A stretch of DNA of 64,000 bases from positions 142,308 through 206,307 of the forward strand of contig CAVUGS010000009.1 of the NCBI GenBank assembly GCA_963741075.1, read 5' to 3'. Below the pieces are notes generated by a model. It was not told where the DNA came from. It worked only from the letters and a program-made list of their open reading frames with translations, and ran no database searches. Made by a program: the position numbers and the translations under genes. The DNA comes from an uncultured Thermoleophilia bacterium. GTDB taxonomy: Bacteria > Actinomycetota > Thermoleophilia > UBA2241. This document shows, in pieces, positions 1 to 64,000 of the stretch (within the stretch, counting starts at the first letter, position 1; every line of letters starts with the position of its first letter).

Positions 1-1410
1 GAGCGCCACGTTGGTGACCTCGGCGGCGCGGCCGCGCACGAAGTGCACGCCCTCGTCCATGAGGCGCCGGTAGAACTCCTCGTAGCCCTTGCCGTAGCAG
101 CGCATGTCGATGTAGAAGCTTGTACACCTCGGCCTCGGGCAGGTGCTCCTTGATGAGGTGGCTGAACTTGAGCGAGTACATGCAGCAGACGCGCGAGCAG
201 TACTCCTGGTGGTTCATCGTCGCGGCTGCCGACGCAGTGCAGGATCGCGACCGACTTGGGCGCCTCGCCGTTCTCGCAGGACGATGTGCGCCGCCGGTCG
301 GGCCCGAGGCGTTGAAGATGCGCTCGAACTCGAGGCCGTGATGACGTTGTCGAGCCGCCCGTAGCCGTAGCGCGGGTCCTGGTCCGGCGTCCCAGAGCTC
401 GAAGCCGGTGGCCATGATGATCGCGCCGACCTCGAGCTCCAGGACCTCGTCCTGCTGCTCGAAGTCGATGGCCTTCGGGCCGCACGCCGTGATGCAGGGC
501 TGCTTGCACTTCTTGCCCTTGAGCGTGAGGCAGTTCTCCGGGTCGATGGTCGCGCGCAGCGGGACGGCCTGCGGGAACGGGATGTAGATGGCGTTGCGCT
601 TGCCGAGCCCCTGGTCGAACTCGCTCGGCACCTTGCGCACCACGCAGGCGTCCATGCAGGCCACGCAGCCGGTGCAGGTGTCGGTGTCGACGTAGCGCGC
701 CTTCTTGCGGACCTTGACCTTGAAGTTGCCGACGTAGCCGTCGACCTCGCTCGACCTCGCAGTAGGCCAGCATCGTGATGTTCGGGTGCTTGCCCGACCG
801 CCGACATCTTCGGCGTCAGGATGCAGGCCGCGCAGTCGAGCGTGGGGAACGTCTTGTCGAACATCGCCATGTGGCCGCCGATGGTCGGCTTGCGTCTCGA
901 CGAGGTAGACCTTCTTGCCGCGTGGCGCCAGCGTGAGCGCCGCCTGGATGCCGGCGATGCCGCCGCCGACGACCAGCACGGCCGGGTTGACCGGCACCTC
1001 GATGGGGTCGAGCGGCACGTTGAACGGCAGGCGGTGGATCTGCGCGCTCAGGATGCGCTTGGCCTTCTCGGTGGCCTCGTCCTTGTCCTCGGTGACCCAC
1101 GAGCAGTGCTCGCGGATGTTGACCATCTGGAGAGGAACGGGTTCAGCCCGGCGTCGGCCGCGGCCTTGCGGAAGGTGGGCTCGTGCATGCGGCGGCGAGC
1201 AGGCCGCCACGACGACGCGGTTCAGCCGAGCTTCTGGATGTCCTCCTTGATCAGGTCCTGGCCGGGGTCGGAGCACATGTACTTGTACTCGCGCGACACC
1301 ACGACGTTGGGCTGCTCGGCCGCCCAGGCGGTGACCTTCTCCACGTCGACCTTGCCGCCGATGTTGCTGCCGCAGTGGCAGAAGTAGACGGCGATCTTCT
1401 CGTCAGCCAT
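1..1410 (-). CDS. hdrA: Heterodisulfide reductase subunit A-like (FAD/FeS oxidoreductase), 5'-partial at window edge, reading frame broken several times
   Basis: Start ATG at 1410 with GGAGGAGG RBS. N-terminus MADEKIAVYFCHCGSNIGG and downstream LNRVVVAACSP...LQMVNIREHCSWV...VLVVGGGIAGIQAALTLA...TLDCAACILTPKM are HdrA-like. At least 3 indels (extra c near 1190, missing c near 1130) plus a 10-bp tandem duplication tcgacctcgc x2 at 741-760. Confidence 0.7.
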
Positions 1411-1427
1411 GTTCGCCTCCTCCTCGC

Positions 1428-2300
1428 TCACGCCGGGATCGCCGCGACGACGCGGTCGCAGGAGACGATCTGCTTGTCGATGGCCAGCTGCCGGGAGTCG
1501 GCGCCGAACGCCAGCCCCGCCAGCTGCGTGAAGTACATCACCGGGATGTCGAAGCTCGTCCCGAAGGTCTTGTTGACGCGCGGCTGGTAGCCCTCGACGT
1601 TCATCTCGCAGAGCGGGCACGCGCAGACGATGACGTCGGCGCCGGCGTCCTGGGCGCCCTTGAGCAGCTCGTGGCAGAGCCGCAGGGCGCCTTCTTCCTT
1701 GGTCAGCATCATCATGCCGCCGCAGCACTTGACCTTGCCGGGGAAGTCGACGGTCTCGGCGCCCAGTGCCCGGAAGAAGTCGTCCATGGTCACCGGGAAC
1801 TCGGTGTCGTCGAACGCGCCCATGGGGCGCGAGTACTGGCAGCCGTAGTAGCAGGCGACCTTGAGGCCGGTGAGCCGGCGGGTGACCTTCGCCTCGAGCT
1901 CCTCGAGGCCGATGTCGTTGATGAGCACGTCCATGATGTGGCGGACGGGCTTGGTGCCGTCGTAGGAGCGGTCGACCGCGCCGAGGGCGCCGTTGACGGC
2001 CTCGAACACCTCCTTGCTCTCGGCCATGTAGCGGTTGGTCTTGGCGAGCGTGGTGTAGCAGGCGTTGCAGATGACGCACAGGTCCTCGTCGCCCTGGCGC
2101 TGGGCGATGGCGAGGTTGCGCGCCGCGATGGCGAACGAATCGAGCTCGCGGACGCTGAAGTAGCTGGTGGCGCCGCAGCAGTTCCAGTCGGCGAGCTCGA
2201 TGAGCTCGACGCCCAGCTTGTCCATGAGGGCGCGGGTGGAGATGTCGTAGGCCTTGCCGGTGGCTTCGGCCGAACAGCCGGGGTAGTACAGGTATCTCAT
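1428..2300 (-). CDS. hdrB: Heterodisulfide reductase subunit B-like (two CCG domains)
   Basis: MRYLYYPGCSAE..DWNCCGATSYF..KCCGGMMML motifs. Intact 290-aa frame. Start ATGA overlaps the hdrC stop. Confidence 0.8.
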   Translation of the reverse strand: MRYLYYPGCSAEATGKAYDISTRALMDKLGVELIELADWNCCGATSYFSVRELDSFAIAARNLAIAQRQGDEDLCVICNACYTTLAKTNRYMAESKEVFEAVNGALGAVDRSYDGTKPVRHIMDVLINDIGLEELEAKVTRRLTGLKVACYYGCQYSRPMGAFDDTEFPVTMDDFFRALGAETVDFPGKVKCCGGMMMLTKEEGALRLCHELLKGAQDAGADVIVCACPLCEMNVEGYQPRVNKTFGTSFDIPVMYFTQLAGLAFGADSRQLAIDKQIVSCDRVVAAIPA

Positions 2301-2884
2301 CTCGCCTTCGCCTCCTGCTCGTCGAGGTAGGCGCTGATCTTGTCCAGCTCGTCCTTGCCCCTGATGGTCTTGGCGGCCAGGGGCAGGCGGCCCGCCATGA
2401 AGAGCTTCATGCCGGTGCCCATGAACTTGAAGGGCAGGCCCCAATCCTTGGTGAGCATGAACTTGGCCATGAGCTCGACCTCGTGGTTGCGGCCGTGCTT
2501 GTGGACGCTGTCGACGAAGTACTTGGTCATCGCCGGCGACTTGCCGTCCCTGGGCGCGAGGTCGTACTTGATGGCCATGCGCTTGAGCTCGTACATGAGG
2601 TCGGTGATCTTGATGCCGGCCGGGCAGCGGACCGTGCACGAGTAGCACGAGGTGCAGAGCCAGATGGTGTTGCTCTTGACGACCCGGTCGATCATCCCGG
2701 CGCGGAACGCGGCGATGATCTCGCGCGGGCCCCAGTCCATGAGATAGCTGGTGGGGCAAGACCCGGTGCAGGTGCCGCACTGCTGGCAGATCTTGATCTT
2801 CTCGCCCCCCGGCATGCTCAGGACGTCGTGGCAGAATTGATCGTGAAGCGCCTTGGCCTGAGGTGTGGTGGCTAGCTCCGTCAT
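2297..2884 (-). CDS. hdrC: Heterodisulfide reductase subunit C-like 4Fe-4S dicluster protein
   Basis: MTELATT.. start with GGAGAGGAG RBS. CQQCGTCTGSCP and CTSCYSCTVRCP ferredoxin-type motifs. Confidence 0.75.
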   Translation of the reverse strand: MTELATTPQAKALHDQFCHDVLSMPGGEKIKICQQCGTCTGSCPTSYLMDWGPREIIAAFRAGMIDRVVKSNTIWLCTSCYSCTVRCPAGIKITDLMYELKRMAIKYDLAPRDGKSPAMTKYFVDSVHKHGRNHEVELMAKFMLTKDWGLPFKFMGTGMKLFMAGRLPLAAKTIRGKDELDKISAYLDEQEAKAR

Positions 2885-3263
2885 ACTCCTCTCCAGTCCC
2901 TCGACTCCCTGGCTGATCGAGCCCCGATTCCCCCCGGAGACGCGGAGCGTGAAGACGTGAGTGCGCCCGGCTGCGCCCCGAAGGGGCCACACCGGGAAGG
3001 GCGGCGATGCTGGTGACGACGGTGCGGCCCGCCTTGTGAAGCATTTCGCAAGCTCGGCCGCACTTCTCCCCCAAAGGTCGCCGCCGGGGTCCCCCGCACG
3101 ACTGCTTCCACATCTCTCACGCTACCACTTGCCACGCGAGACGACTTCTCTCTATCTGTACAAAAAGTCCCCGGCCGGGGGCCGACTTGTCGCGGCGCCG
3201 AGACCTCCGGTTCATCCAGATGGACAAAACCCGGTCACGAGGCGTGACGCCGTTCCGCCGACC

Positions 3264-3932
3264 TCAATCCAGACCGACCAGACCGTCGCGGATGGCGTAC
3301 TTGACCAGGTCGGTGACCTTGTGGAGGTCCAGCTTGTCCATGATGTTGCTGCGGTGCGTCTCGACCGTCTTGCGGCTGAGGCACAGCAGTTCGGCGATGT
3401 CCTGGTTGGTGTTGCCCTCGGCGATCAGCTTGAGGACCTCGCGCTCGCGCGCGGTGAGCTCCACGGAGTGCCGCCGCGCCGACGGCTCGCGCACGCGCTG
3501 CAGGTAGTCGTCGAGCACCGCCTCAAGCGCCACCGGCTGCAGGACGCGGCCGCCGTGCACGACGGCCCGCACGGCCGAGAGCAGGTCGCTGCGGTCGACG
3601 GTCTTGAGCAGGTACCCGTTGGCCCCCGCCTGGACCAGGCGCAGCACGCAGTCCTCACGGTCGTTGCGCGTGAGGACCAGCACCTTGAGTTCGGGGTACC
3701 GGCGCATGAGCTGGCCGGTGAGCTCGAGGCCGTTCATGCGCGGCATGATGGTCTCGGTGACGACGACGTCGGGATGACACTGACTGACGAGCGGGAGCGC
3801 CTCGAGGCCGTCGCCCGCCTCGGCGACGACCTGGATGTCTGGCTGGGCGTCGAGGAGAGAACGCACGCCTTGACGTTCGATGGCGTGGTCGTCCACGAGC
3901 AGAACGCGGATCTCGGCTTGCGCGCCGTCCAC
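3264..3932 (-). CDS. LuxR/NarL-family two-component response regulator
   Basis: Receiver domain VLLVDDH...D..VVTE(T)IMP, C-terminal LuxR HTH (REREVLKLIAEGNTNQDIAELLCLSRKTVETHRSNIMDKL). Confidence 0.85.
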   Translation of the reverse strand: MDGAQAEIRVLLVDDHAIERQGVRSLLDAQPDIQVVAEAGDGLEALPLVSQCHPDVVVTETIMPRMNGLELTGQLMRRYPELKVLVLTRNDREDCVLRLVQAGANGYLLKTVDRSDLLSAVRAVVHGGRVLQPVALEAVLDDYLQRVREPSARRHSVELTAREREVLKLIAEGNTNQDIAELLCLSRKTVETHRSNIMDKLDLHKVTDLVKYAIRDGLVGLD

Positions 3933-4391
3933 CTGTCACACACCCCTCCACCCGACCGCCGGCGTAGGCTCCACCCACCCCCGGTCTGGTGCTTCCTACG
4001 ATGAGATTCTAGGGTCAGCACCCGAGTCCGACAATGGACGGAGGGTCACCGCGAAGGCCGACCCAGGTGGGCCCGGCAGGACACGATGGCCATGTGCGAG
4101 CGTTCACATGCTCGATACGAGCCGTCGGCGTAAGCTCCCGAGGGGCCGCAGACCGCCCCGGCGTGGCCGAGGTCCGAGAGGGTCACAGCGGATGCGGCCC
4201 TGGGGCGATGACCCGAGGCCGGCGCCGGGCGCGGCCCGTAGGCGCTCGGGCGGCGAATGACCGAGGCGACGGCGGAACGCCGAGGGGCCGGCGGCGCTCC
4301 TGTGCGGGAACGCCGCCGGCCCCTCGGCCACACGCTGCTGCAGCGGCGGGTCGTCGCCCCGGGGCGGCGCCGCTGCCGAGCGAGGCTCTTC

Positions 4392-4796
4392 CTACTTCAC
4401 CGTCACCGTCTTGACCGCCGAGGTGTTCGACGTGCCCGAGTGCGTGACGCGCACGCGGATCTTGTACTTGCCCTTCTTGGCGGGCGCCTTCCACTTGAGC
4501 GAGTAGGCGCCGGCCGACGTGAGATTGGCGGACGCGCCGTTGACCCACTTCCTGGTGGTCGACAGCCGGCTCTGCAGCGTCGCCGTGACCGTGTGCGCCG
4601 GCGCCTGGGCCTCGGCGCCCGTCACCGTGATGCGCCTGCCCGACTTCACGCTCGTCGGCGCGGTGATCGAGAGCGTCGTGCTGTGGCAGAGAGAGCTGGT
4701 CGCGTTCGTCTTCGGCGCGGTGATGCCGGCGAACGCCATCACCGCCACCGCTACTGCCAGGATGCCGATGGTACCGATGGTGAGTGTCTTCCTCAT
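4392..4796 (-). CDS. Small exported hypothetical protein (signal peptide, Thr/Ser-rich)
   Basis: 134-aa ORF; N-terminal hydrophobic signal MRKTLTIGTIGILAVAVAVMAFA; no recognisable domain. Confidence 0.5.
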   Translation of the reverse strand: MRKTLTIGTIGILAVAVAVMAFAGITAPKTNATSSLCHSTTLSITAPTSVKSGRRITVTGAEAQAPAHTVTATLQSRLSTTRKWVNGASANLTSAGAYSLKWKAPAKKGKYKIRVRVTHSGTSNTSAVKTVTVK

Positions 4797-5187
4797 GCTC
4801 CTCCTTCGTCGTCCTGCGGATCGCGCGGCTGTGGTGACGCCGCGGGCGCGACGGAGAATGACCGCCGCTACTCCGTCGCGTGTGGAGTTCGCAGCAGTTT
4901 AGCGGGCGGAAACAGTCAGAACATTGCGTGCGTGTTGCGCTGGTGTGAAGAATCGACGAGCGGAGCCACCCGTGCCCAGTGCCTGCTGGAGTCGAACACA
5001 CGTTCGCTTTCAACCCGCATCTGGGAGCCGGGGGCCTGAGCAATGCCGTTCACGCCGGCAACGGCCTCATGCTGCACGACGGATACGAACCGCGCACCGG
5101 ACCGAACGCCCGAGCATAGCCCGGCGGTCGCTGCCACGCTTTGCGCCCGCGCCCGCCGTGCCCTAGAATGCCTAGGCTTGATTTTGG

Positions 5188-5263
5188 GCCGACGTAGCTC
5201 AGCTGGCAGAGCACATCACTCGTAATGATGGGGTCCGGGGTTCGATTCCCCGCGTCGGCTCCA
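5188..5263 (+). tRNA. tRNA-Thr (anticodon CGT)
   Basis: Cloverleaf GCCGACG/CGTCGGC acceptor, D-arm GCTCAGCTGGCAGAGC, anticodon loop CTCGTAA, T-arm GGTTCGATTCC, 3' CCA encoded. Confidence 0.85.
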
Positions 5264-5457
5264 GCACTTCCTTGTGTGCCGCAGATCGTGCAGGCGGATG
5301 TGTCGCCGGACCGACACGCGCCCCCGCCTCGTCCGCGCCGCGTCAGCGGCCTCACCCAGCCGTAACGCCCCAGCCTTGTCCGACCCGCATCGTAGCCCTA
5401 GACTCGGATGCGGGAGGCGGCCTGCTCTCGGGCCGCTCGGGAACCGAAGGGGGAGTC

Positions 5458-6637
5458 ATGTCGCGCCGTCCACGGAAGAGAATCCTCGTGCTGGCCACGG
5501 TCGTCCTCGCGCTTGCGCTGTGCCTGCTGGCGCTACCCGGCCTGGCGGGCGCGACCACGCCGGATGCCTACCTGATCGACGACGTCCCGTTCTATCAGCA
5601 GATCCAGTCTGTGGGCTGCGGCGCTGCCGCCACCCAGATGGTCCTCGACTACTGGGGACCGTTCGTCAACCAGAAGTCCGTCTACGACGCGGCCCGCACG
5701 TTTCACGGGAGCTCTCTTCCCGACCTCGCCCGCGCCGGGCAGTTCAGCGCCCTGAGCTACTCGGCCGGCGACCGCTACCCCGCGGCCGAAGGCTGGGGGT
5801 ACGCTTCTCGGCCGCTCGGCTACGGCGGCTTCTACTACGCGCAGCCGACCCCGTGGCTCGCGCAGCTCAAGGCCGTCTTGGCCCAGGGATACCCGGTGAT
5901 CTGCCTCACCGACTGGCTGCCGGGCGTCTACGGGCCTCACTATCGCGTCGCGGTCGGCTACGACGACGCGGAGGGCGTGATCATCCTGAACGACCCGTGG
6001 GGCCGCGAACTCAAGGGCGACTTCGACTACCAGGGCTCGGGCAACCAGAACGCGGCCTACGACCGCCAGGGCGAGTTCGTGGGCTGGAAGTGGTCCTACG
6101 CGGACTTCCTCTCCGTGTGGAAGCTGCCGAGCGACGGCTGGGGCGTGCCCGGCGCCAACTACGGGGCCGTGCTGATCGCGCCGTGGCAGGTGCAGGTCGA
6201 CGCGCCGTCCAGCCGTGGCGGCTGGCGGATCGTTCACGGCGCAGGTCACCGTGACCTACCCGTGCGCGGCTCCGTTCGCGACCGGCGGCTTCCCGGCCTT
6301 CCCCGCCGCCGACTCCCAGGTGCAGGTAGATCTGCCCGCGGGCTTCACCGCCGGCCCGGTTTCTCTCGGCACGATGGCGGCCGGCGAGACCAAGACCGTG
6401 GCGGTCCCGATCGTCGCCGGCGCGAGGGCCGGCACCTTCGACATCGGGGCGACCGCAAGCGGCCTCGTCTCCGGGTCGCTTGGCACCTGGCGCAGCTTCC
6501 CTGCCTACGAGTACCAGGACGCCGATCGGCGGCTCCGCCTCAGACACGGTGCGCGTCACGAAGTGACGAAGCCTGCCAGCCCGTGCGAGACGCAGCTGCC
6601 GCGGCCGACGGCCACGGGTAATCCCCTATGCGGGTAG
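5458..6637 (+). CDS. Secreted C39-like papain-fold peptidase, one apparent frameshift near 6205
   Basis: Signal peptide MSRRPRKRILVLATVVLALALCLLALPGLAGA; PF13529-like VPFYQQIQSVGCGAAATQMVLDYWG; C-terminal part continues in ORF 6215-6637. Confidence 0.65.
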
Positions 6638-8314
6638 CACGCTCAGCGCCAAGAACGACGACTTGTCGCCCCCCGTCAGCAGGGTCAACTCGTTGACCAC
6701 GCTGCGCGTCGCCTGCCAGGGGTTCTCCGTAGTCCCTGGATACGGCATGTACAGCGGATAATCGCTTGACGCAATCTGCAGGCGAAGGCTGTGCCGAGGC
6801 AGGAGCCGGTAGGCGATGTGGTTGAGGTCGATCCGCACGAATCGGTCCGGGTCCGGCTCGGCCACGACGACTTGTCCTCGCGTCAGCATGTGCGCGGCGC
6901 CATCCGGCGCAACGTCCACCAGCTTGGCAAACACGTGCAGCGATGGACCGGTCGTGTCGACCCGGAGCCAAGCGGACGCGGGACCAGCCAGATCGAGCGG
7001 TTCGTCGGCGGGCGAGCTCGTGAAGGTCAGGACGTCGGGGCGCTGCTCGACCTCTCGTTCATCGGGGAACTCGAACAGGAATGCGAACGGGTTCTCCACG
7101 GTCGACGGCACGAGGTCCGCAGGGTCGTGGACCCAGCGGGCCACGCTCAGGGCGGCCTCCCGGTGGCCCGTCAAACGCCCGCCTCTGCCTCCAGCCGGAT
7201 CTTCGGCCGCCCGTGCCGCCGCAGCCAGGAAGAGCCGGATCTCGCTCGCCTCGGCGGGCGGCCATACATCGGAGTCGTGCCAGCCCCCGTGGCCGAGATG
7301 CCAGCGCACGCGCGCCAGGCGGTCCGCCTCGCCGGCAAGCACGGCGTCGAAGAAGTCGAGGGCCGGGTCCAGATAGAGCGGGATCATGTCTCGGATCGAC
7401 TGGTCGTTGGTGTCGTGGTCGTCCGCCTCGGTGAAGGGCACGTCGTCCAGACGGTAGTTCTCGTGGTCGTTAGAGTCGGCGATCAGGTAGTTGAGCTCTG
7501 CGCGATCCGGACGTCCGACGAGGGTCGCGTAGTCGCGCATCGAGTCAGGGGCCAGATTGTCGAACCACCCGACGGAGTGGAGCACCGGGACCCTGAGCCG
7601 GTCGAAGGGATGCCCGCCGGAGTACGGATCCGGGCTGGGCCTTCCGCGCATCTCGCGATCGAGGAGCAGATCGAAGCCGCGCGAACGCGCCCCGATGGCC
7701 GCGAAGGCTTCGTCGTAGACGCCGGCCAGCGGTCTCACGCTCCAGTCGACCGGGAAGTCGTAGATCGGATTGTCGACCCAGTAGTGGGCGAGGTAATCGG
7801 CCCCGTACAGCGCCGTCACGCCCTCCCCCGACCAGTTGAAGGTGGCAAGGTCGGCGCTGGTCACTCGCGGGACTATGGCGCGCAGCGAAGGATGTCCGCT
7901 GGCCACGGCCGCCCACTGCGTGAACCCGTAGTACGAGTCGCCGAACGAGACCACCGTGCCGTCAGACCAGGACTGCGCGGCGACCCACTCGAGCGTGTCG
8001 TAGCCGTCCTCCACCTCGTGGATGAAGGGGACGGTCTCCCCTTCCGAGCGGAACTTCCCGCGCACGTCCTGCACCACAAATGCATAGCCGCGCTCGTTGA
8101 CGTACGGGGCAAGCATGGGCATGAAGGTATACCGCCCGGCCTTGTCGTACGGCAGGCGTACGAGCACGGCTGGGCGGCGCCCCCCGCCGGCCGCAGGCCC
8201 TTCGGGAAGGTACACGTCAGTGGCGAGTCGCACGCCGTCGCGCATCGGCACCATGACCTGCTCGGCTCGCGGATCGGGCGGTGCGGCGTCGAGTCTTGTC
8301 ACGGACAACGCCAT
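6626..8314 (-). CDS. CocE/NonD-family hydrolase (S15 X-Pro dipeptidyl-peptidase-like)
   Basis: GDSYYG nucleophile motif, alpha/beta-hydrolase N-terminus and C-terminal beta-sandwich domain; start MALSVTRLD at 8314. Confidence 0.8.
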   Translation of the reverse strand: MALSVTRLDAAPPDPRAEQVMVPMRDGVRLATDVYLPEGPAAGGGRRPAVLVRLPYDKAGRYTFMPMLAPYVNERGYAFVVQDVRGKFRSEGETVPFIHEVEDGYDTLEWVAAQSWSDGTVVSFGDSYYGFTQWAAVASGHPSLRAIVPRVTSADLATFNWSGEGVTALYGADYLAHYWVDNPIYDFPVDWSVRPLAGVYDEAFAAIGARSRGFDLLLDREMRGRPSPDPYSGGHPFDRLRVPVLHSVGWFDNLAPDSMRDYATLVGRPDRAELNYLIADSNDHENYRLDDVPFTEADDHDTNDQSIRDMIPLYLDPALDFFDAVLAGEADRLARVRWHLGHGGWHDSDVWPPAEASEIRLFLAAAARAAEDPAGGRGGRLTGHREAALSVARWVHDPADLVPSTVENPFAFLFEFPDEREVEQRPDVLTFTSSPADEPLDLAGPASAWLRVDTTGPSLHVFAKLVDVAPDGAAHMLTRGQVVVAEPDPDRFVRIDLNHIAYRLLPRHSLRLQIASSDYPLYMPYPGTTENPWQATRSVVNELTLLTGGDKSSFLALSVLPA

Positions 8315-8351
8315 CTCGGACCTCCTCTGGCCGCCTGGCCTGCGCAGCGCA

Positions 8352-9242
8352 TCAGTCTCTCGCCATCTTGTGACGGGTGGGTTTCCACCCACGTCGCGGG
8401 ACCGCGCTGAGCAGCGTCTTCGTATAGGGGTCCTGCGGCTGGTCGAGGACTCTCGCCGTGAGACCGCGCTCGACGATCTGCCCACGGCGCATGACGATGA
8501 TGTCGTCGCTCACCTGCCTCACGACCGCCAGGTCGTGAGAGATGAAGAGGTACGTGACGCCCGTCTCCTCGCGGATGTCCGCGAGGAGGTTCAGTACCTG
8601 CGCCTGGATCGACACGTCGAGCGAGGCGACCGCCTCGTCGAGGATCAGCACCTTGGGCATCGAGGCAAGAGCGCGGGCTATCGCCACGCGCTGCTGCTGG
8701 CCCCCGGAGAGCGCGCGCGGCAGCGCCCGCGCGTGCCGCTCGTCGAGCCCCACCTGGTCGAACAGCTCAGCGACGCGAGCAGAGCGATCGGCCGGCGACA
8801 GGTCAAAGTGCAGTCTCAGCACTTCCTCGACCGCGTCCCCTACCCGCTGGCGGGGGTCGAGCGAGGAGAACGGGTCCTGGAACACGATCTGGATCTCGCG
8901 GCCGTACCGGCGGCGCTCGCGCGAGCGCAAGCGTCCACGGCCGCGCTCGGCGCCCCCGAGACTGATCCGCCCGGCGGTAGGCTGCTCGAGCCCCATCACC
9001 ATGCGCGCCGTAGTGGTCTTGCCGGATCCAGATTCACCGACGATCGCCAGTGAGCGGCCGGGGGCGATGGCGAAGGCGACGTCGTCCACGGCGACCACGT
9101 CGGTGCGGCCGCGCCCGCCGGCCTTGCTCACGTGATAGACCTTCCGCAGTCCCTCGACCTCGAGCGCAAACGTGCCGGCCGCGGCGGAGCCCGCGTCACC
9201 GCCTCGATCAAGCCTCGATGTCACGTCGCTCCCCAGTCTCAT
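8352..9242 (-). CDS. Oligo/dipeptide ABC transporter ATP-binding protein (DppF/OppF-like)
   Basis: Walker A GESGSGKTT, signature LSGGQQQRV, Walker B LILDEAVASLD; the start is uncertain (9242 ATG or 9224 GTG) and overlaps the upstream ATPase gene. Confidence 0.75.
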   Translation of the reverse strand: MRLGSDVTSRLDRGGDAGSAAAGTFALEVEGLRKVYHVSKAGGRGRTDVVAVDDVAFAIAPGRSLAIVGESGSGKTTTARMVMGLEQPTAGRISLGGAERGRGRLRSRERRRYGREIQIVFQDPFSSLDPRQRVGDAVEEVLRLHFDLSPADRSARVAELFDQVGLDERHARALPRALSGGQQQRVAIARALASMPKVLILDEAVASLDVSIQAQVLNLLADIREETGVTYLFISHDLAVVRQVSDDIIVMRRGQIVERGLTARVLDQPQDPYTKTLLSAVPRRGWKPTRHKMARD

Positions 9243-10269
9243 CCAGCGGCTCGAGCGGCCCGCGCTGACTGTCCACCTCGCGCCTGTATCCTTCCGCCAG
9301 CCGCCCGCGCAGCTCCTCAGCCCGCCAGCAGCGAACCTGTCCCCCGTCGACCTCCCGCAGCACTTGCGGCTCGGCCCTGCACCGATCCAGGACGAAGGGG
9401 CAGCGCGAGGCGAACGGACACCCGGCCTCGACCTCGTACGCGGAGAGCGGGCGCCCCGGGATGGCCCACAGCCGCGTCGCGCGCTCGGTGGGACTCGGCC
9501 GCGACGCCAGGAGACCGGCCGTGTAGGGGTGCCGAGCCAGTTCGTGCAGCGTGGCCGCCGGCCTGTCCTCAACGAGGAAACCGGCATACATCACGGCGAT
9601 GCGGTCGCAGACGGCCGCTGCGAGCTCGAGATCGTGGGTGACGAACAGCATCGTCAGATCGCGGCGACGGCGTTCATCGTCGAGGATCGCCATGACCTCG
9701 GACTGCGTGGTCACGTCGAGCGAAGTCGTGGGCTCGTCTGCAAGCAGCAGCCGGGGCTCGACTGCGAGCGCGGCCGCGATCATCACACGCTGGAGAAGCC
9801 CGCCCGAAAGCTCGTGCGGGTACTGCCGAAGGCGGCGGGTCGCGTCCTCGATGCCGACCTCCTGCAGTAGTCCGACCACGCGGTCGGTGGCTTCGTCGCG
9901 TCCGCACGCGCCGTTCGTGACGAGCGCCTCGGTCAGGAAGTCACCGATGCGGCGCACCGGGTTCACGTGACTGCGCGGATCCTGGAAGATCATGGCGACG
10001 TCGGCCGCGCGATAGCGGCGGAGCGCGTCTCGCCCTTTGGCCATCACCGGCGAGCCGTCGAAGAGGAGCTCGCCGCTCACCCTGGCGCCGGGCGGCAGCA
10101 GCCTGACCACCGCCCGTGAGGTCATCGACTTTCCCGCCCCCGACTCGCCGACAAGCCCGACCGCCTCACCCTCCGCAACGCTGAGGGTGACATCCTGGAT
10201 GACCGGCCGCATCACCCGCTGGATGGGGAGTTCGATGCGCAGGCCGCGGATCTCCAGGAGCGCGTTCAT
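9208..10269 (-). CDS. Oligo/dipeptide ABC transporter ATP-binding protein (DppD/OppD-like)
   Basis: MNALLEIRGLRIE start, GESGAGKSMT, LSGGLLQRV, LLLADEPTTSLD, oligopeptide C-terminal extension. Confidence 0.8.
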   Translation of the reverse strand: MNALLEIRGLRIELPIQRVMRPVIQDVTLSVAEGEAVGLVGESGAGKSMTSRAVVRLLPPGARVSGELLFDGSPVMAKGRDALRRYRAADVAMIFQDPRSHVNPVRRIGDFLTEALVTNGACGRDEATDRVVGLLQEVGIEDATRRLRQYPHELSGGLLQRVMIAAALAVEPRLLLADEPTTSLDVTTQSEVMAILDDERRRRDLTMLFVTHDLELAAAVCDRIAVMYAGFLVEDRPAATLHELARHPYTAGLLASRPSPTERATRLWAIPGRPLSAYEVEAGCPFASRCPFVLDRCRAEPQVLREVDGGQVRCWRAEELRGRLAEGYRREVDSQRGPLEPLDETGERRDIEA

Positions 10270-11150
10270 CGCCGATCCGTCGCGAAGTACACTGCCAGGC
10301 GGTCGCCGAGCAGATTGAAGGCCACCACGGTCAACACGATCATCAGGCCGGCGTAGATGGACTCCTGTGGGTGGCCGCTCAGGATCGAGGATTGTCCATT
10401 GGCCACCATGAGGCCCCACTCGGATGAGGGCGGCTGCACGCCGAGACCGAGGTACGAGATCGCGGCCAGATCGACCAGCGCGTAGCCAAACGAGAGCGTC
10501 GCCTGGACCACGACGAGCGGCATGATGTTGGGCAGGAGGTGTCGCACCGCGATCGTGCGTGTCGGCAGGCCCTCTGCGTAGGCGGCGTCGATGTACGGCA
10601 GCGCGCGTTCGCGGATTGCCCCGCTCCTCAGCACCCGCGAGATATACGGCAGGTAAGCGATCGAGAGGGCGATGACCGGCGCGATGAGTCCGGCGCCGAA
10701 GAGCGCGACGGCGAGCATCGCGAGGATGAGCCCGGGGAAGGCGAACAGGATGTCCAGGATGCGCGACACGACATTGTCGAACATCCCGCCGACCCAAGCC
10801 GACGTGATGGCGAGGAACGTGCCGAACGTCGTGGCCAGCAGGATGATGAGGAACGGGCCCATCAGGCTGAGCCGCGCGCCGTAGATCAGCCGCGAGAGCA
10901 GGTCACGCCCGAGAGAGTCGGTGCCCAGCAGGTGCTGCGCCGACGGTCCCTGATAGCGCGCGAGGATGTCGAGTGCGTTCGGGTCGTACGGCGCGATCAG
11001 GGGCGCAAGGATCGCTACAAGAGTGATCGCGACGATGAACAGCGCGCAGCCGGCCGCCACCGGATCGACGCCGCGGATCGTCCGCCCGACCCGGGTCGTG
11101 ACCGGCGCGCGGGGCCCCGTGAGCAGCGCGACGTCGTCGATCTCAGCCAC
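10266..11150 (-). CDS. Peptide ABC transporter permease (DppC/OppC-like)
   Basis: 6-TM BPD_transp_1 permease with EAA-like loop (AYAEGLPTRTIAVRHLLPN). Confidence 0.8.
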   Translation of the reverse strand: MAEIDDVALLTGPRAPVTTRVGRTIRGVDPVAAGCALFIVAITLVAILAPLIAPYDPNALDILARYQGPSAQHLLGTDSLGRDLLSRLIYGARLSLMGPFLIILLATTFGTFLAITSAWVGGMFDNVVSRILDILFAFPGLILAMLAVALFGAGLIAPVIALSIAYLPYISRVLRSGAIRERALPYIDAAYAEGLPTRTIAVRHLLPNIMPLVVVQATLSFGYALVDLAAISYLGLGVQPPSSEWGLMVANGQSSILSGHPQESIYAGLMIVLTVVAFNLLGDRLAVYFATDRR

Positions 11151-12082
11151 TGCGCGTCACCCTCAGGCGTGGGTCGAGCGCCCCGTTCAGGAGATCGACG
11201 ATCGCGTTGACGACCACGAAGACCGCCACCAGGAGCAGGGCGATGGACTGGACGACGGCCACATCCTTCTGCGACGTCGCCTGCACGAGGAATGAACCCA
11301 GACCGTTGATGCCGAAGGCCTGCTCGACGACCACGTCGCCGGCGATCAGGCCTGCCACGGTGAGCCCGGCCACGGTCGTGATCGGGATCCACGAGTTGCG
11401 GAGCACGTGCCGGCGCACAACGAGGCTCTCGGGAATACCCCGGCTGCGCGCGGTCTCCACGTGGTCGCGCCCCAGTTCCTCACGGATGGACGTGCGCGTG
11501 AGCTGGGCGACGTAGGCGACCCACGAGAGTGCGAGGGCGAAGGCTGGCAACGTGAGGTGCCACAATCGGTCGGCGAACCCGACTCCGGCGCCGAACACCG
11601 GGAACCAGCCCAGGTTCACCGCGAACACCGTGATGAGGATGATCGCGGCGACGAACGAGGGCAGGGCGAGGCCCACCCCGGTGCCCACGGTGATGGCCGC
11701 GCTGATCCGCCGGGTGAGGCCTGCGACGATTCCCAGCCCGATGCCGAAGAAGAGGATCACGATCGACGCGTAGCTGACCAGGAAGAGGGTGTTGCCGATG
11801 CGGGGCGACAGCAGCGTGGTGACCGGCTCGCGATAGACGAACGACTGGCCGAGGTCGCCGCGCAGAAAGCCGCTCAGCCAGTCCCAGTAGCGCACGTAGA
11901 CCGGGTCGTCGAGATGGTACTGCTTGTGGATCTCGGTGAGGATCTCCGGCGTGATGTGCCCGCCGGCGAGCAGGGTCGCGGGATCGCCTGGCGCCAGATA
12001 GAGCGCACCGTAGATGACGATGCTCGCCACGAACAAGCGTCAGCACCAAGCTGACAAACCGCTGAGCGACGAAGCGGGTCAT
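11143..12082 (-). CDS. Peptide ABC transporter permease (DppB/OppB-like), apparent +1 frameshift near 12035
   Basis: N-terminus MTRFVAQRFVSLVLTL then switches frame to FVASIVIYGALYLAPGDPA...; a single extra g restores one frame. Confidence 0.7.
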
Positions 12083-12091
12083 CCCGCAGGG

Positions 12092-13777
12092 CTACTTGGC
12101 GCCGATCATCGCCAGCGAAGGCAGGTAGATGTAGGCGAAGGACACTGGCGCCCCGGTGATGCGATTGTTCATGAACAGCGCCTCGTCGTTGTTGGCGATC
12201 GGGATGACGACCATGTCCTTCATGTACTGGGCCTGCGCCTCGGTGACGAGCTGCGCGCGCTTGGTCGCGTCGAAGGTCGCCCGAGCCTGCGCGACGTTGT
12301 TCAGCACCAGCTGGTTGTCGTAGTTGATCCAGTTGAAGATCGGCTCCGGGCCGTAGAACAGCGCCAGGTAGTCCAGGGGGTCGGGGATATCCAGGAAGCC
12401 GAACGTCTCCATCAGGTCGATGCCCTTGCGGTACGAGGGAACGAAGAAGGCGTTCGAGAAGTCCAGCGGCTGCATCTGCTTGAGCTTGACCGTGAGCCCG
12501 ATGGACGAGGCAGCCTGCTGGACCACGCTGGCGAGCTGAAGCTCTGTCTGATCGCCGGCGAGCAGCGCTAGCACGATCGGCTTGCTCGTGCCCGACTGCG
12601 ACGCGACGATCTGCTTCGCTCCTGCAACGTCTGGCGTCAGCGACGGAAGCGCGTCGTAGGCCGCCTTGTAGATGTCGATGGCGGCCGGGTCCCAGGCGTT
12701 GGGAGGCGTGAGCGCCTTGTTGGGGATGGCCGCGTCGTTGAAGACCGCGCTGACGATCGCCGCGCGGTCGATGGCCATCGACAGGGCGGTGCGCAACTGT
12801 GGGTTACTCATCGGGCCAGGCTCGCCAGTGGGAACGATCTCAGACACGGTCAGGCCCGGGCCGAAGTACAGCTTGCCATTGGTCGCCGTCTTGAGCTCGG
12901 GCGTGCTGGTGGCGGGGACCTCGTACGCGCCGTCGAGCTGACCCGACAGGAGGGCGCTGGTGAGCGTACTCGAGTCCACAATGAACTTGACGTTCACGGT
13001 GTCGACCTTCGCGGTGAACGCCGGATCCCAGTAGTTGGGATTCTTCTGCAGCACGATCTCACTGCCCGGGCTCCAGCTCTTGAGCATGTACGGCCCCGTG
13101 TACATCACGCCGCCCTTGGCGGTGCCGAACGAGGATGCGTGAGCCTCTACGTAGGCCTTCTCGGTGATGCCGCCGGCGATGGTCGCCATCTCCTTGTTGA
13201 AGAGCTCGTCAGGTTGTTTGAAGGTGACCGTGACCTGAAGCGGGCCGGTCTCTTTGATCGCCTTCACGTAGGAGAAGAAGCCGCCGTTGACCGGCTGCAC
13301 CTTGGGGTCGAGGTTGCGCTGGAGGCTGTACACCACGTCGGCGGCCGTCAGCGGGTGGCCGTCCCAGAACTTCACGCCTGAGCGGATGTTGTAGATCCAG
13401 GTGGTCGGATCGGGATTGGACCACGACTCCGCCAGTCCGGGCTTGATCTTCCAGTCCGGCGTGAGGCGCAGCAAGTAGTCGCACATGTTGGAGATCATCA
13501 TGTCGGGCCCGTAGTCGGCGGCCTTCGCGTAGTCGAGAGTGGTGGGCTCGCCGAGCGGCAGGTCCCACGTCATCGAAGGGAGCGTCCCCGTCGGAGTCGC
13601 TGTCGTCGACTGCAAGGCGACGCCGCTGCTCGTGCCCGGAGATCCGCTTGAGGATGACGTGCTGGTCGACTTGCCGCAGCCGGCCAGGACCAGGAGCGTG
13701 ACGAGCACGAGTGAACAACCAGCCAGCGCGGCGACTTGCGCCCGCTTCGACACCGTCTTGTCGGATCTGAATGCCAC
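12092..13777 (-). CDS. Peptide ABC transporter substrate-binding lipoprotein (SBP family 5, DppA/OppA-like)
   Basis: Lipobox LVLAGCG, 561-aa family-5 SBP; uses TAG as its stop codon. Confidence 0.8.
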   Translation of the reverse strand: MAFRSDKTVSKRAQVAALAGCSLVLVTLLVLAGCGKSTSTSSSSGSPGTSSGVALQSTTATPTGTLPSMTWDLPLGEPTTLDYAKAADYGPDMMISNMCDYLLRLTPDWKIKPGLAESWSNPDPTTWIYNIRSGVKFWDGHPLTAADVVYSLQRNLDPKVQPVNGGFFSYVKAIKETGPLQVTVTFKQPDELFNKEMATIAGGITEKAYVEAHASSFGTAKGGVMYTGPYMLKSWSPGSEIVLQKNPNYWDPAFTAKVDTVNVKFIVDSSTLTSALLSGQLDGAYEVPATSTPELKTATNGKLYFGPGLTVSEIVPTGEPGPMSNPQLRTALSMAIDRAAIVSAVFNDAAIPNKALTPPNAWDPAAIDIYKAAYDALPSLTPDVAGAKQIVASQSGTSKPIVLALLAGDQTELQLASVVQQAASSIGLTVKLKQMQPLDFSNAFFVPSYRKGIDLMETFGFLDIPDPLDYLALFYGPEPIFNWINYDNQLVLNNVAQARATFDATKRAQLVTEAQAQYMKDMVVIPIANNDEALFMNNRITGAPVSFAYIYLPSLAMIGAK

Positions 13778-13993
13778 GTCCCGCCCCCTTGTCCCGAGGC
13801 CACGACTGGCGTCGCGGCCCCTGCCGCTCGCGCCGAACTTGCTCGGACTATTCCCGTTTGGAGAAGCCCAACGACCGATGACGTTGAAAGCGGGACCTGA
13901 CCGCGTCGGCAGGCCAGGCTACCCCCCATCCGGTTTGACGCCGCCGAGGCCGGGCATGAGTCAGTCGCGACAGCCCCCGAGCAGGAGAGCAAG

Positions 13994-15166
13994 ATGAGTT
14001 GTCCAAGCACCAGCAGCGTGGCGGCCCGAGACGTCTACACAAGCCAGCAGACGACCCGCTGGTTCATGCAGCACGTGCGCCACGTGCTGGGCACAGCGGA
14101 TGTGTGCGGCGCGGCCGGCGAGCATCCCGGCTTCGGACTGCCCCAGGAGCTGCTCGATCTGGGGGCTCTCAAGGTCGGCGCTGAGGGAGGGGCGGCTGCC
14201 ACGGTTGCGGGCGTCCTGGAAGAGACGCACACGGACGCCTTTCTCGTCCTCCACAAGGGCGCGATCGTCTTCGAAGCGTACTTCAACGGCATGACGCCGG
14301 AGACGCCGCACATGTGGCAGTCGGTGTCGAAGTCGCTCGTGTCCTGTGTGGCCGGCGGCCTCATCATCGACGGACGGCTGGACGCGCAGGAGCGCGTCGG
14401 GGTCTACGTGCCGGAGCTGGCCGAAAGCGCCTACGGCGACGCGCTGGTGCGCCATCTTCTGGACATGCAGGTCGGCATCGACTACTCGGAGGACTACGAG
14501 GATCCCGACTCCGACGTGAACGAGCTCGACCGGATCTACGGCGTAAGGCCCCCGCGATCCTCCCGGCACCCTGGATCGAGCTACGACTACGCAACGACCA
14601 CGCGGAAGCGGGGCCGTCACGGCGAAGGATTCGAGTATGTCTCCCTGGACGTGAACGTGCTCGCCTGGGTCCTCGAGCGGGCTGCCGGCGCCTGCCTGCC
14701 CGACCTCATCCGCAGCCAGGTCTGGAGCAAGCTTGGCGGCGAGCACGACGCCTACATCGCCCTGGACGTCGCCGGCAGCGCGCAGGCCGAGAGCGGGATG
14801 TGTTCCAGCCTGCGCGACCTGGCCCGGCTGGGCCTGGCTCTGTCGCGAAGGGGCGAGCTCGGCGGGCGGCAGGTCGTGCCCGCGGCCTGGGTCGAGCAGA
14901 TCATGCGCGGCGGAGACCGAGAGGCCTTTGCCGGCCATGAAGAGGCGAACGTGATCACCGAGGGGTCCTACAAGAACAACTTCTGGGTGGCCCGTTCCGG
15001 CGAGGAGGCGGCGTTCACCGGCAGCGGGATCTACGGGCAGATGATCTACGTGAACCCCAAGGCGCAGCTGGTCATCGCCAAGTTCTCGACCCAGCCTGAA
15101 GCCAACAGCATGGACTGCTTCCGACTGGAGTTCTTGCTGTGTGAACGGCTGGCTGAGGTTCTCTAG
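13994..15166 (+). CDS. Beta-lactamase-family serine hydrolase (transpeptidase-fold; possible aminopeptidase/esterase)
   Basis: SxxK motif in WQSVSKSLVS; ~390 aa; divergent from the dpp operon. Confidence 0.7.
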   Translation: MSCPSTSSVAARDVYTSQQTTRWFMQHVRHVLGTADVCGAAGEHPGFGLPQELLDLGALKVGAEGGAAATVAGVLEETHTDAFLVLHKGAIVFEAYFNGMTPETPHMWQSVSKSLVSCVAGGLIIDGRLDAQERVGVYVPELAESAYGDALVRHLLDMQVGIDYSEDYEDPDSDVNELDRIYGVRPPRSSRHPGSSYDYATTTRKRGRHGEGFEYVSLDVNVLAWVLERAAGACLPDLIRSQVWSKLGGEHDAYIALDVAGSAQAESGMCSSLRDLARLGLALSRRGELGGRQVVPAAWVEQIMRGGDREAFAGHEEANVITEGSYKNNFWVARSGEEAAFTGSGIYGQMIYVNPKAQLVIAKFSTQPEANSMDCFRLEFLLCERLAEVL

Positions 15167-15348
15167 GTATCCAGAAGCTGGCCGCAGCCGCTCAGACGAG
15201 GGGCATCCCAGGTGATCCCTCGCGCCATTGGAAGCCGGAACCGATTCTCCGCATACCCGTCGGGATTGACGGTTATTGCGCCCCTACTCCGGGTAGGCTG
15301 GCGTCAGTCAGCCTGGGGGCAACGTACTGTTCTACTGGAGGGGGAGCC

Positions 15349-15930
15349 ATGGCCACGCGCGCAACCGATCTGCCGGAACCGATTCTCGAGTCGAGCTGGA
15401 AGGGCCGCCTGCTGACCGGGCTGCTCATCGTCCAGATCGTCGTCGGCTTCGAGTTCCTCTGGACGGTACTGGTGAAGCTCGTCCGGGGCGGCTTCGTCGC
15501 CGGACTCGGCGCCGACCTCAAAGACAGGGTCCAGGCGGCGCCGAGCTGGTATCAGTCGCTCGCTGACAGCGTCATCGTCCCGAACGCCTCGCTGTTCGCC
15601 TACCTCGTCATCATCGGCGAGCTCTTCGTCGGCGTGACCATGATCGTCGCCGCAATCGTCTGGCTGTGGCGCTGGGACGGACTTTCACTTGCGGCCAAGC
15701 GCACGCTCGTGACGCTCATCCTGCTCGCGGCCGCGGCGGCCCTGATGATGAACCTCAACTACCACATCGCCAATGGGGCCTCGAACCCGTGGCAGCTGCC
15801 GACCGAGGTGTTCGACGAGGGCGTCGACATCAACACCGTGCTGGCGCTGATCGACGCGACGATCCTGGTGGTGATGGGATTCGTGCTCGCGTCGCTGCGG
15901 CGCCCAGGGGCTGAGGCTCAGCGATCGTAG
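15349..15930 (+). CDS. Integral membrane protein (4 TM, DoxX-like?)
   Basis: Hydrophobic segments LLTGLLIVQIVVGFEFLW, LFAYLVIIGELFVGVTMIVAAIVWLW, LVTLILLAAAAALMM, LIDATILVVMGFVLASL. Confidence 0.5.
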   Translation: MATRATDLPEPILESSWKGRLLTGLLIVQIVVGFEFLWTVLVKLVRGGFVAGLGADLKDRVQAAPSWYQSLADSVIVPNASLFAYLVIIGELFVGVTMIVAAIVWLWRWDGLSLAAKRTLVTLILLAAAAALMMNLNYHIANGASNPWQLPTEVFDEGVDINTVLALIDATILVVMGFVLASLRRPGAEAQRS

Positions 15931-16215
15931 CCGGGTCGGGAGACCCCACCGGGTCGACCACAAGTGGTGCGTGGCGTGCCCACGACGGGCACGTGGGGAA
16001 GCGTCGAAAGGGGAGCGTCATGGTGCGTCATTCTCGCGTCGATGTCCGGCTAGCTTTGTTCCTTGCGAAGTAGGCGAGCGACATCAGCAGGGCAATACGT
16101 GGCGGCGGGAGCCATCGCTTCCGCCGCCACGGTCCAGCCCATCGATGGGTAGCTGACAGGCACGGCTCCAGGTGCCTGGGTCACCCGATCTCGGTAAACA
16201 CGGCGCGTCAACGCC

Positions 16216-17214
16216 TCAGTCGGCCTTGGTCGTCTCCTCATCGCCCAGCTCGAGCAGGCCGCGCAGGCTGCGGGCGCGCTGGGCGCACGAGACGACCAGG
16301 TTGGGCAGCACCCCGCGCCGGTACAGCGCGTTCGGGAAGAAGGAGATGAAGTACATGCACCGGTCCCTGCAGGCGTAGCTGCCGAACCCGTAGCCGAACG
16401 GTTCGCGGCTCAGCTCGATGGCGTTGAGCGCGAGGGCGAACCCGGCGCCTTCGGCGTCGGTCGGCGGCGTCACGGGAAGCTGCTGCATGATCAGCAGGCC
16501 GGCGCCGTAGACCGGATGGCCGGCTCCCGGGAGCACCTGGCAGCGCGAGGGCACGTCCCCGAAGGGGACCTCGACGTGGAACCCGTCGCCGTCGGGCGAA
16601 GCCGACACGGCGACCGGTCCCGACACTGACTCCCTGACCGCGCTCTCGAACTCCTCGGCCCCCCAGACCGACCCTCCCTTGCCCGTGGGGATGACGAGCG
16701 ACTCGATGGCATCCGCCATCTCGTCGGGCTGCGCGCGCAGGCCGTGGTCGGGGTGCCCGCTGATCGCGACCTCGGCGTCGAGCTGCGTCGCCAGCTGAGG
16801 CGCCAGCATGCGCGCCTCGCCGATCTGCAGCACGGCCGCCATGGCGATGAAGGGATCCAGCCACGCCTCGTTCTGGTCCCAGACCCTGGCCAGAGAGCTG
16901 AAGGAGAGTGTGTGCGCCTCCTCGTCGTACACGAGCCCGGCCATGGACGGGAAGGACATGATCTCGTTGTTGAGCACGAACAGCCCGGGCTCGTCCAGTT
17001 CCACGCCCCGGAGGACGTCGGTCTGCACCCGGACCACGTAGCCCACGGCTCCGTCGGGCCCGCCTTCCATCTCGCCGATGACCTCGATGGTCTGCGCCTG
17101 CTTGTCGGCCCACCACTGGAAGCCGTTGGGCGAACGGACCGCCCAGTGGCGGTCCACCTTGAGCTGCTCGGCGAAGAGCCAGTCGAGCGCGCGCGTACCT
17201 GCATTCATGTCCAT
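16216..17214 (-). CDS. Hypothetical protein (332 aa, no recognised domain)
   Basis: Uninterrupted ORF with non-repetitive composition; an Arg-rich overlapping ORF 16238-17644 is considered a high-GC artefact. Confidence 0.5.
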   Translation of the reverse strand: MDMNAGTRALDWLFAEQLKVDRHWAVRSPNGFQWWADKQAQTIEVIGEMEGGPDGAVGYVVRVQTDVLRGVELDEPGLFVLNNEIMSFPSMAGLVYDEEAHTLSFSSLARVWDQNEAWLDPFIAMAAVLQIGEARMLAPQLATQLDAEVAISGHPDHGLRAQPDEMADAIESLVIPTGKGGSVWGAEEFESAVRESVSGPVAVSASPDGDGFHVEVPFGDVPSRCQVLPGAGHPVYGAGLLIMQQLPVTPPTDAEGAGFALALNAIELSREPFGYGFGSYACRDRCMYFISFFPNALYRRGVLPNLVVSCAQRARSLRGLLELGDEETTKAD

Positions 17215-17408
17215 TCTCCTGATCTCCGAGCGCGGTGGCGCGTGACTGACCGTGCAACTCTACGTCACGGGTCGGCGCGCGTCGTCCGCCGGCGCGGCGC
17301 GGGCGGTCCGTCCGCGCGCACGCCGGGGGTCCCAGCTTTGCTCGCCGCCGCAGCGGATTGGATAGAATCTCCGAAGGCGAACCCACAACCCCCTGAAGGA
17401 GACCTTCC

Positions 17409-18693
17409 ATGGCGTACGCAGAGGATTTCGAGAAAGCCCTCCAGGTCGGGCGTCCTCCCAACATCCAGGCCCTGTTCCCCAACTCCAAGGCGCTGATCGT
17501 CAGCGGCAAAGTCGTGGACCGGGCGATGCGGGCCAAGGGCAAGGCCATCGCGATGGCCGCCAACGGGCGTAACAGCTTCGTCATCCGCGGCGCGCTGCGG
17601 GCCGCGCAGCGGGCCAACGCCGCGCTCATCATCGAGATCGCCAAGTCCGAGGGTGGGCAGAAGGCCTACTGCGCGGTGAACTACTGGAACATGGCGCGCG
17701 TCGTCGACGCCCTGTGCAACGAGATGGGCATCACCATCCCCGTGGCCATCCACGCCGACCACTACGGCATGAAGAACGACAAGGACCTCGCGCAGGCACT
17801 GGTGGAGATCCCCAGCATGTTCGAGGCGGGCATCACCTCCATCGCCATCGACGCGTCCCACCAGCCCAACGACCAGAACCTGCTCGCCAACCTCGCCGTG
17901 AACTCCAAGATCCCGGCGTGGGCCGGACTGGAGACCGAGATCGGGGAGATCAAGGGCTCCACCGGACTCTCCACGCCGGACGAGGCGCTGTTCCTCATCC
18001 AGGGGCTCAACGCGCACGACATCTCCGCCGACTGGATCGCGCTGAACAACGGGACCACCCACGGCATCGAGGCGTCCAGCGCCGGCATCCAGGTCGCCGC
18101 TGACCGCCGAGGTCCACAAGGTCCTCGCGCCGTACAAGGTCAGCGGCGCCCAGCACGGCACCTCGGGCAACAGCTCCGAGCGGCTCCGCGAGATCGCGAA
18201 CCAGACGCACACCACCAAGGCCAACGTGGCCACCGCCCTGCAGATGATCTCCTGGGGCCTCGAGGTCAACGACTACGGCAACGCGCAGCTCGACGCCGAC
18301 GGCGGCTTCATCAAGGTCGAGGGCGAGGGCATGACCGAGGAGCTGTGGGCCGAGACGGTCGCCTTCGCGGACGACAAGGGCTGGAAGAAGGGCGACTACA
18401 AGAACCTCAACATCCTGCTCGAGAACAAGCTCCTGCGCCCAGCCCGCCGAGATCCGCGAGCGCATGGCCAAGCGGGTCGAGGACTTCGCCTACGGCATGA
18501 TGACCGAAGGTCTTCAACGCCGAGGGCACGGCGCCGCTCGCCGTCGAGGCGATCCTCGCCGCCGGGTCCTACGACCTCGGGCCCAAGGTCGGCCGCATCG
18601 AGGATCCCGCCGACTGGACCGACGCGAAGATCGTCGAGAAGCGCCAAGACGCTGGACACCGACAAGGGCGCCGCGGGCAACTTCGACGATTGA
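17409..18693 (+). CDS. fba: Class II fructose-bisphosphate aldolase, about 4 apparent frameshifts
   Basis: IHADH zinc-ligand motif, NGTTHG. The downstream sequence (HKVLAPYKVSGAQHGTSGN...MISWGLEVNDYG...) continues in shifted frames (shifts near 18093, 18437, 18505, 18648). Confidence 0.75.
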
Positions 18694-18725
18694 CCGGACG
18701 CGGCGCCCACGGCGCCGGAGAGTGA

Positions 18726-18766
18726 GACGGGCGCGGGGCCGGCTGACTGCCGGCCCCGCGCCCGTC
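18726..18766. terminator. Perfect 18-bp GC stem-loop between convergent fba and CN-hydrolase genes
   Basis: gacgggcgcggggccggc-tgact-gccggccccgcgcccgtc. Confidence 0.6.
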
Positions 18767-18793
18767 TGGCGTACGGTGGCGAGCCGGCTTGCT

Positions 18794-19676
18794 CTACGGG
18801 TTCCAGGGCGCGGTCGCGGAGCCCTGCCCCGCGCCGCCCTCTGTCAGGGCGCCGTAGGTCTCGGGCCGCCGGCACTGGTCGCCCCAGACCTCCCGGCGGC
18901 GCCACTCGCGCAGCGCCTCGAGGTCGAGGCGGACGACGCAGACGTCCTCCGCCTCCCCGGCCTCGAAGACGCGCGTGTCGCGCCTGCGACCCTCCGCGTC
19001 GAAGGCGATCGGGTCGACCACCGTCGAGTGGCCGTTCTCCTGCGGCGCCGCGTAGTTGGCCACGGCCACGGCGACCATGTTCTCGAACGCGCGCGCCCGC
19101 ACCTGGCCGAGCCGGTTCGCCTCGAGCTCGCAGGCGTTGGGCACGAGGACGAGCTCGGCGCCGCCCAGCGCGAGCAGCCGGGCGGCCTCCGGGAACTCGC
19201 GGTCGAAGCAGATCATCGCCGCCGACCGCGACGGGACCGGCGGGCGTCTCCAGCCGGGCGACCGGGAACTCCGCGCCCGGCACCAGCGCCTGCTCCGGCA
19301 GGTCGAAGCTGCAGGTGTGCACCTTGGCGTAGGTGAGCACCTCGCGCCCGCTGCCGTCGAACAGCGTGACGACGTTGCGCGGCCCCGCGGCGGTCCGCTC
19401 CAGGTACGTCGCCGCGATCGCCATGTCGAGCTCCGCGGCGAGGTCGGCGTGCGCGACCAGCCACGGGTCGTCGCGGTCGATCGCCTGCGCCCGCCAGCGA
19501 TGCAGGTCGCCGTCCGAGAAGGAGTAGCCAGTGCTCCACAGCTCCGGGAACAGCGCGAGGTCGGCGCCGGCGGCCGCGGCGCGGCGGCAGGCGGCGAGAC
19601 CGCGCTCGAGGCTCGCCTCGCGGTCGTAGCCCGAGCCGGCGAGCTGCAGGAGCGCGATGCGGAGCTCGCGCGCTCA
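18794..19676 (-). CDS. Carbon-nitrogen hydrolase (nitrilase superfamily), 2 apparent frameshifts
   Basis: GTG start. ...RIALLQLAG...LALFPELWSTGY... and MICFDREFPE...LVLVPNA (E-K-C triad context) split over three frames. Confidence 0.7.
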
Positions 19677-20474
19677 CTCCCGCGCCGCCTCCTCCCCACT
19701 CCGCGGGCGGCCGAACACCGTCGTCTCGCCCGGCTGCAGGACGCGCACGTCCACCTCCGGCGCCAGGTGCGCCGCGTAGCGGGCGAACGCGTGCGGCCAC
19801 TCGCCCCACTTGGCGTTGAAGGCCGGCGGCAGCCACGGCGGGTAGATGGTGCCCCAGTGCACCGGCACGCAGGCCCTGGGACGCAGCAGTTCGAGCGCCT
19901 TGGCCGCCGACAGCGGGTTGAGGTGGTCGCTGGGCAGCCGCGGCCCCCAGCCGCCGACGGGCAGCACGGCGACGTCGATGGGCGCGAACTCGCGCATGCC
20001 GTCGTACAGGCCGGTGTCGCCGGCGAAGTAGGCGCTCAGCCCGCCCGCGACGACGTAGCCCAGGGCCGGCGCCTCGGAGGCCAGCGGATAGCGGGTGCCC
20101 GCGTGGTCCGCGGGGACGGCCTTCACGCGCACGCGCGCGGGGCCGGCCGCGCCGCCCGCGCCCGCCGGCCCGATCTCGACCTCGTCTCCCGCCTCCATCT
20201 CGAGCGGCACGAACCCGAGCCGGCGCAGCAGCGCGCCGACGCCGCGCGGCGCGACCACCGGCGTCCGCCGGTCGATGAGCCGCAGCGACGGCACGTCCAG
20301 GTGGTCGAGATGCGCGTGCGAGATGAGCACGGCGTCGAGGTCGCGGCGCACCGCCGGCGGCGGCACGGGGCTGCGCCGGATGAGCACGCCGATGCGCTTG
20401 CGCAGCAGCGGGTCGGTGAGCAGCCGCACGCCGTCCAGCTCGAGGAGCACCGTCGCGTGCCCCGCGAACGTCAC
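19674..20474 (-). CDS. MBL-fold metallo-hydrolase
   Basis: HAHLDHLD motif, 266 aa, intact. Confidence 0.75.
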   Translation of the reverse strand: MTFAGHATVLLELDGVRLLTDPLLRKRIGVLIRRSPVPPPAVRRDLDAVLISHAHLDHLDVPSLRLIDRRTPVVAPRGVGALLRRLGFVPLEMEAGDEVEIGPAGAGGAAGPARVRVKAVPADHAGTRYPLASEAPALGYVVAGGLSAYFAGDTGLYDGMREFAPIDVAVLPVGGWGPRLPSDHLNPLSAAKALELLRPRACVPVHWGTIYPPWLPPAFNAKWGEWPHAFARYAAHLAPEVDVRVLQPGETTVFGRPRSGEEAARE

Positions 20475-20679
20475 CGAGAGTGTGGGGGTCGCCGTGCTGC
20501 GCGCTCATGAGTCCACTCTACCCCCGAGCGCGCGCCGTGATGGTCCCCGCATCCGGCGCCCGGCTACGGCGCCGTGCCGACTCGCTGCCCCATCCGCCGG
20601 GTACTCAGAGTGTGCACGCTGTCTCACCAGGCCGGAGCCGCTGTCCGGCCGCGACAGAACTCCCACGGAGGCGAGAGCG

Positions 20680-21609
20680 ATGGCAGACAGAGTCAAGGAG
20701 ATCCTCAGCTGGTACTCGTCCGACAACCCCGGCACGCTGACCAACCTCTATCGCATGCTGAACCACGGTACGCTCGCCGGCACCGGCAAGATGGTCATCC
20801 TGCCGGTGGACCAGGGCTTCGAGCACGGCCCGGCGCGCAGCTTCGCGCCCAACCCCGCCGGCTACGACCCGCGCTACCACTTCCAGCTGGCCCTCGACGC
20901 CGGCGACCAACGCCTACGCGGCGCCGCTCGGGTTCCTCGAGGCCGGCGCCGCCGAGTACGCCGGGCAGGTGCCGCTCATCCTGAAGGCCAACAACTCCGA
21001 CTCGCTGTACTCGGGCAGCGACCCGATCCCGGCCGTCACCGCCTCGGTGGACGACGCCTTGCGCCTCGGCTGCGTAGCCATCGGCTTCACCATCTACCCG
21101 GCCTCGGCGGCCCGCAACGAGATGTACGAGGAGCTTCGCGAGCTGGCGCTCGAGGCCAAGGAAGCCGGCCTGGTCGGTGGTCGTGTGGAGCTACCCGCGC
21201 GGGTCCGGCATCAGCAAGCAGGGCGAGACGGCCATCGACGTGTGCGCCTACGCGGCGCAGATCGCCGCCCAGCTCGGTGCGCACATCATCAAGGTCAAGG
21301 CGCCGACGCGATCACATCGAGCAGGACGCGGCGCGCAAGGTCTACGAGGCCAAGGGCATCAAGGTCGACACCCTGGCCGACCGTGTGAAGCACGTGATCC
21401 AGAGCGCGTTCGACGGCCGCCGCATCGTCATCTTCTCCGGCGGCGAGGCCAAGGGCACCGAGGCCGTGCTCGAGGAGAACCGCCAGACCGCCCTCGGCGG
21501 CGGGTTCGGCACGATCATGGGGCGCAACTCGTTCCAGCGCGAGCACGATGAGGCGGTCAAGCTGCTCAGGGACGTCATGGAGATCCATCGCACGACCTGG
21601 CCGAACTGA
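20680..21609 (+). CDS. Class I (DhnA/FbaB-type) aldolase / ADH-synthase family, at least 3 apparent frameshifts
   Basis: ILPVDQGFEHGP, LILKANNSD, Schiff-base Lys context HIIKVKAP. Segments lie in ORFs 20680-, 20969-21388, 21177-21551 and the C-terminal part of 20095-21609. Confidence 0.7.
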   Translation: MADRVKEILSWYSSDNPGTLTNLYRMLNHGTLAGTGKMVILPVDQGFEHGPARSFAPNPAGYDPRYHFQLALDAGDQRLRGAARVPRGRRRRVRRAGAAHPEGQQLRLAVLGQRPDPGRHRLGGRRLAPRLRSHRLHHLPGLGGPQRDVRGASRAGARGQGSRPGRWSCGATRAGPASASRARRPSTCAPTRRRSPPSSVRTSSRSRRRRDHIEQDAARKVYEAKGIKVDTLADRVKHVIQSAFDGRRIVIFSGGEAKGTEAVLEENRQTALGGGFGTIMGRNSFQREHDEAVKLLRDVMEIHRTTWPN

Positions 21610-21742
21610 AGCGCTGAGCGGCCCGCCGCAAGGGCGGAGGGAGACGAGAACATCTGGACCCTCCGCCCGCCTGCGCGGCCGCTTGTGGGCCTGCTTGACA
21701 CGCCCGCGACCCCGTCTGGTATGGTCCGGAAGCGCGCTTCGT

Positions 21743-21762
21743 TTAGTTATCCGACTAACTAA
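21743..21762. promoter_or_regulatory. Candidate TetR operator upstream of mtbB copy 1: TTAGTTA-tccgac-TAACTAA
   Basis: Perfect 7-bp inverted repeat in an AT-rich patch 34 bp before the start codon; near-identical to the palindrome at 25499-25520. Confidence 0.55.
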
Positions 21763-21795
21763 CGACCGCCCTTCGGGGGGACGATGGGAGGATCG

Positions 21796-23184
21796 ATGGC
21801 ACAGCGCATCCCGACACGGCTCGGTGACGGCTCGCTCGTCGAGATGACCCGGGCTGAGGTCGAGGCCGACCTGCACGCCGGCTCGGAGGCGGCCGTCAGG
21901 CGGGCGAAGGTCGAGCCGCTCACGCAGGACGAGCTCGATCACCTGCTCGACATCTTCACCTCCCCGGCGAAGTTCAGCGCCGTCGACTACGGCGACGAAG
22001 TCGTCCTCAGCTTCGACGGCTCGGGCAACGCCGACCTCGGGGCGCCGATCCTCGAGCAGGTCGTGTACCAGAACCACCACGGCGCCGACATGATCGAGCT
22101 CTGGCACCACGACTACTCGTACAAGGCCGTGCGCACCGTGCTCTCGTTCCAGACGCAGATGCTCAAGGACGCGCAGCAGCAGACGGTGATCCCGCTCAAC
22201 TACGGGGCGATGCCGGACCTGGGCCGCTACTCGCAGCCGGACGGCCCGGTCCAGAACTGGTCGGAGCTGATGCCGCTGGGCAAGATCGCCGAGGCGCGGG
22301 CCGCCCAGCTGGAGGCCGTCGAGCACCTCGAGCACGACATGTGGCTGGTGGCCGAAGCGATGGTGGCGGCCGGAGCCGACGGCCTCGACTTCGACACCGC
22401 AGGGGCCGCCGGGGACGCCGACCTGCTGGCCACGCTGCGCACGGCCCGCAGGGTCCGCGACACGTGGCCCGACATCGGCGTCGAGATCGGCCAGGCCGCC
22501 GAGCTCGTGCTGGGCATGCACGGCGAGCTCGAGTACGAGGGCATCCGGCTGGCCGGCCAGTGGCCGCTCGGCCAGCTCCGCGCCTGCACCGCCGCCGGCG
22601 CCACGATCTTCGGGCCGGCGGTGAACGTCAACACGACGAAGTCGCTCGCCTGGAACACCGCGCGCTCCTGCGCGCTCATCAAGCCGGTCACCGCCGAGGC
22701 CACCATCCCGGTGCACGTGAATGCCGGGATGGGCGTCGGCGGCGTCCCCATGACCCCGTATCCGCCCGTCGACGCCACGTCGCGCGCCTCGCGGGCGCTG
22801 GTCGACATCTGCAAGATCGACGGGTTGTAGGTGGGGGTCGGGGATCCCCTCGGGATGGCCTCGTCACACGCGCTCGCCTCGGGCATGGGCGGGATGCGGA
22901 CTGCCGGAGATCTGGTGGCCCGCATGCAGATGACCCGGGGCCTGCGCCTTCCGCAGGCCAAGCAGTACGTCGCCGACAAGCTCGGCTGCTCCGTCGCCGA
23001 CCTCAGCGACACCGTCGCGATGCACGACATCCGCCGCGATCTCGGCCTCGGCCGCATCCTGGTGCAGGACCTCACGTACGCCGACCAGCCGGGGACGATG
23101 GAGGCCAAGTTCCACATCGCCGAGGTGCTGGACATCCCGATCAACTCGGTGGAGCGCTTCAAGGCCAACGCCGGACTGCGGTAA
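21796..23184 (+). CDS. mtbB: Dimethylamine:corrinoid methyltransferase MtbB-like, in-frame TAG (putative pyrrolysine) at 22828-22830
   Basis: [31 protein letters not shown]...[42 protein letters not shown]. Total ~462 aa with the TAG at ~residue 345, as in archaeal MtbB (467 aa, Pyl 356). RBS GGGAGGA before the ATG at 21796 (alternative ATG at 21784). Confidence 0.85.
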
Positions 23185-23191
23185 GGAGACT

Positions 23192-24689
23192 CATGGGCTC
23201 GCAGCTCGACCTCAGCCGGCGGCAGCCGCTGCTGCCGCTCGGCTCGGACTTCGCCGTGCGCTTCTACGACGACGCGAAGCTCGACCGCTACAAGGAAGCC
23301 GTGCTCAGCGTGCTCGAGCGGACCGGCGTCAGGTTCGGCTCGCCGAAGGCGCTCGACATCCTCGCCGAGCACGGCGCCGACGTGGACCGCGCGTCCGGTG
23401 TCGTGCGCTTCGCGCCCGACCTCGTGACGGCCGCGCTGGCGAAGGCCCCGCGGACGTTCTGGCTGGGCTCCCGCGACGGCACGCTCGACCTCGACCTCGC
23501 GAGCGGCGAGACCTACAACACCACCAACGGCTGCGGCACCGAGGTCGTCGACTGGCACACCGGCGTGCGCCGGCCGCCGACCAAGGACGACCTCTCGGCC
23601 ATCACGCGCATGATCGACTACCTGGGCTCCGTCCAGTTCTGGTGGCCGAACGTCGCTGCCGCCGACTGCGGTGACACGCACACCCTGCACGAGCTGGACG
23701 CGGCCTGGAACAACACCGGCAAGCACCTCCAGGGCATGGTGCAGGGCGAGCGCGAGGCGCGGTTCGCGGTCGAGATGGCGACGGTGATCGCGGGCGGGGC
23801 GGAGCAGCTGCGCCGCCGCCCCCCGATGAGCAACCTCATCGGCACCGTCCAGCCGCTCATCAACGACAAGGACGGCATCGAGGCGGCGCTGGTGTTCGCC
23901 GAGGCGGGCATCCCCGTGTGCTTCGTCACCATGCCGACCTACGGGACGACGGCGCCGGCCACCAAGGCCGGCGCCTGCGTGATGGGCTTCGCCGAGCTGA
24001 TCAGCGCCACCGTGTGCGTGCAGCTGGCGCACCCCGGCGCGCCCGTGATCCTCTTCCCGCTGCCGGTGCACGCCGACCCGCGCACCGCGGCGCTGACCAC
24101 GGCGCCGCTGAATCACCGCGGCCTGTTCCTGCCCGGCGAGCTCGTGCACCACTTCGGGCTGCCGGCGATGACCGGCTACGCCGGCACCGACGACGACCTG
24201 CCGGGCAGCTGGCTGGCCGCGGCGGAGACGGCGCACACGGTGATGCTCGCCGGCGTCGTCGGCTCGGAGCTGATGACCACCATCGGGCTGACCAACCGCT
24301 ATCAGCTGTTCACGCCCGAGCACATGATGCTCGACGACGACCTCTACCACCGCGCCGCAAACGCCTTCCGCGACCTGGAACTGGACGAGGAGACCCTGGC
24401 GCTGGACGTCATCGACGAGGTCGGGCCGGGCGGGCACTTCCTGGGCCAGCCGCACACGCGCCGGCACATGAAGGAGACCGTGGAGCGCTCGATCGGCCAG
24501 GAGCTGGGCCCCGACGGCACGCACCTGCGGCACCCGGTAGAGGTCGCGCGCGAGCGGGGCGTCGACATCCTGGAGCACTACGTGCCGGAGCCGCTCGACG
24601 CGGCGAAAGCGGCGGAGCTGGCAAGGATCTGCGCCGCCGCGGACGAGGAACTCGGCGGCCAGGTCGTGGGCCGCGGCGAACGCGACTGA
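23192..24689 (+). CDS. MttB-superfamily methyltransferase, non-pyrrolysine paralog (quaternary-amine type)
   Basis: Uninterrupted 499-aa ORF with AAGGAG RBS. Homologous throughout to the MttB-family genes at 26950 and 28446, but has TGYAGTDDD where the Pyl motif would be. Confidence 0.75.
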
Positions 24690-24708
24690 CGTTCGGTCGG
24701 CGCCGCCG

Positions 24709-25410
24709 TCAGTCCGGCTCGTCGCCTGGCTCGCCGCCCGACTCGACGTGGCCCAGCACGAGCCGGCGCCAGAGGTCGAAGGCCGGCTCGAAGTCCAGGT
24801 CCGGGTCGGCGAGCTTCTGCAGCGCGATGCCGTCGGCGATGGCGACCGTGAGCAGCGCCATGGGCGCGATGTGCGCCGCGGGCTCCTTGTCGCCCGCGTC
24901 CTTGAGCGCCCACGCGTCCAGCTTGCGGTACCAGTCGAAGAGCTCGCGCAGGTGCGGTCGCAGCTCATCGTCGCGCAGGATGTGCGGGATGAGCTCGAAG
25001 AAGTTGCGGTAGGCGTCGGTGTCCTCGGGCAGTCCCTCGTGCAGCGCGAGCAGCTGCTTGCGCCGCTCGTCGCCGGCGGGGACGGCGGTGAGCTGCTCGA
25101 TGAGCTCCACCGCCTCCTGATACATGACGGAGTCGACGAGCGCGACGAGCAGGCCGGCCTTGCTGCCGAAGTGGTAGCGGATGAGCGCAGGGTTCTCGCC
25201 CGCCTCCCTGGCGATGGTCTCGAAGGTGAGACCGCGGAAGCCGTCGCGGGCGAGCACGCGCCTGGCCGCCTCCAGGATGCGCGCGGCCGTCGGGGCGAGG
25301 TCGGGCGTGGGATCGCCGAACGGCAGTTCGTACCTGGTCAGCGCACCCACCCCCTTCGCGTCTGTCGCCGGGCGTCGTCCGCGCGCCGCCCGGCGTTTTT
25401 CGATGCGCAC
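24709..25410 (-). CDS. TetR/AcrR-family transcriptional regulator
   Basis: HTH segment LTFETIAREAGENPALIRYHFGSKAGLL. Convergent with the mttB paralog and divergent from mtbB copy 2. The true start may be internal. Confidence 0.8.
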   Translation of the reverse strand: MRIEKRRAARGRRPATDAKGVGALTRYELPFGDPTPDLAPTAARILEAARRVLARDGFRGLTFETIAREAGENPALIRYHFGSKAGLLVALVDSVMYQEAVELIEQLTAVPAGDERRKQLLALHEGLPEDTDAYRNFFELIPHILRDDELRPHLRELFDWYRKLDAWALKDAGDKEPAAHIAPMALLTVAIADGIALQKLADPDLDFEPAFDLWRRLVLGHVESGGEPGDEPD

Positions 25411-25498
25411 CCTATCGGATACCGGCGGCCGCGCGCCAGACCCACGCCTCGGCGCAGCCGCCTTGACACCCCAAGTGCGTCTGCTAGTCTACCCGCAT

Positions 25499-25520
25499 AT
25501 TAGTTATGTAACTAACTAAT
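25499..25520. promoter_or_regulatory. Candidate TetR operator upstream of mtbB copy 2: ATTAGTTA-tgtaac-TAACTAAT
   Basis: Perfect 8-bp inverted repeat in the divergent TetR/mtbB intergenic region; same half-sites as 21743-21762. Confidence 0.6.
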
Positions 25521-25548
25521 CCTGCATGACGGCCATCGGGGGTGCTGG

Positions 25549-26953
25549 AGTGGAGAGACCCGTACGCACGCGACTCGGCGACGGGTCGCTCGTCGAGATG
25601 ACGCCCGGCGAGATCCGTGAGGACCTGCTCGCCGGCACCGAGATCGGCGCCCGCCGCGCCAAAGCCCCGCCCCTCTCGGACGCCGAGATCGACCACCTGC
25701 TCGACATCTTCTCGACCGAGGCCAAGTTCAGCGCCGTCGACATGGGCGACGAGGTCTGCCTGAGCTTCGACGGTTCCGGCAACCTGGACTCCGGCACGCG
25801 CGTCGACGAACTCTACAGCTACCAGAGCCACCGCGGCGCCGACATGCTCGAGCTCTTCGCCATCGACTACTCCTACAAGGCGATCAAGACCATCCTGAGC
25901 TACGAGACGCAGGCGATGAAGGTGGCCCAGCTCAACCTCATCGCGCCCACGCAGTACGGCGCGATGCCGGACCTGGGCCGGTACTCGATGCCCGACGGCC
26001 CGATCCCGAACTGGTCCGAACTCATGCCGCTCGGCCGCATCCAGGAGGCGCGGGACGCCCAGGTGGCGGCCATCGACCACGCCGTCAGCGACATGGTGTT
26101 CGTCGCCGAGGGCATGTGGGAGGCCGGCGCCGACGGCATGGACTTCGACACCGCCGGCGCCGCGGGAGACGCCGACCTGCTCGCGACCCTCACGGCGGTC
26201 GAGACACTCAAGGGTCGCTACCCGGACGTCGGTATCGAGCTCGGCATGGCGAGCGAGTGCGTCCTCGGCATGCACGGCGAGCTCACCTACAAGGGCACCC
26301 GGCTCGCCGGCATGTGGCCCAAGGCGCAACTCGAGGTCGCCCAGAAGGCCGGCGCCACCATGTTCGGACCGGCCGTCAACGTCAACACGACGAAGTCGAT
26401 CGCCTGGAACGTCGCCCGGGCGTGCACGATCATCAAGCCCTGCATGGACGTGGCCGAGATCCCCGTGCACCCCAACGTGGGCATGGGCGTCGGCGGCGTG
26501 CCCATGAGCCCGTACCCGCCCGCCGACGCCGTCTCGCGTGTCTCCCGCGCGCTGGTCGACATCCTCAAGTGCGACGGGTTGTAGGTGGGCGTCGGTGACC
26601 CTCTGGGCATGGCGTGCACGCACGCGCTGGCCTCGGGCATGGGTGGGATGCGGGCCGCCGGAGATCTGGTGGGCCGCATGCAGATGACCCGAGGGATGCG
26701 CCTCAACGAAGCCAAAGCCTACGTGGCGGAGAAGCTCGGCTGCGCCGTGGCCGACCTCGCCGACCCCATCGCCATGCACGACGTGCGCCGCGACCTCGGC
26801 CTCGGCCGGATCCCGGTGCAGGAGCTCACGTACCCCACGCACGCCGGCGCCATGGAGGCGAAGTTCCACATCGCCGAGGTGCTGGACGTCCCCATCAACA
26901 GCGTGGCGCGCTTCCAGGAGTGCGCCGGGCTGCGCCAAGGAGGAGCGGTGTGA
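25549..26953 (+). CDS. mtbB: MtbB-like dimethylamine methyltransferase copy 2, in-frame TAG at 26582-26584
   Basis: ...[46 protein letters not shown]...; the GTG at 25549 after a GGAG RBS gives an N-terminus collinear with the other copies (ATG at 25526 is an alternative). Confidence 0.85.
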
Positions 26954-28429
26954 AGAGGAACCTGCACGCCGGCGGCACGCGCAGCCGCGGGCTGAGCGTC
27001 AACGTCTTCACCGAGTCCGAGCTCGAGGACATCCATCTCGCGTCGCTCGAGGTGCTCGAGCGTACCGGCGTGTTCGTGGAGGCGGACGACGCGCGCGACA
27101 TCTTCCGGGACGGCGGGTGCGCCGTCGACCCCGAGACGCGCATCGTGCGCATCCCGCCGCACGTCGTCGAGGACGCCATCGCCTCGTCGCCGAGCAAGTA
27201 CGTGCTCTGCGGGCGCGACCCCAGGAACGACTTCCTCATGGAGCCGGGCCGGGTCGGGTTCACCAACTTCAGCGAGGGCATCCGCGTCATCGACAGCGAC
27301 ACCGGCGAGTACCGCGAGTGCACGCTCGAGGACGTCGGCGACATCGCCCGCCTCAACGACTACCTCGGCGAGATGGACACGCACGAGATCTCCGTCGGGG
27401 CCAGAGACGTCCCGCCGGAGACCGCCGCCGTCCACAACACCGAGGCGCAGCTGCTCAACACGACCAAGCCGATCGGCATCGGGCCGCTCTCGGGGATGGA
27501 GTGCCGCGCGATCCTGCGCATGTGCGCCGAGGTCGTCGGCGGCGAGGACGCGCTCCGCGAGCGGCCCATCGTCTACGGCGGCGTCTGCCCCGTCAGCCCG
27601 CTGAAGCTGCCGCGCGACGTCACCGAGGTCATCATCGAGTGCTCGCGCTGGTGGATCCCGGACAACATCCTCAGCATGGCGATGGCCGGCGGCTCCAGCC
27701 CCGTCACCCTCGCCGGCACCCTGGTCACGCACAACGCCGAGGTGCTCGAGCGGCATCGTGCTCGCCCAGCTCACGGAGCGCGGCTGCCCCGTGATGTACG
27801 GCAGCTCGACGACGGCGATGGACCTCAAGCTCGCGGCGGCCTCCGTCGGCTCGCCGGAGATCGCGCTGATCAGCGCCGGCGTGGCGCAGCTGGCCCGGCG
27901 CTACACGATCCCGAGCTTCGTGGCGGGGTTGTAGGCGGATTCCAAGCTCGGTGACGCGCAGACCGGTCACGAGAAGACCCTCACCGGCCTCACGGCAGCG
28001 TTGGCAGGCGCCAACCTGATCTATGGTGCGGGGATGATCGAATCGGGCGTCACCTTCGACAGCGCGCAGTTCGTCATGGACAACGAGATCGCGCGCATGA
28101 TCAAGCACGTCGTCGGCGGCATCCGCGTCGACGACGAGAGCCTCGCGGTGGACGACATCGCCGCCGTCGGCGCGTTCGGCGACTTCCTGAGCCTGGACGC
28201 GACCATGCGCCACATGCGCGAGCTCAGCCAGCCTGAGGTCCTCGACCGCCGCGTGCGCGAGGACTGGGAGGCACGCGGCAGCACGGACCTGTACGCTCGC
28301 TGCCACGCCAAGGCGAAGGATATCCTCGCCGAGCACCATCCCGAGCCGCTCCCCGACGACGTCGCGAAGCGCATCCGTGCGATCGTGGAAGAGACCGACC
28401 GCGCCGTGGGCGTCAGCGCGCCGGCGTGA
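26950..28429 (+). CDS. mttB: Trimethylamine-methyltransferase MttB-like with in-frame TAG (putative pyrrolysine) at 27942-27944; one apparent frameshift near 27749
   Basis: ...[65 protein letters not shown]... The C-terminal 160 aa after the TAG have no start codon and continue MttB homology. GTG start overlaps the mtbB stop (GTGTGA). Confidence 0.75.
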
Positions 28430-28445
28430 GCCGAGAGGGAACCCC

Positions 28446-29920
28446 GTGAAGGACCCACTCAAGCAAGCCATCATCCGGCAGCCTCTGGCGCCTCTGCGGT
28501 CCGACTTCTCGTTCCGCTTCCACGACGAGGCGGGGCTGGAGCCGCTGCACGAGGCCACCCTGCGGCTCCTGGAGACGACGGGCATGCGCTTCGAGTCGCC
28601 CAAGGCGCTCGCGATCCTGGACAAGGCCGGCGCGAAGGTGGACGAGGGCTCTGACCTCGTCCGCCTGCCCCGCCGGCTCGTCGAGGAGGCACTCGCCCAG
28701 GCGCCGCGGCAGTTCACGCTCGGCGCCCGGGACGCGGCCTGCGACCTGCGACTCGGCTCGGGCTTCACCTACGGCACCACCGACGGCTGCGGCGTCGAGG
28801 TCGTCGACTGGCACACCGGCGAGCGCCGCTCGTCCACCAAGGCCGACCTCGAGGCGATCACCCGCATGCAGGACTGCCTCGGCTCGATCAGCTACTGGTG
28901 GCCCACGGTCAGCGCCGGCGACTGCGGCGAGACCGCGCAGCTGCACGAGATCGAGGCCGGCTGGAACAACACGGGCAAGCACCTCATGGGCATGGTGCAG
29001 GGCGAGACGCTCGCCAGGGCGGCCGTCGAGATGGCGACCGCGGTGGCCGGCGGGGCCGAGGAGCTCCGCCGCCGGCCGGTCCTCAGCGACCTCATCGGCA
29101 CCGTCTCGCCGCTCCTGCACGACAGGGACGGCATCGAGGCCGGCCTGGTCTTCGCCGCGGCCGGCGATCCCGGTCTGCTACGTGACCATGCCCAACCTCG
29201 GCACGACGGCGCCGGCCACCAAGGCCGGCGCGTTCGTCGTCGGCGCCGCCGAGATCGTCGCCGCGGCGGTGCTCCACGAGCTCGCCGCGCCGGGCAGCCC
29301 GGTCATCGGGTCGATCATGCAGATCTACGCCGACCCGCGCACGGCGCTCACCCTGACGACCCCGCTCGACGACCGCTGCCGGTTCCTCGCCACCGAGCTG
29401 CTGCACAGCTTCGGGATCCCGGCGCTGGGGGCGTTCGGCGGCACCGACGCCCAGGCGCCCGGGACGTGGCTCGCCGGGGTCGAGACCATGCTGCAGCTGC
29501 TGCAGGTGCCGCTCGACGGCTGCGAGCTCTACACGCGGCATCGGGCTCACGGACACGTACCAGCTGTTCACGCCCGAGACCCTCATCCTCGACGACGACC
29601 TCTACCACCGCGCGAGGCACGCCTTCCTCGACATCCCCATGGACGAGGAGTCGCTCGCGCTGGACGTGATCGACGCCGTCGGCCCGGGCGGGCACTTCCT
29701 CGCCCAGCCGCACACCCGCCGGCACATGCGCGACGCCGTCCTGCGCTCGGTGAGTCAGCAGATCGGCCCGGACGGGCAGCACTACCGCGACCCGGTGGAG
29801 GTCGCGCGCGAGCGCGCCCTCGACATCCTCGACGGCTACCGGCCGGAGCCGCTCGCCGCCGACGTGCAGAGCGAGCTGCGCCGCATCGTCGACGCCGCGG
29901 ACGCGGCGGTCAAGGGATAG
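28446..29920 (+). CDS. MttB-superfamily methyltransferase, non-Pyl paralog 2, at least 2 apparent frameshifts; terminates with TAG
   Basis: Collinear with the 23192-24689 protein (N-terminal region ~43% identical to it, then TMPNLGTTAPATKAGA...GPGGHFLAQPHTRRHM). Segments lie in ORFs 28377-, 29182-30168 and 29639-29920. Confidence 0.7.
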
Positions 29921-29944
29921 CCGCCGCCCGCGGCGGCGGTCGCC

Positions 29945-30899
29945 CTAGAGAAGATGGTAGTAGCGCAGCTGGCGCGACAGCCTGGCCTGCCATTTGGCAC
30001 GCCCCGATGGCAGCAGGTGCAGCAGGTCATGGAAGTCGGCCGATCGCAGGCCGACGCTCGAGACGAAGCGGAGATACGGGATGCCGTGCGCCTTGGCCAG
30101 GTCGAGGCACGCCTGGCGATACATCTGGAGAGCCTCGTCGAAGTCGTCCCCTACGATCTCGAGGTTGAGGGGCAGCTCGAGGAGCGCAGGGCGCAGGCCA
30201 CGGGCCTCGCAGGTCTCGACGATCTTGGTGAGCTCAGCCAGCCGTTCCTGGAAGACCGCCTGGAAGACCGGGTAGCGATCGCTCACCCAGTCGCTCGCGA
30301 GCTGGCGCTTCTCGTCGTCGGAGAGCGCGGTCCGGTTGTCGTAGTGATGCTGGTACCAGGCCTCGGGGGGCGTGCGTCTGATCGAGTACCGCGGAAGCGA
30401 TCTGGACTCGTGATCCATGAGGAAGCGGGAGGTGCCCACGCTGATGAGCACCGTGCCTCTCTTCTTCGGCAGCTTGCTCACGATGAGCTCGTCCTCGACG
30501 AAGGTCTGGCAACGCGTCGAGCACACATAGGTCGTGGCAGATCTCCCGGTCAGACTGCGCAGCTGCGCCGCCCATGCCGCTCTCGCTGGTCACCGACTCA
30601 CGAGCCGCGGAGCCGCCCAGCAGATAGACGACCCGGCGTTCCGGAAGCTGGTAGCGGAGCCAGCTGAGGACCTGCACGACGTGGGTCCACTCGCCGACCG
30701 CGCCCCGAGGGACGGCCGCCGCCTCGCGGGAGGATTCGATGAATGCCGGAGACCACTGACACTCCTCAGCCGAAGCTTTGGGAGCGACCCCCAGCACGAG
30801 TGCGAACGCGACGAGGGTGACGGCCACGAACCACCGCGCGCTCCCACGCGCGGCCCGGCCATGCCCAGCGCTGGATCGACTGATCGTCTCGCCCCCCAC
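29945..30899 (-). CDS. Exported hypothetical protein, one apparent frameshift near 30530
   Basis: Signal-like WFVAVTLVAFALVLGVAPKASA; N-terminal part in ORF 30234-30899, C-terminal part in 29945-30526. Confidence 0.45.
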
Positions 30900-30961
30900 G
30901 TGGGCACCCTACCATTCCCGCGTGCCAGGCGCAGGCGATCGTGGCAGCCTCGGGCCGCGAC

Positions 30962-31826
30962 TCAGGTGTCGAGCAAGAGACGATCGACGGCGAAAGCCTC
31001 GCCGGCGACCTCGTGGAACTTCTCGATGAGGTCGCCGACCTGGAGCGTAGCCTTCTGCTCGCTGCTCAAGTCGAGGACGATGCGACCGGCGTGCATCATG
31101 ACCAGCCGGTCGCCGTAGCGCAACGCCAGCTCCATGTTGTGGGTCACCATCAGAGTCGTCAGCTGGCGCTCCGTGACGATCTCGCCCGTGAGTCCCATGA
31201 TCGTGGCCGCTACCTTGGGGTCCAGCGCGGCCGTGTGCTCGTCGAGCAGGAGGAGGCTCGGCTCGGCGATGGTCGCCATGAGCAGGGACATCGCCTGGCG
31301 CTGTCCGCCGGAGAGCTTGTTGACCCCCGCCTTGAGCCTGTCCTCGAGGCCCATGCCGAGGCGCGAGAGCTGCTCGCGCATCACTGCGCGCCGCTTGTTG
31401 GTCACGCCCATGCGCAGGCTGCTCCGCTTGGCGCGGAGCAGCGAGATGGCCAGGTTCTCCTCGATGGTCATGTCGGGGGCGGTGCCGGCGCGCGGGTCCT
31501 GGAACACCCTGCCGATGGACCGGCTGCGCACGTACTCGGGCTGCCTGGTCACGTCCCGTCCGCCGAGGAGCACCTTGCCCGACGTCACCGCAAACGTGCC
31601 GGCCACGGCGTTGAGGAGCGTGGACTTGCCGGACCCGTTCGAGCCGATGATGCTCACGAACTGGCCGGCCGGGACTACAAGGTCGATCCCGTTGAGCGCC
31701 ACGACCTCGTTGGCGGTGCCGGGGAAGAAGATCTTGCGGATCGCGCCGAGCTCCAGCGGGGCCGGCGCGCGAAGCGGTGCCCCTCCGGCGCCCCGCTCGA
31801 TAGCTTGTCTGCGGCGGCTGTTCACG
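30962..31826 (-). CDS. ABC transporter ATP-binding protein (COG1101-type)
   Basis: GSNGSGKST Walker A, LSGGQRQAMSL signature, LLLLDEHTAALD Walker B; GTG start overlaps the permease stop (GTGA). Confidence 0.8.
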
Positions 31827-32725
31827 AGTGCATCACCTTCTTGCGCACCGTGGGGACCGAGAGAGCGACGACGACCAGGACGGCCGTCAAGAGCTTGAGG
31901 TCGGTCGGCGCAATGCCCAGCCGCAGGCTCACGGCGATGAGCAGCCGGTAGACGATCGAACCGCCGATGACGCTGAACAGCACCCAGCTGATGCTGCGGA
32001 CTCCGAACAGCACCTCGCCCATGATCACGCCGGCCAGGCCGGCCACGATGGTGCCGATGCCCATGCCGACGTCGGCGAACCCTTGTTGCTGCGCCACCAG
32101 CGAGCCGCTCAGCGCGACCAGCGCGTTGGCGATGCCCAGGCCGACGATGCGCGTGATGTTGGTGTTGGTGCCCATGCGCCCGGATCATGCTCTCGTTGTC
32201 GCCGGTCGCCTGCAGGCAGAGGCCGAACTCGGTGTGCAGCAGCCAGTCGAGCAGGTACTTGACCGCCACGGCGAGCGCGGCGAGCCCGATGATGAGGTTC
32301 CACGCGACCATCGACAGCGAGAACAGCGCGCCGATCTTGTCGAAGATGACCTGCACGCCCAGGAGCGGGGTGTTGCTCTTGCCCATGATGCGCAGGTTGA
32401 CCGTGTACAGCGCCGTCATCGTGAGGATGCCGGCGAGCAGCTTGGGACCGTAGTTGGTCGCGTCGCCGTCACCCGACTTGAGCAGCAGATGCAGGAACCC
32501 GGTGACGAAGCCGGCGCACAGGCCTGCGAGGACGCCGGCCGCCGTCGCAAGGACGGGCGAGTGGCCGCCGGCGATGAGCGCCGCCGTGACGGCCGCGCCG
32601 AGCGGCAGGCTGCCGTCGACGGTGAGGTCGGGGAAGTCGAGCACGCGGAACGTGATGAACACGCCCAGCACCATGAACGCGTAGACGAGACCCTGGAGCA
32701 GGGCGCTCTGGATGATGACCTGCAC
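31822..32725 (-). CDS. ABC transporter permease (COG4120-type), one apparent frameshift near 32190
   Basis: MQVIIQSALLQGLVYAFMVLGVFITFRVLDFPDLTVDGS... continues as (M)GTNTNITRIVGLGIANALV... in another frame. Confidence 0.7.
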
Positions 32726-32741
32726 TGACGCGACTCCGTGA

Positions 32742-32820
32742 CGGGGGCCGGAGTAGCTTCGCTGCTCCGGCCCCCCGTTGGCAACCCCGACCCCCGCCCG
32801 CCCGAGGCGGGCGGGGGTCG
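32742..32820 (-). other. Two tandem GC-rich intercistronic hairpins between SBP and permease genes
   Basis: acgggggccggag...ctccggccccccgt and gacccccgcccgcc-cgag-gcgggcgggggtc. Confidence 0.45.
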
Positions 32821-32841
32821 CAGGGACGTGTTACCGGCGGC

Positions 32842-33871
32842 TCAGAACTTGTTCTGCGCCTGGGACTTGAGATCGGCGGGGATGGTGACGCCCATGGCCG
32901 CCGCCGCCTTCTCGTTGATCGGACAGCTGCAGGTTCTTGGCGTACTCGACCGGGATGTCCTTGATCGGCGTGCCGCTCAGGATCTCGGCGGCCTGGTAGC
33001 CCGCCTGCTTGCCCAGGTCCTTGTAGTCGAACGCGTAGGCGGCGACGGCGCCGCGCTTGACGCTGTCGGTGTCGCCGGCGATGACGCGGGATCTTGTTCT
33101 GCTCGCCGATCTTGATGATGCTCTCGAGCGCCGAGACGGCGGTGTTGTCGCGTGAGCACCGAGATGGCGTCCACGCGGCCGACGAGCGACTGCGGTCGCC
33201 GCCTGGACCTCGGACGAGTTGCTCGGCGGTCGCGTCGATGACCTTGATGCCCATCTTCGCCGCGGCCTCCTTCTCGGCCTTGATGAGGAACACCGAGTTG
33301 GACTCGCCGGCGTTGTAGACCACGCCGATCGGTCTTGACGTCCGGGACGATCTGCTTGATGAGGTCGAGGATGCGGCTGCACCGGCAGCATGTCGCTGAC
33401 GCCGGTCACGTTCGCCGGTCGGAGCCTTCGGGTCGGTGACGAGGCCGGCGCCGACGGGATCGGTGACGGCGGTGAAGACGATCGGGGTGGTCGTGATCGG
33501 CCTTGACGACGGCCTGGGTCGTCGGAGTGGCGACGCCGAGGATCAGGTCGAGGCCCTCGCCGGCGAACTTCTGCGCGATGCTCGAGGCGTTCGCCATGTC
33601 GCCCTGCGCGTTCTGGTCGTCGTAGGTGACGTTGGTGAAGCCCTTCTCGGCCAGCGCCTCCTTGAAGCCCGCGACGGCGGCGTCGAGCGCCGGGTGGGTG
33701 ACGATCTGGGTGATGCCGATCTTGTACGCCTTGCTCGTGCGTCGGAGCTGCTGCTCGGACTGCTGCTGGAGCTGCTCGAGTCGCTGCCGCAACCGGCGGC
33801 GAGGCCGAGCGCGACGACGAGAGCACGAGCACGATGGCGACGCTCAGCCTTGACATGGGACGCATCGTTCT
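32842..33871 (-). CDS. ABC transporter substrate-binding lipoprotein (COG2984-type), multiple apparent frameshifts
   Basis: MRPMSRLSVAIVLVL..LAAGCGS lipobox, KIGITQIVTHPALDAAVAGFKEALAEKGF..., VVYNAGESNSVFLIKAEKEAAAKMGIKVIDA, end ...NLQLS..QNKF; pieces spread over three or more frames. Confidence 0.6.
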
Positions 33872-34086
33872 CCTTTCGGACCTCTGGATGGTTGGCGCAT
33901 TGTAGTGGCGCCGCGTCTGCGCGCACAAGCACTGCGACTCATACGATATGCAGACGGAGATACAGCACCAAGGAGAGGGCGGCGGGCCGCTGGCCCGCCG
34001 CCCTCTCCGAGTGCGACGCCTGAGCGCTGGAGCCGGCGGCGCGTCCGGGGGCGGGCCTCCCGCCCCTCCCCGCGCCGCCCCCGCCG

Positions 34087-35488
34087 TCAGAAGCCCGAGG
34101 TCCGCTCCTTGAACCGCTCGACCGAGTTGATCGGGATGTCGAGCAGCTTGCTGATGTTGAACTTGGCCTCCATCATGCCCGGCAGCGCCGGATGCGTGGA
34201 CGAGGTCATGGTGAGCAGGCCGAGCCCGTGGTCCTGCCGGATGGTCTCCATGGCGACCGGATCGGACTGAGGTCGCGCGTGGTGCAGCCGAGCTTGCCGG
34301 CCACGTACTCCTTGGCTTCCTTGAGACGCATACGCCTGGTCATCTGCATCCGAGCGACGAGATCTCCCGCCGCCCGCATACCGCCCATGCCGGACGCCTG
34401 CGTGTGGGCTCCCTCCATGCCGAGAGGGTCGCCCGTGCCCACCTAGTAGCCGTCGATCTTGAGGATCTCGACGAAGGCCTTGCTGGCCCGCGAGGTGGCG
34501 TCGGCGGGCGGGAACAGGCACGTCGGCACGCCGCCGACGCCCATGCCCACGTTCACGTGCACCGGGATCGTGGCGACCTCGGCGGCCGGCTTGATGAAGG
34601 TGATCGCCCGGGCGATGTTCCAGGCGGTCGACTTGCCGGTGTTGATGTTGACGGCCGGCCCGTAGATGCTGGCGCCGGCCGCGGTGACCATCTCGAGCTG
34701 CTTCTTGGGCCACATGCCGGCGAGGCGCTCGCCGTCGAACTCGAGCTGGCCGTGCATGCCGAGCACGAACTCGCTCGCCATGCCGATCTCGATGCCCAGA
34801 TGCGGGTACTTCTCGCGCAGCTGGCGGCAGGCGGTGAGGGCGGCGAGGAAGTCGGCGTCGCCCGCCGCCCCCGTCGTGTCCATGTCGATGCCGTCGGCGC
34901 CGGCCTCGATCATGGCGTCGGCGACGAAGTCGATGTCCTCGACCAGCATCGCCGCAGGCCTCGACCTGGGCGTCGCGCGCCTCGTCGATCTTGCCCATGG
35001 GCAGCAGCTCGGACCAGTTCGGGATGGGGCCGTCGGGCTTCGAGTAGCGGCCCAGGTCGGGCATGGCGCCGTACTGCACCGGGTTGGTGAGCAGCGCCTG
35101 CGCGATCTTCATGCTCTGGCCCTCGTGGGCCACGTTGGTCTTGACGGCCTTGTAGGAGTAGTCGGCCTGCCACAGCTCGGGCATGTCGATGCCGAGCAGC
35201 GTCTCGTAGCTCTGCAGGTCCTGCACCCGGTTGCCGATGTGCTTGGTCCCGGTGCCGTCGTTGCTCAGCACGACCTCTTCGCCGATGTCGACGGCGGTGA
35301 AGCGCGCCGACGATGCGTAGATGTCGAGCAGGTGATCCAGCTCGTCCTGCGTGAGTACGTCGACCTTGGCCTTCTTGGCCGCGACCCTCGGTGCCTTCTT
35401 CGAGATCGGCCTTGATCTCGGAGCGGGTCATCTCGACGAGCGACCCGTCACCCATGCGAGTGGGGATCTTGGGCTCCAACAGCATCAC
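34087..35488 (-). CDS. mtbB: MtbB-like dimethylamine methyltransferase copy 3, in-frame TAG at 34443-34445; 3-4 apparent frameshifts
   Basis: [21 protein letters not shown]..., [37 protein letters not shown], ...[45 protein letters not shown]..., C-terminal ...[27 protein letters not shown]. Confidence 0.75.
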
Positions 35489-35650
35489 CTCCGTGCTTCG
35501 TCCGGATCGACCGCCTGCGCCGTGGCGCGCGAGGCCCGCGAGCTACCACGATGAGAGCGAAGCGATGCGACCACTGTCCGGCGGACCTCCGCGCGCCAGT
35601 CTACAGCGGCCTCCTTCGGAGGCGCCACCGGCCAGAAGGCCGCGAGGAGA

Positions 35651-37063
35651 TCAGAGAGGCGGGATCGCCGGCTGCTTCACGAACGGCACCATCGGCAGGC
35701 GCCACGGCGACGATTCGACGGGCACCGGGGCTCCGGCGCCGGCGCGTCCGGCGCCGAGCGAGACCATTGGAGGACCCGCGGGTGTCTTCGCCAGGAGCAA
35801 GCGGACCACGCCGCCGGCTTCGACCGTCGCGCTCTCGACGGCGACGGGCAGACCGGCGCAGCTCACGGTGAACCCGCCGGCGGGGCCGGGAGCGAGCGGC
35901 TCGGCACCGGGCGCCGCGCTGACGGTCACGTCACGCGCCCCGTTCCAAGCGACGGAGGCCACCGCCGGCGACCGGGCCGCGGAGCGGCCGAGCACACCGG
36001 CGAGAATCGCCGCCGTCCAGCGTCCCGCCGCAACCTGCATGTCGTCGGCGGCGGCGAAGTGGACGACGCCTTCGAGGTCGATGTCGTAGAGAACCGGGCC
36101 AGCGACGACGTTCGCCCGGCCCCACGCGCCCTGCTGCGCGAGGCGGACTGCGTCGACGCCGGCATCCCGGTAAGCCGGGCCGTAGTCGCCGATCTGCGCG
36201 ACGACCAGCGGCGCGCCGCAGTCTCGCCGCAGGTCCCGGCTCAGCCGGAGCAGCGACGCCTCGTAGGAGTCGCCGGGCGTCAGCCGCCGGGCATCGGCCT
36301 CGCCTTGCCAGAAGAGTACCGCTCGGACGCGCCCGCCCACCGTGCGGATGCGGCGCAGCATCGAGCCGTAAAGCGTCGACGGCTCGCGCGGCGCCACGGC
36401 CGGCCGCTGCCAGCTCGCCACGGTCGTCCCGACGCGCGCGCACGGCACCAGTGCAACGGGCACGCCCTCGGCGGCCATGAGGCGCTGAGCGACCAGCGGC
36501 CACACCGAGCCGCCCGCGCCCGCGTCCCGGCTGACGCCGTCCACTTGTCCTTCGGCCGAGTCCACCGGGTCTCTGAGCCGCTGCCAGCGATAGTCGTTGC
36601 CGAAGACCGTCGCCTGCAGGTTCGGGTCCGCGCACCTGAACCGGATTGGGCTCCGTCCGCTCGCATTGCTCTGTCCGGCGATCACGTAGATGTCGCCCAC
36701 GCCCACCAACCGCCGCATGGCGGCGATCTCGTGGTGCCGCGCGCTTCGCGCGACGAGCGCGGCCTGGCCCGCGAGCTGGGACGGAAGCGTGAGGGCGAAC
36801 GAGCCGTCGGCCGCGCGGGAGGCCTGCCGCCAGGAGCCGTGGCCCCAGCGCACCTGTACGGGGCCCGCGAAGCCTCGGACCCTGCCGATGACCGTGATGC
36901 GGGCAGACCCACCGGCGCCGCGCTGGACGACCTGGCAACTGCGCGGGGTGGAAATGGTGATGCGGGGCGCGGCCGAGGCCACGGAGCCTGAGCCGGCCAC
37001 GGCCAGCACGGCGAGCGCTCCCACGACGGCCAGCACGGCCGCACCACGCGTGCCCACGGACAT
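35651..37063 (-). CDS. Secreted SGNH-hydrolase / sialate O-acetylesterase-like protein
   Basis: Signal peptide; GDIYVIAGQSNASG block typical of the DUF303/SASA esterase family; 470 aa intact. Confidence 0.65.
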   Translation of the reverse strand: MSVGTRGAAVLAVVGALAVLAVAGSGSVASAAPRITISTPRSCQVVQRGAGGSARITVIGRVRGFAGPVQVRWGHGSWRQASRAADGSFALTLPSQLAGQAALVARSARHHEIAAMRRLVGVGDIYVIAGQSNASGRSPIRFRCADPNLQATVFGNDYRWQRLRDPVDSAEGQVDGVSRDAGAGGSVWPLVAQRLMAAEGVPVALVPCARVGTTVASWQRPAVAPREPSTLYGSMLRRIRTVGGRVRAVLFWQGEADARRLTPGDSYEASLLRLSRDLRRDCGAPLVVAQIGDYGPAYRDAGVDAVRLAQQGAWGRANVVAGPVLYDIDLEGVVHFAAADDMQVAAGRWTAAILAGVLGRSAARSPAVASVAWNGARDVTVSAAPGAEPLAPGPAGGFTVSCAGLPVAVESATVEAGGVVRLLLAKTPAGPPMVSLGAGRAGAGAPVPVESSPWRLPMVPFVKQPAIPPL

Positions 37064-37103
37064 GACGCCAGCTCCTCCATTCGACGACAGCGCAGCCCCT
37101 CAG

Positions 37104-37179
37104 TGGAGCCGGCGGGCGGGTTCGAACCGTCGACCTGCCGCTTACAAGGCGGCTGCTCTGCCAGCTGAGCTACGCCGGC
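37104..37179 (-). tRNA. tRNA-Thr (anticodon TGT)
   Basis: Reverse complement GCCGGCGTAGCTCAGCTGGCAGAGCAGCCGCCTTGTAAGCGGCAGGTCGACGGTTCGAACCCGCCCGCCGGCTCCA; one A-C mismatch in the T-stem. Confidence 0.8.
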
Positions 37180-37236
37180 CCGCGGACAGTCTACCCCAGG
37201 CGGCCCGACGCACAGCACCCGGACTATACTGGCCCC

Positions 37237-38103
37237 ATGCGAAGTCTGTGCCAGGCATGGAGACGCCGGACCGTGCCCGGCGTGGCCCTCATCATCACTG
37301 CGGCGGCGCTCGCGCTGCCGTTCGCCACGCCCCCCTCGGCATCCGCCACCTCGGCCCCGGAGGTGAGGGCCCGCAGCGGGATCCTCATCAGCCGCACGAC
37401 CGGCAACGTGCTGTGGTCCAAGAGCCCCGGCCGGCGCCTGGCGCCGGCTTCGTGCACCAAGATCATGACCGCGCTTCTGGTGCTCGAGCACTACCGCGAT
37501 CTCAGCCGCACTGTCCGTGCGCCGGCAAGCGTCACCAGGCAGCAGGAGGTCGCCATCGGCCTCAGCCCGGGTGACCGGATCACCGTGCGCCAGGCTCTCC
37601 GCGGCCTGCTCATCAAGAGCGCCAACGACGCCGCCGTCACGCTCGCGGTCGCGGTCGCCGGCAGCGAGCGCGCGTTCGTGCGTCAGATGAACCGCCGGGC
37701 CGTCCAGTTGGGGCTCACGGACACCCACTACCGCAACTGCCGGGGCAAGGACCAGACGGGACATTATGCGTCGGCGCGCGACCTGGCGACGCTGGGCCGG
37801 CTCGCCATGGAGGACACGCGGTTCCGCGCGATCGTCGGGACCAGGACCGCGGTGATCACGTGGCCCCCATCGCACCGCGTCACCGTGACCTCGCACAACC
37901 GGCTGCTGGACTACGCGTGGGGCAACGGCATCAAGACGGGTTCCACCAGATTGGCGGGGATGGTGCTCGTCGGCTCGGGCAGCCCGTCGGGCGTCCCCCT
38001 CATCGTGGTGACCATGCACGAACCGTCACGCGACCGCGAGGAGAAGGACGCCGTCGCGCTCTTCAAGTGGGGTGCCACCCAGACGGCTCCCGCCGGACCG
38101 TGA
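37237..38103 (+). CDS. D-alanyl-D-alanine carboxypeptidase (peptidase S11)
   Basis: SCTKIMTALLVLEH (SxxK), LIKSANDAAVTLA (SxN), signal peptide. Confidence 0.8.
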   Translation: MRSLCQAWRRRTVPGVALIITAAALALPFATPPSASATSAPEVRARSGILISRTTGNVLWSKSPGRRLAPASCTKIMTALLVLEHYRDLSRTVRAPASVTRQQEVAIGLSPGDRITVRQALRGLLIKSANDAAVTLAVAVAGSERAFVRQMNRRAVQLGLTDTHYRNCRGKDQTGHYASARDLATLGRLAMEDTRFRAIVGTRTAVITWPPSHRVTVTSHNRLLDYAWGNGIKTGSTRLAGMVLVGSGSPSGVPLIVVTMHEPSRDREEKDAVALFKWGATQTAPAGP

Positions 38104-39086
38104 GCGCGCCTCGACCGTCGAGCCGGCGATCGGAGCCGCACCGGCTGATTCACTGCAGGTCTGCAGCCGGCCGCCCGGCGCTCCTGCCGCCCGCCCTCCT
38201 CGCCACGCTGCTCGCCGCCCTCGCGCTCGCCACGGTCGCGACGCTCGCCGCCTGCGGCGGCGAGCCCCCCTCCGCGGGGCCCTCGCCGACCGGCACGGCG
38301 CCGCCCGAGGTGCAGGCCTGGACGGGCATCCTCGTCGAGCGCGACTCGGGCGACGTGCTCTGGAGCAAGGACCCGGACCGCGAGCTGCCACCGGCGTCCT
38401 GCACCAAGATCATGACGGCGCTGCTCACGCTGGAACACGTGGACGACCTCGACGCCATGGCCACGGTGCCGGACATCCCGCTGCCACAGAAGGTCGGGGT
38501 CGACCTGGTCCCGGGCGACCGCATCAGCGTCAGGCAGGCGCTCACCGCCCTGCTGGTCAAGAGCGCCAACGACGCGGCGCTCACCCTGGCCTCCTACGTC
38601 GGCGGCAACGAGAAGAAGTTCACAGGGCTGATGAACCAGAGGGCGAAGCAACTGGGCCTGACGCACACGCACTTCATGAACTGCCGCGGGACGCCGGAGG
38701 ACGGCCACTACTCGTCGGCCCGCGACCTCGCGACGCTCGGCCGGTTCGCGATGGGGGACGCCACCTTCCGGGAGCTCGTCGGCACCAAGACGGCCGTCAT
38801 CCGCTACCCGCCCGACGGGGCGGTGCCGGTGAAGAACCACAACCGCCTGCTGGACTACCCGTGGGGCGACGGCATCAAGACCGGCGCGACGGACATCTCC
38901 GGCAAGGTGCTCGTCGGCTCGGGCAAGCCCGGACCCGTCGCCCTGATCGTCGTGACCATGCACGAGCCGACGCGCGACCAGGAGGTCAAGGACGCGGTCG
39001 CGCTGTTCGCGTGGGGCACGGCCGAGCACCTGCGGCGCGCGGCCGCCTCCCCGGCTCCCTCGCCGTCCGCCTCACCGTCGCCCTGA
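38100..39086 (+). CDS. D-alanyl-D-alanine carboxypeptidase paralog, lipoprotein
   Basis: LAACGG lipobox, SCTKIMTALLTLEH, LVKSANDAALTLA. The true start may be internal to the ORF; the GTG at 38100 overlaps the upstream stop. Confidence 0.75.
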   Translation: MSAPRPSSRRSEPHRLIHCRSAAGRPALLPPALLATLLAALALATVATLAACGGEPPSAGPSPTGTAPPEVQAWTGILVERDSGDVLWSKDPDRELPPASCTKIMTALLTLEHVDDLDAMATVPDIPLPQKVGVDLVPGDRISVRQALTALLVKSANDAALTLASYVGGNEKKFTGLMNQRAKQLGLTHTHFMNCRGTPEDGHYSSARDLATLGRFAMGDATFRELVGTKTAVIRYPPDGAVPVKNHNRLLDYPWGDGIKTGATDISGKVLVGSGKPGPVALIVVTMHEPTRDQEVKDAVALFAWGTAEHLRRAAASPAPSPSASPSP

Positions 39087-39098
39087 CGACGCGGCGGC

Positions 39099-40481
39099 TC
39101 AGCCGCCGGTGAGGGCGCGCAGACGCTCGGCGGAGCGCACCGGCACGTCGAGCACGCGGGCGATGTTGAGCTTGGCCTCGATCGCCAGCGCGTCTTCCAC
39201 GGTCGCCGTGTCCTCGGTGGGGATCGTCCCCAGGCCGTGCGCGCGGCGCACCTCGGCCATCGTCACCGGGTCGCTCAGGTCGGCGGGGCTCACGCCGAGC
39301 TTGTCGGCCACGTAGGCCTTCGCCTCGGGAAGCCGCATCCGTCGGGTCATCTGCATGCGGGCCACCAGATCTCCGGCGGTCCGCAACCCGCCCATGCCCG
39401 ACGCGACACCGTGGCCGATCCCCTGGCTGTGGTTGTCGCCGGCGCCGATCTACAAGCCGTCCAGCCGCAGGAGGTCGACGCACGCGCGCGAGGCGCGCGA
39501 GACGGCGTCGACCGGCGGCAGCGCGTGCATGGGGACGCCGCCCACACCCATCCCCCCGTTGAGGTGGATGGGGATCTCGGCGGCGTCGGTGCACGGCTTG
39601 CAGATGGTGCAGGTGCGCGCCACGTTCCAGGCGACCGTCTTGCCGGTGTCGACGTTGATGGCCGGTCCGAAGACCGAGGCGCCGGCCCTGGCCGCCAGGC
39701 GCATCTGGTCCGCCGGCCACAGTCCCGCCAGCCGCACCCCGTCGTACTCGAGCTCGCCGTGCATGCCCAGCACGAACTCGCCGGCCATGCCGATCTGGAT
39801 GCCCCAGTGCGGGTACCTGGCGCGGATGCGCTCGATCGCCTTGAGGGCGGCCAGGAAGTCGGCGTCGCCGGCCGCCCCGGCGGTGTCCAGGTTGATGCCG
39901 TCGGCGCCGGCCTCGTACATGCCCGCGGCCACGTACACGATGTCTTCCACCGCGAGCTCGACCGCCTCCTCCTGGGCCGCCCGCGCCTCTGCGATGCGGC
40001 CCAAGGGCAGCAACTGCGACCAGTTGGGGATGGGGCCGTCCGGCACCGTGTACCGCCCCAGGTCCGGCATGGCGCCGTACTGGCACGGGACGGTGAGCAG
40101 CAGCTGCGCCCGGCGCATGGTCTCCTGCTCGAACGGCAGCACCGGCTTGACCGGCTTGAACGAGTAGTCGTGGTGATACAGCTCGACCGTGTCGGTGCAG
40201 ACGGTCTGCTCGTAGTTCTGCAGGTCGTTGATGCGCGACCCGGCGTCCTGGCTGCCGACGCCGTCCGAGCTCAGGACGACCTCGTCGCCGATGTCGACGG
40301 CGCTGAAGCGGGAGCGGCTCGCGAAGATGTCGACGAGGTGGGCGATCTCGTCCACCGCCAGCGGCTCCACCCTGGCCCGCTTCGCCCCGGCCTCGGCGCC
40401 CGCGTGGACGTCGGCTTCGATCTCGGCGCGGGTCATCCGCACCAGCGACCCGTCGCCCATGCGCGTCGGGATGCCTTCCAT
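39099..40481 (-). CDS. mtbB: MtbB-like dimethylamine methyltransferase copy 4, in-frame TAG at 39450-39452, otherwise intact; divergent post-Pyl segment
   Basis: [112 protein letters not shown]...; 460 codons. Confidence 0.8.
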
Positions 40482-41074
40482 CGGCCCTCCGTCCGTCCGA
40501 ATCGTGTTCCCGCCGGCGCGGCCGCGACGTCGGTCGCTGCCCCTCCGACGTCCCGAGGCTACAGGGCTCGCGGCCGGCTGTCAGCGGCGGATACTTGGGC
40601 AAAGTTCACGGCGGCACGGCGCAAAGGTACGGCGACGCGCGGCGGGAGCCGGGTACGGGCGAGACGACCCCACAAAGGGGCGAGGCCCCGCGGGGAACGG
40701 GGCCTCGTACAAGGGCTTTGGGGCAAACCCTCGTGAGGGGGGTTCTTCGCTTGCCAGCGAAAGGAGCCATCCACATCTTCCCCAATGAATGTTGCGCCCG
40801 CGTGAAGCGGCGCGAACGCGCGAGAAGGGAAGGTTGCCCGGCAGTTACAGGGCAGGCGGGACCAGGGGTTGGGGGTCGGGTCCGCGCCCTGAAGATGGCC
40901 GAAGGCCGGCGGATCGTGCCGCTTTGGGGCGGCCGCCCGCCGGCCCTCTGGCCGTGGTTCGCCCGGGGCCGGGGCGAACCAAGAAGATAGGAGGTACCAG
41001 CACTTGGCGCTGGCAGCGGGCTTCTCGGAGACGGGAAGCGTCGCAAGGGGGACACTAGGAGCGACGTGTTGCGG

Positions 41075-41099
41075 ATCCGTTAACCAGATATTAACGGAT
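41075..41099. promoter_or_regulatory. Perfect 9-bp inverted repeat ATCCGTTAA-N7-TTAACGGAT in an AT-rich patch of the long intergenic region
   Basis: Seen directly; lies ~600 bp upstream of mtbB copy 4 and ~90 bp downstream of the ligA stop. Confidence 0.4.
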
Positions 41100-41189
41100 A
41101 TGAAGCGCGCAGCCCGATGAGTCTTCCTCATCGGTAGTCGCTTTGAGGAGGTTCACGATCGCTTTGAGCGGCCGCAGCCGACAACAGCG

Positions 41190-44091
<2,902 letters not shown>

Positions 44092-44094
44092 TCC

Positions 44095-44859
44095 AGGTCG
44101 AGGTCCCAGCTCGCGCCAGGTCGGCGAGCAGCTCCGGGTCGAGGAGGTCGTAGCGCAGCGGCGTCACGGCGACCGCGCCGGAGGCGACGACGTCGAAGTC
44201 GGTCTCGCACCCAGTCGCCCGAGGCCGGGTGTTCGCACGGCAGGTAGTGCTCGGCAGGAACCGCCGTCGTCCTCGGCGAGCGTGACGTAGTCGTAGGCGC
44301 TGGCGCCGCCGAGTCGCGCGGGGCGGATGCCCGTGATGTCGGCGAGCGGCCGATCCGGCAGATTGACGTTCAGGATGCTGTGGCGCGGCAGGCCGCGCTC
44401 GATCACGTGACCGACCATCGCCCTCAGGACGGGCACCGCCTCGTCGAGCCAGCCCGGCTCCAGCTCCTCGACCGAGAAGGCGAGCGCCGGGTGCCCGCGG
44501 AGAGCGGCCTCGAAGGCGGCGCCGACCGTGCCGGAGTACGTGACGTCGGCGCCCATGTTGCCGCCGGCGTTGACCCCGGACACCACGAGATCGGGCACCG
44601 GGCAGCGCAGGCCGAGCAGCGCGATGCGGACGCAGTCCGACGGGGTGCCGTCTGCGGCGAGGCCGTCGTAGCCGCCGCCGAAGGTGCGCGGCTGCAGCGA
44701 GAGCGCCCGGCGGACGGTGATGCCCCGCGCCACCGCGCTGGTGTTGCGGTCGGGGGCGATGGTCGTGACCTCGCCGAGGCCGTCCAGGGCGCGGCGCAGC
44801 ACGGCGATGCCGGGGGCGTCGATGCCGTCGTCGTTGGTGAGGAGGATCTGCAGGGCCAC
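44095..44859 (-). CDS. surE: 5'/3'-nucleotidase SurE, apparent frameshift(s) near 44230
   Basis: MALQILLTNDDGIDAPGI N-terminus, C-terminal CETDFDVVASGAVAVTPL in a different frame. Confidence 0.7.
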
Positions 44860-45056
44860 GGCCCGATTCTAGCCGAACCCCGGTTGACGTTGTCCGGCCG
44901 GCTCGGCAGCACCCCGTTGACGTTCGCGCCGGGCTCTCGCCCGCCGCCGCGGCCAGCCTGTAGCCTGCGGCGGCGACGGGCTTTCCGCCCGGCCGGCGGC
45001 AGGATTGGCCCGGCGCCCGTCGTAGGAGTCGCGAAGCAAGGCCGAGAAGGAGACGC

Positions 45057-45959
45057 GTGACCCAGGCGACGCAGGTCTCGAGCGCGAGCGACCACAGACG
45101 ACACACCCTGCGCCGCGGCGTCGCGCTCGTCGGGTCCCTGGCCGCCGTCTCCGCCCTCGTCACCGTCGCCGGCCCCGGCTACCTGTGGCCGCTGTTCCTC
45201 TTCCCCCTCGTCCTCGCCGCCGTCTTCTTCTTCGAGCTCGGCAGCCTGCTGGTCACCGTGTGGCTGGGCAACTTCTTCGTCCTCTACTACAGCTTCGCCG
45301 CGACGGCGACGCCCGAGGTGGTCCGTCAGGCGCTGCTGGGCACGGCGCTGTTCCTGGTCGCCGGCCTGCTGCTCGGGCGCATCCAGCGACGGCACCGCGA
45401 CATGCAGCGGGACCTCGCCGCCTCCACGCTCACCGACCGCCTGACGGGCCTCTACAACTACGGCACCTTCGTGGACTACCTGCACAACGAGGTCACCAAG
45501 GTGGACCGCTACGGCGGCGAGCTCTCGCTGCTGATGATGGACCTCGACCACTTCAAGCAGTTCAACGACCGCCACGGGCACGAGGCCGGCAACGAGCTGC
45601 TGCGCCGCCTGGGGGCCACGATACGCACCCTCGTGCGCGACGCCGACGTTGCGGCGCGGTACGGCGGCGAGGAGTTCGCGGTGCTCATCCGCGGCGACGA
45701 GTCGCACGGCTACGAGCTGGCCGAGCGCCTGCGCCGCGCCGTCGAGACGGTGACCGTCGAGGTGCGGGGCGGCGAGCCTGCGTGCACGACGATCTCGGCC
45801 GGCATCGCGGCGTACCCGGCCGGGGCGGCGGACGAGGCCGAGCTGATCGAGTCGGCGGACGCCGCGCTCTACGAGAGCAAGCGGCGCGGCCGCAACCGCG
45901 TCACCATCTTCACGGGAGTCTCCGGCGAGAGCGAGCTGCCGGCGAGTCTGAGCGCCTGA
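45057..45959 (+). CDS. Membrane-anchored diguanylate cyclase (GGDEF)
   Basis: RYGGEEF active-site motif, N-terminal TM segments. Confidence 0.8.
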   Translation: MTQATQVSSASDHRRHTLRRGVALVGSLAAVSALVTVAGPGYLWPLFLFPLVLAAVFFFELGSLLVTVWLGNFFVLYYSFAATATPEVVRQALLGTALFLVAGLLLGRIQRRHRDMQRDLAASTLTDRLTGLYNYGTFVDYLHNEVTKVDRYGGELSLLMMDLDHFKQFNDRHGHEAGNELLRRLGATIRTLVRDADVAARYGGEEFAVLIRGDESHGYELAERLRRAVETVTVEVRGGEPACTTISAGIAAYPAGAADEAELIESADAALYESKRRGRNRVTIFTGVSGESELPASLSA

Positions 45960-45995
45960 GCGCCGGGCCGCGCCGTCGAAGCGGCGCGCGGCACT

Positions 45996-47312
45996 TCACT
46001 CCGCGAACGTCACCCTCGGCAGCCGCGTGTCGGCGCGCGCGAAGGCCTCGCCGCAGAACAGCTCCACGCCGTTGCGCGCCAGCAGGTGCTGCTGCTCCTG
46101 GTCGCGCACCCCCGTCGCGATGAGCTGCGCGCCCGTGCGTCCGGCGAAGCGCACCAGCAACTGCACGACCTCGATGGCGGTGAGGTCGGCGCCGAGCCCG
46201 GCGATCAGCATCGGATCCACGCACAGGAAGTCGGGCGCGGCCTCCGCGATGAGCTCGAGCACCGTGAACTGCGCTCCGAGACCGGAGATGCACAGCTGGA
46301 AGCCGAGATCGCGCACGTCCGCGAGCGTGCGCAGCGTGGACGCCGTGTTGCTGGCGAGGTCGTCGGCGTCGATCTCGAACACCACGTGCTGCGGGACCAG
46401 CGCCGGTTGAGCGAGTAGAACTCGCTGACGGCGACGACGGCAGCGTTGGGAAGCTCGCCGGCGGCGCAGCCGAGGAACAGCAGGGCGTCAGGCTCCAGAC
46501 CGGCCGCCGCAGTCACGGTGGCCTCCCGGGCGACCACGCCGTAGGAGGCCAGGACCTGCGATCGCCGCGCCACGTCGAGCAGCACGTCCGGCAGCCGCAG
46601 CGGCGAGTAGAAAGGACCGCGCACGCTGCTGCGGTAGCCGATCACCTCGCGCGCCTCCGGGTCGACCACCGGCTCGAACAGCGGCTCGAGGTCGCCGCGT
46701 GAGACGCAGTCCGCCAGCGTCGCCTCGAGCTCCCGGTCGTAGAGCGCCGCCTGCTCATCCGCCGCCTGCATCGCGAGCGCCAGGCCGTGCTGCAGGTTCT
46801 GCTCGAAGGTGAGGGCGTCGTCGAAGGCGAGGACGGCCGCAGCCGACCGACGGGTGCACGCGGTCGTACACGCCCGGGGCGAGGTCGTTGAGGAGCAGCG
46901 ACTGCAGCCGCTCGTAGACCCGCCGCGTCACCGCCGCGAGGTCGTCGTCGGCGATCACGGCGGCGGACCGCGGCGGCGAGAGCAGCACGATGAACGCGTC
47001 GTCGGTGAGCGTGAAGTCGCTGACCACGTCGAGGCGGCGCAGCGTGCCGCCGACCATGCCCTCGAGGTTGGCCGCCACGGCGTCGAGGATGTCGGCGACG
47101 ATGTGCCAGCCGAACACGGGCTCGAGGCGACCGTAGCGGGTGAGGCTCACGTAGAGAAGGGCGACCTGGCCCGACTTCTCGAGCTCGAGCCGGATGGAGT
47201 CGGCGACGAGGTTGAGCGACGGCAGGTGCGACGGGCCGTCGCTGACCAGCCCGCGAAGGGTCGTCTGCGCCTTGCGCAGGGCCTCGTCGGTCGGTCGCTC
47301 CACGCGGCTCAC
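45996..47312 (-). CDS. GGDEF-like/EAL-domain signalling protein, about 3 apparent frameshifts
   Basis: C-terminal EAL fold (...ATGVRDQEQQHLLARNGVELFCGEAF...), fragments in ORFs 45996-46385, 46205-46771 and 46755-47312. Confidence 0.6.
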
Positions 47313-47324
47313 CCCCCCGGCGAG

Positions 47325-47648
47325 TCAGGTCGCCTTCTGCGTCTCCTTGGCTTTGCCCTCGTCCGGCTTCTTGTCGCTCTTGGCGGAATCCCCGTCGCCA
47401 GACGAGCTCTCGCCGGAGCCGGAGGACTCGCCCGACCCGGAGTCCTTGCCGGCGCTGCGCCGGCCCGACCCCTTGCCGTAGTCGGTGGTGTAGAAGCCGG
47501 AGCCCTTGAAGTGGATCGCCACCGGGTGCAGCACCTTGCGCAGCGGGCCGCCGCACTTCTCGCACTCGGTGAGCGGGTCCTCGCTCATCTTCTGCATGAT
47601 CTCGAACGAGGCCCCGCAGTCATCGCACTGGTACTCATAGATAGGCAC
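47325..47648 (-). CDS. FmdB-family zinc-ribbon protein
   Basis: MPIYEYQCDDCGASFE...CEKCGG; Ser/Gly-rich tail. Confidence 0.8.
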   Translation of the reverse strand: MPIYEYQCDDCGASFEIMQKMSEDPLTECEKCGGPLRKVLHPVAIHFKGSGFYTTDYGKGSGRRSAGKDSGSGESSGSGESSSGDGDSAKSDKKPDEGKAKETQKAT

Positions 47649-47722
47649 GCAGAAGTCTCCCGGGCGTGATCACAAGGGGCCTGAGTGTAGCACAGGCCGC
47701 GCGCCGCGCGCGGCGCGGCGGC

Positions 47723-48412
47723 TCACGGCGCGAACGGCGGCAGGTGCCCGGCGACGATGAGCGCCGGGTCCCAGGCGCGGATGCGGCGCCAGGAGGCGAG
47801 CAGCGCGTCGGCGGCCGGGCCGGACGGAGCCATGGCGTCGAACTCGTCCCGGCCGGGGCCGATGGTGTCGCCGCACAGCACGGCGCGGCCGCCGGGCGTG
47901 TCGCAGGCCAGGCTGATGTGCCCGTCGCAGTGGCCGGGCGTGAGCGCCCACTCGAGGCCGGGCGCCAGCTCTCCGCCGTCGCCGCTCAGCTGCTCCAGCG
48001 GGAGCAGCTCGAGCAGCCCGCCGACGAGCGGCCAGTACCCGGACGCCATCTCGAGCTCGTGCACCGCGACGGGCGCCATGACGGAGGCGCAGCCGCCGGC
48101 GTGGTCGAGGTGGGCGTGCGTGAGCACGACCAGGTCGACGTCGCCGGCGGAGAGCCCTCTGGCCTCGAGGGCGCGAAGCGCGGGGTCGTTCTGCAGCGGC
48201 AGGCCGGGGTCGACCAGGATGGTGCGCGGCCCCCGCAGGAGCACGGTGTTGGGGAACGTGGTCATGCCCACCACCGGACGCCGCTCACGCAGGGCGCGAT
48301 ACTCGACGAACGCCTCCGGCGAACGATGCTCGGGCAGCACCTCCACGGCGTCGCCCTCGACGCTGAACACGAAGCGCGCCGTCGGGATGAGGATGTCCAG
48401 CTCGTAGGTCAA
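47723..48412 (-). CDS. MBL-fold metallo-hydrolase (glyoxalase II-like)
   Basis: THAHLDHAGG motif. Confidence 0.75.
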   Translation of the reverse strand: MTYELDILIPTARFVFSVEGDAVEVLPEHRSPEAFVEYRALRERRPVVGMTTFPNTVLLRGPRTILVDPGLPLQNDPALRALEARGLSAGDVDLVVLTHAHLDHAGGCASVMAPVAVHELEMASGYWPLVGGLLELLPLEQLSGDGGELAPGLEWALTPGHCDGHISLACDTPGGRAVLCGDTIGPGRDEFDAMAPSGPAADALLASWRRIRAWDPALIVAGHLPPFAP

Positions 48413-48422
48413 CGCGCCGGCC

Positions 48423-48746
48423 TCACGCGGGATCGGTGTCGGCGTCGGCGTCGTCGCGAGCGTAGAGGAAGTCGACCTTGTCCAGGTTCAGGATGATGAA
48501 CGGCGCGGTCTCGAGCAGGTCCTGGCTGCCCTTGCCGTAGATGCGCACCTTGGAGAGCGTGAGCCGGCTGTCGCTGAAGGCGCGGATGTAGTCCGACGGG
48601 CGCCGGGAGCTCGCGCGCTGGCCGACGCCGAAGTGGGCGATGCCGACGATCTTGAACTCGCCGATGTAGGCCACGACCTCGAGCTCCTTGAACCCGCTGC
48701 TGTCGGCGCGGGCCGCCTCGAACCCCGCTCGAGGGTCATCCACCAT
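48423..48746 (-). CDS. Small hypothetical protein (107 aa)
   Basis: Intact ORF with non-repetitive composition; no recognisable domain. Confidence 0.4.
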   Translation of the reverse strand: MVDDPRAGFEAARADSSGFKELEVVAYIGEFKIVGIAHFGVGQRASSRRPSDYIRAFSDSRLTLSKVRIYGKGSQDLLETAPFIILNLDKVDFLYARDDADADTDPA

Positions 48747-49023
48747 CGTCTCCTCCTCCAGTCGCGGCCGCGGCCGCGTCCTCGGCGCGCGGCGCGCCGC
48801 TCTGCTCGTGCGCGGTGTCCGCGATCCTCGGCCGCACAGGGGGTCCCGGCAAAGGCGCGGACCGAGCCGCGTCCCGGACGGGCGGCCAGACGCAGGCGGC
48901 CGAGCGCCTCGCGCCGCGACTCTCCGCGTCGCGGCGCGAGCACCACTCCGACGGCGGCGCCGATCACGCCGCCGAGGACCGCACTGCGCGCCTTCCCCAT
49001 ACCTCGACTATAGCCGCACGAGG

Positions 49024-51445
<2,422 letters not shown>

Positions 51446-51544
51446 CTGTCGATCCTTGCCTTGCTGGTGGAATCTTCGAACAGGTCAAGCGGGGTGTCGC
51501 GTCCGTGCCGAGGCGCGCCGGGCGCCGCCTCGGTGAGCGGGCGC

Positions 51545-51958
51545 TCAGGCGTGCCGGCGCCGCCGGCCGATGTGCACGACCTGGGTGCGGGTCACCGGCA
51601 CCAGGTCCATGCGGTGGGAGCGCTCGACGCGCTGCACCTCGCGGCGCATGGCTTCGGCGGCCTCCGCCAGCTGCGTCTGGAGCGCCAGCATCTGGCGGTG
51701 CATGACGTCCAGTTGCTCCTCCATCGCGAGCACGCGCTCCACGCCCGCCAGGTTGAGTCCGAGCTCCGTGAGCTCCTGGATGCGCTGCAGCCGCTCGACG
51801 TCGCGCTCCGAGTAGCGGCGCGTGTTCTTGGCCGTGCGCTGCGGGCGCACCAGCCCGCGCCGCTCGTAGAGGCGCAGCGTCTGCGGGTGCATCCCCGCGA
51901 GCTCCGCCGCCACGGAGATCATGAAGAGCGGCCTGTCGCTGTCGTGTTCCTGTCTCAT
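51545..51958 (-). CDS. hspR: MerR-family heat-shock repressor HspR
   Basis: [52 protein letters not shown]; located directly downstream of dnaJ. Confidence 0.85.
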
Positions 51959-52057
51959 GACCGGGTCTCCGCCATCGGTCTTCCCACTGCCACCACGGGC
52001 ATCAGTCCGCCTTCCGTGACCGCTGCCAGTCGAGGCGCTCAATAGCTCTTCCGTGCA

Positions 52058-53194
52058 TTAGTCAGCCGTGGAGCGCGGATCGGAGAACGTCACCGCGAGC
52101 TTCTCGAACAACTGCTTCTGGTCCTTGGTCAGCTTGCCGGGAATGAGCACCCGCAGCTTGACCAGGAGATCGCCCTGGCCGCCCTTGAGCTTGGGCATGC
52201 CCTTGCCGCGCACGCGCAGGGTACGGCCGTCCTGGCTGCCGGCCGGCACCTTGAGCGACACCCGCCCGCCGCCCGGCGTCGGGATCTTCACCGTGGCGCC
52301 GAGCGCCGCCTCGGACACCGTGACCGGCACCTCGACGACCAGGTTGTCGCCGTGGCGCTCGAACAGGTCGTCGGTCTCGACGCGCACGCGCACGTAGAGG
52401 TCGCCGGCCGGGCCGCCGCGCTGGCCGGCCTCGCCCTTGCCTTTGATGCGGATCTTGCTGCCGTCCTTGACGCCCGCCGGGACCTTGACGTTGTACCGGC
52501 GGGTCTTGCGCTGCACGCCCGTGCCGCGACACGTGGGGCACGGGTCCTCGATGATCGTTCCCTGGCCGTGGCAGCGCGGGCACGGCTCGGACATGGCGAA
52601 CGGCCCCTGGTTGCGCGCCACCATGCCGCGGCCCTGACACTCCGGGCACACCTTGGGCGTCGTGCCCGGCTTGGCGCCGCTGCCGCGGCAGGTCTCGCAC
52701 GTGTCGTCCTTCTCGACCGGCACGCGGACGGTCACGCCGCTCAGCGCGTCGTCGAACGACACGGTGACGTTGGCCTGCAGGTCGTCGCCGCGCTCGGCTG
52801 CTCTGCGGCGGCCGCGGCCGGGTCCGCCGGCCGCGCCCCCGAACAGGTTGCCGAGGATGTCGCCGAGGTCGCCCACGTCGAACTGGACGTTGCCCTGGTT
52901 GTACATCCGCGGGTCGAAGCCGCCCTGGTAGCCACCGGCGCCGGGTCGGAAGCCCCCGCCGCCGGGCCCCGGGCCGAAGGCCCCGAGCCGGCTGAGCTCG
53001 TCGTACTGCTTGCGCTTCTCGGGGTCGGAGAGCGTCTCGTAGGCCGTGCTGACCTCCTTGAACTTCTCCTCCGCCGCCTTGTTGCCCGGGTTCTTGTCCG
53101 GGTGATGCTCGCGGGCGAGCTTGCGGAACGCCTTCTTGATCTCGTCCGCCGAGGCGTTCTTGGAGACGCCCAGAGTCTGGTAGTAGTCGGCCAT
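52058..53194 (-). CDS. dnaJ: Chaperone DnaJ
   Basis: J-domain HPD, Gly-rich region, four CxxCxGxG zinc-finger repeats. Confidence 0.9.
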
Positions 53195-53203
53195 CTCCGC
53201 CCG

Positions 53204-53811
53204 CTAACTGGCCACGATGACCTTGGCCGGCCGCAGCAGCTTGCCGTGCAGCAGGTAGCCGCGCTCGAGCACCTGGGTCACCGTGCCCTCGGGGTGGTCG
53301 GGCGACGCCTGCGCCATGATGGCCTCGTGGTACTCGGGGTCGAACGACGTACCCGGTTCGACCTCGATCTCCTCGAGGCCGTGACCTGCCAGGGTGCCGC
53401 GCAGCTGGCCGGAGACCAGGTCGAGGCCGGCCAGCAGCTGGCCCTCCTCGTGCTTGTCACCGGCCTCGAGCGCGCGGCTCAGGTTGTCCATGACCGGCAG
53501 CAAGGACTCGACGACCGTCTCGGCCGCGCGCAGGCGCAGTTCCTCGTTGTCGCGCTGGACGCGCTTGCGGTAGTTGTCGAACTCCGCCTTGAGGCGGCGC
53601 AGGTGGTCGAGGTACTCGTCGCGCTCGCGCGCGACCGCGGCGAGCTCGTCGTCCGCCGCCGGCGCCTGCTCCGGCCTCCGACCGCGGCGGCCTCGGCGGC
53701 CTGCTGCGCCTCGGCGGCCTTCGCGGCCTCGTCCTCCGCGGCCTTCGCGACCTCGGCCTCCGCGGCCTTCGTTCGCTTCTGGTCCTGTGTCGTGTGCTTC
53801 CTGTCCGTCAT
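53204..53811 (-). CDS. grpE: Nucleotide-exchange factor GrpE, one apparent frameshift near 53660
   Basis: N-terminal Ala/Glu-rich region, then LLPVMDNLSRAL...GYLLHGKLLRPAKVIVAS in a second frame. Confidence 0.8.
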
Positions 53812-53917
53812 GTCCGTTCTCTGTGTCGTCGCTGTGCGGCCACGGGCCGCTCGATCTCGCCGGGGAGCGGCGGGGCGGGGCGCTGCGCCCCCGCCCCGCC
53901 GGTCCTCCCGGCGTGGG

Positions 53918-54382
53918 TCAGCTCGCGGCGGTCTCCGCCTTGGAGGCCTCGACCGTCTTCTTGGCCTTGACCTCGATGCGCCTGGGCTTCTCCTCCTCGG
54001 CCTTCGGTACGGTGACCGTGAGGATGCCGTCCTCGTAGCCGGCCTGGATCTCGTCCGGCTTGACGCCCTGCGGCAGAGCGAGGCTGCGCTGGAAGCTGCC
54101 GAAGCGGCGCTCGACGCGGTAGTAGCGCTCGTCCTCGACCTGCTCCTCGAACTTGCGCTCGCCCTTGATGGTGAGCACGTTGTCCTCGACCTCGATCTCG
54201 ATGGCGTCGGGGTCCATGCCCGCCAGCTCGGCCTTGAGCACGACGGCGTCCTTCCTGTCGAAGACGTCGACCGCGGGCAGCCAGCTCTCCTGACGGTTGT
54301 TCCAGACCTGGTCGACCAGCCGGTTGAACTGGTTCTGGACCTGGGTCATCTCGCGGAACGGGTCCCATCTGATGATTGCCAT
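53918..54382 (-). CDS. Hsp20/alpha-crystallin small heat-shock protein
   Basis: WDPFREM..., ...[14 protein letters not shown]; 154 aa. Confidence 0.85.
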
Positions 54383-54407
54383 GATTGACCTCCTCTCGGG
54401 TGGTTTC

Positions 54408-56312
54408 TTACTTGCTCTCGTCTTCGTCGATGACCTCGTAGTCGGCCTCTTCGACGTTCTCGTCTTCCTGCTGGGCGCTCGAGCCGTCGGAACTCGCCGA
54501 CTGCTCCTGCTGCGCCTGCTGGTACACGGCCTCGGCGAGCTTGTGCGAGGCCTGCATGAGCGTCGTCGGTCTTGGCCTGGATGGCCTCCATGTCGTCGCC
54601 CTCGAGCGCCGTCTTGAGCTCGGCCCCGGCCGACTCGATCTCGGCCTTGGTCGACTCGTCGACCCTGTCGCCCATGTCGCGCAGCGACTTCTCGGTGCTG
54701 TAGAGCAGGTTCTCGGCGTTGTTCTTGACGTCGGCCATCTCGCGCGCCTTCTTGTCCTCGTCGGCGTGCGCGTCGGCGTCCTTCATCATCTGGTCGATGT
54801 CCTGCTCGCTGAGGCCGCTGGAGGCGGTGATGGTGATCTTCTGCTCGTTGCCGGTGCCGAGGTCCTTGGCGCTCACGTGCACGATGCCGTTGGCGTCGAT
54901 GTCGAACGTGACCTCGATCTGCGGGATGCCGCGCGGCGCCGTCGGGATGCCCACGAGCTGGAACTTGCCCAGCGTCTTGTTGTAGGCCGCCATGTCGCGC
55001 TCGCCCTGCAGCACGTGGATCTCGACGCTCGTCTGGTTGTCGTCCGCGGTGCTGAAGATCTCGCTCTTCTTGGTCGGGATCGTGGTGTTGCGGTCGATGA
55101 GCCGGGTGAACACGGCGCCCTTGGTCTCGATGCCGAGGCTCAGCGGCGTGACGTCGAGGAGCAGCACGTCCTTGACCTCGCCGGCGAGCACGCCGCCCTG
55201 GATGGCGGCGCCGACGGCGACGACCTCGTCCGGGTTGACGCCCTTGTGCGGGTCCTTGCCGATGAGCTCCTTGACCCTCTCCTGCACGGCCGGCACGCGG
55301 GTCATGCCGCCGACGAGGATCACGTCGTGGATCTCGCCCTTGCTGAGGCCGGCGTCCTTGATGGCGGCGTTGACCGGCGCCACCACGCGCTCGACCAGCT
55401 CGTGCGTGAGCTCGTCGAACTTCGCCCGCGTCAGGGTGAGGTCGAGGTGCTTGGGCCCGTTCTCGTCGGCCGTGATGAACGGCAGGTTGACGGCCGAGCT
55501 CATCGTCGTGGAGAGCTCGATCTTGGCCTTCTCCGCCGCCTCGTACAGCCGCTGCAGCGCCATCTTGTCGACGCTCAGGTCGATGCCCTGGCTCTGCTTG
55601 AACTCCGCGACCATCCAGTCGACGACGGACTTGTCGAAGTTGTCGCCGCCGAGGTGCGTGTCGCCGTTGGTGGAGCGGACCTCGAACACGCCCTCCCCGA
55701 GATCGAGGATGGAGACGTCGAACGTGCCGCCGCCCAGGTCGAACACGAGGATCGTCTGGTCGTGCTCCTTGTCGAGGCCGTAGGCGAGCGCGGCCGCGGT
55801 GGGCTCGTTGATGATGCGCTTGACCTCGAGGCCGGCGATCTTGCCGGCGTCCTTGGTGGCCTGGCGCTGCGAGTCGTTGAAGTACGCCGGGACGGTGACG
55901 ACCGCCTCGCTGACCTTCTCGCCCAGGTACTCTTCCGCGTCCCGCTTGAGCTTCTGCAGGATCATGGCGGAGATCTCCGGCGGCGAGTACGTCTTGCCGC
56001 CGATGTCCACGGAGGCGTCGCCGTTGGAGGCCTTGATCACGTGGTACGGCACGATCTTCATCTCTTCGGAGACGTCGCCGAACTTGCGGCCCATGAAGCG
56101 CTTGATCGAGAACACGGTGTTCTCGGGATTGGTGACCGCCTGACGACGGGCGACGCTGCCTACGAGGCGCTCGCCGCTCTTCGAGAATGCGACCACTGAC
56201 GGCGTGGTGCGACCGCCCTCACTGTTGGGGATGACGGTCGGCTCGCCGCCTTCGAGCACGGCCATCGCGCTGTTGGTCGTGCCGAGGTCGATGCCGATGA
56301 CTTTGGCCATGG
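54408..56312 (-). CDS. dnaK: Chaperone DnaK (Hsp70), one apparent 1-nt deletion near 54560 in the C-terminal tail
   Basis: [14 protein letters not shown]..., DLGGGTFD, complete NBD and SBD; the acidic C-terminal tail (...[14 protein letters not shown]) is in a shifted frame. Confidence 0.9.
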
Positions 56313-56479
56313 AACTTCCTCCTTGGGGGATTACTCTGGATGGAGCATAAAATCTGAGTCGCTCCTTGTCAACTTTGTACCCGCGGAGGAACGAGGGGCA
56401 AACCTGCGCCGGCGTAGGCGACGCGCGGGCAGGCTTCGCCGCCGCCGCGCCGAACCTGACGGCGGAGGTGAGAGCCGCG

Positions 56480-57700
56480 TGGCGAGCCGGTCCGACTGCG
56501 CACCAGGACGTATCCACATCCCCCGCTGGGTACAGCTCGCCGTGCTCCCCGCCCTGCTCATCATCGGCTGGTTCGCGCTCGGGGCGATCGGCCAGGTGAT
56601 CTTCATCTTCCTGGTGGCGGCGCTGGTCGCGCTCGTGCTCAACCCGCTCGTGCACGGTCTGGAGCGCGTCCACGTGCCGCGGTACGCCGGCGTCTTTCTC
56701 GTCTATCTGGCGTTCGTGGCCGTGGTGGTGCTCGTCGCCGCGCTGATCTGGCCGCCCGTCGTGCAGCAGTTGCGCAGCCTGGCCTCGGCGCTGCCGGGCA
56801 TGGGCGACCAGGCCGGCGAGACCCTCGACCCGCCTGCAGCGGCTCAGCGACCGCGCCGGCCTCGGCATCAACGTCGCCGAGCAGATCCGCAACACCCTCA
56901 CCGCCATCGCCGACCGGATCCCGCAGTTCACCACCAACGTGGTCGACGTCGGCGTCACCGTGGTGCGCCAGGTCACCACGTTCATCATCATCGTGGTCCT
57001 CTCGATCTACATGCTGCTGGACGGGCGGCGCATCGGCTCCTTCATCGCCCGCCAGTTCCCCACCCACAGCGAGGCCGACGGCGCACGAGTACGTGCGCAG
57101 CGCCAAGACGGCCGTGGTGGACTACGTCAAGGCGCAGGTGCTGCTGTCCACGGTGCTGGGAGCCAGCGTCGGGGTCGCGATGTGGATCCTCAGCCTGGTC
57201 GGCGCATTCCCGTCGGGCGGCCGCTACGCACTGTTCTTCGGCGTCTGGGCCGGGCTCATGGAGGCCATCCCTTACCTCGGCCCCGTGCTCGCCGCCGTGC
57301 CGCCGAGCGTGGTGGCCGTGTTCGACTCGCCGCTCTCGGCGCTGTGGGTGATCATCACGTTCGTCCTGATCCAGGAGGTCGAGGGACACATCCTGGTGCC
57401 CGTGATCATGGGCAGCCGGTTCCGCGTGCACCCGCTGGTGGTGATCTTCGCCATCCTGGCCGGCGGCGAGATCCACGGCATCACCGGCATGCTCATCGCC
57501 ATCCCGCTCATCCCGCTCATCAAGGAGACCTGGCTGTTCTTCCGGCCGCGCCTGCAGTTCGAGGGCTGGTGCGCGGCCGTCACGGGCGACCTGAGCGCCG
57601 GAGAGACTGGCCCTGCGGGCCCGGGCGCCGGCGCCTCGCCGGCGCCCGACGGCTGCCGCCGACGCGGCCGCAGCCGTCGACTGACGCTCGCGGCCTGGCG
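56480..57700 (+). CDS. AI-2E (PerM/YhhT) family transporter, 2 or more apparent frameshifts, ends uncertain
   Basis: [40 protein letters not shown]..., ...[20 protein letters not shown]...[25 protein letters not shown]...[16 protein letters not shown]. Confidence 0.55.
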
Positions 57701-58206
57701 TCTCGCACCGGCCGCCACGCTCCCGCGTGCGCCGGCGCCCGCCGTCCCCTGCCCCGCAGCGTGCGAATCGCCGGTCAACGGTTTCGTCATCTCGCGCACC
57801 CGGGCAGGGCTACAGGACCTGGAGGGGGAGATCCGTGCAGTCCAGCGTCGTCAGCAGGCCTCGTCGCACGCTCGTACGCGCCGCCGCAACATTGCTCAAT
57901 GTTTGCTAACACCCACGAAATCCTGTATACCTCCACGGGTAGACCGGCATACCCCCCCGGGTGCGCCGGTCTGCGGGCTACTATGGGGACCTGGAGTACC
58001 GACATCACACGGACGGCCATGTGCGATTCATCACATGCGCACGCCCGCGTGCGCGTCCCTTCCCCACCCCGCTTCTACGCACGAATACCGCCTCACGTCG
58101 CCCGGGCTTCGCGAGGCGTTTTCGATCCATGATCCGCTTCGTGAGGGGAGGTGATTCAGTGAGAGCGGACAGACTTGCCCATCCCATCAATGCATCCAAG
58201 GAGGTG

Positions 58207-60420
58207 ACCATGTTCAAACGCGTGACTATCGTTGCGCTCGTTGTGGCCGCCTTCGTGTTGCTGATGGCGGTGCCCGCCATGGCCTTCAACGGCTATCGCG
58301 GCGACTACACGACGAGCGAGGGCGTGCGCGGTCTGCCACAGCGAGCGATCGCCGGCATTCCGCGCCGTGTATCCCGACGTGGGTCGAGACCGAAGCACGC
58401 CGATGGCGGGCGCCGACGGTCAGGCCGACGCGTCTTCCGTACGGCTCGGTCTGCGCGGGCTGCCACACGTCGAACTTCGATCCGTCCAAGGTCGTCCCGA
58501 CGCCGACGGCGACCGCGGCCAACGGCACCGTCTCGTGGGCTGCCGCCAACGGCATCCCGACGGAGCCCGCAGACCAGTCGGGTCGGCGATGCCGTCCTCT
58601 CGGAGAACTTCGTCGGCTGCTCGTCGTGCCACTACGGCGCGAACGCCGGCGGTGACCTCGCTCAGTTCGGCGACGACGCCAACGACACGGCGCACAACGG
58701 CTCCGTACGGCAACATGGCCAACGCCGAGATCTGCGGCGCAGTGCCACTCGCGCTACTCCTACACGACGAACACCTACGCCGTGCAGCCGGTGCCGTACC
58801 TCAAGGTCACGACGCCGCTGCCGGGTACGCCGATCCCGAACCCGAGCCCGACGACGCTGATCCAGCCGCAGATGGCGATCGGCTACCCGATGCTCGGGTC
58901 GCCGTCACCGACTCCGGCCTGGAGTCCCGACTCGCTGGCACTACCTCAACGTCCCGCAGCCGGGCTGGACGCCGACGCCGAATCCGGCGGCCACCTCGGC
59001 CGGCTCGGTCGGCTCCAGACCTACTGGCAGATCGACGGCCAGGACACGCCGTGTGGCAGCAACCGGCCACGACGGCAGCGCCGAGCAGTATCCCGAGTGG
59101 GCGAGCGAGGGTCACGCCAACGCGGCGCTCACGCACCTCAAGGCCGTCATGGGCCCGAACCCGCCGGCTCAGTGCCTCGAGTGCCACTCGGCCGACTACC
59201 GCATCGTGACGGAGCGGGCAAGCCAAGCCCACCGGCGCTACAGGCCAAGTACGGCGTCACCTGCGTCGGCTGCCACACGCCGCACGACGCGGGCACGGCC
59301 AAGGGCGCTGGACGAGGAGTTCACGCCCGCAGCTCGCGGCACCGGACGAGCCACGAACGACCTGTGCGTCGAGTGCCACAACGGCGAGATCCCCGAGGGC
59401 ACCACGGCCGCGCCGGGCACCGAGATCCATCATCCGATGAAGGAGATGATGGACGGCTACGGCGCCATCGACGTGTCCGCGTTCCCGAGCGTCCACAAGG
59501 GCAAGTGCGTCCAGTGCCACATGCCGCCGACGACGCATCAGCCGCGGCGACGTGCAGCTGGGTGGCAACCACACGTTCAACATCATCGAGCCGGCAGGAC
59601 GCCAACGAGCGCGCCGATCCCGAGTCCCGCGACCGCCGTCGCTACCACGACCCCGTCGCCGGCGGCACGCCGTGATCACCACCACGTCGACGGTCGGCGA
59701 CGGCATGCCGTTCTCGGCCTGCAGCACCTGCCACAACACCGGCCGACAGCCGGAGCCGTGACGTCGACGACGCGCCGCGCCAGTCCGTGACGTCTCGCAG
59801 GACCACGCATCGCCACGGCAGCGGCACAGGATGTGGACAGGCACGCTCGAAGATCGACCGAGATCAAGGGCGAGTCGCTCGACGCTGGCGCGCCGTCCAC
59901 TCGGCTACGCCGACACGGACGCCGCTCACACGGCTCTCGTGGCAATCCCGCAGAACCAGTGGACCACGGCCCAGCGCGCGTTCCTCAGCGGCTTCACGAA
60001 CGTCGAGTTCGTGGAGAGCGAGGGCAGCTTCGGCCTCCACAACTGGGACTACTCGAGGGAGATCGTCAACACGGCCATGTCGCAGGCGAAGATCGCCCAG
60101 ACGGGCGTCGTCGTCAAGCTCCCGTGGAACGTGACGCTCAGCCTCTCGAAGTCGAGCGTCAAGGCTGGCACCAAGGTCAAGTTCAGCGGCACCGTCGACC
60201 ACCGCCAAGGGCGTGGCCGGCGCAGGCACCGTCAAGATCATGAAGAGGATCAAGCGGCGTCTGGAAGGTGTGGTCAAGGACGCAGCTCAACTCGTCGGGC
60301 AACTACTCGCTCACCCAGAAGATGACCAGGAAGGGCACGTTCTACTTCCGCGCCCTCATGCCGGCGCGACTCCCTGAACCAGACGGCCAACAGCGCCAAG
60401 CGCAAGCTGGTCGTCAACTA
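58207..60420 (+). CDS. Exported multiheme c-type cytochrome (at least 9 CxxCH), many apparent frameshifts; C-terminal extent uncertain
   Basis: Signal peptide MFKRVTIVALVVAAFVLLMAVPAMAF. Heme motifs CAVCH, CAGCH, CSSCH, CG(Q)CH, CLECH, CVGCH, CVECH, CVQCH, CSTCH spread over three frames between 58300 and 59730. A possible non-heme C-terminal domain runs to the TAA at 60418. Confidence 0.6.
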
Positions 60421-60462
60421 AGACCATCTGACTCGAGCCCTCGGGCTCGGCTCTGATGCCGC

Positions 60463-60494
60463 GAAGGGCGGCCCCCGCGAGGGGGCCGCCCTTC
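60463..60494 (+). terminator. Rho-independent terminator-like GC hairpin after the cytochrome gene
   Basis: gaagggcggccccc-gcga-gggggccgcccttc followed by gtcatttcc. Confidence 0.6.
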
Positions 60495-60914
60495 GTCATT
60501 TCCGGGCCGGACGTGGCGCCGGTGCCGACGCCCGTTCGTCCGCCCGGACGGACGCCGTCCCCGACACGTCGCGACGGGCCCGAGTGTTGCCGATTCGGCT
60601 TCCGAAACGGCCAATTCGTTGCCGAACCCTACACTTCGCCGACGAAAGCCTGATAGACTGTCACGCGCGAGCCTCCCGCTCGCCCCGGCACTCCATCCGG
60701 GCCCGCAGCGGGCCCGGGAGCACGGCTCCCACGTCTCAGGGGGGACGAGACACGCATTGCGGGGTGATACGCAGACCAAGGTGACCACGCCCACGCTCTG
60801 ACCGAGCCACATCCCGCGCCGCCCCGCCGATCCTCGCGGCGGCGCCGTCAGCATCCGGTATCGCCGCCCTGACCGCAGGCCGAGGCGGCACAACTGTGAA
60901 GGAGAGCAACCCAC

Positions 60915-62296
60915 ATGGCAGAGTGCGTACCGAACCGCAAGCTCATCGCGGAACTCATGGAGAAGGAAGAGAAGAGGCTCGAGAACGAGACGCCGAAGTC
61001 GTACGAGCTCTACCAGCGCGCCATCAAGCACATGCCGATGGGCGTCGCCTCCACGTACCACGCGCGTGACCCGTACCCGATCTACTTCACCCACGGCAAG
61101 GGCCCGCACATCTGGAGCGTCGAGGGCAAGGAGATCGTCGACTTCCACAACGGCTACGGCTGCATGGTCCAGGGCCACGCCCACCCGCTCATCGTCGAGG
61201 CCATCCAGAAGCGCGCGCCGCTCGGCACGCAGTTCGGCCTGCCGACCGAGGACGCCATCATCATGGCCGAGCACCTCTCCGGCGCCTTCAAGCTCCCGCA
61301 GTGGCGCTTCGTCAACTCGGGCTCCGAGGCCACCATGGACGCCATCCGCGTCGCCCGCGCCTTCACCGGCCGCGAGCCCATCGTCAAGATGTTCGGCTCG
61401 TACCACGGCCATCACGACTACGTCATGGTCAGCATCGGCGCGCTCGACTACGGCAAGATCGGCCCGCGCGACGACTACGCGTCGCTCTCCTACGGCGGCG
61501 GCATCCCGCAGGGCTCGATCGACCTGACCATCCCGGTGCCGTTCAACGACATCGAGAACATGACCAAGCGCATCGAGCGCATGGTCGAGCGAGGGCAACC
61601 CGCCGGCCGCCCTCATCATGGAACCCGCGATGATGAACCTCGGCGTCGTGCTGCCCGAGCCCGGCTTCCTCGAGGGCGTGCGCGCGCTCACCAAGAAGCA
61701 CGGCATCGTGCTCATCTTCGACGAGGTCAAGACCGGCATCTGCACCGCCCGCGGCGGCGCGGTCGAGCGCTGGGGCGTCCTGCCCGACATGATCACGCCT
61801 CGGCAAGGCCATCGCCGGCGGCACCCCCTGCGGCGCCATCGGCGGCAGCGAGGAGATCATGGCCAAGGTCAACGACGGCACCGTCTTCCAGGTCGGCACC
61901 TACAGCGGCAACCCGCTCAGCATGGCGGCCGCCCGCGCCAGCTTGGAGCAGGTCATGACCGACGACGCCTACGCGCACCTCAACGACCTGAACGACCGCA
62001 TCATCGCCAAGTGCGACGCCGTCTGCGCGAAGTACGACTTCCCCGGCTACACCGTCGGCATCTCGTCCAAGGGCTGCGTCAACTTCGCCAGCGGCAAGAT
62101 CACCGACTACGAGTCGTTCATCAAGTACCAGGACAGCGAGCTCGTCGCCCTGGCGTGGCTGTACAACATCAACCGCGGCCTCATCATCGCCCCCGGCCGC
62201 GAAGAGGAGTGGACGCTCTCCATCACGCACACCGACGCGGACGTCGACCTCTTCGTCGACGCGTTCGAGGACCTCGTCCGCGACGTCACCGCCTGA
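60915..62296 (+). CDS. Class-III (GSA-aminomutase-like) PLP-dependent aminotransferase, 2-3 apparent frameshifts
   Basis: ...FHNGYGCMVQGHAHP..., FDEVKTG PLP-lysine motif, C-terminal ...SLEQVMTDD...EEEWTLSITHTDADVD in shifted frames. Confidence 0.7.
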
Positions 62297-62350
62297 GGCG
62301 GATCGCGGACGGGCCGGCCGCCGGGAGCGGCGCCGGCCGCGTGAACGCAG

Positions 62351-62383
62351 AAGGGGCGGGCGGCCGCGGGCCGCCCGCCCCTT
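62351..62383. terminator. Bidirectional terminator-like perfect 15-bp GC hairpin between convergent genes
   Basis: aaggggcgggcggcc-gcg-ggccgcccgcccctt. Confidence 0.6.
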
Positions 62384-62407
62384 CGTCGTCCTCAGCCGGA
62401 CGGGCCG

Positions 62408-63272
62408 TCACAGGCTCCGGCCGGCCGGCCTCCGTCGCGCCGGACCGGCGTCGCCGGCGTCCGGCTCGTCCACCATGTCGTCGAGCAGCTGGCTGACCTC
62501 CGCCCACACGCTGTCGCGGTGCGCCTGCAGCTCCTCGGCGTCTTCGGCGCGCGACTGCCGCTCCGCCTTGACGAGCAGCACGCCGGCGTCGGCGAGCTTG
62601 CCGAGGATGCTCACCACGGTGATCTCCTCGAGGTGGCTCGCCTGCGTGATCTCCTTGACGGTCCGCGCGCCGTCCACCTGCAGCAGCACGGCGAACTCGT
62701 CGCGGCCCATGAGCAGGGGGTTGCGCGGCAGGGTGTTGTAGTCGCCGTTGCGCACCAGCACGGTGGACGGCTGGCCGAGCATCTCGACGGCGAGGCAGTA
62801 CTCGCCCCCGAGGGCGCTGATGTCGAGCAGCACGGACTGGGTGTCGACGGTGATGAAGTCGACCGGCTGCGGCTCGGCGTCGACGACGAACACGAAGGTG
62901 CCCGCCGCCTCCAGCTTGGCGGCGACCAGCGTGTTGGCGATCTGCCGCGACAGCACCTCGCGCAGCGCGCCTTCGGCGACGGCGCCGTGGTCGACGAGGA
63001 TGGTCCCGACGGGCCGCGGCCGCACCTCCTGCTCCGCGAGCGCGGCCGTCCAGCTGCTGCTCGTTGACGAGCGACCGCTTGAGCAGCTGGCTGCCGATGA
63101 CGGTGTCGGCGGCGACGCGCGTGGAATCGCGGGTCTCGGCGATGCGACCCTGGGCGAAGTGGACGTCGATGAGCCGCTGCGGACACTCGATGTGCAGGGT
63201 GCCGGAGCGCCGCATCCTGCCGAGCATCTGCAGGATCTCGACGACGCCGAACGTATCAAGCGTGCCCTGCAT
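62408..63272 (-). CDS. DUF4388-domain protein, one apparent frameshift
   Basis: MQGTLDTFGVVEILQMLGRMRRSGTLHIE N-terminus (DUF4388-like), remainder in ORF 62408-63355. Confidence 0.5.
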
Positions 63273-63302
63273 ACTTCCACGAAGTCTATAATCGCGAGCC
63301 GA

Positions 63303-64000
63303 TGAACGTCGACCTCCACACGCACACCTATCCCGGCCTCGGACTGCTCCCGCATCTCCTACCGCGACTACATCGCCTGGTGCGTCGACAACGCCATCGA
63401 GGCGGTCGCCCTCACCAACCACGGCGACATCTCGGACAACCTGCGTCTGGGGCCGGCGCTGGCGGCCGAGGGCGTGCTGCTCATCGACGGGATCGAGATC
63501 AGCACGCTGTTCGGGGACTTCGTGATCTTCTCGCCCGACCTCGACTACCTGGAGACGCTGCGCAGCGTCCAGGACGCGCCGCGGGCCGGCGACCGTCCGG
63601 ACGACGCCGCCGTGGTCTGGGTGCACCCGGGCGCCGGCGGCGGACGCAGCGGCTCCGCCTACTACCCGGGCATCGAGCGCATGGTCGGCGGACGTCGTCG
63701 ACGCGGTGGAGGTCTACAACGGCTCCTGGCTCGGCGACCGCTACGTGCGGATCGCCGAGCAGATCGCCGCTCGAGCTGGGCGCGGCGCGCACCGGCGGCA
63801 GCGACGCCCACGACCCCGGCGACCTCATGATCGTGCTACACGGAGCTGCCCGACCCGGTCGCCTCGACCGCGGACGTGGTCCAGGCGCTCCGGCAGCGGG
63901 CGCACGATCCCGCACCGCCGCCGCGTCCCGGCGCCGCGGCGCCGCTTCGGACTCTTCTAGGAGGAGGCGCATGTGGACGCTCGAGGTGCAGACCCGGCAG
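63303..64000 (+). CDS. PHP-domain phosphoesterase, 3'-partial, apparent frameshifts
   Basis: MNVDLHTHTYPG (PHP HxH motif); further fragments GVLLIDGIEIS..., GSDAHDPGDL in other frames. Confidence 0.5.

Follow-up and report, generated by a model that had tools for sequence, protein, structure and literature searches.

Genes and features of the window

The stretch of DNA analyzed here (the window) comprises 64,000 nt from an uncultured Thermoleophilia bacterium (GCA_963741075.1, contig CAVUGS010000009.1, positions 142,308 to 206,307 of the forward strand). It carries hdr genes, a dpp operon, two aldolase genes, mtbB and mttB methyltransferase genes, ABC transporter genes, and the chaperone genes dnaK, grpE, and clpC (Table 1). 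More than 20 otherwise well-conserved genes are broken by stray single-base indels, which occur at a density of about 1 per kb. No IS elements were found in the window, and a corrinoid gene is the only one that a large deletion has removed.

Table 1. Affected genes, frame-breaking events, and in-frame TAG codons in the window
Feature	Position	Strand	Events and remarks
hdrA (5' part; gene extends past window start)	1..1410	-	12 private 1-nt indels
hdrA insertions	117, 216, 280, 289, 388, 749, 795, 894, 1190	-	alignment to relatives
hdrA deletions	339, 1133, 1225	-	alignment to relatives
Apparent 10-bp tandem duplication (tcgacctcgc x2)	741..760	-	one C inserted at 749 in native 9-bp repeat
C39-like peptidase	5474..6629	+	putative frame switch near 6230 (coding potential only)
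dppB-like ABC permease	11144..12090	-	T insertion 12036, near 5' end
Class II fructose-bisphosphate aldolase (FBA)	17409..18693	+	insertions 18096, 18435, 18507, 18642
CN hydrolase	18798..19680	-	A insertion 19215; compared with L085 only; also Viterbi switch
DeoC/LacD-type aldolase	20677..21586	+	insertions 20907, 21176, 21308
mtbB copy 1, in-frame TAG	22828..22830	+	context KIDGL-TAG-VGVGDPLGM
mtbB copy 2, in-frame TAG	26582..26584	+	arrangement as in copy 1
MttB (trimethylamine methyltransferase)	26938..28425	+	C insertion 27747; in-frame TAG 27932-27934
MttB-like methyltransferase	28476..29912	+	G insertions 29166, 29535; absent in L084, L085, L087
Hypothetical secreted protein	29957..30908	-	C insertion 30576; L087 ORF intact, 320 aa
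ABC permease (BPD_transp_2)	31829..32777	-	T insertion 32175
ABC substrate-binding protein	32919..33830	-	densest cluster, at least 10 events
ABC binding-protein insertions	32919, 33085, 33152, 33194, 33223, 33329, 33373, 33413, 33498; 2-nt at 33739	-	alignment
mtbB copy 3	34090..35495	-	insertions 34265-34266 (2 nt), 34950, 35387; in-frame TAG 34443-34445
mtbB copy 4, in-frame TAG	39450..39452	-	arrangement as in copy 1
surE	44108..44890	-	C insertion 44207; 2-nt insertion 44109-44110
EAL-domain protein	45997..47310	-	1-nt deletion 46404; insertion 46840
clpC	49024..51445	-	G insertion 50740, giving 309-aa and 566-aa fragments
grpE	53204..53811	-	frameshift ~53678, between ...AAEAAAV and EQAPAADDELAAV; also Viterbi switch
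dnaK	54409..56307	-	C insertion 54565; last ~50 residues out of frame
AI-2E family transporter	56468..57700	+	insertions 56828, 57083; compared with L002
Multihaem cytochrome c	58200..59533	+	insertions 58698, 58741; deletion 59062; 2-nt deletion 59310; others less certain
Class III aminotransferase	60931..62300	+	insertions 61590, 61797
DUF4388 gene	within 62445..64000	-	insertion 63051
Gene after DUF4388 gene	within 62445..64000	+	insertions 63295, 63331, 63688, 63771, 63831, 63897

Frame-breaking indels are private to the window and clustered

A codon-usage Viterbi path contained 72 same-strand frame switches. In MAFFT alignments against syntenic relatives, these switches matched window-private 1-nt indels to within a few nucleotides. 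Under a strict rule (12-nt gap-free flanks, at least 70% identity, and an indel present in none of the compared relatives), the ~57.7 kb compared held 58 frame-breaking private indels, 48 insertions and 10 deletions (a ratio of about 5:1); laxer criteria gave ~85. In the same columns, each of 17 relatives had 0 to 5 private indels with a length other than a multiple of three. Short-read-looking contigs (L001, L081, and L089 to L100) had none, and L116 had one. These counts bear out the initial annotation, which had described pervasive 1-nt frameshifts in at least 20 genes. Apart from the C39-like peptidase gene, whose putative switch is a coding-potential signal, indels relative to the relatives were found in every gene that it had named: hdrA, dnaK, grpE, clpC, both aldolase genes, and the CN hydrolase and dppB-like genes; the ABC permease and binding-protein genes, mtbB copy 3, and two MttB genes; and surE and the EAL, cytochrome, and aminotransferase genes.

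The same annotation had called the indels scattered rather than clustered, which did not hold. Counts per kb were over-dispersed (variance/mean, 2.39; p = 4e-8): hdrA had 12 events and the neighboring hdrB and hdrC had none, while the dpp operon and peptidase (7.4 kb) had 1, and the insertion in the dppB-like gene was the sole private frameshift between 6.6 and 14 kb. Clustering this strong is not expected of uniform random error. A check of the indels against homopolymers, which had also been proposed, did not reveal an association among the 45 1-nt insertions; only 10 adjoined an identical base, versus 22.9 expected. In avoiding homopolymers, the insertions are unlike textbook residual errors of Nanopore, 454, or Ion Torrent sequencing. 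No slippery runs were found at the shift sites.

When 68 events were deleted or filled, same-strand frame switches fell from 72 to 43 and coding-like ORF content rose from 9,251 to 12,268 aa. Profile searches matched repaired proteins to Pfam models end to end across the former junctions, and the restored frames had no premature stop codons.

Twelve indels in hdrA and the origin of an apparent duplication

All 12 hdrA indels were missing from six relatives, among them L089, in which a 634-aa ORF is intact. The restored frame had an omega of 0.24 and no stops. The hdrA cluster showed no excess of private substitutions (0.030, versus 0.021 in hdrB and 0.026 in hdrC). A compensating pair of shifts suspected between about 1130 and 1190 was recovered: a base is inserted at 1190 and one is missing at 1133. 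Gap placement was ambiguous in divergent alignments, for example at 894.

A 10-bp repeat had been reported at 741 to 760 as a tandem duplication. The repeat is present as described, but its origin is not a duplication. The native 9-bp repeat at this site encodes EVE-EVD. Relatives read GAGGTCGAG/GAGGTCGAC here, and the lesion is therefore a single inserted C at 749.

Chaperone, aldolase, transporter, and other genes compared with relatives and protein models

In dnaK, the Hsp70 HMM matched positions 1 to 588 within one ORF, and the damage was limited to the last ~50 residues. grpE ran uninterrupted from MTDRKHTT... in 5 of 5 relatives. Both clpC (806 aa) and the EAL-domain gene (435 aa) were intact in L087 and L088, and once the indels were removed, their omega values were 0.10 and 0.054, respectively. 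surE was intact in L088 (260 aa) and broken in L087 at other positions (44492, 44273, and 44256); its omega after removal of private indels was 0.165. The 2-nt insertion in surE falls in its overlap with a HAD hydrolase gene.

The FBA aldolase orthologue was intact (426 aa) in L084 and L085. The repaired DeoC/LacD-type aldolase matched the DeoC HMM over 2-229/229, spanning every junction; the repaired AI-2E transporter matched AI-2E_transport over 3-322/327, and the repaired aminotransferase matched Aminotran_3 over 6-335/403. In the C39-like peptidase gene, the Peptidase_C39_2 match (2-143/143) lies upstream of the putative switch.

A same-species assembly lacks the window's indels

L087 represents the same species as the window (96.8% nucleotide identity). 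Private indels were compared with it over ~29 to 31, 34 to 35.6, and 39 to 53.4 kb. The initial annotation had suggested a comparison with another assembly. L087 lacked the window's indels in clpC, the EAL gene, surE, mtbB copy 3, and the MttB-like gene. Its own private 1-nt indels, about 12 in number, lie at other positions, and the insertions among them are mostly adjacent to homopolymers. Restored frames overall had dN/dS values of 0.05 to 0.25, the ABC binding protein excepted, similar to those of unbroken neighbors (ligA, 0.118; dnaJ, 0.138; hdrB, 0.09).

Relative to L087, ~0.7 kb of intergenic sequence (40.5 to 41.2 kb) held 9 private indels, whereas 10 were spread over 13.4 kb of coding sequence. 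Since the intergenic density is ~17-fold higher, some of the noncoding indels are probably genuine variation.

A second unusual region lies at 30.9 to 33.8 kb, where identity to L087 was only 80 to 83%, versus 91 to 98% in the flanks. The restored ABC binding-protein frame in this patch had an omega of 0.51, 15% private substitutions, and no stop codon, while the permease and ATPase in the patch had omega values of ~0.2. The raised omega of the binding protein may stem from misplacement of gaps around its more than 10 indels.

Origin of the indels

Comparative sequence evidence makes it very probable that the indels are consensus or assembly errors and not real gene decay, as the initial annotation had proposed. 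They are private to the window, L087 lacks them, the restored frames are constrained, and their spectrum is unnatural. Natural 1-bp insertions mostly duplicate a neighboring base, and bacterial indel spectra are deletion-biased. The 48:10 insertion bias and the scarcity of neighbor duplications run counter to such spectra. Damage to all three core chaperone genes (dnaK, grpE, and clpC) also argues against decay. The window would then be a draft consensus, most likely one produced by long-read metagenome assembly, with residual single-base errors that are chiefly spurious inserted bases and that would have arisen in sequencing, consensus building, or polishing. Because such errors shift the frame, intact genes of the organism would look like two or more separate ORFs. 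Low local depth or stretches of mixed-strain (chimeric) assembly may be the cause of the patchiness.

The window is like indel-ridden long-read assemblies in that 1-nt indels break the frame about once per kb, occur in just one assembly, and lie in otherwise conserved genes, although its insertions depart from typical long-read errors in their lack of homopolymer association, their 5:1 excess over deletions, and their strong patchiness. Indels in long-read assemblies reportedly fragment ORFs and inflate pseudogene counts, a point attributed to Watson & Warr 2019, and Sereika et al. are said to have used IDEEL-type tests. Related long-read MAGs are affected too: the closest named relatives have similar private indels at a lower rate than the window. 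These relatives were assembled with metaFlye from Nanopore reads only and received a single round of Medaka polishing; their authors note coverage-dependent errors; a low-coverage caveat is stated for the MFD-LR Nanopore MAG catalogue (PMC12313526).

A mixed origin, in which most coding indels are errors and a minority are real (noncoding indels and possibly those in the ABC binding-protein and nearby transporter genes), is possible, though we lean against it. The intergenic excess at 40.5 to 41.2 kb fits real variation filtered by selection, and the ABC binding-protein area, with its low identity to L087 and its omega of 0.51, is a divergent patch of possibly recombinant or chimeric origin. 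On the other hand, the permease and ATPase in this patch remain constrained, the binding-protein frame is free of stops, and its omega may reflect misplaced gaps. It is very unlikely that a minority of the dense clusters (the ABC binding-protein gene and possibly hdrA) are themselves real, as signs of local decay or hypermutation in a wild Thermoleophilia population.

Within the consensus-error explanation, one doubtful submechanism is strain collapse, in which the consensus placed both alleles of a polymorphic site in series. This would yield 1-nt insertions whose base differs from its neighbor and would account for the insertion bias, the nonhomopolymer signature, and the clustering. The inserted base equaled the relatives' alternative allele at the adjacent column in 22 of 42 cases (null, 6.6; 0 of 2,000 simulations reached 22). 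However, insertion junctions were distributed 13, 13, and 9 over the three codon phases, whereas a nearly empty 1/2 junction would be expected under the model, and ambiguous gap placement in divergent alignments (as at 894) also weighs against it.

Genuine, very recent, and massive pseudogenization in a reductive or hypermutator lineage is highly improbable. Genuine reductive decay is known from Mycobacterium leprae and recently host-restricted symbionts. The window resembles these in that many of its genes are interrupted by frameshifts, with clusters in hdrA and the ABC binding-protein and cytochrome genes, and the omega of the binding protein and its many private substitutions would also fit. 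Real decay, however, spares essential chaperones, is shared within a lineage, and brings nonsense mutations, deletions, relaxed dN/dS, and a deletion bias. None of these hallmarks holds for the window: essential chaperones are hit (dnaK, grpE, and clpC); same-species L087 is free of the lesions in clpC and the EAL gene; the restored frames have no nonsense codons, and their omega is 0.05 to 0.25 except in the ABC binding-protein gene, where some real decay is possible; hdrA substitutions are not raised; the insertion-biased spectrum does not duplicate neighbors; and apart from the corrinoid gene loss, neither IS elements nor large gene-removing deletions were found in the window.

Programmed ribosomal frameshifting or transcriptional slippage restoring the genes in vivo, suggested by nothing more specific than frames restorable by +/-1 shifts, would need up to 12 shifts per gene at sites without slippery runs and is effectively refuted by the orthologues in all relatives, the same species included, which are unshifted at these sites.

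In-frame TAG codons in methyltransferase genes

The initial annotation had held that the in-frame TAGs of the methyltransferase genes, unlike the frameshifts, are not artifacts, and the comparisons support this. All five TAGs lie at the canonical pyrrolysine (Pyl) codon, like the Pyl-encoding UAG of MtbB and MttB. No indel adjoins any of the five, and the ORF continues in the same frame. At the codon level, the plus-strand TAGs at 22828, 26582, and 27932 were compared; in L084 and L085 the homologous codon is likewise TAG for all three, as it is in L086 for the two in mtbB. A motif search of the relatives for the mtbB copy 4 TAG gave no match; conservation in relatives stands at 3 to 4 of the 5 TAGs. 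Judged from sequence context and conservation, the five TAGs are genuine codons at canonical Pyl sites. Neither tRNA-Pyl nor pyl genes were found within the 64-kb window. The host is a Thermoleophilia actinobacterium; a 2022 survey recorded PylRS in just two Actinobacteria (PMC9630628).

Frame-breaking indels in the window

At the G+C content of the window (~69 to 70%), all six frames are open and raw ORF lists were uninformative, and a codon-usage model trained on clear genes was therefore used to compute a seven-state Viterbi path. Two long ORFs considered as dnaK (6626 to 8485) and clpC (41190 to 43640) were rejected, as they encode an S15 peptidase and LigA, respectively. To tell frameshifts from gene boundaries, the DNA of syntenic relatives was aligned to nearly the whole window: contigs L089 to L116 for 1 to 4.5 kb, L081 to L083 for 6.5 to 15.3 kb, L084 and L085 for 16.2 to 34 kb, L001 to L023 for 44.4 to 64 kb, and L087 and L088 for 29 to 31, 34 to 35.7, and 39 to 53.4 kb. 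DnaK of the window is 95 to 97% identical to DnaK of uncultured Thermoleophilia (Actinomycetota) MAGs, the region from 44.4 to 64 kb is syntenic with Thermoleophilia MAGs at nucleotide identities of up to 87%, and window proteins had best matches elsewhere at 93 to 98% identity. The closest named relatives (MFD...bin...) include several from the Microflora Danica long-read catalogue, which is Nanopore only and relied on metaFlye for assembly and on a single round of Medaka for polishing; its authors note coverage-dependent Nanopore errors (PMC12313526).

The Viterbi path contained 72 same-strand frame switches, and private 1-nt indels in conserved context were found within a few bases of these switches. 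Under strict criteria, the ~57.7 kb compared contained 48 insertions and 10 deletions that were both private and frame breaking, 58 events in all; looser alignment criteria gave roughly 85. In the same columns, each relative had 0 to 5. Among contigs that seem, from their naming and collection, to be short-read derived, L001, L081, and L089 to L100 had no private indels and L116 had one.

Insertions outnumbered deletions 5:1. In nature, 1-bp insertions are mostly copies of the neighboring base, and bacterial indel spectra are deletion biased. The spectrum observed here, which is insertion biased with few neighbor duplications, therefore speaks against real mutation. A check of the indels against homopolymers, proposed in the initial annotation, revealed no link: an identical base adjoined 10 of the 45 single-base insertions, compared with ~23 expected under random insertion. 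Insertions in the window thus avoided homopolymers, while the private insertions of L087, an independent same-species assembly, were mostly homopolymer adjacent.

Assembly artefact versus gene decay

L087 is 96.8% identical to the window at the nucleotide level over 14.3 kb and encodes intact ClpC (806 aa) and EAL (435 aa) proteins. Its own private 1-nt indels number about a dozen; the lesions in surE differ in position between the window and L087, and relative L088 has surE intact. With private indels removed, the genes broken in the window had omega (dN/dS) values of 0.10 (clpC), 0.054 (EAL), 0.165 (surE), and 0.24 (hdrA), while the intact genes ligA, dnaJ, and hdrB had values of 0.118, 0.138, and 0.09, respectively. 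By this measure, constraint on the restored genes seems to equal that on the unbroken ones. No premature stops were present in any restored frame. Private substitutions were not elevated in the hdrA cluster, so the lesions there are purely indels, and patches of generally poor quality, with erroneous substitutions as well as indels, were rejected on this ground. After 68 edits, the Viterbi path had 43 frame switches instead of 72 and coding-like ORF content had risen by a third; repaired DeoC, AI-2E transporter, and aminotransferase matched Pfam models across the junctions. The L087 comparison, the low omega values, the absence of stops, and the insertion-biased spectrum agree with the initial proposal of consensus or assembly error rather than pseudogenes, and support reading the frameshifts as a probable artefact and not a real biological feature.

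ORF boundaries, pseudogene calls, and coordinates across the window are consequently trustworthy only to within a few bases, and annotation would wrongly list more than 20 genes as fragments or pseudogenes. The event list permits a repaired frame, against which other findings from the window are best read; its value is practical, as a quality flag and repair list for all other calls. Insertion-biased, non-homopolymer, patchy errors of this kind would escape homopolymer-aware polishing or filters.

Private frameshifts are present in the public, long-read-style relatives L084, L085, L087, and L088 too, and split genes there into partial calls (e.g., L087 surE at window-equivalent 44256 to 44492 and L085 DeoC and mtbB fragments); protein databases built on them therefore contain truncated ORFs.

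Individual broken genes

In hdrA, the initial annotation had described a compensating pair of shifts, which were found as an insertion at 1190 and a deletion at 1133, with a third shift at 1225. Twelve events fell within 1 to 1410, and none fell in the neighboring hdrB and hdrC. The repeat at 741 to 760 is present as described, but the proposed 10-bp duplication is a single inserted C at 749. Relatives have a native 9-bp repeat, GAGGTCGAG followed by GAGGTCGAC (EVE-EVD), which the inserted C happens to turn into a perfect 10-mer. Cutting 10 bp also restores a frame, but a duplication was rejected as the lesion given the native repeat in relatives.

The frameshift reported in dnaK is a C insertion at 54565 that scrambles the last ~50 residues; the full Hsp70 model is matched within one ORF, and the repaired tail agrees with all relatives. 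grpE starts in one frame (MTDRKHTT...) and continues in another (...ADDELAAVARERDEYLDHL...), while five relatives read straight through. An inserted G at 50740 splits clpC. Frameshifts in the remaining genes named initially were borne out, except for that in the C39-like peptidase, in which the frame switch was seen by coding potential alone.

Patchiness, possible strain mixing, and a divergent segment

The indels had been described as scattered rather than clustered. Instead, counts per kilobase were overdispersed (variance/mean, 2.39; p = 4e-8). Dense patches lie in hdrA, the ABC binding protein gene (32.9 to 33.8 kb), the cytochrome gene, and 63 to 64 kb; long clean stretches include hdrBC, mtbB copies 1 and 2, and ligA, and the dpp operon plus S15 peptidase had a single event.

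A mixed-strain consensus may write both alleles in series, which would produce 1-nt insertions. The inserted base matched the relatives' alternative allele at the adjacent column in 22 of 42 insertions (null, 6.6), a strongly positive result. However, gap placement is ambiguous in this test and the codon phases of the insertion junctions (13/13/9) were not decisive. Writing of both alleles was therefore not upheld as a full explanation and is put forward tentatively, as a submechanism of the insertions.

Identity to L087 is a mosaic: 96 to 98% over 34 to 35.6 and 39 to 53.4 kb, 91% over 28.9 to 30.9 kb, and only 80 to 83% over the ABC transporter operon (30.9 to 33.8 kb), whose flanks are 91 to 98% identical. 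This pattern (28930 to 33830 compared with 33973 to 53438) may reflect recombination, or a contig that is chimeric and mixes strains. The divergent operon patch, where indel density peaks, may be recombinant or chimeric and is probably of low depth. For the binding protein gene alone, with an omega of 0.51, real decay is possible. Some noncoding indels are probably real as well, since private indels relative to L087 were ~17-fold denser in the intergenic region at 40.5 to 41.2 kb than in coding sequence.

In-frame TAG codons

Five in-frame TAG codons lie at the canonical pyrrolysine site of methylamine methyltransferase genes and are substitution free.

In-frame TAG codons and other loci in the window
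Feature	Coordinates	Strand	Description
TAG	22828-22830	+	mtbB copy 1
TAG	26582-26584	+	mtbB copy 2
TAG	27932-27934	+	mttB
TAG	34443-34445	-	mtbB
TAG	39450-39452	-	mtbB
Methyltransferase cluster	21767-29912, 34090-35495, 39102-40521		four mtbB and one mttB with TAG, two non-Pyl MttB-superfamily genes, TetR regulator
tRNA-Ser(TGA)	39810-39890	+	ARAGORN call within mtbB copy 4; probably false positive
~3.4-kb segment	35633-39086		SASA-family esterase, tRNA-Thr(TGT), two S11 D-Ala-D-Ala carboxypeptidase paralogues
tRNA-Thr(TGT)	37104-37179		within the ~3.4-kb segment
hdrC-hdrB-hdrA	1-2992	-	operon in an actinobacterium
Heat-shock genes	47724-56307	-	order dnaK, hsp20, grpE, dnaJ, hspR (MerR family), clpC

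The context is ...DG(L/Y)-TAG-(V/I)G(V/T/A)GD... in the four mtbB copies and ...FVAGL-TAG-ADSK... in mttB. No indels were found next to the five codons. L084 and L085 share the TAG at the homologous codon of mttB and of mtbB copies 1 and 2; another relative, L086, shares it in these two mtbB copies. The initial view that the TAGs are probably not artefacts thus held, with all five in frame and three matched by TAG in relatives. Judged from sequence, these codons are genuine and consistent with pyrrolysine, and they should not be discarded with the artefacts. In a 2022 survey (PMC9630628), PylRS was found in just two Actinobacteria. The 64-kb window itself contained neither pyl genes nor tRNA-Pyl.

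The cluster arrangement is kept in relatives L084 to L088. Compared with L084 and L085, the window lacks at ~28475 a stretch of ~620 bp that codes in both relatives for a corrinoid (B12-binding) protein (e.g., L084 15202 to 15828). The first ~12 codons of the corrinoid gene run directly into the beginning of the MttB-like gene that follows. Either a genuine deletion or collapse during assembly could account for the gap. At ~21590 to 21760, ~1.3 kb of L084 and L085 with an extra minus-strand mtbB copy has no window counterpart.

Other loci

The ~3.4-kb segment is found in L088 and absent from L087, and by this comparison appears to be a strain-variable insertion adjoining a tRNA. The hdr operon has 83 to 89% nucleotide identity to many JGI soil and sediment contigs, and by eye the HdrA N terminus (MADEKIAVYFCHCGSNIGG...) resembles an MvhD/FlpD-type domain. 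All relatives examined have the heat-shock genes in the same order.

Follow-up and report, generated by a model that had tools for sequence, protein, structure and literature searches.

Why should an island of methylamine and quaternary-amine methyltransferases, carried by a soil actinobacterium of the class Thermoleophilia (Actinomycetota), stand apart from the partner genes that usually accompany such enzymes? The island occupies 21.7-40.6 kb of the window, by which is meant the whole 64-kb stretch of DNA that was analysed, and Pfam and NCBIfam models assign to it four mtbB genes and one mttB, together with two genes of the MttB superfamily that lack pyrrolysine (Pyl), designated fam1 and fam2, a TetR regulator and an ABC importer; the company in which a preliminary description of this DNA had placed mtbB thus stands as given. 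As argued below, the island represents a known system in an explainable variant form and not a new system. Its features, in order of position, are these:

21796..23184, + strand: mtbB1, dimethylamine:corrinoid methyltransferase, intact (PF09505, E 9e-160; TIGR02368; Rfam PYLIS_2)
22828-22830, + strand: TAG (Pyl codon) of mtbB1
23193..24689, + strand: fam1, non-Pyl MttB-superfamily methyltransferase, intact (PF06253, E 1e-54)
24709..25350, - strand: TetR-family regulator (PF00440 and TetR_C_31; weak, sub-threshold BetI matches)
25526..26953, + strand: mtbB2, intact (PF09505, E 5e-164; PYLIS_2)
26582-26584, + strand: TAG of mtbB2
26950..28429, + strand: mttB, Pyl-type trimethylamine:corrinoid methyltransferase (TIGR02369, stitched protein; Rfam PYLIS_3 at 27932)
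27932-27934, + strand: TAG of mttB (PYLIS_3 match)
28446..28475, + strand: corrinoid-gene remnant, with ribosome-binding site, GTG start and first 10 codons (VKDPLKQAII)
28446..29920, + strand: fam2, the other MttB-superfamily gene without Pyl, an in-frame fusion with the corrinoid-gene start (PF06253)
30962..33840, - strand: ABC importer, whole (ABC_tran, BPD_transp_2, PF04392 ABC_sub_bind; syntenic in relatives)
30962-31760, - strand: ABC importer ATPase
31822-32720, - strand: ABC importer permease
about 32880-33840, - strand: ABC importer substrate-binding protein
34087..35485, - strand: mtbB3, with three frameshifts (PF09505, E 8e-145 across three stretches; PYLIS_2)
34443-34445, - strand: TAG of mtbB3
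39099..40481, - strand: mtbB4, intact (PF09505, E 1e-160; PYLIS_2 at 46 bits)
39450-39452, - strand: TAG of mtbB4

PF09505 is matched by all four mtbB copies (E 1e-145 to 1e-164), and MtbB1 also exceeds the equivalog cut-off of TIGR02368 (418.2 vs 369.1 bits), as does MttB that of TIGR02369 (691 vs 525 bits) once a single-base insertion is corrected and the protein stitched over 26950-28429. Against the same cut-off of 525 bits, fam1 and fam2 score 272 and 302, respectively; fam1 has no in-frame TAG and fam2 no Pyl codon (fam2 ends in TAG), and both are therefore non-Pyl members of the superfamily and not MttB. Islands of this kind hold four or five mtbB paralogues, which are mutually 58-68% identical, and no mtmB. 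Each of the four mtbB genes of the window, and mttB as well, carries a single in-frame TAG, which in mtbB falls at the conserved Pyl column in 77 of 77 copies (window plus 29 loci) and is followed by conserved sequence. The motif after Pyl is divergent in mtbB4 (IGAGDNHSQGI), a variant also carried by L012 and L026. The Rfam PYLIS matches are taken solely as a marker of homologous coding sequence 3' of the TAG, not as functional RNA; the UAG codons of mtbB and mttB would be read as Pyl.

Which partners, then, are missing? Throughout the 64 kb, and in any frame, there is no corrinoid protein, no pylT, no pylS, pylB, pylC or pylD, no methyltransferase of the MtaA/MtbA or pterin type and no RamA-type activase, just as had been described, and Pfam, pattern, tblastn and RNA searches agree on this point. 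Pfam models applied to every coding-like piece in the six-frame translation of the entire window returned no PF02310 or PF02607, no URO-D, Pterin_bind or RACo (these three searched without a lineage-specific positive control) and no Pyl-gene domain, and a six-frame regular expression for DxHxxG...SxL...GG had no match in the window versus matches at seven related loci. In tblastn searches, the lineage's type-A corrinoid protein found nothing in the window better than E 1.4, compared with 1e-44 to 1e-133 in relatives, and no match to its PylSc, PylB, PylC, PylD or type-B corrinoid protein had an E below 0.08, whereas those in the control locus reached 1e-96 or better. ARAGORN, which detects tRNA-Pyl in L030/L031 (the positive control), found none in the window, where the pylT of these two loci matched over 12 nt only by blastn and where Rfam RNAs were limited to two tRNA-Thr genes and the PYLIS-type matches. 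(The 'tRNA-Ser(tga)' that ARAGORN called at 39810-39890, inside mtbB4, was rejected as false; the Rfam tRNA model finds nothing at this place even with the threshold relaxed to E 1.) That the mtbB genes of the window have no adjacent cognate corrinoid protein (MtbC), while those of relatives do, is a trait of gene context and not of the enzyme family.

The island of this lineage normally has one type-A (MtgC/MtbC-like) corrinoid gene, placed between mttB and fam2. L002, L008 and L012 align to window positions 21694-28480 and 28476-29920 with 620-650 bp extra in between, and this insert codes for a 208-aa protein with the DxHxxG...SxL...GG motif, PF02310 and PF02607, for which the best-scoring models are those of MtgC, every MtgC score lying below its cut-off. 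Whereas the gene of relatives starts M-K/N-D-Q/P-L-K-Q-A-I-I-D-G at the syntenic position, the window retains 'GTGAAGGACCCACTCAAGCAAGCCATCATC' only, joined to 'CGGCAGCCTCTGGCG...' of fam2, and synteny with relatives breaks at 28475/28476. The corrinoid gene has been deleted from the island of this genome, and its start site and first 10 codons are left behind, fused to fam2; the deletion measures about 0.63 kb; had the ancestor also possessed the amino-acid permease that is found there in the closest relatives, the figure would be about 2.3 kb. This 10-codon N-terminal remnant, joined in frame to fam2, is the sole trace of a corrinoid gene in the window, and the suggestion that such a gene might lie hidden in frameshifted fragments found no support in a search independent of frame.

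The gene is kept in the closest relatives, namely L026 (93% nucleotide identity), L005 (90%), L007 (90%) and L017 (88-94%), the comparison being with species-representative genomes, of which the closest match to the window is 93% identical. Given the remnant, and given that the closest relatives keep the gene at this exact spot, the organisation of the lineage is typical and the present genome is a deletion variant of it. The atypical organisation that the preliminary description had offered as one of two options therefore applies to this genome's island, which is without a corrinoid gene, but not to the lineage, and the actual cause, a deletion, had been missed. Elsewhere in the clade the island corrinoid gene was lost independently: L009/L015 and L010 carry differing internal deletions of it and L013 is without it. 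Because the closest relatives retain the gene while more distant ones carry different deletions, its loss must be regarded as recurrent; the island is deletion-prone in this clade, as the internally deleted mtbB2 of L017 also illustrates. L015 is apparently a short-read assembly, judged by its contig name.

Could the genome itself nonetheless still have the corrinoid gene, its absence here being an artefact that arose in the assembly or consensus of a long-read MAG? Many indel errors are evident in the assembly, the gene is present in all closest relatives, and a wobble-degenerate pattern scan of JGI metagenome contigs gave no match to the exact junction allele, which hence lacks independent confirmation. 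However, the indel errors seen here are single-base and not 0.6-2.3 kb in size, there is no repeat able to collapse, the two genes are joined cleanly and in frame with the start site kept, and in three other genomes, one of them apparently short-read, this gene has undergone deletions that are of a comparable sort but not the same. On these grounds such an artefact is very unlikely.

The deletion could instead be part of a wider decay of the island, in which mttB, fam2, mtbB3 and the ABC importer would be real pseudogenes and the partners would be missing as the pathway is being lost. Besides the deleted corrinoid gene and the proneness of clade islands to deletion, exemplified again by L017, this idea can draw on some 10 frameshifts in mttB (one single-base insertion near 27748-27751), fam2 (two, near 29166 and 29536), the ABC importer (several single-base frameshifts) and mtbB3, which are locally dense between 26.9 and 35.5 kb. 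Yet the same single-base insertions are spread across the whole window, housekeeping genes included, and affect dnaK, clpB, both fructose-bisphosphate aldolases, hdrA and an aminotransferase at a similar overall density (by approximate count, about 10 in the 19-kb island vs about 21 in the other 45 kb). Like frameshifts occur in the relatives' Nanopore MAGs (PMC12313526), for example in the corrinoid genes of L002 and L011. Moreover, the stitched proteins are 93-96% identical to their orthologues, against 93-98% for intact genes (for stitched mtbB3, 96% to its orthologue in L005), mtbB1, mtbB2, mtbB4, fam1 and tetR are intact, and the TAG is conserved. Decay is thus an unlikely explanation, and the frameshifts of the window are most likely long-read assembly errors. 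Programmed or motif-linked frameshifting, considered because GGCATC or GATC immediately follows three of the insertions, was rejected since the sites in clpB, dnaK and the class II aldolase are without either motif.

Where should the Pyl genes be sought? Relatives carry them at a separate, conserved chromosomal locus composed of pylSc, a second corrinoid paralogue (type B), a radical SAM gene, pylT and pylDCB. L030, L031 and L034 contain pylSc, tRNA-Pyl(CTA), PylD_N, a PylC-like gene and a radical-SAM PylB, the pylT of L030/L031 sitting downstream of pylD; next to pylSc in L018, neither a tRNA nor the CTCTAAA anticodon-loop motif was found. The PylSc homologue of L018 surpasses the TIGR02367 cut-off (314 vs 178 bits) and the type-B corrinoid protein that of TIGR02370, the pyl_corrinoid model (223.5 vs 215.3). 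More than 120 clusters share ≥70% identity with PylSc, and some of them are named Thermoleophilia PylS large subunit by NCBI. PylRS in Actinobacteria is already catalogued, and hence not new here: the PylRS catalogue of Guo et al. 2022 (PMC9630628) includes Actinobacteria, counted only, with two genomes. Judging by its relatives, the present genome would be expected to have the same separate Pyl locus elsewhere, so that the other option of the preliminary description, partners encoded at a distance, is supported, through relatives only, for pylT, pylSc, pylBCD and the second corrinoid paralogue. No relative that was examined has RamA or a second methyltransferase less than 10 kb away from its island or its Pyl locus. 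The paralogous loci L016-L029 also code for an aldehyde:ferredoxin oxidoreductase, a LarA-like gene, FAD oxidoreductases, ornithine cyclodeaminase-like genes and an amidohydrolase, and their gene lists, read by eye, contain nothing resembling RamA or MT2.

It is therefore probable, and we hold this with good confidence, that a deleted island corrinoid gene, a Pyl machinery unlinked as it is in relatives, and frameshifts that are assembly indels make up the explanation. How would the methyltransferases then operate? The trans-encoded type-B corrinoid protein, or another corrinoid protein, may receive their methyl groups, which would make the island copy dispensable, as indeed it appears to be, and this apparent dispensability points to corrinoid carriers common to several methyltransferases. 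Sharing has a precedent in one corrinoid-binding protein that serves two methyltransferase systems (PMC12478193). The methylcorrinoid-accepting methyltransferase and the reductive activase would likewise be unlinked. The recurrent loss of the island gene, with mtbB and mttB still intact in several genomes, and the precedent just cited could also be taken to indicate a different biochemistry, in which MtbB, MttB and the MttB-family enzymes dispense with a dedicated small corrinoid protein and use the corrinoid domain of another enzyme or another transfer route. This is extremely unlikely, given that canonical corrinoid genes adjoin these methyltransferases in most relatives, with L024 displaying the order mtbB-corrinoid-corrinoid-mttB, that a pyl_corrinoid-class paralogue resides at the Pyl locus, and that MtbB1 and MttB pass equivalog models of corrinoid-dependent enzymes.

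A broader proposal, which we offer tentatively and consider rather doubtful, is that a widespread soil and sediment clade of Thermoleophilia uses Pyl and has expanded MtbB to 4-5 divergent paralogues per island with new substrate specificities beyond dimethylamine, all served by the single trans-encoded corrinoid protein of the Pyl locus. The expansion itself and the change of the post-Pyl motif from DPLGM to DNHSQ in one of the paralogues suggest such specificities, and a single trans-encoded carrier, if real, would explain the repeated loss of the island gene. What is documented for this soil clade is a complete Pyl system combined with many mtbB paralogues, which bears on methylamine turnover in soils. 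For annotation, the locus teaches that partner genes absent from a methyltransferase island can be explained by a small, recent deletion together with an unlinked Pyl locus, and without new biochemistry, and that the amber-split mtbB and mttB and the indel-split genes of long-read MAGs will wrongly be annotated as fragments.

How does this arrangement relate to known systems? Bacterial Pyl clusters, as in Desulfitobacterium hafniense, Acetohalobium arabaticum and Bilophila, combine mttB/mttC with pylTScBCDSn. The present lineage resembles them in that MtbB and MttB of the window each have a single conserved in-frame UAG, and in possessing a split PylS of bacterial type (PylSc), a bacterial-type tRNA-Pyl, pylB, pylC and pylD, and small corrinoid proteins with DxHxxG...SxL...GG. 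It differs in its host, a high-GC soil or sediment member of the Thermoleophilia, in having 4-5 mtbB paralogues per island and no mtmB, in keeping the Pyl genes at a locus of their own (in relatives), apart from the island, and in the deletion of the corrinoid gene from this genome's island. In Methanosarcina, mtbB-mtbC and mttB-mttC operons occur with RamA and MtbA; the MT1 enzymes are orthologous, passing the equivalog models, and the order mtbB-corrinoid ... corrinoid-mttB recurs in L024, but none of the loci examined has RamA in its vicinity, and in a bacterium neither coenzyme M nor, consequently, MtbA is to be expected. Finally, there are the non-Pyl systems of the MttB superfamily, such as MtgB/MtgC/MtgA of D. 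hafniense, which acts on glycine betaine, and related quaternary-amine systems (PMC13080624, PMC6855144). Unlike these, neither the window nor the relatives' islands contain a methyltransferase of the MtgA type (pterin-binding). The likeness lies in fam1 and fam2, which belong to the MttB superfamily without Pyl, in the type-A corrinoid protein of the lineage, which scores best against MtgC models, all below cut-off, and in the neighbourhood, where a (weakly) BetI-like TetR regulator and transporters adjoin.

Because the window is about 70% G+C, its genes were called from third-codon-position GC bias instead of ORF length, which gives the following content for the methyltransferase island:

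21796-23184, + strand: mtbB1, dimethylamine methyltransferase
23193-24689, + strand: fam1, non-Pyl (pyrrolysine) member of the MttB superfamily
24709-25350, - strand: TetR regulator
25526-26953, + strand: mtbB2, dimethylamine methyltransferase
26950-28429, + strand: mttB, trimethylamine methyltransferase
28446-29920, + strand: fam2, non-Pyl member of the MttB superfamily
30962-33840, - strand: ABC importer
34087-35485, - strand: mtbB3, dimethylamine methyltransferase
39099-40481, - strand: mtbB4, dimethylamine methyltransferase
within 21.7-40.6 kb: unrelated genes (SASA esterase, tRNA-Thr, two D-Ala-D-Ala carboxypeptidases)

The grouping of mtbB with mttB-family genes, a TetR regulator and an ABC importer, as first described, is borne out by gene calls and Pfam matches in the window. 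The island enzymes belong to the MtbB and MttB families: MtbB1 reaches 418 bits (NCBIfam equivalog cut-off 369) and MttB, rejoined across its frameshift, 691 bits (cut-off 525); fam1 (272 bits) and fam2 (302 bits) both fall below 525. The four MtbB paralogues share 58-68% pairwise identity. Each mtbB carries one in-frame TAG, the putative Pyl codon, in a common column (…DG[LY]-TAG-[VI]G.GD…; 4/4 window copies), mttB has one at 27932, and the Rfam PYLIS models, which in effect detect the coding sequence 3' of the Pyl codon, match 5/5 of these sites (four mtbB plus mttB). The post-Pyl motif of mtbB4, IGAGDNHSQGI, diverges from the VGVGDPLGMA found elsewhere, is kept in orthologues (L012 about 20461, L026 about 2054) and may reflect an altered active site or substrate.

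A scan of species-representative genomes with MtbB2 recovered 29 loci (identity up to 93%), labelled almost all as Thermoleophilia or Actinomycetota MAGs. All mtbB copies in the window and these loci (77/77) have TAG at the Pyl position followed by conserved sequence, a pattern that makes sense only if UAG is translated. TAG is also an ordinary stop in the window, ending grpE (53204-53917), clpB (48988-50763), fam2 (29918-29920), a peptidase S15 gene and an SBP_bac_5 gene, so that UAG would be read ambiguously in this genome if Pyl is decoded, as is described for other Pyl users (PMC12626013). Many of the relatives, the 'MFD' MAGs, come from the Microflora Danica study, which sequenced soil and sediment by Nanopore only (PMC12313526). 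One contig, L003 (JBLMXT010000224.1), with three mtbB genes that contain TAG and an identity of 92% to the window's MtbB2, is deposited as 'Deltaproteobacteria bacterium MAG248'; since the remaining close relatives are all Thermoleophilia, this label probably reflects a mistake in binning or taxonomy. The window's own dnaK-grpE-dnaJ-hspR operon fits an actinobacterial host.

The preliminary description had also held that the window lacks the usual partner genes, and every search made here agrees. When all coding-like stretches in six frames across the whole 64 kb were translated (24 kaa) and scanned, Pfam returned no match to B12-binding, B12-binding_2, URO-D, Pterin_bind, RACo (for a RamA-type activase), PylD, PylC or a class-II aaRS of the PylS type. 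The motif DxHxxG…SxL…GG, sought as a regular expression in six frames, matched seven related loci and nothing in the window. In frame-independent tblastn with lineage queries, the best window E was 1.4 for the type-A corrinoid protein, which relatives carry between mttB and fam2 (down to 1e-133 there), and 0.08 or worse for its type-B paralogue, PylSc, PylB, PylC and PylD (1e-96 or better at a control locus); with the six-frame scans likewise negative, the frameshifted fragments therefore conceal no corrinoid gene. ARAGORN, which detects tRNA-Pyl(CTA) in related loci, calls two tRNA-Thr and a questionable tRNA-Ser in the window and no tRNA-Pyl, and the pylT of related loci finds no match there. 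The tRNA-Ser(tga) call, 39810-39890 (+), lies on the opposite strand within the mtbB4 coding region, draws nothing from the Rfam tRNA model at E up to 1 and is probably a false positive. Neither RamA nor a second methyltransferase turned up in the window, nor, on Pfam annotation or visual inspection of relatives, in the 10 kb around the island, L024 (a related locus) or the Pyl locus; a positive control from the lineage was lacking for both families. The tRNA-Thr pair (CGT, TGT) flanking the island (5188-5263 and 37104-37179) is separated by 31.9 kb in the window and by about 19 kb in L008 and L012; the additional genes of the window, roughly 12 kb in all, lie upstream of the island and include those for a peptide ABC transporter and a peptidase.

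What became of the island corrinoid gene? Relatives share the island's synteny: in L002, L008 and L012 one block matches window 21694-28480 and a second matches 28476-29920, with 620-650 bp extra between the blocks. This insert encodes the 208-aa type-A protein (DLHDIGKN…MSALLTTT…VMVGG), which has PF02310 and PF02607 domains and scores highest on the MtgC/MtbC/pyl_corrinoid models, yet under their cut-offs. Directly 3' of the window's mttB stop stand a ribosome-binding site and 'GTG AAG GAC CCA CTC AAG CAA GCC ATC ATC', whose product VKDPLKQAII corresponds to the initial ten codons of the type-A gene (corresponding L004 sequence: MKDPLKQAIIDG…), fused in frame to 'CGG CAG CCT CTG GCG…' (RQPLAPLRSDF), the beginning of fam2's conserved part. 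This in-frame join points to excision of the corrinoid gene body together with the variable N-terminal tail of fam2, which would leave a chimeric ORF. In L005, L026 and L004, which are among the closest relatives, an amino-acid permease gene (PF13520) separates fam2 from the corrinoid gene; the size of the deletion therefore hangs on the ancestral state, being about 0.63 kb or, had the permease been there, about 2.3 kb. A short 'CGGCA' lies close to both breakpoints in relatives and does not exactly explain the junction.

The nearest island relatives all keep the gene (nucleotide identity 93% for L026, 90% for L005, 90% for L007 and 88-94% for L017). More distant genomes show losses that differ from the window's: in L009 and L015 the gene is cut to a 30-aa mini-ORF, N-terminal '…DG' being joined to C-terminal 'DGYGANAG…ERAKELVG*'; L010 has another junction, '…IAGDA|GMAVERAK…'; and in L013 the gene is absent, with the permease alone at the site. 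For L015, a short-read origin is suggested by its MEGAHIT-style contig name (k141_) alone. In L017 (13711-13830), mtbB2 is internally deleted, an N-terminal segment being fused to C-terminal 'DVPINSVARFQKCAGL'. These differing junctions and the mtbB2 deletion mark the island as prone to deletion throughout the clade, beyond the corrinoid gene alone, and amount to three or more independent losses of that gene, a recurrence that argues for a biological deletion in the window. The window's exact junction allele had 0 matches when the junction pattern was searched against JGI metagenomes.

About 30 frame switches occur window-wide, with one inserted base each at the sites inspected (e.g. 18058-18122, 20660-21609, 27748-27751, 29166, 29536, 50705-50763, 54532-54599); three insertions lie directly 5' of GGCATC or GATC, a motif absent from other sites. 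They affect mttB (1), fam2 (2), mtbB3 (3) and the ABC genes (about 4-5) in the island, and elsewhere class I aldolase (3), class II aldolase, nitrilase, hdrA, clpB, the dnaK C-terminus, an AI-2E transporter and an aminotransferase. Their local crowding at 26.9-35.5 kb could be taken for real decay of the island, but the approximate tally (about 10 in the 19-kb island versus about 21 in the other 45 kb) gives a similar density, housekeeping genes (dnaK, clpB, both aldolases, hdrA) are struck as well, and the rejoined proteins are 93-96% identical to their best orthologues, close to the 93-98% of intact genes. As single-base frameshifts occur likewise in the relatives' Nanopore MAGs (e.g. the corrinoid gene of L002 and L011), decay is improbable, and the frameshifts are most likely long-read consensus errors that are not specific to the island.

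Two other regions deserve mention. At 89-3083 (-) lie heterodisulfide-reductase-like genes (a frameshifted HdrA-like flavoprotein, HdrB-like CCG domains, HdrC-like 4Fe-4S), followed by a LuxR-type response regulator; the Hdr-like genes suggest anaerobic or flavin-based electron-bifurcating metabolism in the host actinobacterium. At 57900-60250, where coding signal is weak, several CxxCH motifs and weak, sub-cut-off Pfam matches to multihaem cytochrome c probably mark one or more badly frameshifted multihaem cytochrome genes.

Where, then, are the Pyl genes? A tblastn query with the M. mazei PylRS sequence revealed a PylSc homologue adjoining an mtbB paralogue in L018 (E 6e-55; 314 bits, above the TIGR02367 cut-off of 178). 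In a large protein database, PylSc homologues form > 120 clusters at 70% identity or more, some named by NCBI 'pyrrolysine--tRNA(Pyl) ligase large subunit [Thermoleophilia bacterium]'. A conserved Pyl locus recurs in three genomic contexts (contigs 0.19 to 2.0 Mb), in the order TldD/PmbA ×2, HTH regulator, OsmC, BacA, amidase, pylSc, a 210-aa corrinoid protein (opposite strand), radical SAM gene, Germane-domain gene, tRNA-Pyl(CTA), pylD, pylC, pylB, nitroreductase, ThiS, ferredoxin and aldehyde:ferredoxin oxidoreductase. Its corrinoid protein (type B) is a paralogue distinct from type A, with DVHDIGKAIVIAYLKANGY, scores 223.5 bits (above the pyl_corrinoid cut-off of 215.3) and is orthologous to the one adjoining mttB in L024, whose order mtbB–corrinoid A–corrinoid B–mttB is the textbook arrangement. 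In L018 (8800-12530), pylSc is convergent with an mtbB paralogue and a TetR gene, which replace the corrinoid/pylT/pylDCB neighbours of L030, L031 and L034, and the 10 kb on that side contain neither pylT nor pylBCD; the Pyl locus, too, is thus rearranged in some clade members.

None of the Pyl-locus genes is within the 64-kb window, which places the lineage's Pyl cassette and one of its corrinoid carriers at a site unlinked to the island. The earlier suggestion that the partners are encoded elsewhere thus holds for the relatives, with Pyl genes and the type-B corrinoid protein at a separate locus, and extends to the window's own genome by analogy with them: it would likewise possess such a locus, and type B or another corrinoid protein might serve the island's enzymes in trans, a shared corrinoid module having precedent (PMC12478193).

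Pyl in Actinomycetota is not new, given that PylRS genes in 'two Actinobacteria' were previously listed (Guo et al. 2022; PMC9630628) and that PGAP already names Thermoleophilia PylS; our literature search found no paper meaningfully linking pyrrolysine with Thermoleophilia. The lineage shares with bacterial Pyl systems the bacterial-type split PylS, the bacterial-type tRNA-Pyl and pylBCD, but differs from textbook clusters in the multiple mtbB paralogues of the island, in a Pyl locus physically apart from it and, in the window's genome, in the deletion of its corrinoid gene. The absence of partners in the island is real and its cause by now largely explained, to which the repeated loss of that corrinoid gene from islands of the clade adds a modest further observation.

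Follow-up and report, generated by a model that had tools for sequence, protein, structure and literature searches.

The 64-kb stretch of Thermoleophilia DNA analysed here (hereafter the window) contains two AT-rich palindromes of 20 bases within DNA of about 70% GC, each located shortly before a dimethylamine methyltransferase gene, and the question is whether they serve as operators, and for which regulator. The pattern TTAGTTA-N6-TAACTAA occurs exactly twice in the window, at 21743-21762 (TTAGTTATCCGACTAACTAA, site B) and at 25500-25519 (TTAGTTATGTAACTAACTAA, site A), the latter reading (A)TTAGTTATGTAACTAACTAA(T) at 25499-25520 when its flanking bases are included. Both were thus found at the places given in the original prediction, which had also put them about 30–50 bp before the likely starts in GC-rich DNA; with start codons chosen by alignment with orthologues, the distance is 34 nt for site B (ATG 21797, mtbB1) and 30 nt for site A (GTG 25550, mtbB2). 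It had further been asked whether the motif occurs at many unrelated sites. Within the window a pattern search allowing up to three mismatches gave no match beyond sites A and B, and the 7-mers TTAGTTA and TAACTAA are absent outside the two palindromes. In a weight-matrix scan of the window the two sites score 39–44 bits and the next-best position 0.3 bits, i.e. about 40 bits lower. We propose that the palindromes are the binding sites of the adjacent TetR repressor, which would be released by a ligand, would probably be autoregulated and would control the two operons. This reading, to which we give a high probability on sequence evidence, describes a switch of a common type acting on an uncommon gene set.

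Operon 1 converges on the regulator gene tetR, and operon 2 diverges from it. Operon 1 begins with mtbB1 (21797..23184, + strand; Pfam Dimeth_Pyl, E=1.6e-112), in which an in-frame TAG at 22828-22830 was verified and an Rfam PYLIS_2 match is found at 22828-22927 (63.7 bits). Its second gene encodes an MttB-family methyltransferase without in-frame TAG, i.e. a non-Pyl homologue (23193..24689, + strand; Pfam MTTB, E=3.4e-55), which starts with an ATG at 23193 preceded by the SD sequence GGAGA; its position behind an mtbB1-type gene is conserved in orthologous loci. Operon 2 starts with a second dimethylamine methyltransferase gene, mtbB2 (25550..26953, + strand; in-frame TAG verified at 26582-26584, PYLIS_2 match at 26582-26681, 66.5 bits). 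The stop of mtbB2 overlaps the start (GTGA) of a trimethylamine methyltransferase gene, mttB (26950..28429, + strand), with an in-frame TAG at 27932-27934 and a PYLIS_3 match at 27932-28031 (74.9 bits); relative to two related loci (L001 and L007) this gene has a 1-nt insertion near 27747 in the window, and Pfam MTTB matches both of its pieces. A third MttB-family gene with a GTG start (28446..29920, + strand) is split over two frames in the window, with Pfam MTTB matches on 28377-29666 and 29357-29917, and from its orientation and spacing probably belongs to operon 2. The earlier identification of the targets as Pyl methyltransferase operons has to be extended, as Pyl-mttB and MttB-family genes of the non-Pyl type are also present in them.

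The regulator gene (tetR, 24709..25350, – strand) is a genuine TetR/AcrR-family reading frame and the sole TetR-like ORF in the window. An extent of 24709-25410 had been proposed for it, but alignment places the likely start at a GTG at 25350 rather than at 25410. The N-terminal domain is recognised as TetR_N (PF00440, E=5e-13, 49 bits with a cut-off of 24), and the C-terminal domain as TetR_C_31 (PF17940, 33 bits with a cut-off of 27), the matches of the latter domain being of a generic kind. Of the 275 homologues identified, the closest named ones are from Thermoleophilia. None of the NCBIfam models matched the window protein above its cut-off; weak matches include FasR and DhaS. Similarity to proteins of known structure, as judged by a sequence search of the PDB, is mainly confined to the HTH region (best match E = 1e-7). 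An AlphaFold model of the protein, based on a 15-sequence alignment, is all-helical with nine helices, albeit of a confidence too low for comparing folds or pockets (pLDDT 65, pTM 0.41). The TetR orthologues show no variation in the recognition helix NPALIRYHFGSKAGL, in line with the invariance of the palindrome half-sites. The helix is unchanged even in a clade with a variant operator (L031, L035), and covariation between HTH and operator is consequently uninformative.

The motif is kept at sites A and B in 37 of 38 genome loci with an orthologous tetR from Thermoleophilia/Actinomycetota of soil (about 12 kb per locus). These loci are not near-identical copies of one genome, since their TetR proteins are 52–95% identical, and the flanks of the sites have diverged while the palindrome has been conserved. 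The half-sites and spacing had been described correctly, but the N6 spacer is itself partly conserved: the consensus across loci is TTAGTTA-T-n-Y-R-A-C-TAACTAA, with conserved spacer positions T8, Y10, R11, A12 and C13. The conserved block measures 20–21 bp and contains overlapping N2 and N6 dyads with a 4-bp TTAG periodicity. When k-mers in the 300 bp upstream of tetR were counted without bias, TAACTAA/TTAGTTA proved to be the 7-mer common to the largest number of loci (33 of 35); overlaps of the same word came next, and then CTTGACA. In genomes that lack mtbB2 the site lies directly before Pyl-mttB, and in one locus (L004) it is retained 65–80 bp upstream of tetR even though the divergent methyltransferase operon is absent.

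This conservation bears on the simplest explanations of the likeness between the two sites, namely a recent duplication of an mtbB promoter region, or chance occurrence of AT-rich palindromes. The downstream genes are indeed paralogues, both being mtbB genes, and TTGACAC is common to both promoters. Outside the motif and the promoter hexamers, however, the upstream regions are unrelated; protein identity between MtbB2 and the products of the mtbB1-type genes in the loci is only about 68%, and across genomes the two mtbB lineages are conserved separately from each other. As to chance, shuffling of the window gives an expectation of 0.02 matches to the pattern, and two sites were reached in none of 100 shuffles. 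Both explanations are refuted by the persistence of the motif over dozens of species with varying flanks, and we give them practically no credence.

Conserved promoter boxes could be identified before both types of site. The mtbB1 promoter has a –35 box TTGACA (21695..21700, + strand) and a –10 box TATGGT (21720..21725, + strand) 17 nt before the palindrome; the mtbB2 promoter has a –35 box TTGACA (25463..25468, + strand) and a –10 box TAGTCT (25485..25491). Both –35 boxes are conserved before the corresponding sites in orthologous loci. For A-type sites, TTGACA-N16-17-TAnnnT is present in 34 of 36 cases, usually 9–10 nt before the palindrome, and for B-type sites TTGACA-N17-19-TAnnnT is found upstream in 31 of 33, with TAnnnT usually 12–17 nt before it, so that the distance from –10 box to palindrome ranges from 9 to 17 nt over both types. 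A simple sigma-70 scan of 21550-25650 called no promoter, owing to its strict criterion of a near-TATAAT –10 box; the present promoter calls rest on conservation of TTGACA-N16-19-TAnnnT across genomes, and the putative transcription starts of mtbB1 and mtbB2 were placed from these consensus boxes. On the complementary strand, 25485..25491 reads TAGACT, a candidate –10 box of tetR located 7 nt beyond the palindrome. In L004, which has lost TTGACA and the divergent gene, this TAGACT still stands upstream of tetR together with the palindrome. A palindrome near a regulator gene that overlaps the promoter of a regulated or divergent gene is thus what is found, as seen from the boxes, the position of site A and the 37 of 38 loci.

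The position of the sites also bears on the direction of control. A few TetR-family proteins act as activators, FasR and DhaS are among the weak NCBIfam matches of the window protein, and sequence alone does not reveal in which direction a regulator acts. TetR might bind the sites as an activator, or in a dual role, instead of being a simple repressor released by a ligand. We regard this as unlikely: at both promoters the position of the operator, beyond the –10 box and overlapping the likely start, is a repressing one, and both have near-consensus TTGACA –35 boxes, with which an activator should be unneeded.

With the same geometry both palindromes are probably transcribed, being downstream of the predicted –10 boxes, and for each a hairpin with a 6-bp stem and a 6-nt loop is predicted. 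They could act in the 5'-UTR of the mRNA, by controlling the stability of the methyltransferase transcripts or their translation. With –3.2 kcal/mol the stem is weak, however, and folding of the complete leaders is no better than that of shuffled sequences (z = 0.05 and –0.43). Natural variants (e.g. L012, L019 and L031) break pairs without compensation, and the loop positions are conserved. One clade has the symmetric variant TTAGTCA-TC-TGACTAA (L033), whose 2-nt spacer does not allow an RNA hairpin and whose symmetry is of the type expected for a protein-binding site. Moreover, L004 keeps its site upstream of tetR without a methyltransferase gene, and the same motif is found over promoters of TetR genes in other phyla. 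No Rfam family matches either palindrome at E<=1, the sole relevant match being the PYLIS element inside mtbB1. Assignment as a cis-regulatory RNA, whether riboswitch or leader hairpin, was rejected for lack of an Rfam family, a strong stem and compensatory changes, and such a role appears very improbable.

A protein-binding site need not be bound by the neighbouring TetR. The proximity of tetR might be incidental and the motif bound by another transcription factor encoded elsewhere in the genome; the analysis covered 64 kb of the source genome and about 12 kb of each related locus, which leaves room for such a factor and for further sites. We consider this unlikely, as the places of motif and tetR relative to each other are fixed in 37 of 38 loci and the site follows tetR where the neighbouring operon has been lost (L004). 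The two other regulators in the window, a LuxR-type response regulator (3264-3932) and MerR/HspR (51545-52042), are both encoded far away. The exact 20-mer was also searched for in metagenomes, and among the 120 contigs listed (617 kb) it adjoins a TetR-family gene in 68. In 39 of these 120 the same methyltransferase cluster is found, and in another 29 a distant TetR-family ORF starts 1–162 bp from the motif; conversely, 59 of the 61 TetR-like ORFs in the 617 kb listed adjoin a site. All Thermoleophilia-type matches listed fall at site A or site B, and no additional regulon members were found among the metagenome matches listed for the exact pattern.

The various lines of in-silico evidence, i.e. 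the 37 of 38 loci, the promoter boxes, the k-mer count, L004 and the 29 distant contigs, all agree with the TetR-operator architecture originally suggested. One qualification is needed: the motif appears to represent a generic operator type common to several TetR clades, and is not specific to regulators of methylamine genes. In other phyla the same 20-mer adjoins TetR genes of very different kinds, so that identical predicted operators need not mean orthologous regulators or shared ligands.

In the proposed switch, a TetR dimer, or possibly two dimers, would bind TTAGTTA-TnYRAC-TAACTAA directly downstream of the –10 boxes of P(mtbB1) and P(mtbB2). The bound repressor would cover the transcripts from about +2 to about +30 and so block initiation or promoter escape, silencing mtbB1 and the non-Pyl mttB homologue of operon 1, and mtbB2, Pyl-mttB and the further mttB homologue of operon 2. 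Site A would in addition cover the –35/spacer region of the candidate divergent tetR promoter, by which the repressor would be autoregulated. In several genomes a conserved GATAGGGT box is found 80–100 bp further towards tetR; this box may be the true promoter of tetR, in which case autoregulation would be less well supported. A small molecule binding to the C-terminal domain, at a guess and most economically a methylated amine or its demethylation product, would release TetR from the DNA. The outer half-sites are 13 bp apart from centre to centre, a large distance for one TetR dimer, and the motif is also asymmetric; both features leave room for more than one stoichiometry and register of binding.

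Several known systems resemble this arrangement in part. In Tn10, whose tetR-tetA pair is the paradigm of TetR-family repressors, there are two 15-bp tetO sites. As in TetR/tetO, the regulator of the window combines an N-terminal TetR HTH with a C-terminal ligand domain, and a palindrome in the divergent region between regulator and target overlaps the promoters; by this analogy, autoregulation and ligand-induced release would be expected. In contrast to Tn10, there is one 20-bp operator per promoter, composed of 7-bp arms and a semi-conserved 6-bp centre, the second operator lies 3.7 kb away and would control an operon converging on tetR, and in place of an efflux pump the predicted targets encode corrinoid-dependent methylamine methyltransferases, which are catabolic enzymes. 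The core operator of IcaR from Staphylococcus epidermidis, ACAACCTAACTAACGAAAGGTAGGTGAA, contains TAACTAAC with a 4-bp AGNTAGNT periodicity (PMC2275139), a periodicity also seen here in TTAGTTAGT/ACTAACTAA, and likewise lies directly beside the start of the regulated gene. The overlap of an inner (N2) with an outer (N6) dyad recalls the overlapping palindromes of IcaR and QacR, whose operators are bound by two TetR dimers, although the conserved element here is 20–21 bp compared to a minimum of 22–28 bp for theirs. QacR and IcaR are not closely related to the window protein and are absent from its PDB matches. For another TetR clade with the same motif (L094), QacR and YxaF are among the PDB matches.

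A link to quaternary-amine metabolism is known for the TetR-family protein BetI, the choline-responsive repressor of the bet genes. The window TetR and several orthologues weakly match the BetI-type C-terminal domain (PF13977) and BetI equivalog models, but the PF13977 match reaches 22 bits with a cut-off of 27, no betA, betB or betT neighbours are present, and the genes that would be controlled encode MtbB and MttB methyltransferases. As a BetI equivalog the protein was rejected (TIGR03384, 34.3 bits with a cut-off of 201.3; NF001978, 29.8 with a cut-off of 118). A more specific proposal, that TetR is a direct sensor of TMA/DMA or of a quaternary amine and that its 20-bp operator belongs to a widespread class reused unchanged by very different TetR clades, is a tentative one, which we think more doubtful than probable; the clades may include those of Thermoleophilia and Firmicutes-like, MMPL-linked and YxaF/QacR-like ones. 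If true, the sensor would be the first transcriptional switch described for pyrrolysine-dependent catabolism of methylamines in bacteria, and the shared operator would imply a conserved DNA-reading module combined repeatedly with different ligand domains.

Methanogens, together with a few anaerobic bacteria, are the organisms from which Pyl-dependent TMA/DMA methyltransferases are best known. That Actinobacteriota of soil and peat possess and express them was noted only recently, in a study in whose retrieved passages Actinobacteriota MAGs express Pyl-encoding mttB and mtbB (PMC10805028). The genus Bog-752 of Stordalen Mire has the same Pyl-dependent mtbB/mttB family and is of the same lineage, and locus L035 is from MAG bog_752; the retrieved passages of that study report occurrence and expression without a regulator or operator (PMC10805028). 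In literature searches neither a regulator, TetR or other, nor an operator of Pyl mtbB/mttB genes was found, nor a described TetR operator of this sequence. One literature match was a primer sequence only. The present analysis offers a conserved predicted regulator-operator pair with exact coordinates, a testable promoter geometry and a weight matrix with which the regulon could be defined in complete genomes; should the ligand be TMA or DMA, the pair would provide a ready-made biosensor module.

Finally, pattern and weight-matrix scans of the window revealed no palindrome upstream of mtbB copies 3 and 4, as had been noted before. Copy 4 is preceded by a different conserved upstream element.

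Two copies of an AT-rich palindrome, TTAGTTA-N6-TAACTAA, could be read directly in the window, one before the mtbB1 operon (site B, TTAGTTATCCGACTAACTAA, 21743-21762) and one between tetR and the mtbB2 operon (site A, TTAGTTATGTAACTAACTAA, 25500-25519, bordered by A and T). This bears out the positions in the original prediction: with up to three mismatches allowed, these are the only two sites in 64 kb, against a chance expectation of 0.02 in dinucleotide-preserving shuffles, none of which (0/100) contained two sites. The 7-mers TTAGTTA and TAACTAA are absent from the rest of the window, where background DNA has a GC content of 66-73%. A weight matrix derived from orthologous sites gives sites A and B 39-44 bits, compared to 0.3 bits at the next-best window position.

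The surrounding genes were mapped by GC3 frame analysis and Pfam. Site B is followed on the plus strand by mtbB1 (21797-23184; Dimeth_Pyl, E=1.6e-112) and an uninterrupted MttB-family gene (23193-24689), on which tetR (24709-25350, minus strand; TetR_N and TetR_C_31), the sole TetR-family gene within the window, is convergent. Divergent from tetR are mtbB2 (25550-26953), mttB (26950-28429) and a third MttB-family gene (28446-29920), all on the plus strand. The stop codon of mtbB2 and the start codon of mttB share GTGA (26950-26953), suggesting translational coupling inside this operon. In-frame TAG codons were verified in mtbB1 (22828), mtbB2 (26582) and mttB (27932), and each is the first position of a plus-strand Rfam match, i.e. 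PYLIS_2 (mtbB) at 22828-22927 and 26582-26681 and PYLIS_3 (mttB) at 27932-28031. Further PYLIS_2 matches lie on the minus strand (34346-34445 and 39353-39452), and all these matches exceed the Rfam gathering scores. Altogether, four mtbB genes and a single Pyl-mttB make up the pyrrolysine (Pyl) genes of the window, which belongs to a high-GC actinobacterium. ARAGORN detected no tRNA-Pyl in this stretch, and pyl biosynthesis genes were absent from the ORFs scanned with Pfam, which covered part of it.

Alignment of TetR homologues recovered 39 genome loci, 38 of which encode TetR relatives (52-95% identical), their labels being nearly all Thermoleophilia, Actinomycetes or Actinomycetota MAGs. 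By the names of the loci and of the closest homologues, the window itself comes from a Thermoleophilia (Actinomycetota) bacterium. Of the 38 loci, 37 carry the palindrome, and on sufficiently long contigs it occupies two fixed places and none elsewhere in about 12 kb per locus: one 80-240 bp upstream of tetR, and a second about 3.6-3.8 kb off, beyond the convergent operon. Synteny is conserved (tblastn with the window proteins as queries), site B being followed by an mtbB1-type gene and then a mttB homologue without in-frame TAG, and site A by mtbB2 and Pyl-mttB or, in many genomes, by Pyl-mttB at once. One genome (contig CAVZIA010000017.1) has two tandem copies of the whole module (operator, mtbB, mttB homologue, tetR, operator, mttB), spaced about 7.6 kb from each other, and both retain their operators. 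A pattern-free k-mer count of the 300 bp upstream of tetR returned TAACTAA/TTAGTTA as the 7-mer shared by the most loci (33/35), followed by its overlaps and then CTTGACA.

When all sites are printed with their flanks, TTGACA comes first, then an actinobacterial-type -10 box (TAnnnT) and, past a short variable segment, the palindrome; more variable DNA separates it from the Shine-Dalgarno sequence and start codon. TTGACA-N16(-17)-TAnnnT was found at 34 of 36 A sites and TTGACA-N18(-19)-TAnnnT at 31 of 33 B sites, with the palindrome mostly 9-10 nt beyond the end of the -10 box at A sites and mostly 12-17 nt beyond it at B sites.

Such a leader position could also indicate an RNA element, but this reading was rejected. 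Folding predicts a weak hairpin (-3.2 kcal/mol), both leaders fold no better than shuffles, and no Rfam family matched over either palindrome. Variants in three loci (L012, L019 and L031) disrupt pairs without compensation, the hairpin loop positions are conserved, and a variant with a 2-nt spacer is incompatible with a hairpin. Finally, one locus (L004) lacks the divergent methyltransferase operon and still carries the palindrome 65-80 bp upstream of tetR. The palindrome is therefore taken to be a DNA site.

The arms of the site are as originally described, but the spacer is not free: among 66 distinct sites, T8 is found in 56, Y10 and R11 in 66/66, A12 in 62 and C13 in 51, while the flanks carry 0.05-0.5 bits. 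In the direction of the methyltransferase gene the site reads TTAGTTA-T-n-Y-R-A-C-TAACTAA, a consensus with a 4-bp TTAG/CTAA periodicity and two overlapping dyads, an outer TTAGTTA-N6-TAACTAA and an inner TTAGTTA-N2-YRACTAA. The inner dyad is better preserved than the outer one in the most distant clade (L031-L035), including a symmetric variant, TTAGTCA-TC-TGACTAA, in L033. Among published operators, the closest one found belongs to IcaR: its 28-bp core ACAACCTAACTAACGAAAGGTAGGTGAA has TAACTAAC and the AGNTAGNT periodicity in common with the window motif, and two dimers bind it, as with QacR (PMC2275139). Each site here may bind one dimer or two.

Metagenome contigs were also scanned with the exact consensus TTAGTTATNYRACTAACTAA, which matched at least 120; the figures refer to the 120 listed. 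The Thermoleophilia cluster itself accounts for 39, and in 29 others (GC 0.32-0.71) a TetR-family ORF has its 5' end at a distance of 1-162 bp, in most cases <30 bp, from the motif. The other 52 are mostly AT-rich, and chance matches are plausible. Over 617 kb of listed contigs, 59 of the 61 TetR-like ORFs adjoin a site. The identical 20-mer stands directly upstream of very different TetR-family genes in eight contigs (L046, L056, L064, L067, L082, L084, L094 and L118). Recognition helices of the distant TetRs are diverse, including GVTQGTIYYHFKTKE, GVNHGLVHHYFGSKE and ANAGSVYFFFQTKQE; none reached a named NCBIfam model, and one group is similar to YxaF and QacR. Their neighbours are unrelated to methylamines (MMPL/RND transporters, HlyD, DUF5367, Amidohydro_2, DUF7790). 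The motif thus appears to be an operator type common to several TetR clades and phyla, which strongly supports the predicted binding by TetR here, and for the same reason the DNA sequence is uninformative on the ligand.

Conservation in orthologous loci, promoter placement and association with TetR genes support the proposed reading of the palindromes as TetR operators, and the architecture matches the TetR paradigm. We propose a repressor with two well-conserved predicted operators. Autoregulation of tetR is also likely, as site A would additionally span the -35/spacer region of a putative tetR promoter. On the tetR strand of L004, TAGACT lies 7 nt past the palindrome and the TTGACA of the lost promoter is gone; in the remaining genomes these bases form TAGTCT toward mtbB2 and TAGACT toward tetR, and conservation around this box exceeds the need of a single hexamer. 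In the interval from site A to the tetR start there is a conserved GGATAGGGTGCGCATCGA box (25405-25425, minus strand; equivalents in L001-L013), which may supply a different tetR promoter (-10 TAGGGT) or mark where a longer annotated N-terminus begins (GTG at 25410). Some genomes have a conserved GATAGGGT box nearer to tetR that offers such an alternative promoter, so autoregulation is held with less certainty than the repression proposed for the methyltransferase operons.

TetR residues 7-22 (about 25285-25332, minus strand) form an N-terminal arm, YELPxxDPxPDLxPTA, ahead of helix 1. It is invariant in 15 homologues (67-94% identity) and might make extra DNA contacts, e.g. with the minor groove at the AT-rich centre. 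Assignment to BetI was rejected, the score of 34 bits falling short of the cut-off (201), and no close homologue of the window TetR was found among solved structures.

The predicted regulon, Pyl-dependent dimethylamine and trimethylamine methyltransferases with MttB homologues in soil Thermoleophilia, would be unusual; the mechanism is conventional, and control of bacterial Pyl-methylamine metabolism becomes directly testable. A published study describes expression of Pyl-encoding mttB and mtbB by Actinobacteriota, among them genus Bog-752, from which L035 derives (PMC10805028); no literature on regulation of these actinobacterial genes was found.

Neither pattern search nor weight-matrix scan detected the palindrome upstream of mtbB copies 3 and 4, in agreement with the suggestion that these may be regulated differently. 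Copy 4 (39099-40481) has its own conserved upstream element, TTTGCCCAAGTATCSGCCGYTG (40582-40603, minus strand), and about 25 nt after the TTTGCCCAAGTATCCGCCGCTG element (region 40556-40603, minus strand) follows a -10-like TAGCCT/TAGCAT box. The element is common to orthologous 'third mtbB' genes (L001, L002, L009, L010, L012, L014, L017 and L020), and is probably the site of a separate regulator with a promoter.

The Pyl-mttB gene of the window contains a frame-shifting 1-nt insertion near 27740-27755 (ctcGagcggc vs ctc-agcggc in L001 and L007), and the N- and C-terminal parts of its orthologues share one frame (checked in L001 and L005). Other apparently split genes are the third MttB-family gene (28446-29920), mtbB copy 3 (~34000-35490), clpB (49024-51445) and an ABC transporter (30962-33800), which points to indel errors of long-read sequencing or to genuine pseudogenes. 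The dnaK-grpE-dnaJ-hspR-clpB cluster found at 49-57 kb is consistent with an actinobacterial origin.

Follow-up and report, generated by a model that had tools for sequence, protein, structure and literature searches.

In-frame UAG codons at the pyrrolysine position of four mtbB genes and one mttB gene on a Thermoleophilia chromosome

Described pyrrolysine systems and the lineage of the window

In Methanosarcina barkeri, several mtbB paralogs (MtbB1-3, TIGR02368 / PF09505) occur per genome, each with a single in-frame UAG for pyrrolysine (Pyl). The same arrangement was found in the window, i.e. the whole stretch of 64 kb that was analysed, with mtbB paralogs that belong to the same family over the full length, score above the equivalog cutoff and comprise the UAG at the same column. 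In contrast to M. barkeri, the host is not a methanogen but a bacterium (Actinomycetota) with a GC content of about 70%, and the window shows neither a coenzyme M pathway context nor a corrinoid gene at the locus.

Among Pyl-using Bacillota and Desulfobacterota (Desulfitobacterium hafniense, Acetohalobium arabaticum, Bilophila wadsworthia), it is mainly mttB that has been described, whereas the expanded family here is mtbB. As in these bacteria, relatives of the window possess a split synthetase (pylSc and pylSn) together with pylT and pylBCD, and UAG is still a common ordinary stop in the window, where TAG terminates about one in five ordinary genes, grpE and clpB among them. Consequently, the decoding of UAG as Pyl must be tolerated or regulated.

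For Actinobacteria, PylRS genes were described in two organisms (Guo et al. 2022, PMC9630628). Actinobacteriota MAGs from Stordalen Mire (genera Bog-752 and RBG-16-64-13) express Pyl-encoding mttB and mtbB, which were recognised by amber-codon truncation and transcripts; the main text of that study makes no mention of pylS, pylT or pylB (Ellenbogen et al. 2023, PMC10805028). The window represents essentially the same lineage with the same genes, and the MAGs bog_752, fen_672, palsa_645 and palsa_647 were among the loci recovered with its MtbB (L026, L054, L060, L062, L068). It stems from a different genome and comprises four mtbB copies, while the corrinoid gene has been deleted. The nearest matches of the window were uncultured Thermoleophilia/Actinomycetota MAGs, and the window itself derives from an actinobacterium of soil or peat (class Thermoleophilia), likewise uncultured.

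An earlier note on this DNA had presented Pyl-type MtbB as rare in bacteria and its occurrence in such a genome as unusual. The rarity was overstated, with 505 relatives in the mtbB clade as counted among GTDB species genomes; the taxonomic labels of the best 72 loci are nearly all Thermoleophilia, Actinomycetes or Actinomycetota. The novelty was overstated as well, given the MAGs published in 2023 (PMC10805028). The methyltransferase genes with in-frame TAG are thus a real feature, yet one already reported for the lineage. The interpretation itself is supported by the family profiles, the TAG at the Pyl column and the pyl genes in relatives. Altogether, it is very probable that the four mtbB paralogs and one mttB, with an in-frame TAG in every one, are genuine pyrrolysine-dependent methylamine methyltransferase genes on a Thermoleophilia (Actinomycetota) chromosome.

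Family identity and position of the TAG

Table 1. Features of the pyrrolysine-type methyltransferase region, in positions of the window
Feature	Position	Strand	Details and basis
mtbB copy 1	21796..23184	+	TAG 22828-22830, codon 345 of 462; stop codon TAA; translation, PF09505, TIGR02368, PYLIS_2
Conserved RNA hairpin, copy 1	22894..22925	+	67-98 nt from U of UAG
MttB-superfamily gene without TAG (non-Pyl, ~500 aa), intact	23184..24689	+	PF06253 E=3e-55, profile 32-494
TetR-family regulator	24709..25488	-	Pfam TetR_N, TetR_C_31; between mtbB copies 1 and 2
mtbB copy 2	25550..26953	+	TAG 26582-26584, codon 345 from GTG 25550; translation, PYLIS_2
Same hairpin, copy 2	26648-26679	+	
Pyl-type mttB (trimethylamine methyltransferase type)	26950..28429	+	TAG 27932-27934; PYLIS_3, 7XCM alignment
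Third MttB-family gene (non-Pyl), two frameshifts	28446..29920	+	Pfam MTTB matches in three frames
ABC transporter	30962..33928	-	Pfam; between mttB genes and mtbB copy 3
mtbB copy 3	34087..35488	-	TAG 34443-34445 and three indel frameshifts; three-frame translations, DNA alignment, PYLIS_2
Same hairpin, copy 3	34348-34379	-	
mtbB copy 4	39099..40481	-	TAG 39450-39452, codon 344 of 460; translation, TIGR02368, PYLIS_2
Same hairpin, copy 4	39355-39386	-	

The earlier note had described four mtbB-like genes of about 460 aa, each interrupted by a single TAG at about residue 345. All four TAG positions were exact (Table 1). The gene bounds hold for copies 1 and 4, which show a clean translation across one TAG, while the start assigned to copy 2 (25549) misses the reading frame by one base; an alternative start of this copy is ATG 25526. 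Length and TAG position agree for copies 1, 2 and 4 (460-467 aa, codon 344-345), and these contain no further interruption. In copy 3, by contrast, the frame is broken by three additional indels of 1-2 nt (+1 near 35388-35395, +1 near 34950, +2/-1 near 34265), located by three-frame translation, DNA alignment with the other copies and comparison with locus L069. The conserved MtbB-like blocks were found as quoted.

Read through the TAG, copies 1 and 4 reached 418.2 and 411.8 bits with TIGR02368 (dimethylamine--corrinoid protein Co-methyltransferase), compared to an NCBIfam equivalog cutoff of 369.1 bits, each in one stretch across the TAG (profile 1-464 of 466). This profile was scored on these two copies, and copies 2 and 3 are tied in by an identity of 58-68%. 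Although the mutual identity of the four paralogs amounts to only 58-68%, the TAG is kept in all of them. The N-terminal and C-terminal parts matched PF09505 with E=1.5e-112 and 5e-40, respectively. In copy 1, the match runs over profile positions 4-353 up to the TAG and over 355-462 beyond it; since only column 354 is skipped, the TAG corresponds to column 354. The Rfam family PYLIS_2 (RF02509) is defined as the 100 nt starting at the Pyl UAG of mtbB (PMC3639795), and in all four copies its match begins at model position 1 exactly on the TAG. Hence, the Pfam, NCBIfam and Rfam profiles agree in placing the TAG at the Pyl column. The PDB holds no structure of MtbB.

A fifth TAG-interrupted gene, missed in the earlier note, is the Pyl-type mttB. 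Rfam PYLIS_3 begins at its TAG (74.9 bits), and the protein, corrected for one 1-nt frameshift near 27747, aligned to M. barkeri MttB (7XCM) with E=3e-123. The TAG aligns with residue 334, which is Pyl334 in the M. barkeri structures (PDB 7XCL/7XCM), and Tyr364 is retained within an 'ANxIYG' motif. Among 38 copies of the lineage, a stop codon occupies this site in all (the codon was read as TAG in the window) and the catalytic Tyr is kept in 37; the gene is intact in the relatives L001, L002, L010, L011 and L018. One deviation concerns the cis-peptide Gly110-Thr111 of M. barkeri MttB, the Gly110 of which was called 100% conserved in Pyl-MttB (PMC9842639). It was not found in the ungapped local alignment, where Ser-Glu occupies the aligned positions in the window and in 33/33 readable lineage copies.

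Conservation and coding beyond the TAG

The codon at the Pyl site of mtbB was TAG in 118/118 homologous copies (70 loci), with a sense codon, TAA or TGA in none, so that its conservation is far beyond chance. The 120 best database homologs (63-99% identity) are almost all exactly 344 aa long, which indicates that they were cut at the same codon as the TAG of the window. Downstream of the TAG, a protein-coding signature is kept in the same frame: the GC3 of the post-TAG segments amounts to 0.91-0.94, and the column entropy by codon position is 0.47 / 0.26 / 0.94 in 107 sequences. In copy 2, GC3 is 0.95 upstream and 0.91 downstream of the TAG, and copies 1, 2 and 4 show values of 0.91-0.96.

If the TAG were an ordinary stop, the genes would encode a 344 aa protein, either functional alone or accompanied by a second polypeptide of about 117 aa starting from GTG, and no pyrrolysine would be involved. 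The annotation of 344 aa products by gene callers fits such a view. So does the GTG that follows the TAG in copies 1-3, where ORFs of 117 and 122 aa begin; for these copies, the statement of the earlier note that no start codon follows the TAG does not strictly apply, while it is correct for copy 4 (ATC). This GTG encodes the conserved Val of the MtbB family, and copy 4 and its orthologs carry the ATC, which is no start codon. Moreover, with mere termination one would expect TAA and TGA to turn up as well, in contrast to the invariable TAG, and the position coincides with the catalytic Pyl column. Together with the pyl genes of relatives (see below), these observations make an ordinary stop hardly credible, and the TAG is further regarded as a Pyl codon.

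All four PYLIS_2 matches (46-68 bits; copy 2 66.5, copy 3 68.2, copy 4 46.2) lie above the gathering threshold of 36 bits. The 5' helix of the model pairs in only 57% of cells, below shuffles, and the folding z-scores of the 100-nt segments were 0.10, -1.62, -2.14 and 0.10. From both values it follows that the matches largely reflect coding-sequence conservation. The 3' helix, in contrast, is a hairpin 66 nt downstream of the UAG that is predicted in the MFE folds of all four copies and shows covariation. Across 108 distinct homologous sequences it showed 95.1% of cells paired compared to 89.8 +/- 0.4% in shuffles, and changes on both sides in 50 cells compared to 12.3. Pair 72-93, for instance, reads GC in 66 sequences and CG in 29, and the changes fall on synonymous third positions.

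Pyrrolysine machinery in related genomes

None of pylT, pylS, pylB, pylC and pylD was found in the 64 kb window, as would also be seen with an ordinary stop. Against this stands the full Pyl system of relatives, once adjacent to mtbB, so that the expectation of the earlier note of such a system elsewhere in the genome agrees with what relatives show. In three MAGs (JAAZAR01, JBAZPK01 and JADGPQ01), pylSc and mtbB occur in one assembly (JBAZPK01: L045 and L076; JADGPQ01: L055 and L078). JAAZAR01, the mtbB of which (L034) is 89% identical to copy 1, comprises the full set of pylT, pylSc, pylSn, pylB, pylC and pylD. In its locus L077, the scores were 320 bits for pylSc (NCBIfam cutoff 178), 127 for pylSn (51), 212 for PylD (150), 337 for PylC (248) and 444 for PylB (348), and a tRNA-Pyl(cta) with the anticodon CUA was detected. 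Locus L074 contains pylSc, pylSn, tRNA-Pyl and a partial pylC. In L079, pylSc adjoins a TAG-containing mtbB, present as a Dimeth_Pyl gene pair of 344 aa and 86 aa; the link in this case lies on a single contig of 1.14 Mb, whereas all other same-genome links between mtbB and pyl genes are based on metagenome binning.

The PylSc sequence P0242, from a clade that includes Thermoleophilia sequences, shows about 52% identity to the PylSc of D. hafniense, and P0413 is named 'pyrrolysine--tRNA(Pyl) ligase large subunit [Thermoleophilia bacterium]' at NCBI. Contrary to the Bacillota and Desulfobacterota systems, pylSc lies outside any single pylTSBCD operon in the Thermoleophilia loci. There it always follows an Amidase_3/PG_binding gene with a 4-nt overlap in a housekeeping neighbourhood, while pylSn, pylT and pylBCD are located a few kb away on the opposite strand.

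By analogy with these relatives, the genome of the window presumably carries pyl genes as well, and Pyl is probably inserted at the UAG. Pyrrolysine would be made by PylB, PylC and PylD and loaded onto tRNA-Pyl (anticodon CUA) by the split synthetase PylSc/PylSn. Under expression of the pyl genes, the charged tRNA would compete with release factor 1 for the one in-frame UAG, and readthrough would yield full-length MtbB of 460-467 aa and MttB of about 490 aa. Pyrrolysine would then activate dimethylamine or trimethylamine for transfer of a methyl group to the Co(I) of the corrinoid protein, and from there presumably to tetrahydrofolate, the likely acceptor as in other bacteria. The presence of Pyl in MtbB and the methyl transfer from dimethylamine to the corrinoid protein are predictions, with transcripts described for related MAGs (PMC10805028). 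The four mtbB paralogs presumably act on dimethylamine.

Deleted corrinoid gene, frameshifts and neighbouring genes

The cognate corrinoid gene, which follows mttB in relatives, is deleted in the window. As a remnant, its first 10 codons (VKDPLKQAII, 28446-28475) form the start of the third MttB-family gene. According to the junction with L001 and L011, a clean deletion of about 2.2 kb joins the start of the corrinoid gene to the next gene. The segment is present in L001, L002, L010, L018 and L041, and in L001 a B12-binding corrinoid gene was called inside it. A tblastn search with the corrinoid proteins of two relatives found no such protein in the 64 kb window (best E=0.96, insignificant).

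This deletion, together with the absence of a corrinoid protein from the 64 kb and the frameshifts, of which copy 3 has three, mttB one and the third MttB-family gene two, could mean that the cluster is decaying in the strain of the window: the frameshifts would be real and some or all Pyl genes pseudogenes, while the lineage still uses Pyl. With two of the five Pyl genes frame-broken, some decay may have occurred in the strain. However, similar frameshifts also split clpB, an EAL gene, an aminotransferase gene and a substrate-binding-protein gene. Comparison with relatives of 91-96% identity revealed both gains and losses of single nucleotides, some of them within genes whose frame is uninterrupted in the window, and the near-identical contig L001 shows 1-nt indels of its own in such genes, as is typical of long-read errors. 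In addition, copies 1, 2 and 4 are intact with the high GC3 given above, and in L077 a cognate corrinoid protein (225 bits, cutoff 215) is encoded beside pylSc, so that the partner in the genome of the window may be encoded elsewhere. A decaying cluster is therefore considered improbable, and the additional frame breaks of copy 3, mttB and numerous unrelated genes most likely are indel errors of a long-read assembly.

Among the other neighbours, the non-Pyl MttB-superfamily gene lies directly 3' of mtbB copy 1, and its product reached 272 bits with TIGR02369, which is under the cutoff of 525. The ABC transporter consists of a permease (BPD_transp_2), an ATPase and the substrate-binding protein, the latter split over two frames. 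A TetR gene was also found in the mtbB/pylSc locus L079.

Probable pyrrolysine codons in the mtbB and mttB genes

The TAG-containing genes of the window are members of the families MtbB and MttB. In them, the TAG occupies the pyrrolysine (Pyl) site and is absolutely conserved, and the sequence past it is under translation-level constraint. In mtbB copy 1, the part ahead of the TAG matched positions 4-353 of the Pfam profile PF09505 (Dimeth_Pyl) and the part behind it positions 355-462; the TAG therefore takes the place of column 354. For the NCBIfam equivalog TIGR02368 (cutoff 369 bits), copies 1 and 4 with X set at the TAG reached 418 and 412 bits, respectively, each in one stretch covering profile positions 1-464. 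The Rfam model RF02509 (PYLIS_2), which was built from 100 nt starting at the Pyl UAG of mtbB genes (PMC3639795), matched all four copies with 46-68 bits (gathering score 36), with model position 1 exactly at each TAG. The placement of the TAG at the Pyl site of MtbB, as proposed in the earlier note, was borne out by all three models. The PDB was searched for an MtbB structure that would show the spatial position of the Pyl site; none exists.

While the earlier note described each of the four copies as broken by a single TAG, this description holds for all TAG positions but not for the frame of copy 3. Translation of copy 1 gave a frame of 462 codons with the single TAG as codon 345, and that of copy 4 a frame of 460 codons with the single TAG as codon 344. 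For copy 2, the proposed start at 25549 misses the frame by one base; taking ATG 25526 or GTG 25550 as the start gives a clean MtbB frame in which the only TAG is that at 26582. Reconstruction of the copy 3 protein required three reading frames, the frame shifting near 35390, 34950 and 34265. The reconstructed proteins of copies 1-4 showed pairwise identities of 58-68%.

Among the database homologs of copy 1, nearly all of the best 120 (63-99% identical) comprise exactly 344 amino acids, since gene callers cut all of them at the same codon. In the window and the fetched loci of relatives (70 sequences), a TAG was found at the Pyl codon in 118 of 118 mtbB copies, and a sense codon, TAA or TGA in none. 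Coding in the same frame continues past the TAG: the downstream segments showed a GC3 of 0.91-0.94 and column entropies of 0.47, 0.26 and 0.94 for the three codon positions (107 sequences). A sequencing error at the TAG and a gene split in two were considered as alternatives. The earlier statement that no start codon follows the TAG has to be corrected for copies 1-3, where GTG stands directly after it, while copy 4 carries ATC at this position. Both alternatives were rejected, since every copy keeps the TAG and the codon behind it is not a start codon in copy 4.

A fifth Pyl gene, missed in the earlier note, is a Pyl-type mttB, for which the same Rfam scan gave a match to RF02510 (PYLIS_3, mttB) at 27932-28031. 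It contains one frameshift near 27747 and is intact in the related loci L001, L002, L010, L011 and L018. The frame-corrected product aligned with M. barkeri MttB (PDB 7XCM) with E=3e-123, the TAG standing opposite residue 334 (Pyl334) and Tyr364 being conserved. In the Pyl-MttB of this lineage, Ser-Glu is aligned to the Gly110-Thr111 cis-peptide of the M. barkeri enzyme in 33 of 33 readable copies, which may reflect a different substrate or a different corrinoid docking.

Pyl machinery in related genomes

When GTDB was scanned with one genome for each species, 505 stretches encoding a relative were found. The best 72 of these loci were nearly all labelled as uncultured Thermoleophilia, Actinomycetes or Actinomycetota MAGs; many came from the MFD series, others were the Stordalen Mire MAGs bog_752, fen_672, palsa_645 and palsa_647. 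The closest DNA was the ENA contig ERZ25039502:contig_67566 (L001), 95.7% identical over 21694-28475.

Neither tRNA-Pyl nor pylS, pylB, pylC or pylD was found within the 64 kb window. ARAGORN detected no tRNA-Pyl near mtbB in the window and 60 mtbB loci, and tblastn with the C-terminal domain of M. mazei PylRS found no PylS near mtbB in the window and 73 loci (1.29 Mb). In most genomes, the pyl genes are not adjacent to the mtbB cluster. A search with D. hafniense PylSc (sequence confirmed against PDB 3DSQ/2ZNI) gave only Bacillota among the top 120 hits. The high-GC PylSc clade was reached via a library of 50%-identity representatives, from which hits were chosen by high-GC amino-acid composition, and a re-search with one PylSc hit, P0242, yielded a large PylSc clade.

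Related genomes hold the whole Pyl decoding and biosynthesis set. The PylSc protein P0507, named 'pyrrolysine--tRNA(Pyl) ligase large subunit [Actinobacteria bacterium]' by NCBI, lies on JAAZAR010000071.1 (L077) and shares its assembly with L034 (JAAZAR010000040.1), whose mtbB is 89% identical to copy 1. On L077, both parts of the split synthetase, pylSc (320 bits, NCBIfam cutoff 178) and pylSn (127, cutoff 51), were detected together with PylD (212, cutoff 150), PylC (337, cutoff 248), PylB (444, cutoff 348), an MtbC-like corrinoid protein (225, cutoff 215) and tRNA-Pyl(cta). P0413, which carries the same NCBI name for a '[Thermoleophilia bacterium]', lies on JBAZPK010000196.1 (L076) and P0429 on JADGPQ010000021.1 (L078); they share their assemblies with the mtbB loci L045 and L055, respectively. 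L074 comprised pylSc, pylSn, tRNA-Pyl and a partial pylC. On L079 (ERZ25039459:contig_19728, 1.14 Mb), the direct neighbours of pylSc are a Dimeth_Pyl gene split into products of 344 and 86 amino acids, a TetR gene and a fragment of MTTB. The tRNA-Pyl genes of L074 and L077, the only two found, differ from each other in a single base; both fold into a cloverleaf whose anticodon stem has 7 bp, and their CCA end is encoded. Together with the Pyl column and the conserved TAG, the pyl set in relatives supports the interpretation as Pyl-type mtbB genes.

In 6 of 6 Thermoleophilia-type loci (L074-L079; locus coordinates 8919-10861), the start of pylSc overlaps the end of a PG_binding_1/Amidase_3 gene by 4 nt, within a conserved neighbourhood of gltX, PmbA/TldD and the amidase. 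In L074 and L077, pylSn, pylT and pylBCD follow a few kb downstream on the other strand, in L077 with a corrinoid and a radical-SAM gene in between; in L079, mtbB follows pylSc. This placement suggests a long vertical inheritance, and the expression of pylSc is possibly coupled to a housekeeping gene.

The genome of the window would probably comprise the full pyl set as well, and the UAG would be read by Pyl-tRNA in competition with RF1. MtbB and MttB would then methylate a corrinoid protein from dimethylamine or trimethylamine, and the methyl group would be passed on to tetrahydrofolate. Among the ordinary genes of the window, about one fifth use TAG as their stop codon, as is the case for grpE, clpB, pepX and the gene of a solute-binding protein, and therefore read-through must be regulated or tolerated, as in other Pyl bacteria. 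The TAG of grpE (53204-53206) is in frame with the dnaJ frame directly after it; Pyl read-through there would give a GrpE-DnaJ fusion. The mass of 237.148 Da is that of the whole Pyl residue, which corresponds to lysine + 109.05 Da and not, as previously stated, to lysine + 237 Da.

Known cases, RNA element and possible vertical inheritance

The closest described case is that of the Stordalen Mire Actinobacteriota MAGs, which belong to the same lineage as the window. MAGs of the genera Bog-752 and RBG-16-64-13 were reported to express mttB and mtbB genes that encode Pyl and were identified from their truncation at the amber codon; the main text, searched by term, makes no mention of pyl genes (Ellenbogen et al. 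2023, PMC10805028). PylRS genes have been counted in two Actinobacteria (Guo et al. 2022, PMC9630628), and PylS in Thermoleophilia MAGs is already named by the NCBI pipeline. Considering these published cases, the NCBI names and the 505 relatives, the description of such genes as rare in bacteria and unusual was overstated; the window genes were identified correctly, but as a case whose outline had been reported before rather than as a discovery. What seems little documented is the scale within the class, with 505 relatives among species genomes and several paralogs per locus, as well as the fixed position of pylSc behind the amidase gene and the Ser-Glu of the lineage Pyl-MttB.

The Thermoleophilia MAGs in this analysis originate from soil, peat and anaerobic digesters. 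The expansion of the code by Pyl is not limited to methanogens, Bacillota and Desulfobacterota, but is regular in an uncultured actinobacterial class of such metagenomes. Dimethylamine and trimethylamine, which methylotrophic methanogens use as substrates too, are probably consumed by Thermoleophilia with these genes. Since gene callers split every such gene at the TAG, the pathway is systematically under-annotated in MAG catalogues.

The Rfam PYLIS matches reflect mostly the conservation of coding sequence and do not demonstrate a structure. The 5' helix of the PYLIS model is not supported in this lineage: most of its pairs are non-canonical in copy 1, and 57% of cells are paired among 108 distinct homologous sequences, which is fewer than in shuffles. 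The folding z-scores are unremarkable. A 3' hairpin, +67 to +98 from the U of the UAG, is present in every mtbB copy and covers the codons of an 11-residue protein stretch. For this hairpin, 95.1% of cells are paired compared to 89.8 +/- 0.4% in shuffles (reached by 0 of 500) and 32-42% with partners slid, and changes on both sides occur in 50 cells compared to 12.3 +/- 2.8 in shuffles, figures that are inflated by kinship among the sequences. The pair 72-93, at synonymous third positions, is GC in 66 and CG in 29 of the 108 sequences. The hairpin lies 66 nt from the UAG, which is too distant for contact with a ribosome decoding this codon, and its covariation is a lead rather than a finding.

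As a speculative and rather improbable reading, Pyl decoding would have been passed on in Thermoleophilia by long vertical descent, and MtbB would have grown to four or more paralogs, with some enzymes acting on other secondary or tertiary amines and the hairpin tuning UAG read-through or mRNA stability. The inheritance and the expansion are proposed because pylSc is fixed in a housekeeping locus, overlapping the amidase gene by 4 nt, because the four paralogs, 58-68% identical, all keep Pyl and relatives hold one more, divergent mtbB copy upstream of copy 1, and because the active-site Gly-Thr of the Pyl-MttB is altered. Accordingly, these three observations would allow some enzymes to act on amines other than dimethylamine and trimethylamine.

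Locus organisation and frameshifts

Features of the mtbB/mttB locus in order along the window
Feature	Position	Strand	TAG	3' hairpin	Remark
mtbB copy 1	21796-23184	+	22828-22830	22894-22925	first in locus
MttB-family gene, non-Pyl	23184-24689				intact
TetR regulator		-			
mtbB copy 2	from 25526 or 25550	+	26582-26584	26648-26679	
Pyl-type mttB	26950-28429		27932-27934		
Third MttB-family gene, non-Pyl	28446-29920				two frameshifts
ABC transporter					
mtbB copy 3	34087-35488	-	34443-34445	34348-34379	
SASA esterase, tRNA-Thr, two D-Ala-D-Ala carboxypeptidase genes					
mtbB copy 4	39099-40481	-	39450-39452	39355-39386	
ligA					
dnaK-grpE-dnaJ-hspR-clpB cluster					farther along than ligA

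The whole window lacks a gene for a corrinoid protein. About 2.2 kb downstream of mttB in L001, L002, L010, L018 and L041 are missing from it (junction 28475/28476); in L001 this insert contains genes for a corrinoid protein and for an amino-acid permease, and L011 holds a shorter form of about 630 bp. The start of the corrinoid gene remains at 28446-28475, where its first 10 codons (VKDPLKQAII; MKEPLKQAII in L001) run on in frame into the N-terminus of the MttB-family gene that follows (RQPLAPLRSDF...).

Frames are also split by single-base indels in many genes outside the Pyl system, among them clpB (49027-51484), an EAL-domain gene (45999-46927), an aminotransferase gene (60900-62293) and an ABC substrate-binding-protein gene (32831-33928). 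Indels of 1 base between the window and near-identical relatives are frequent in both directions; some lie within genes intact in the window, the relative being the broken one, and near-identical contigs of other assemblies carry their own indels at other sites. The frameshifts are most parsimoniously explained by indel errors of long-read assembly and not by pseudogenisation, and the pattern limits the trust in any pseudogene call in the window.

Upstream of copy 1, L001 (6402-9898) carries a further divergent mtbB paralog of the 'GMNGL' type on the opposite strand, which is apparently also present in many other relatives. The corresponding 18694-21693 of the window comprises about 3 kb of different sequence, including a metallo-beta-lactamase-fold gene (19677-20504). 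Close relatives therefore differ in the genes that surround the cluster. Within copy 4, ARAGORN called an antisense tRNA-Ser(tga) at 39810-39890 (+), which is probably a false positive, since the Rfam tRNA model does not match there. An ORF at 59053-59787 (+) showed weak multihaem cytochrome c motifs (doubled CXXCH, MtrC/MtrF-like); it lies in a stretch of poor coding signal (about 57600-60900) and may be a frameshifted multihaem cytochrome gene.
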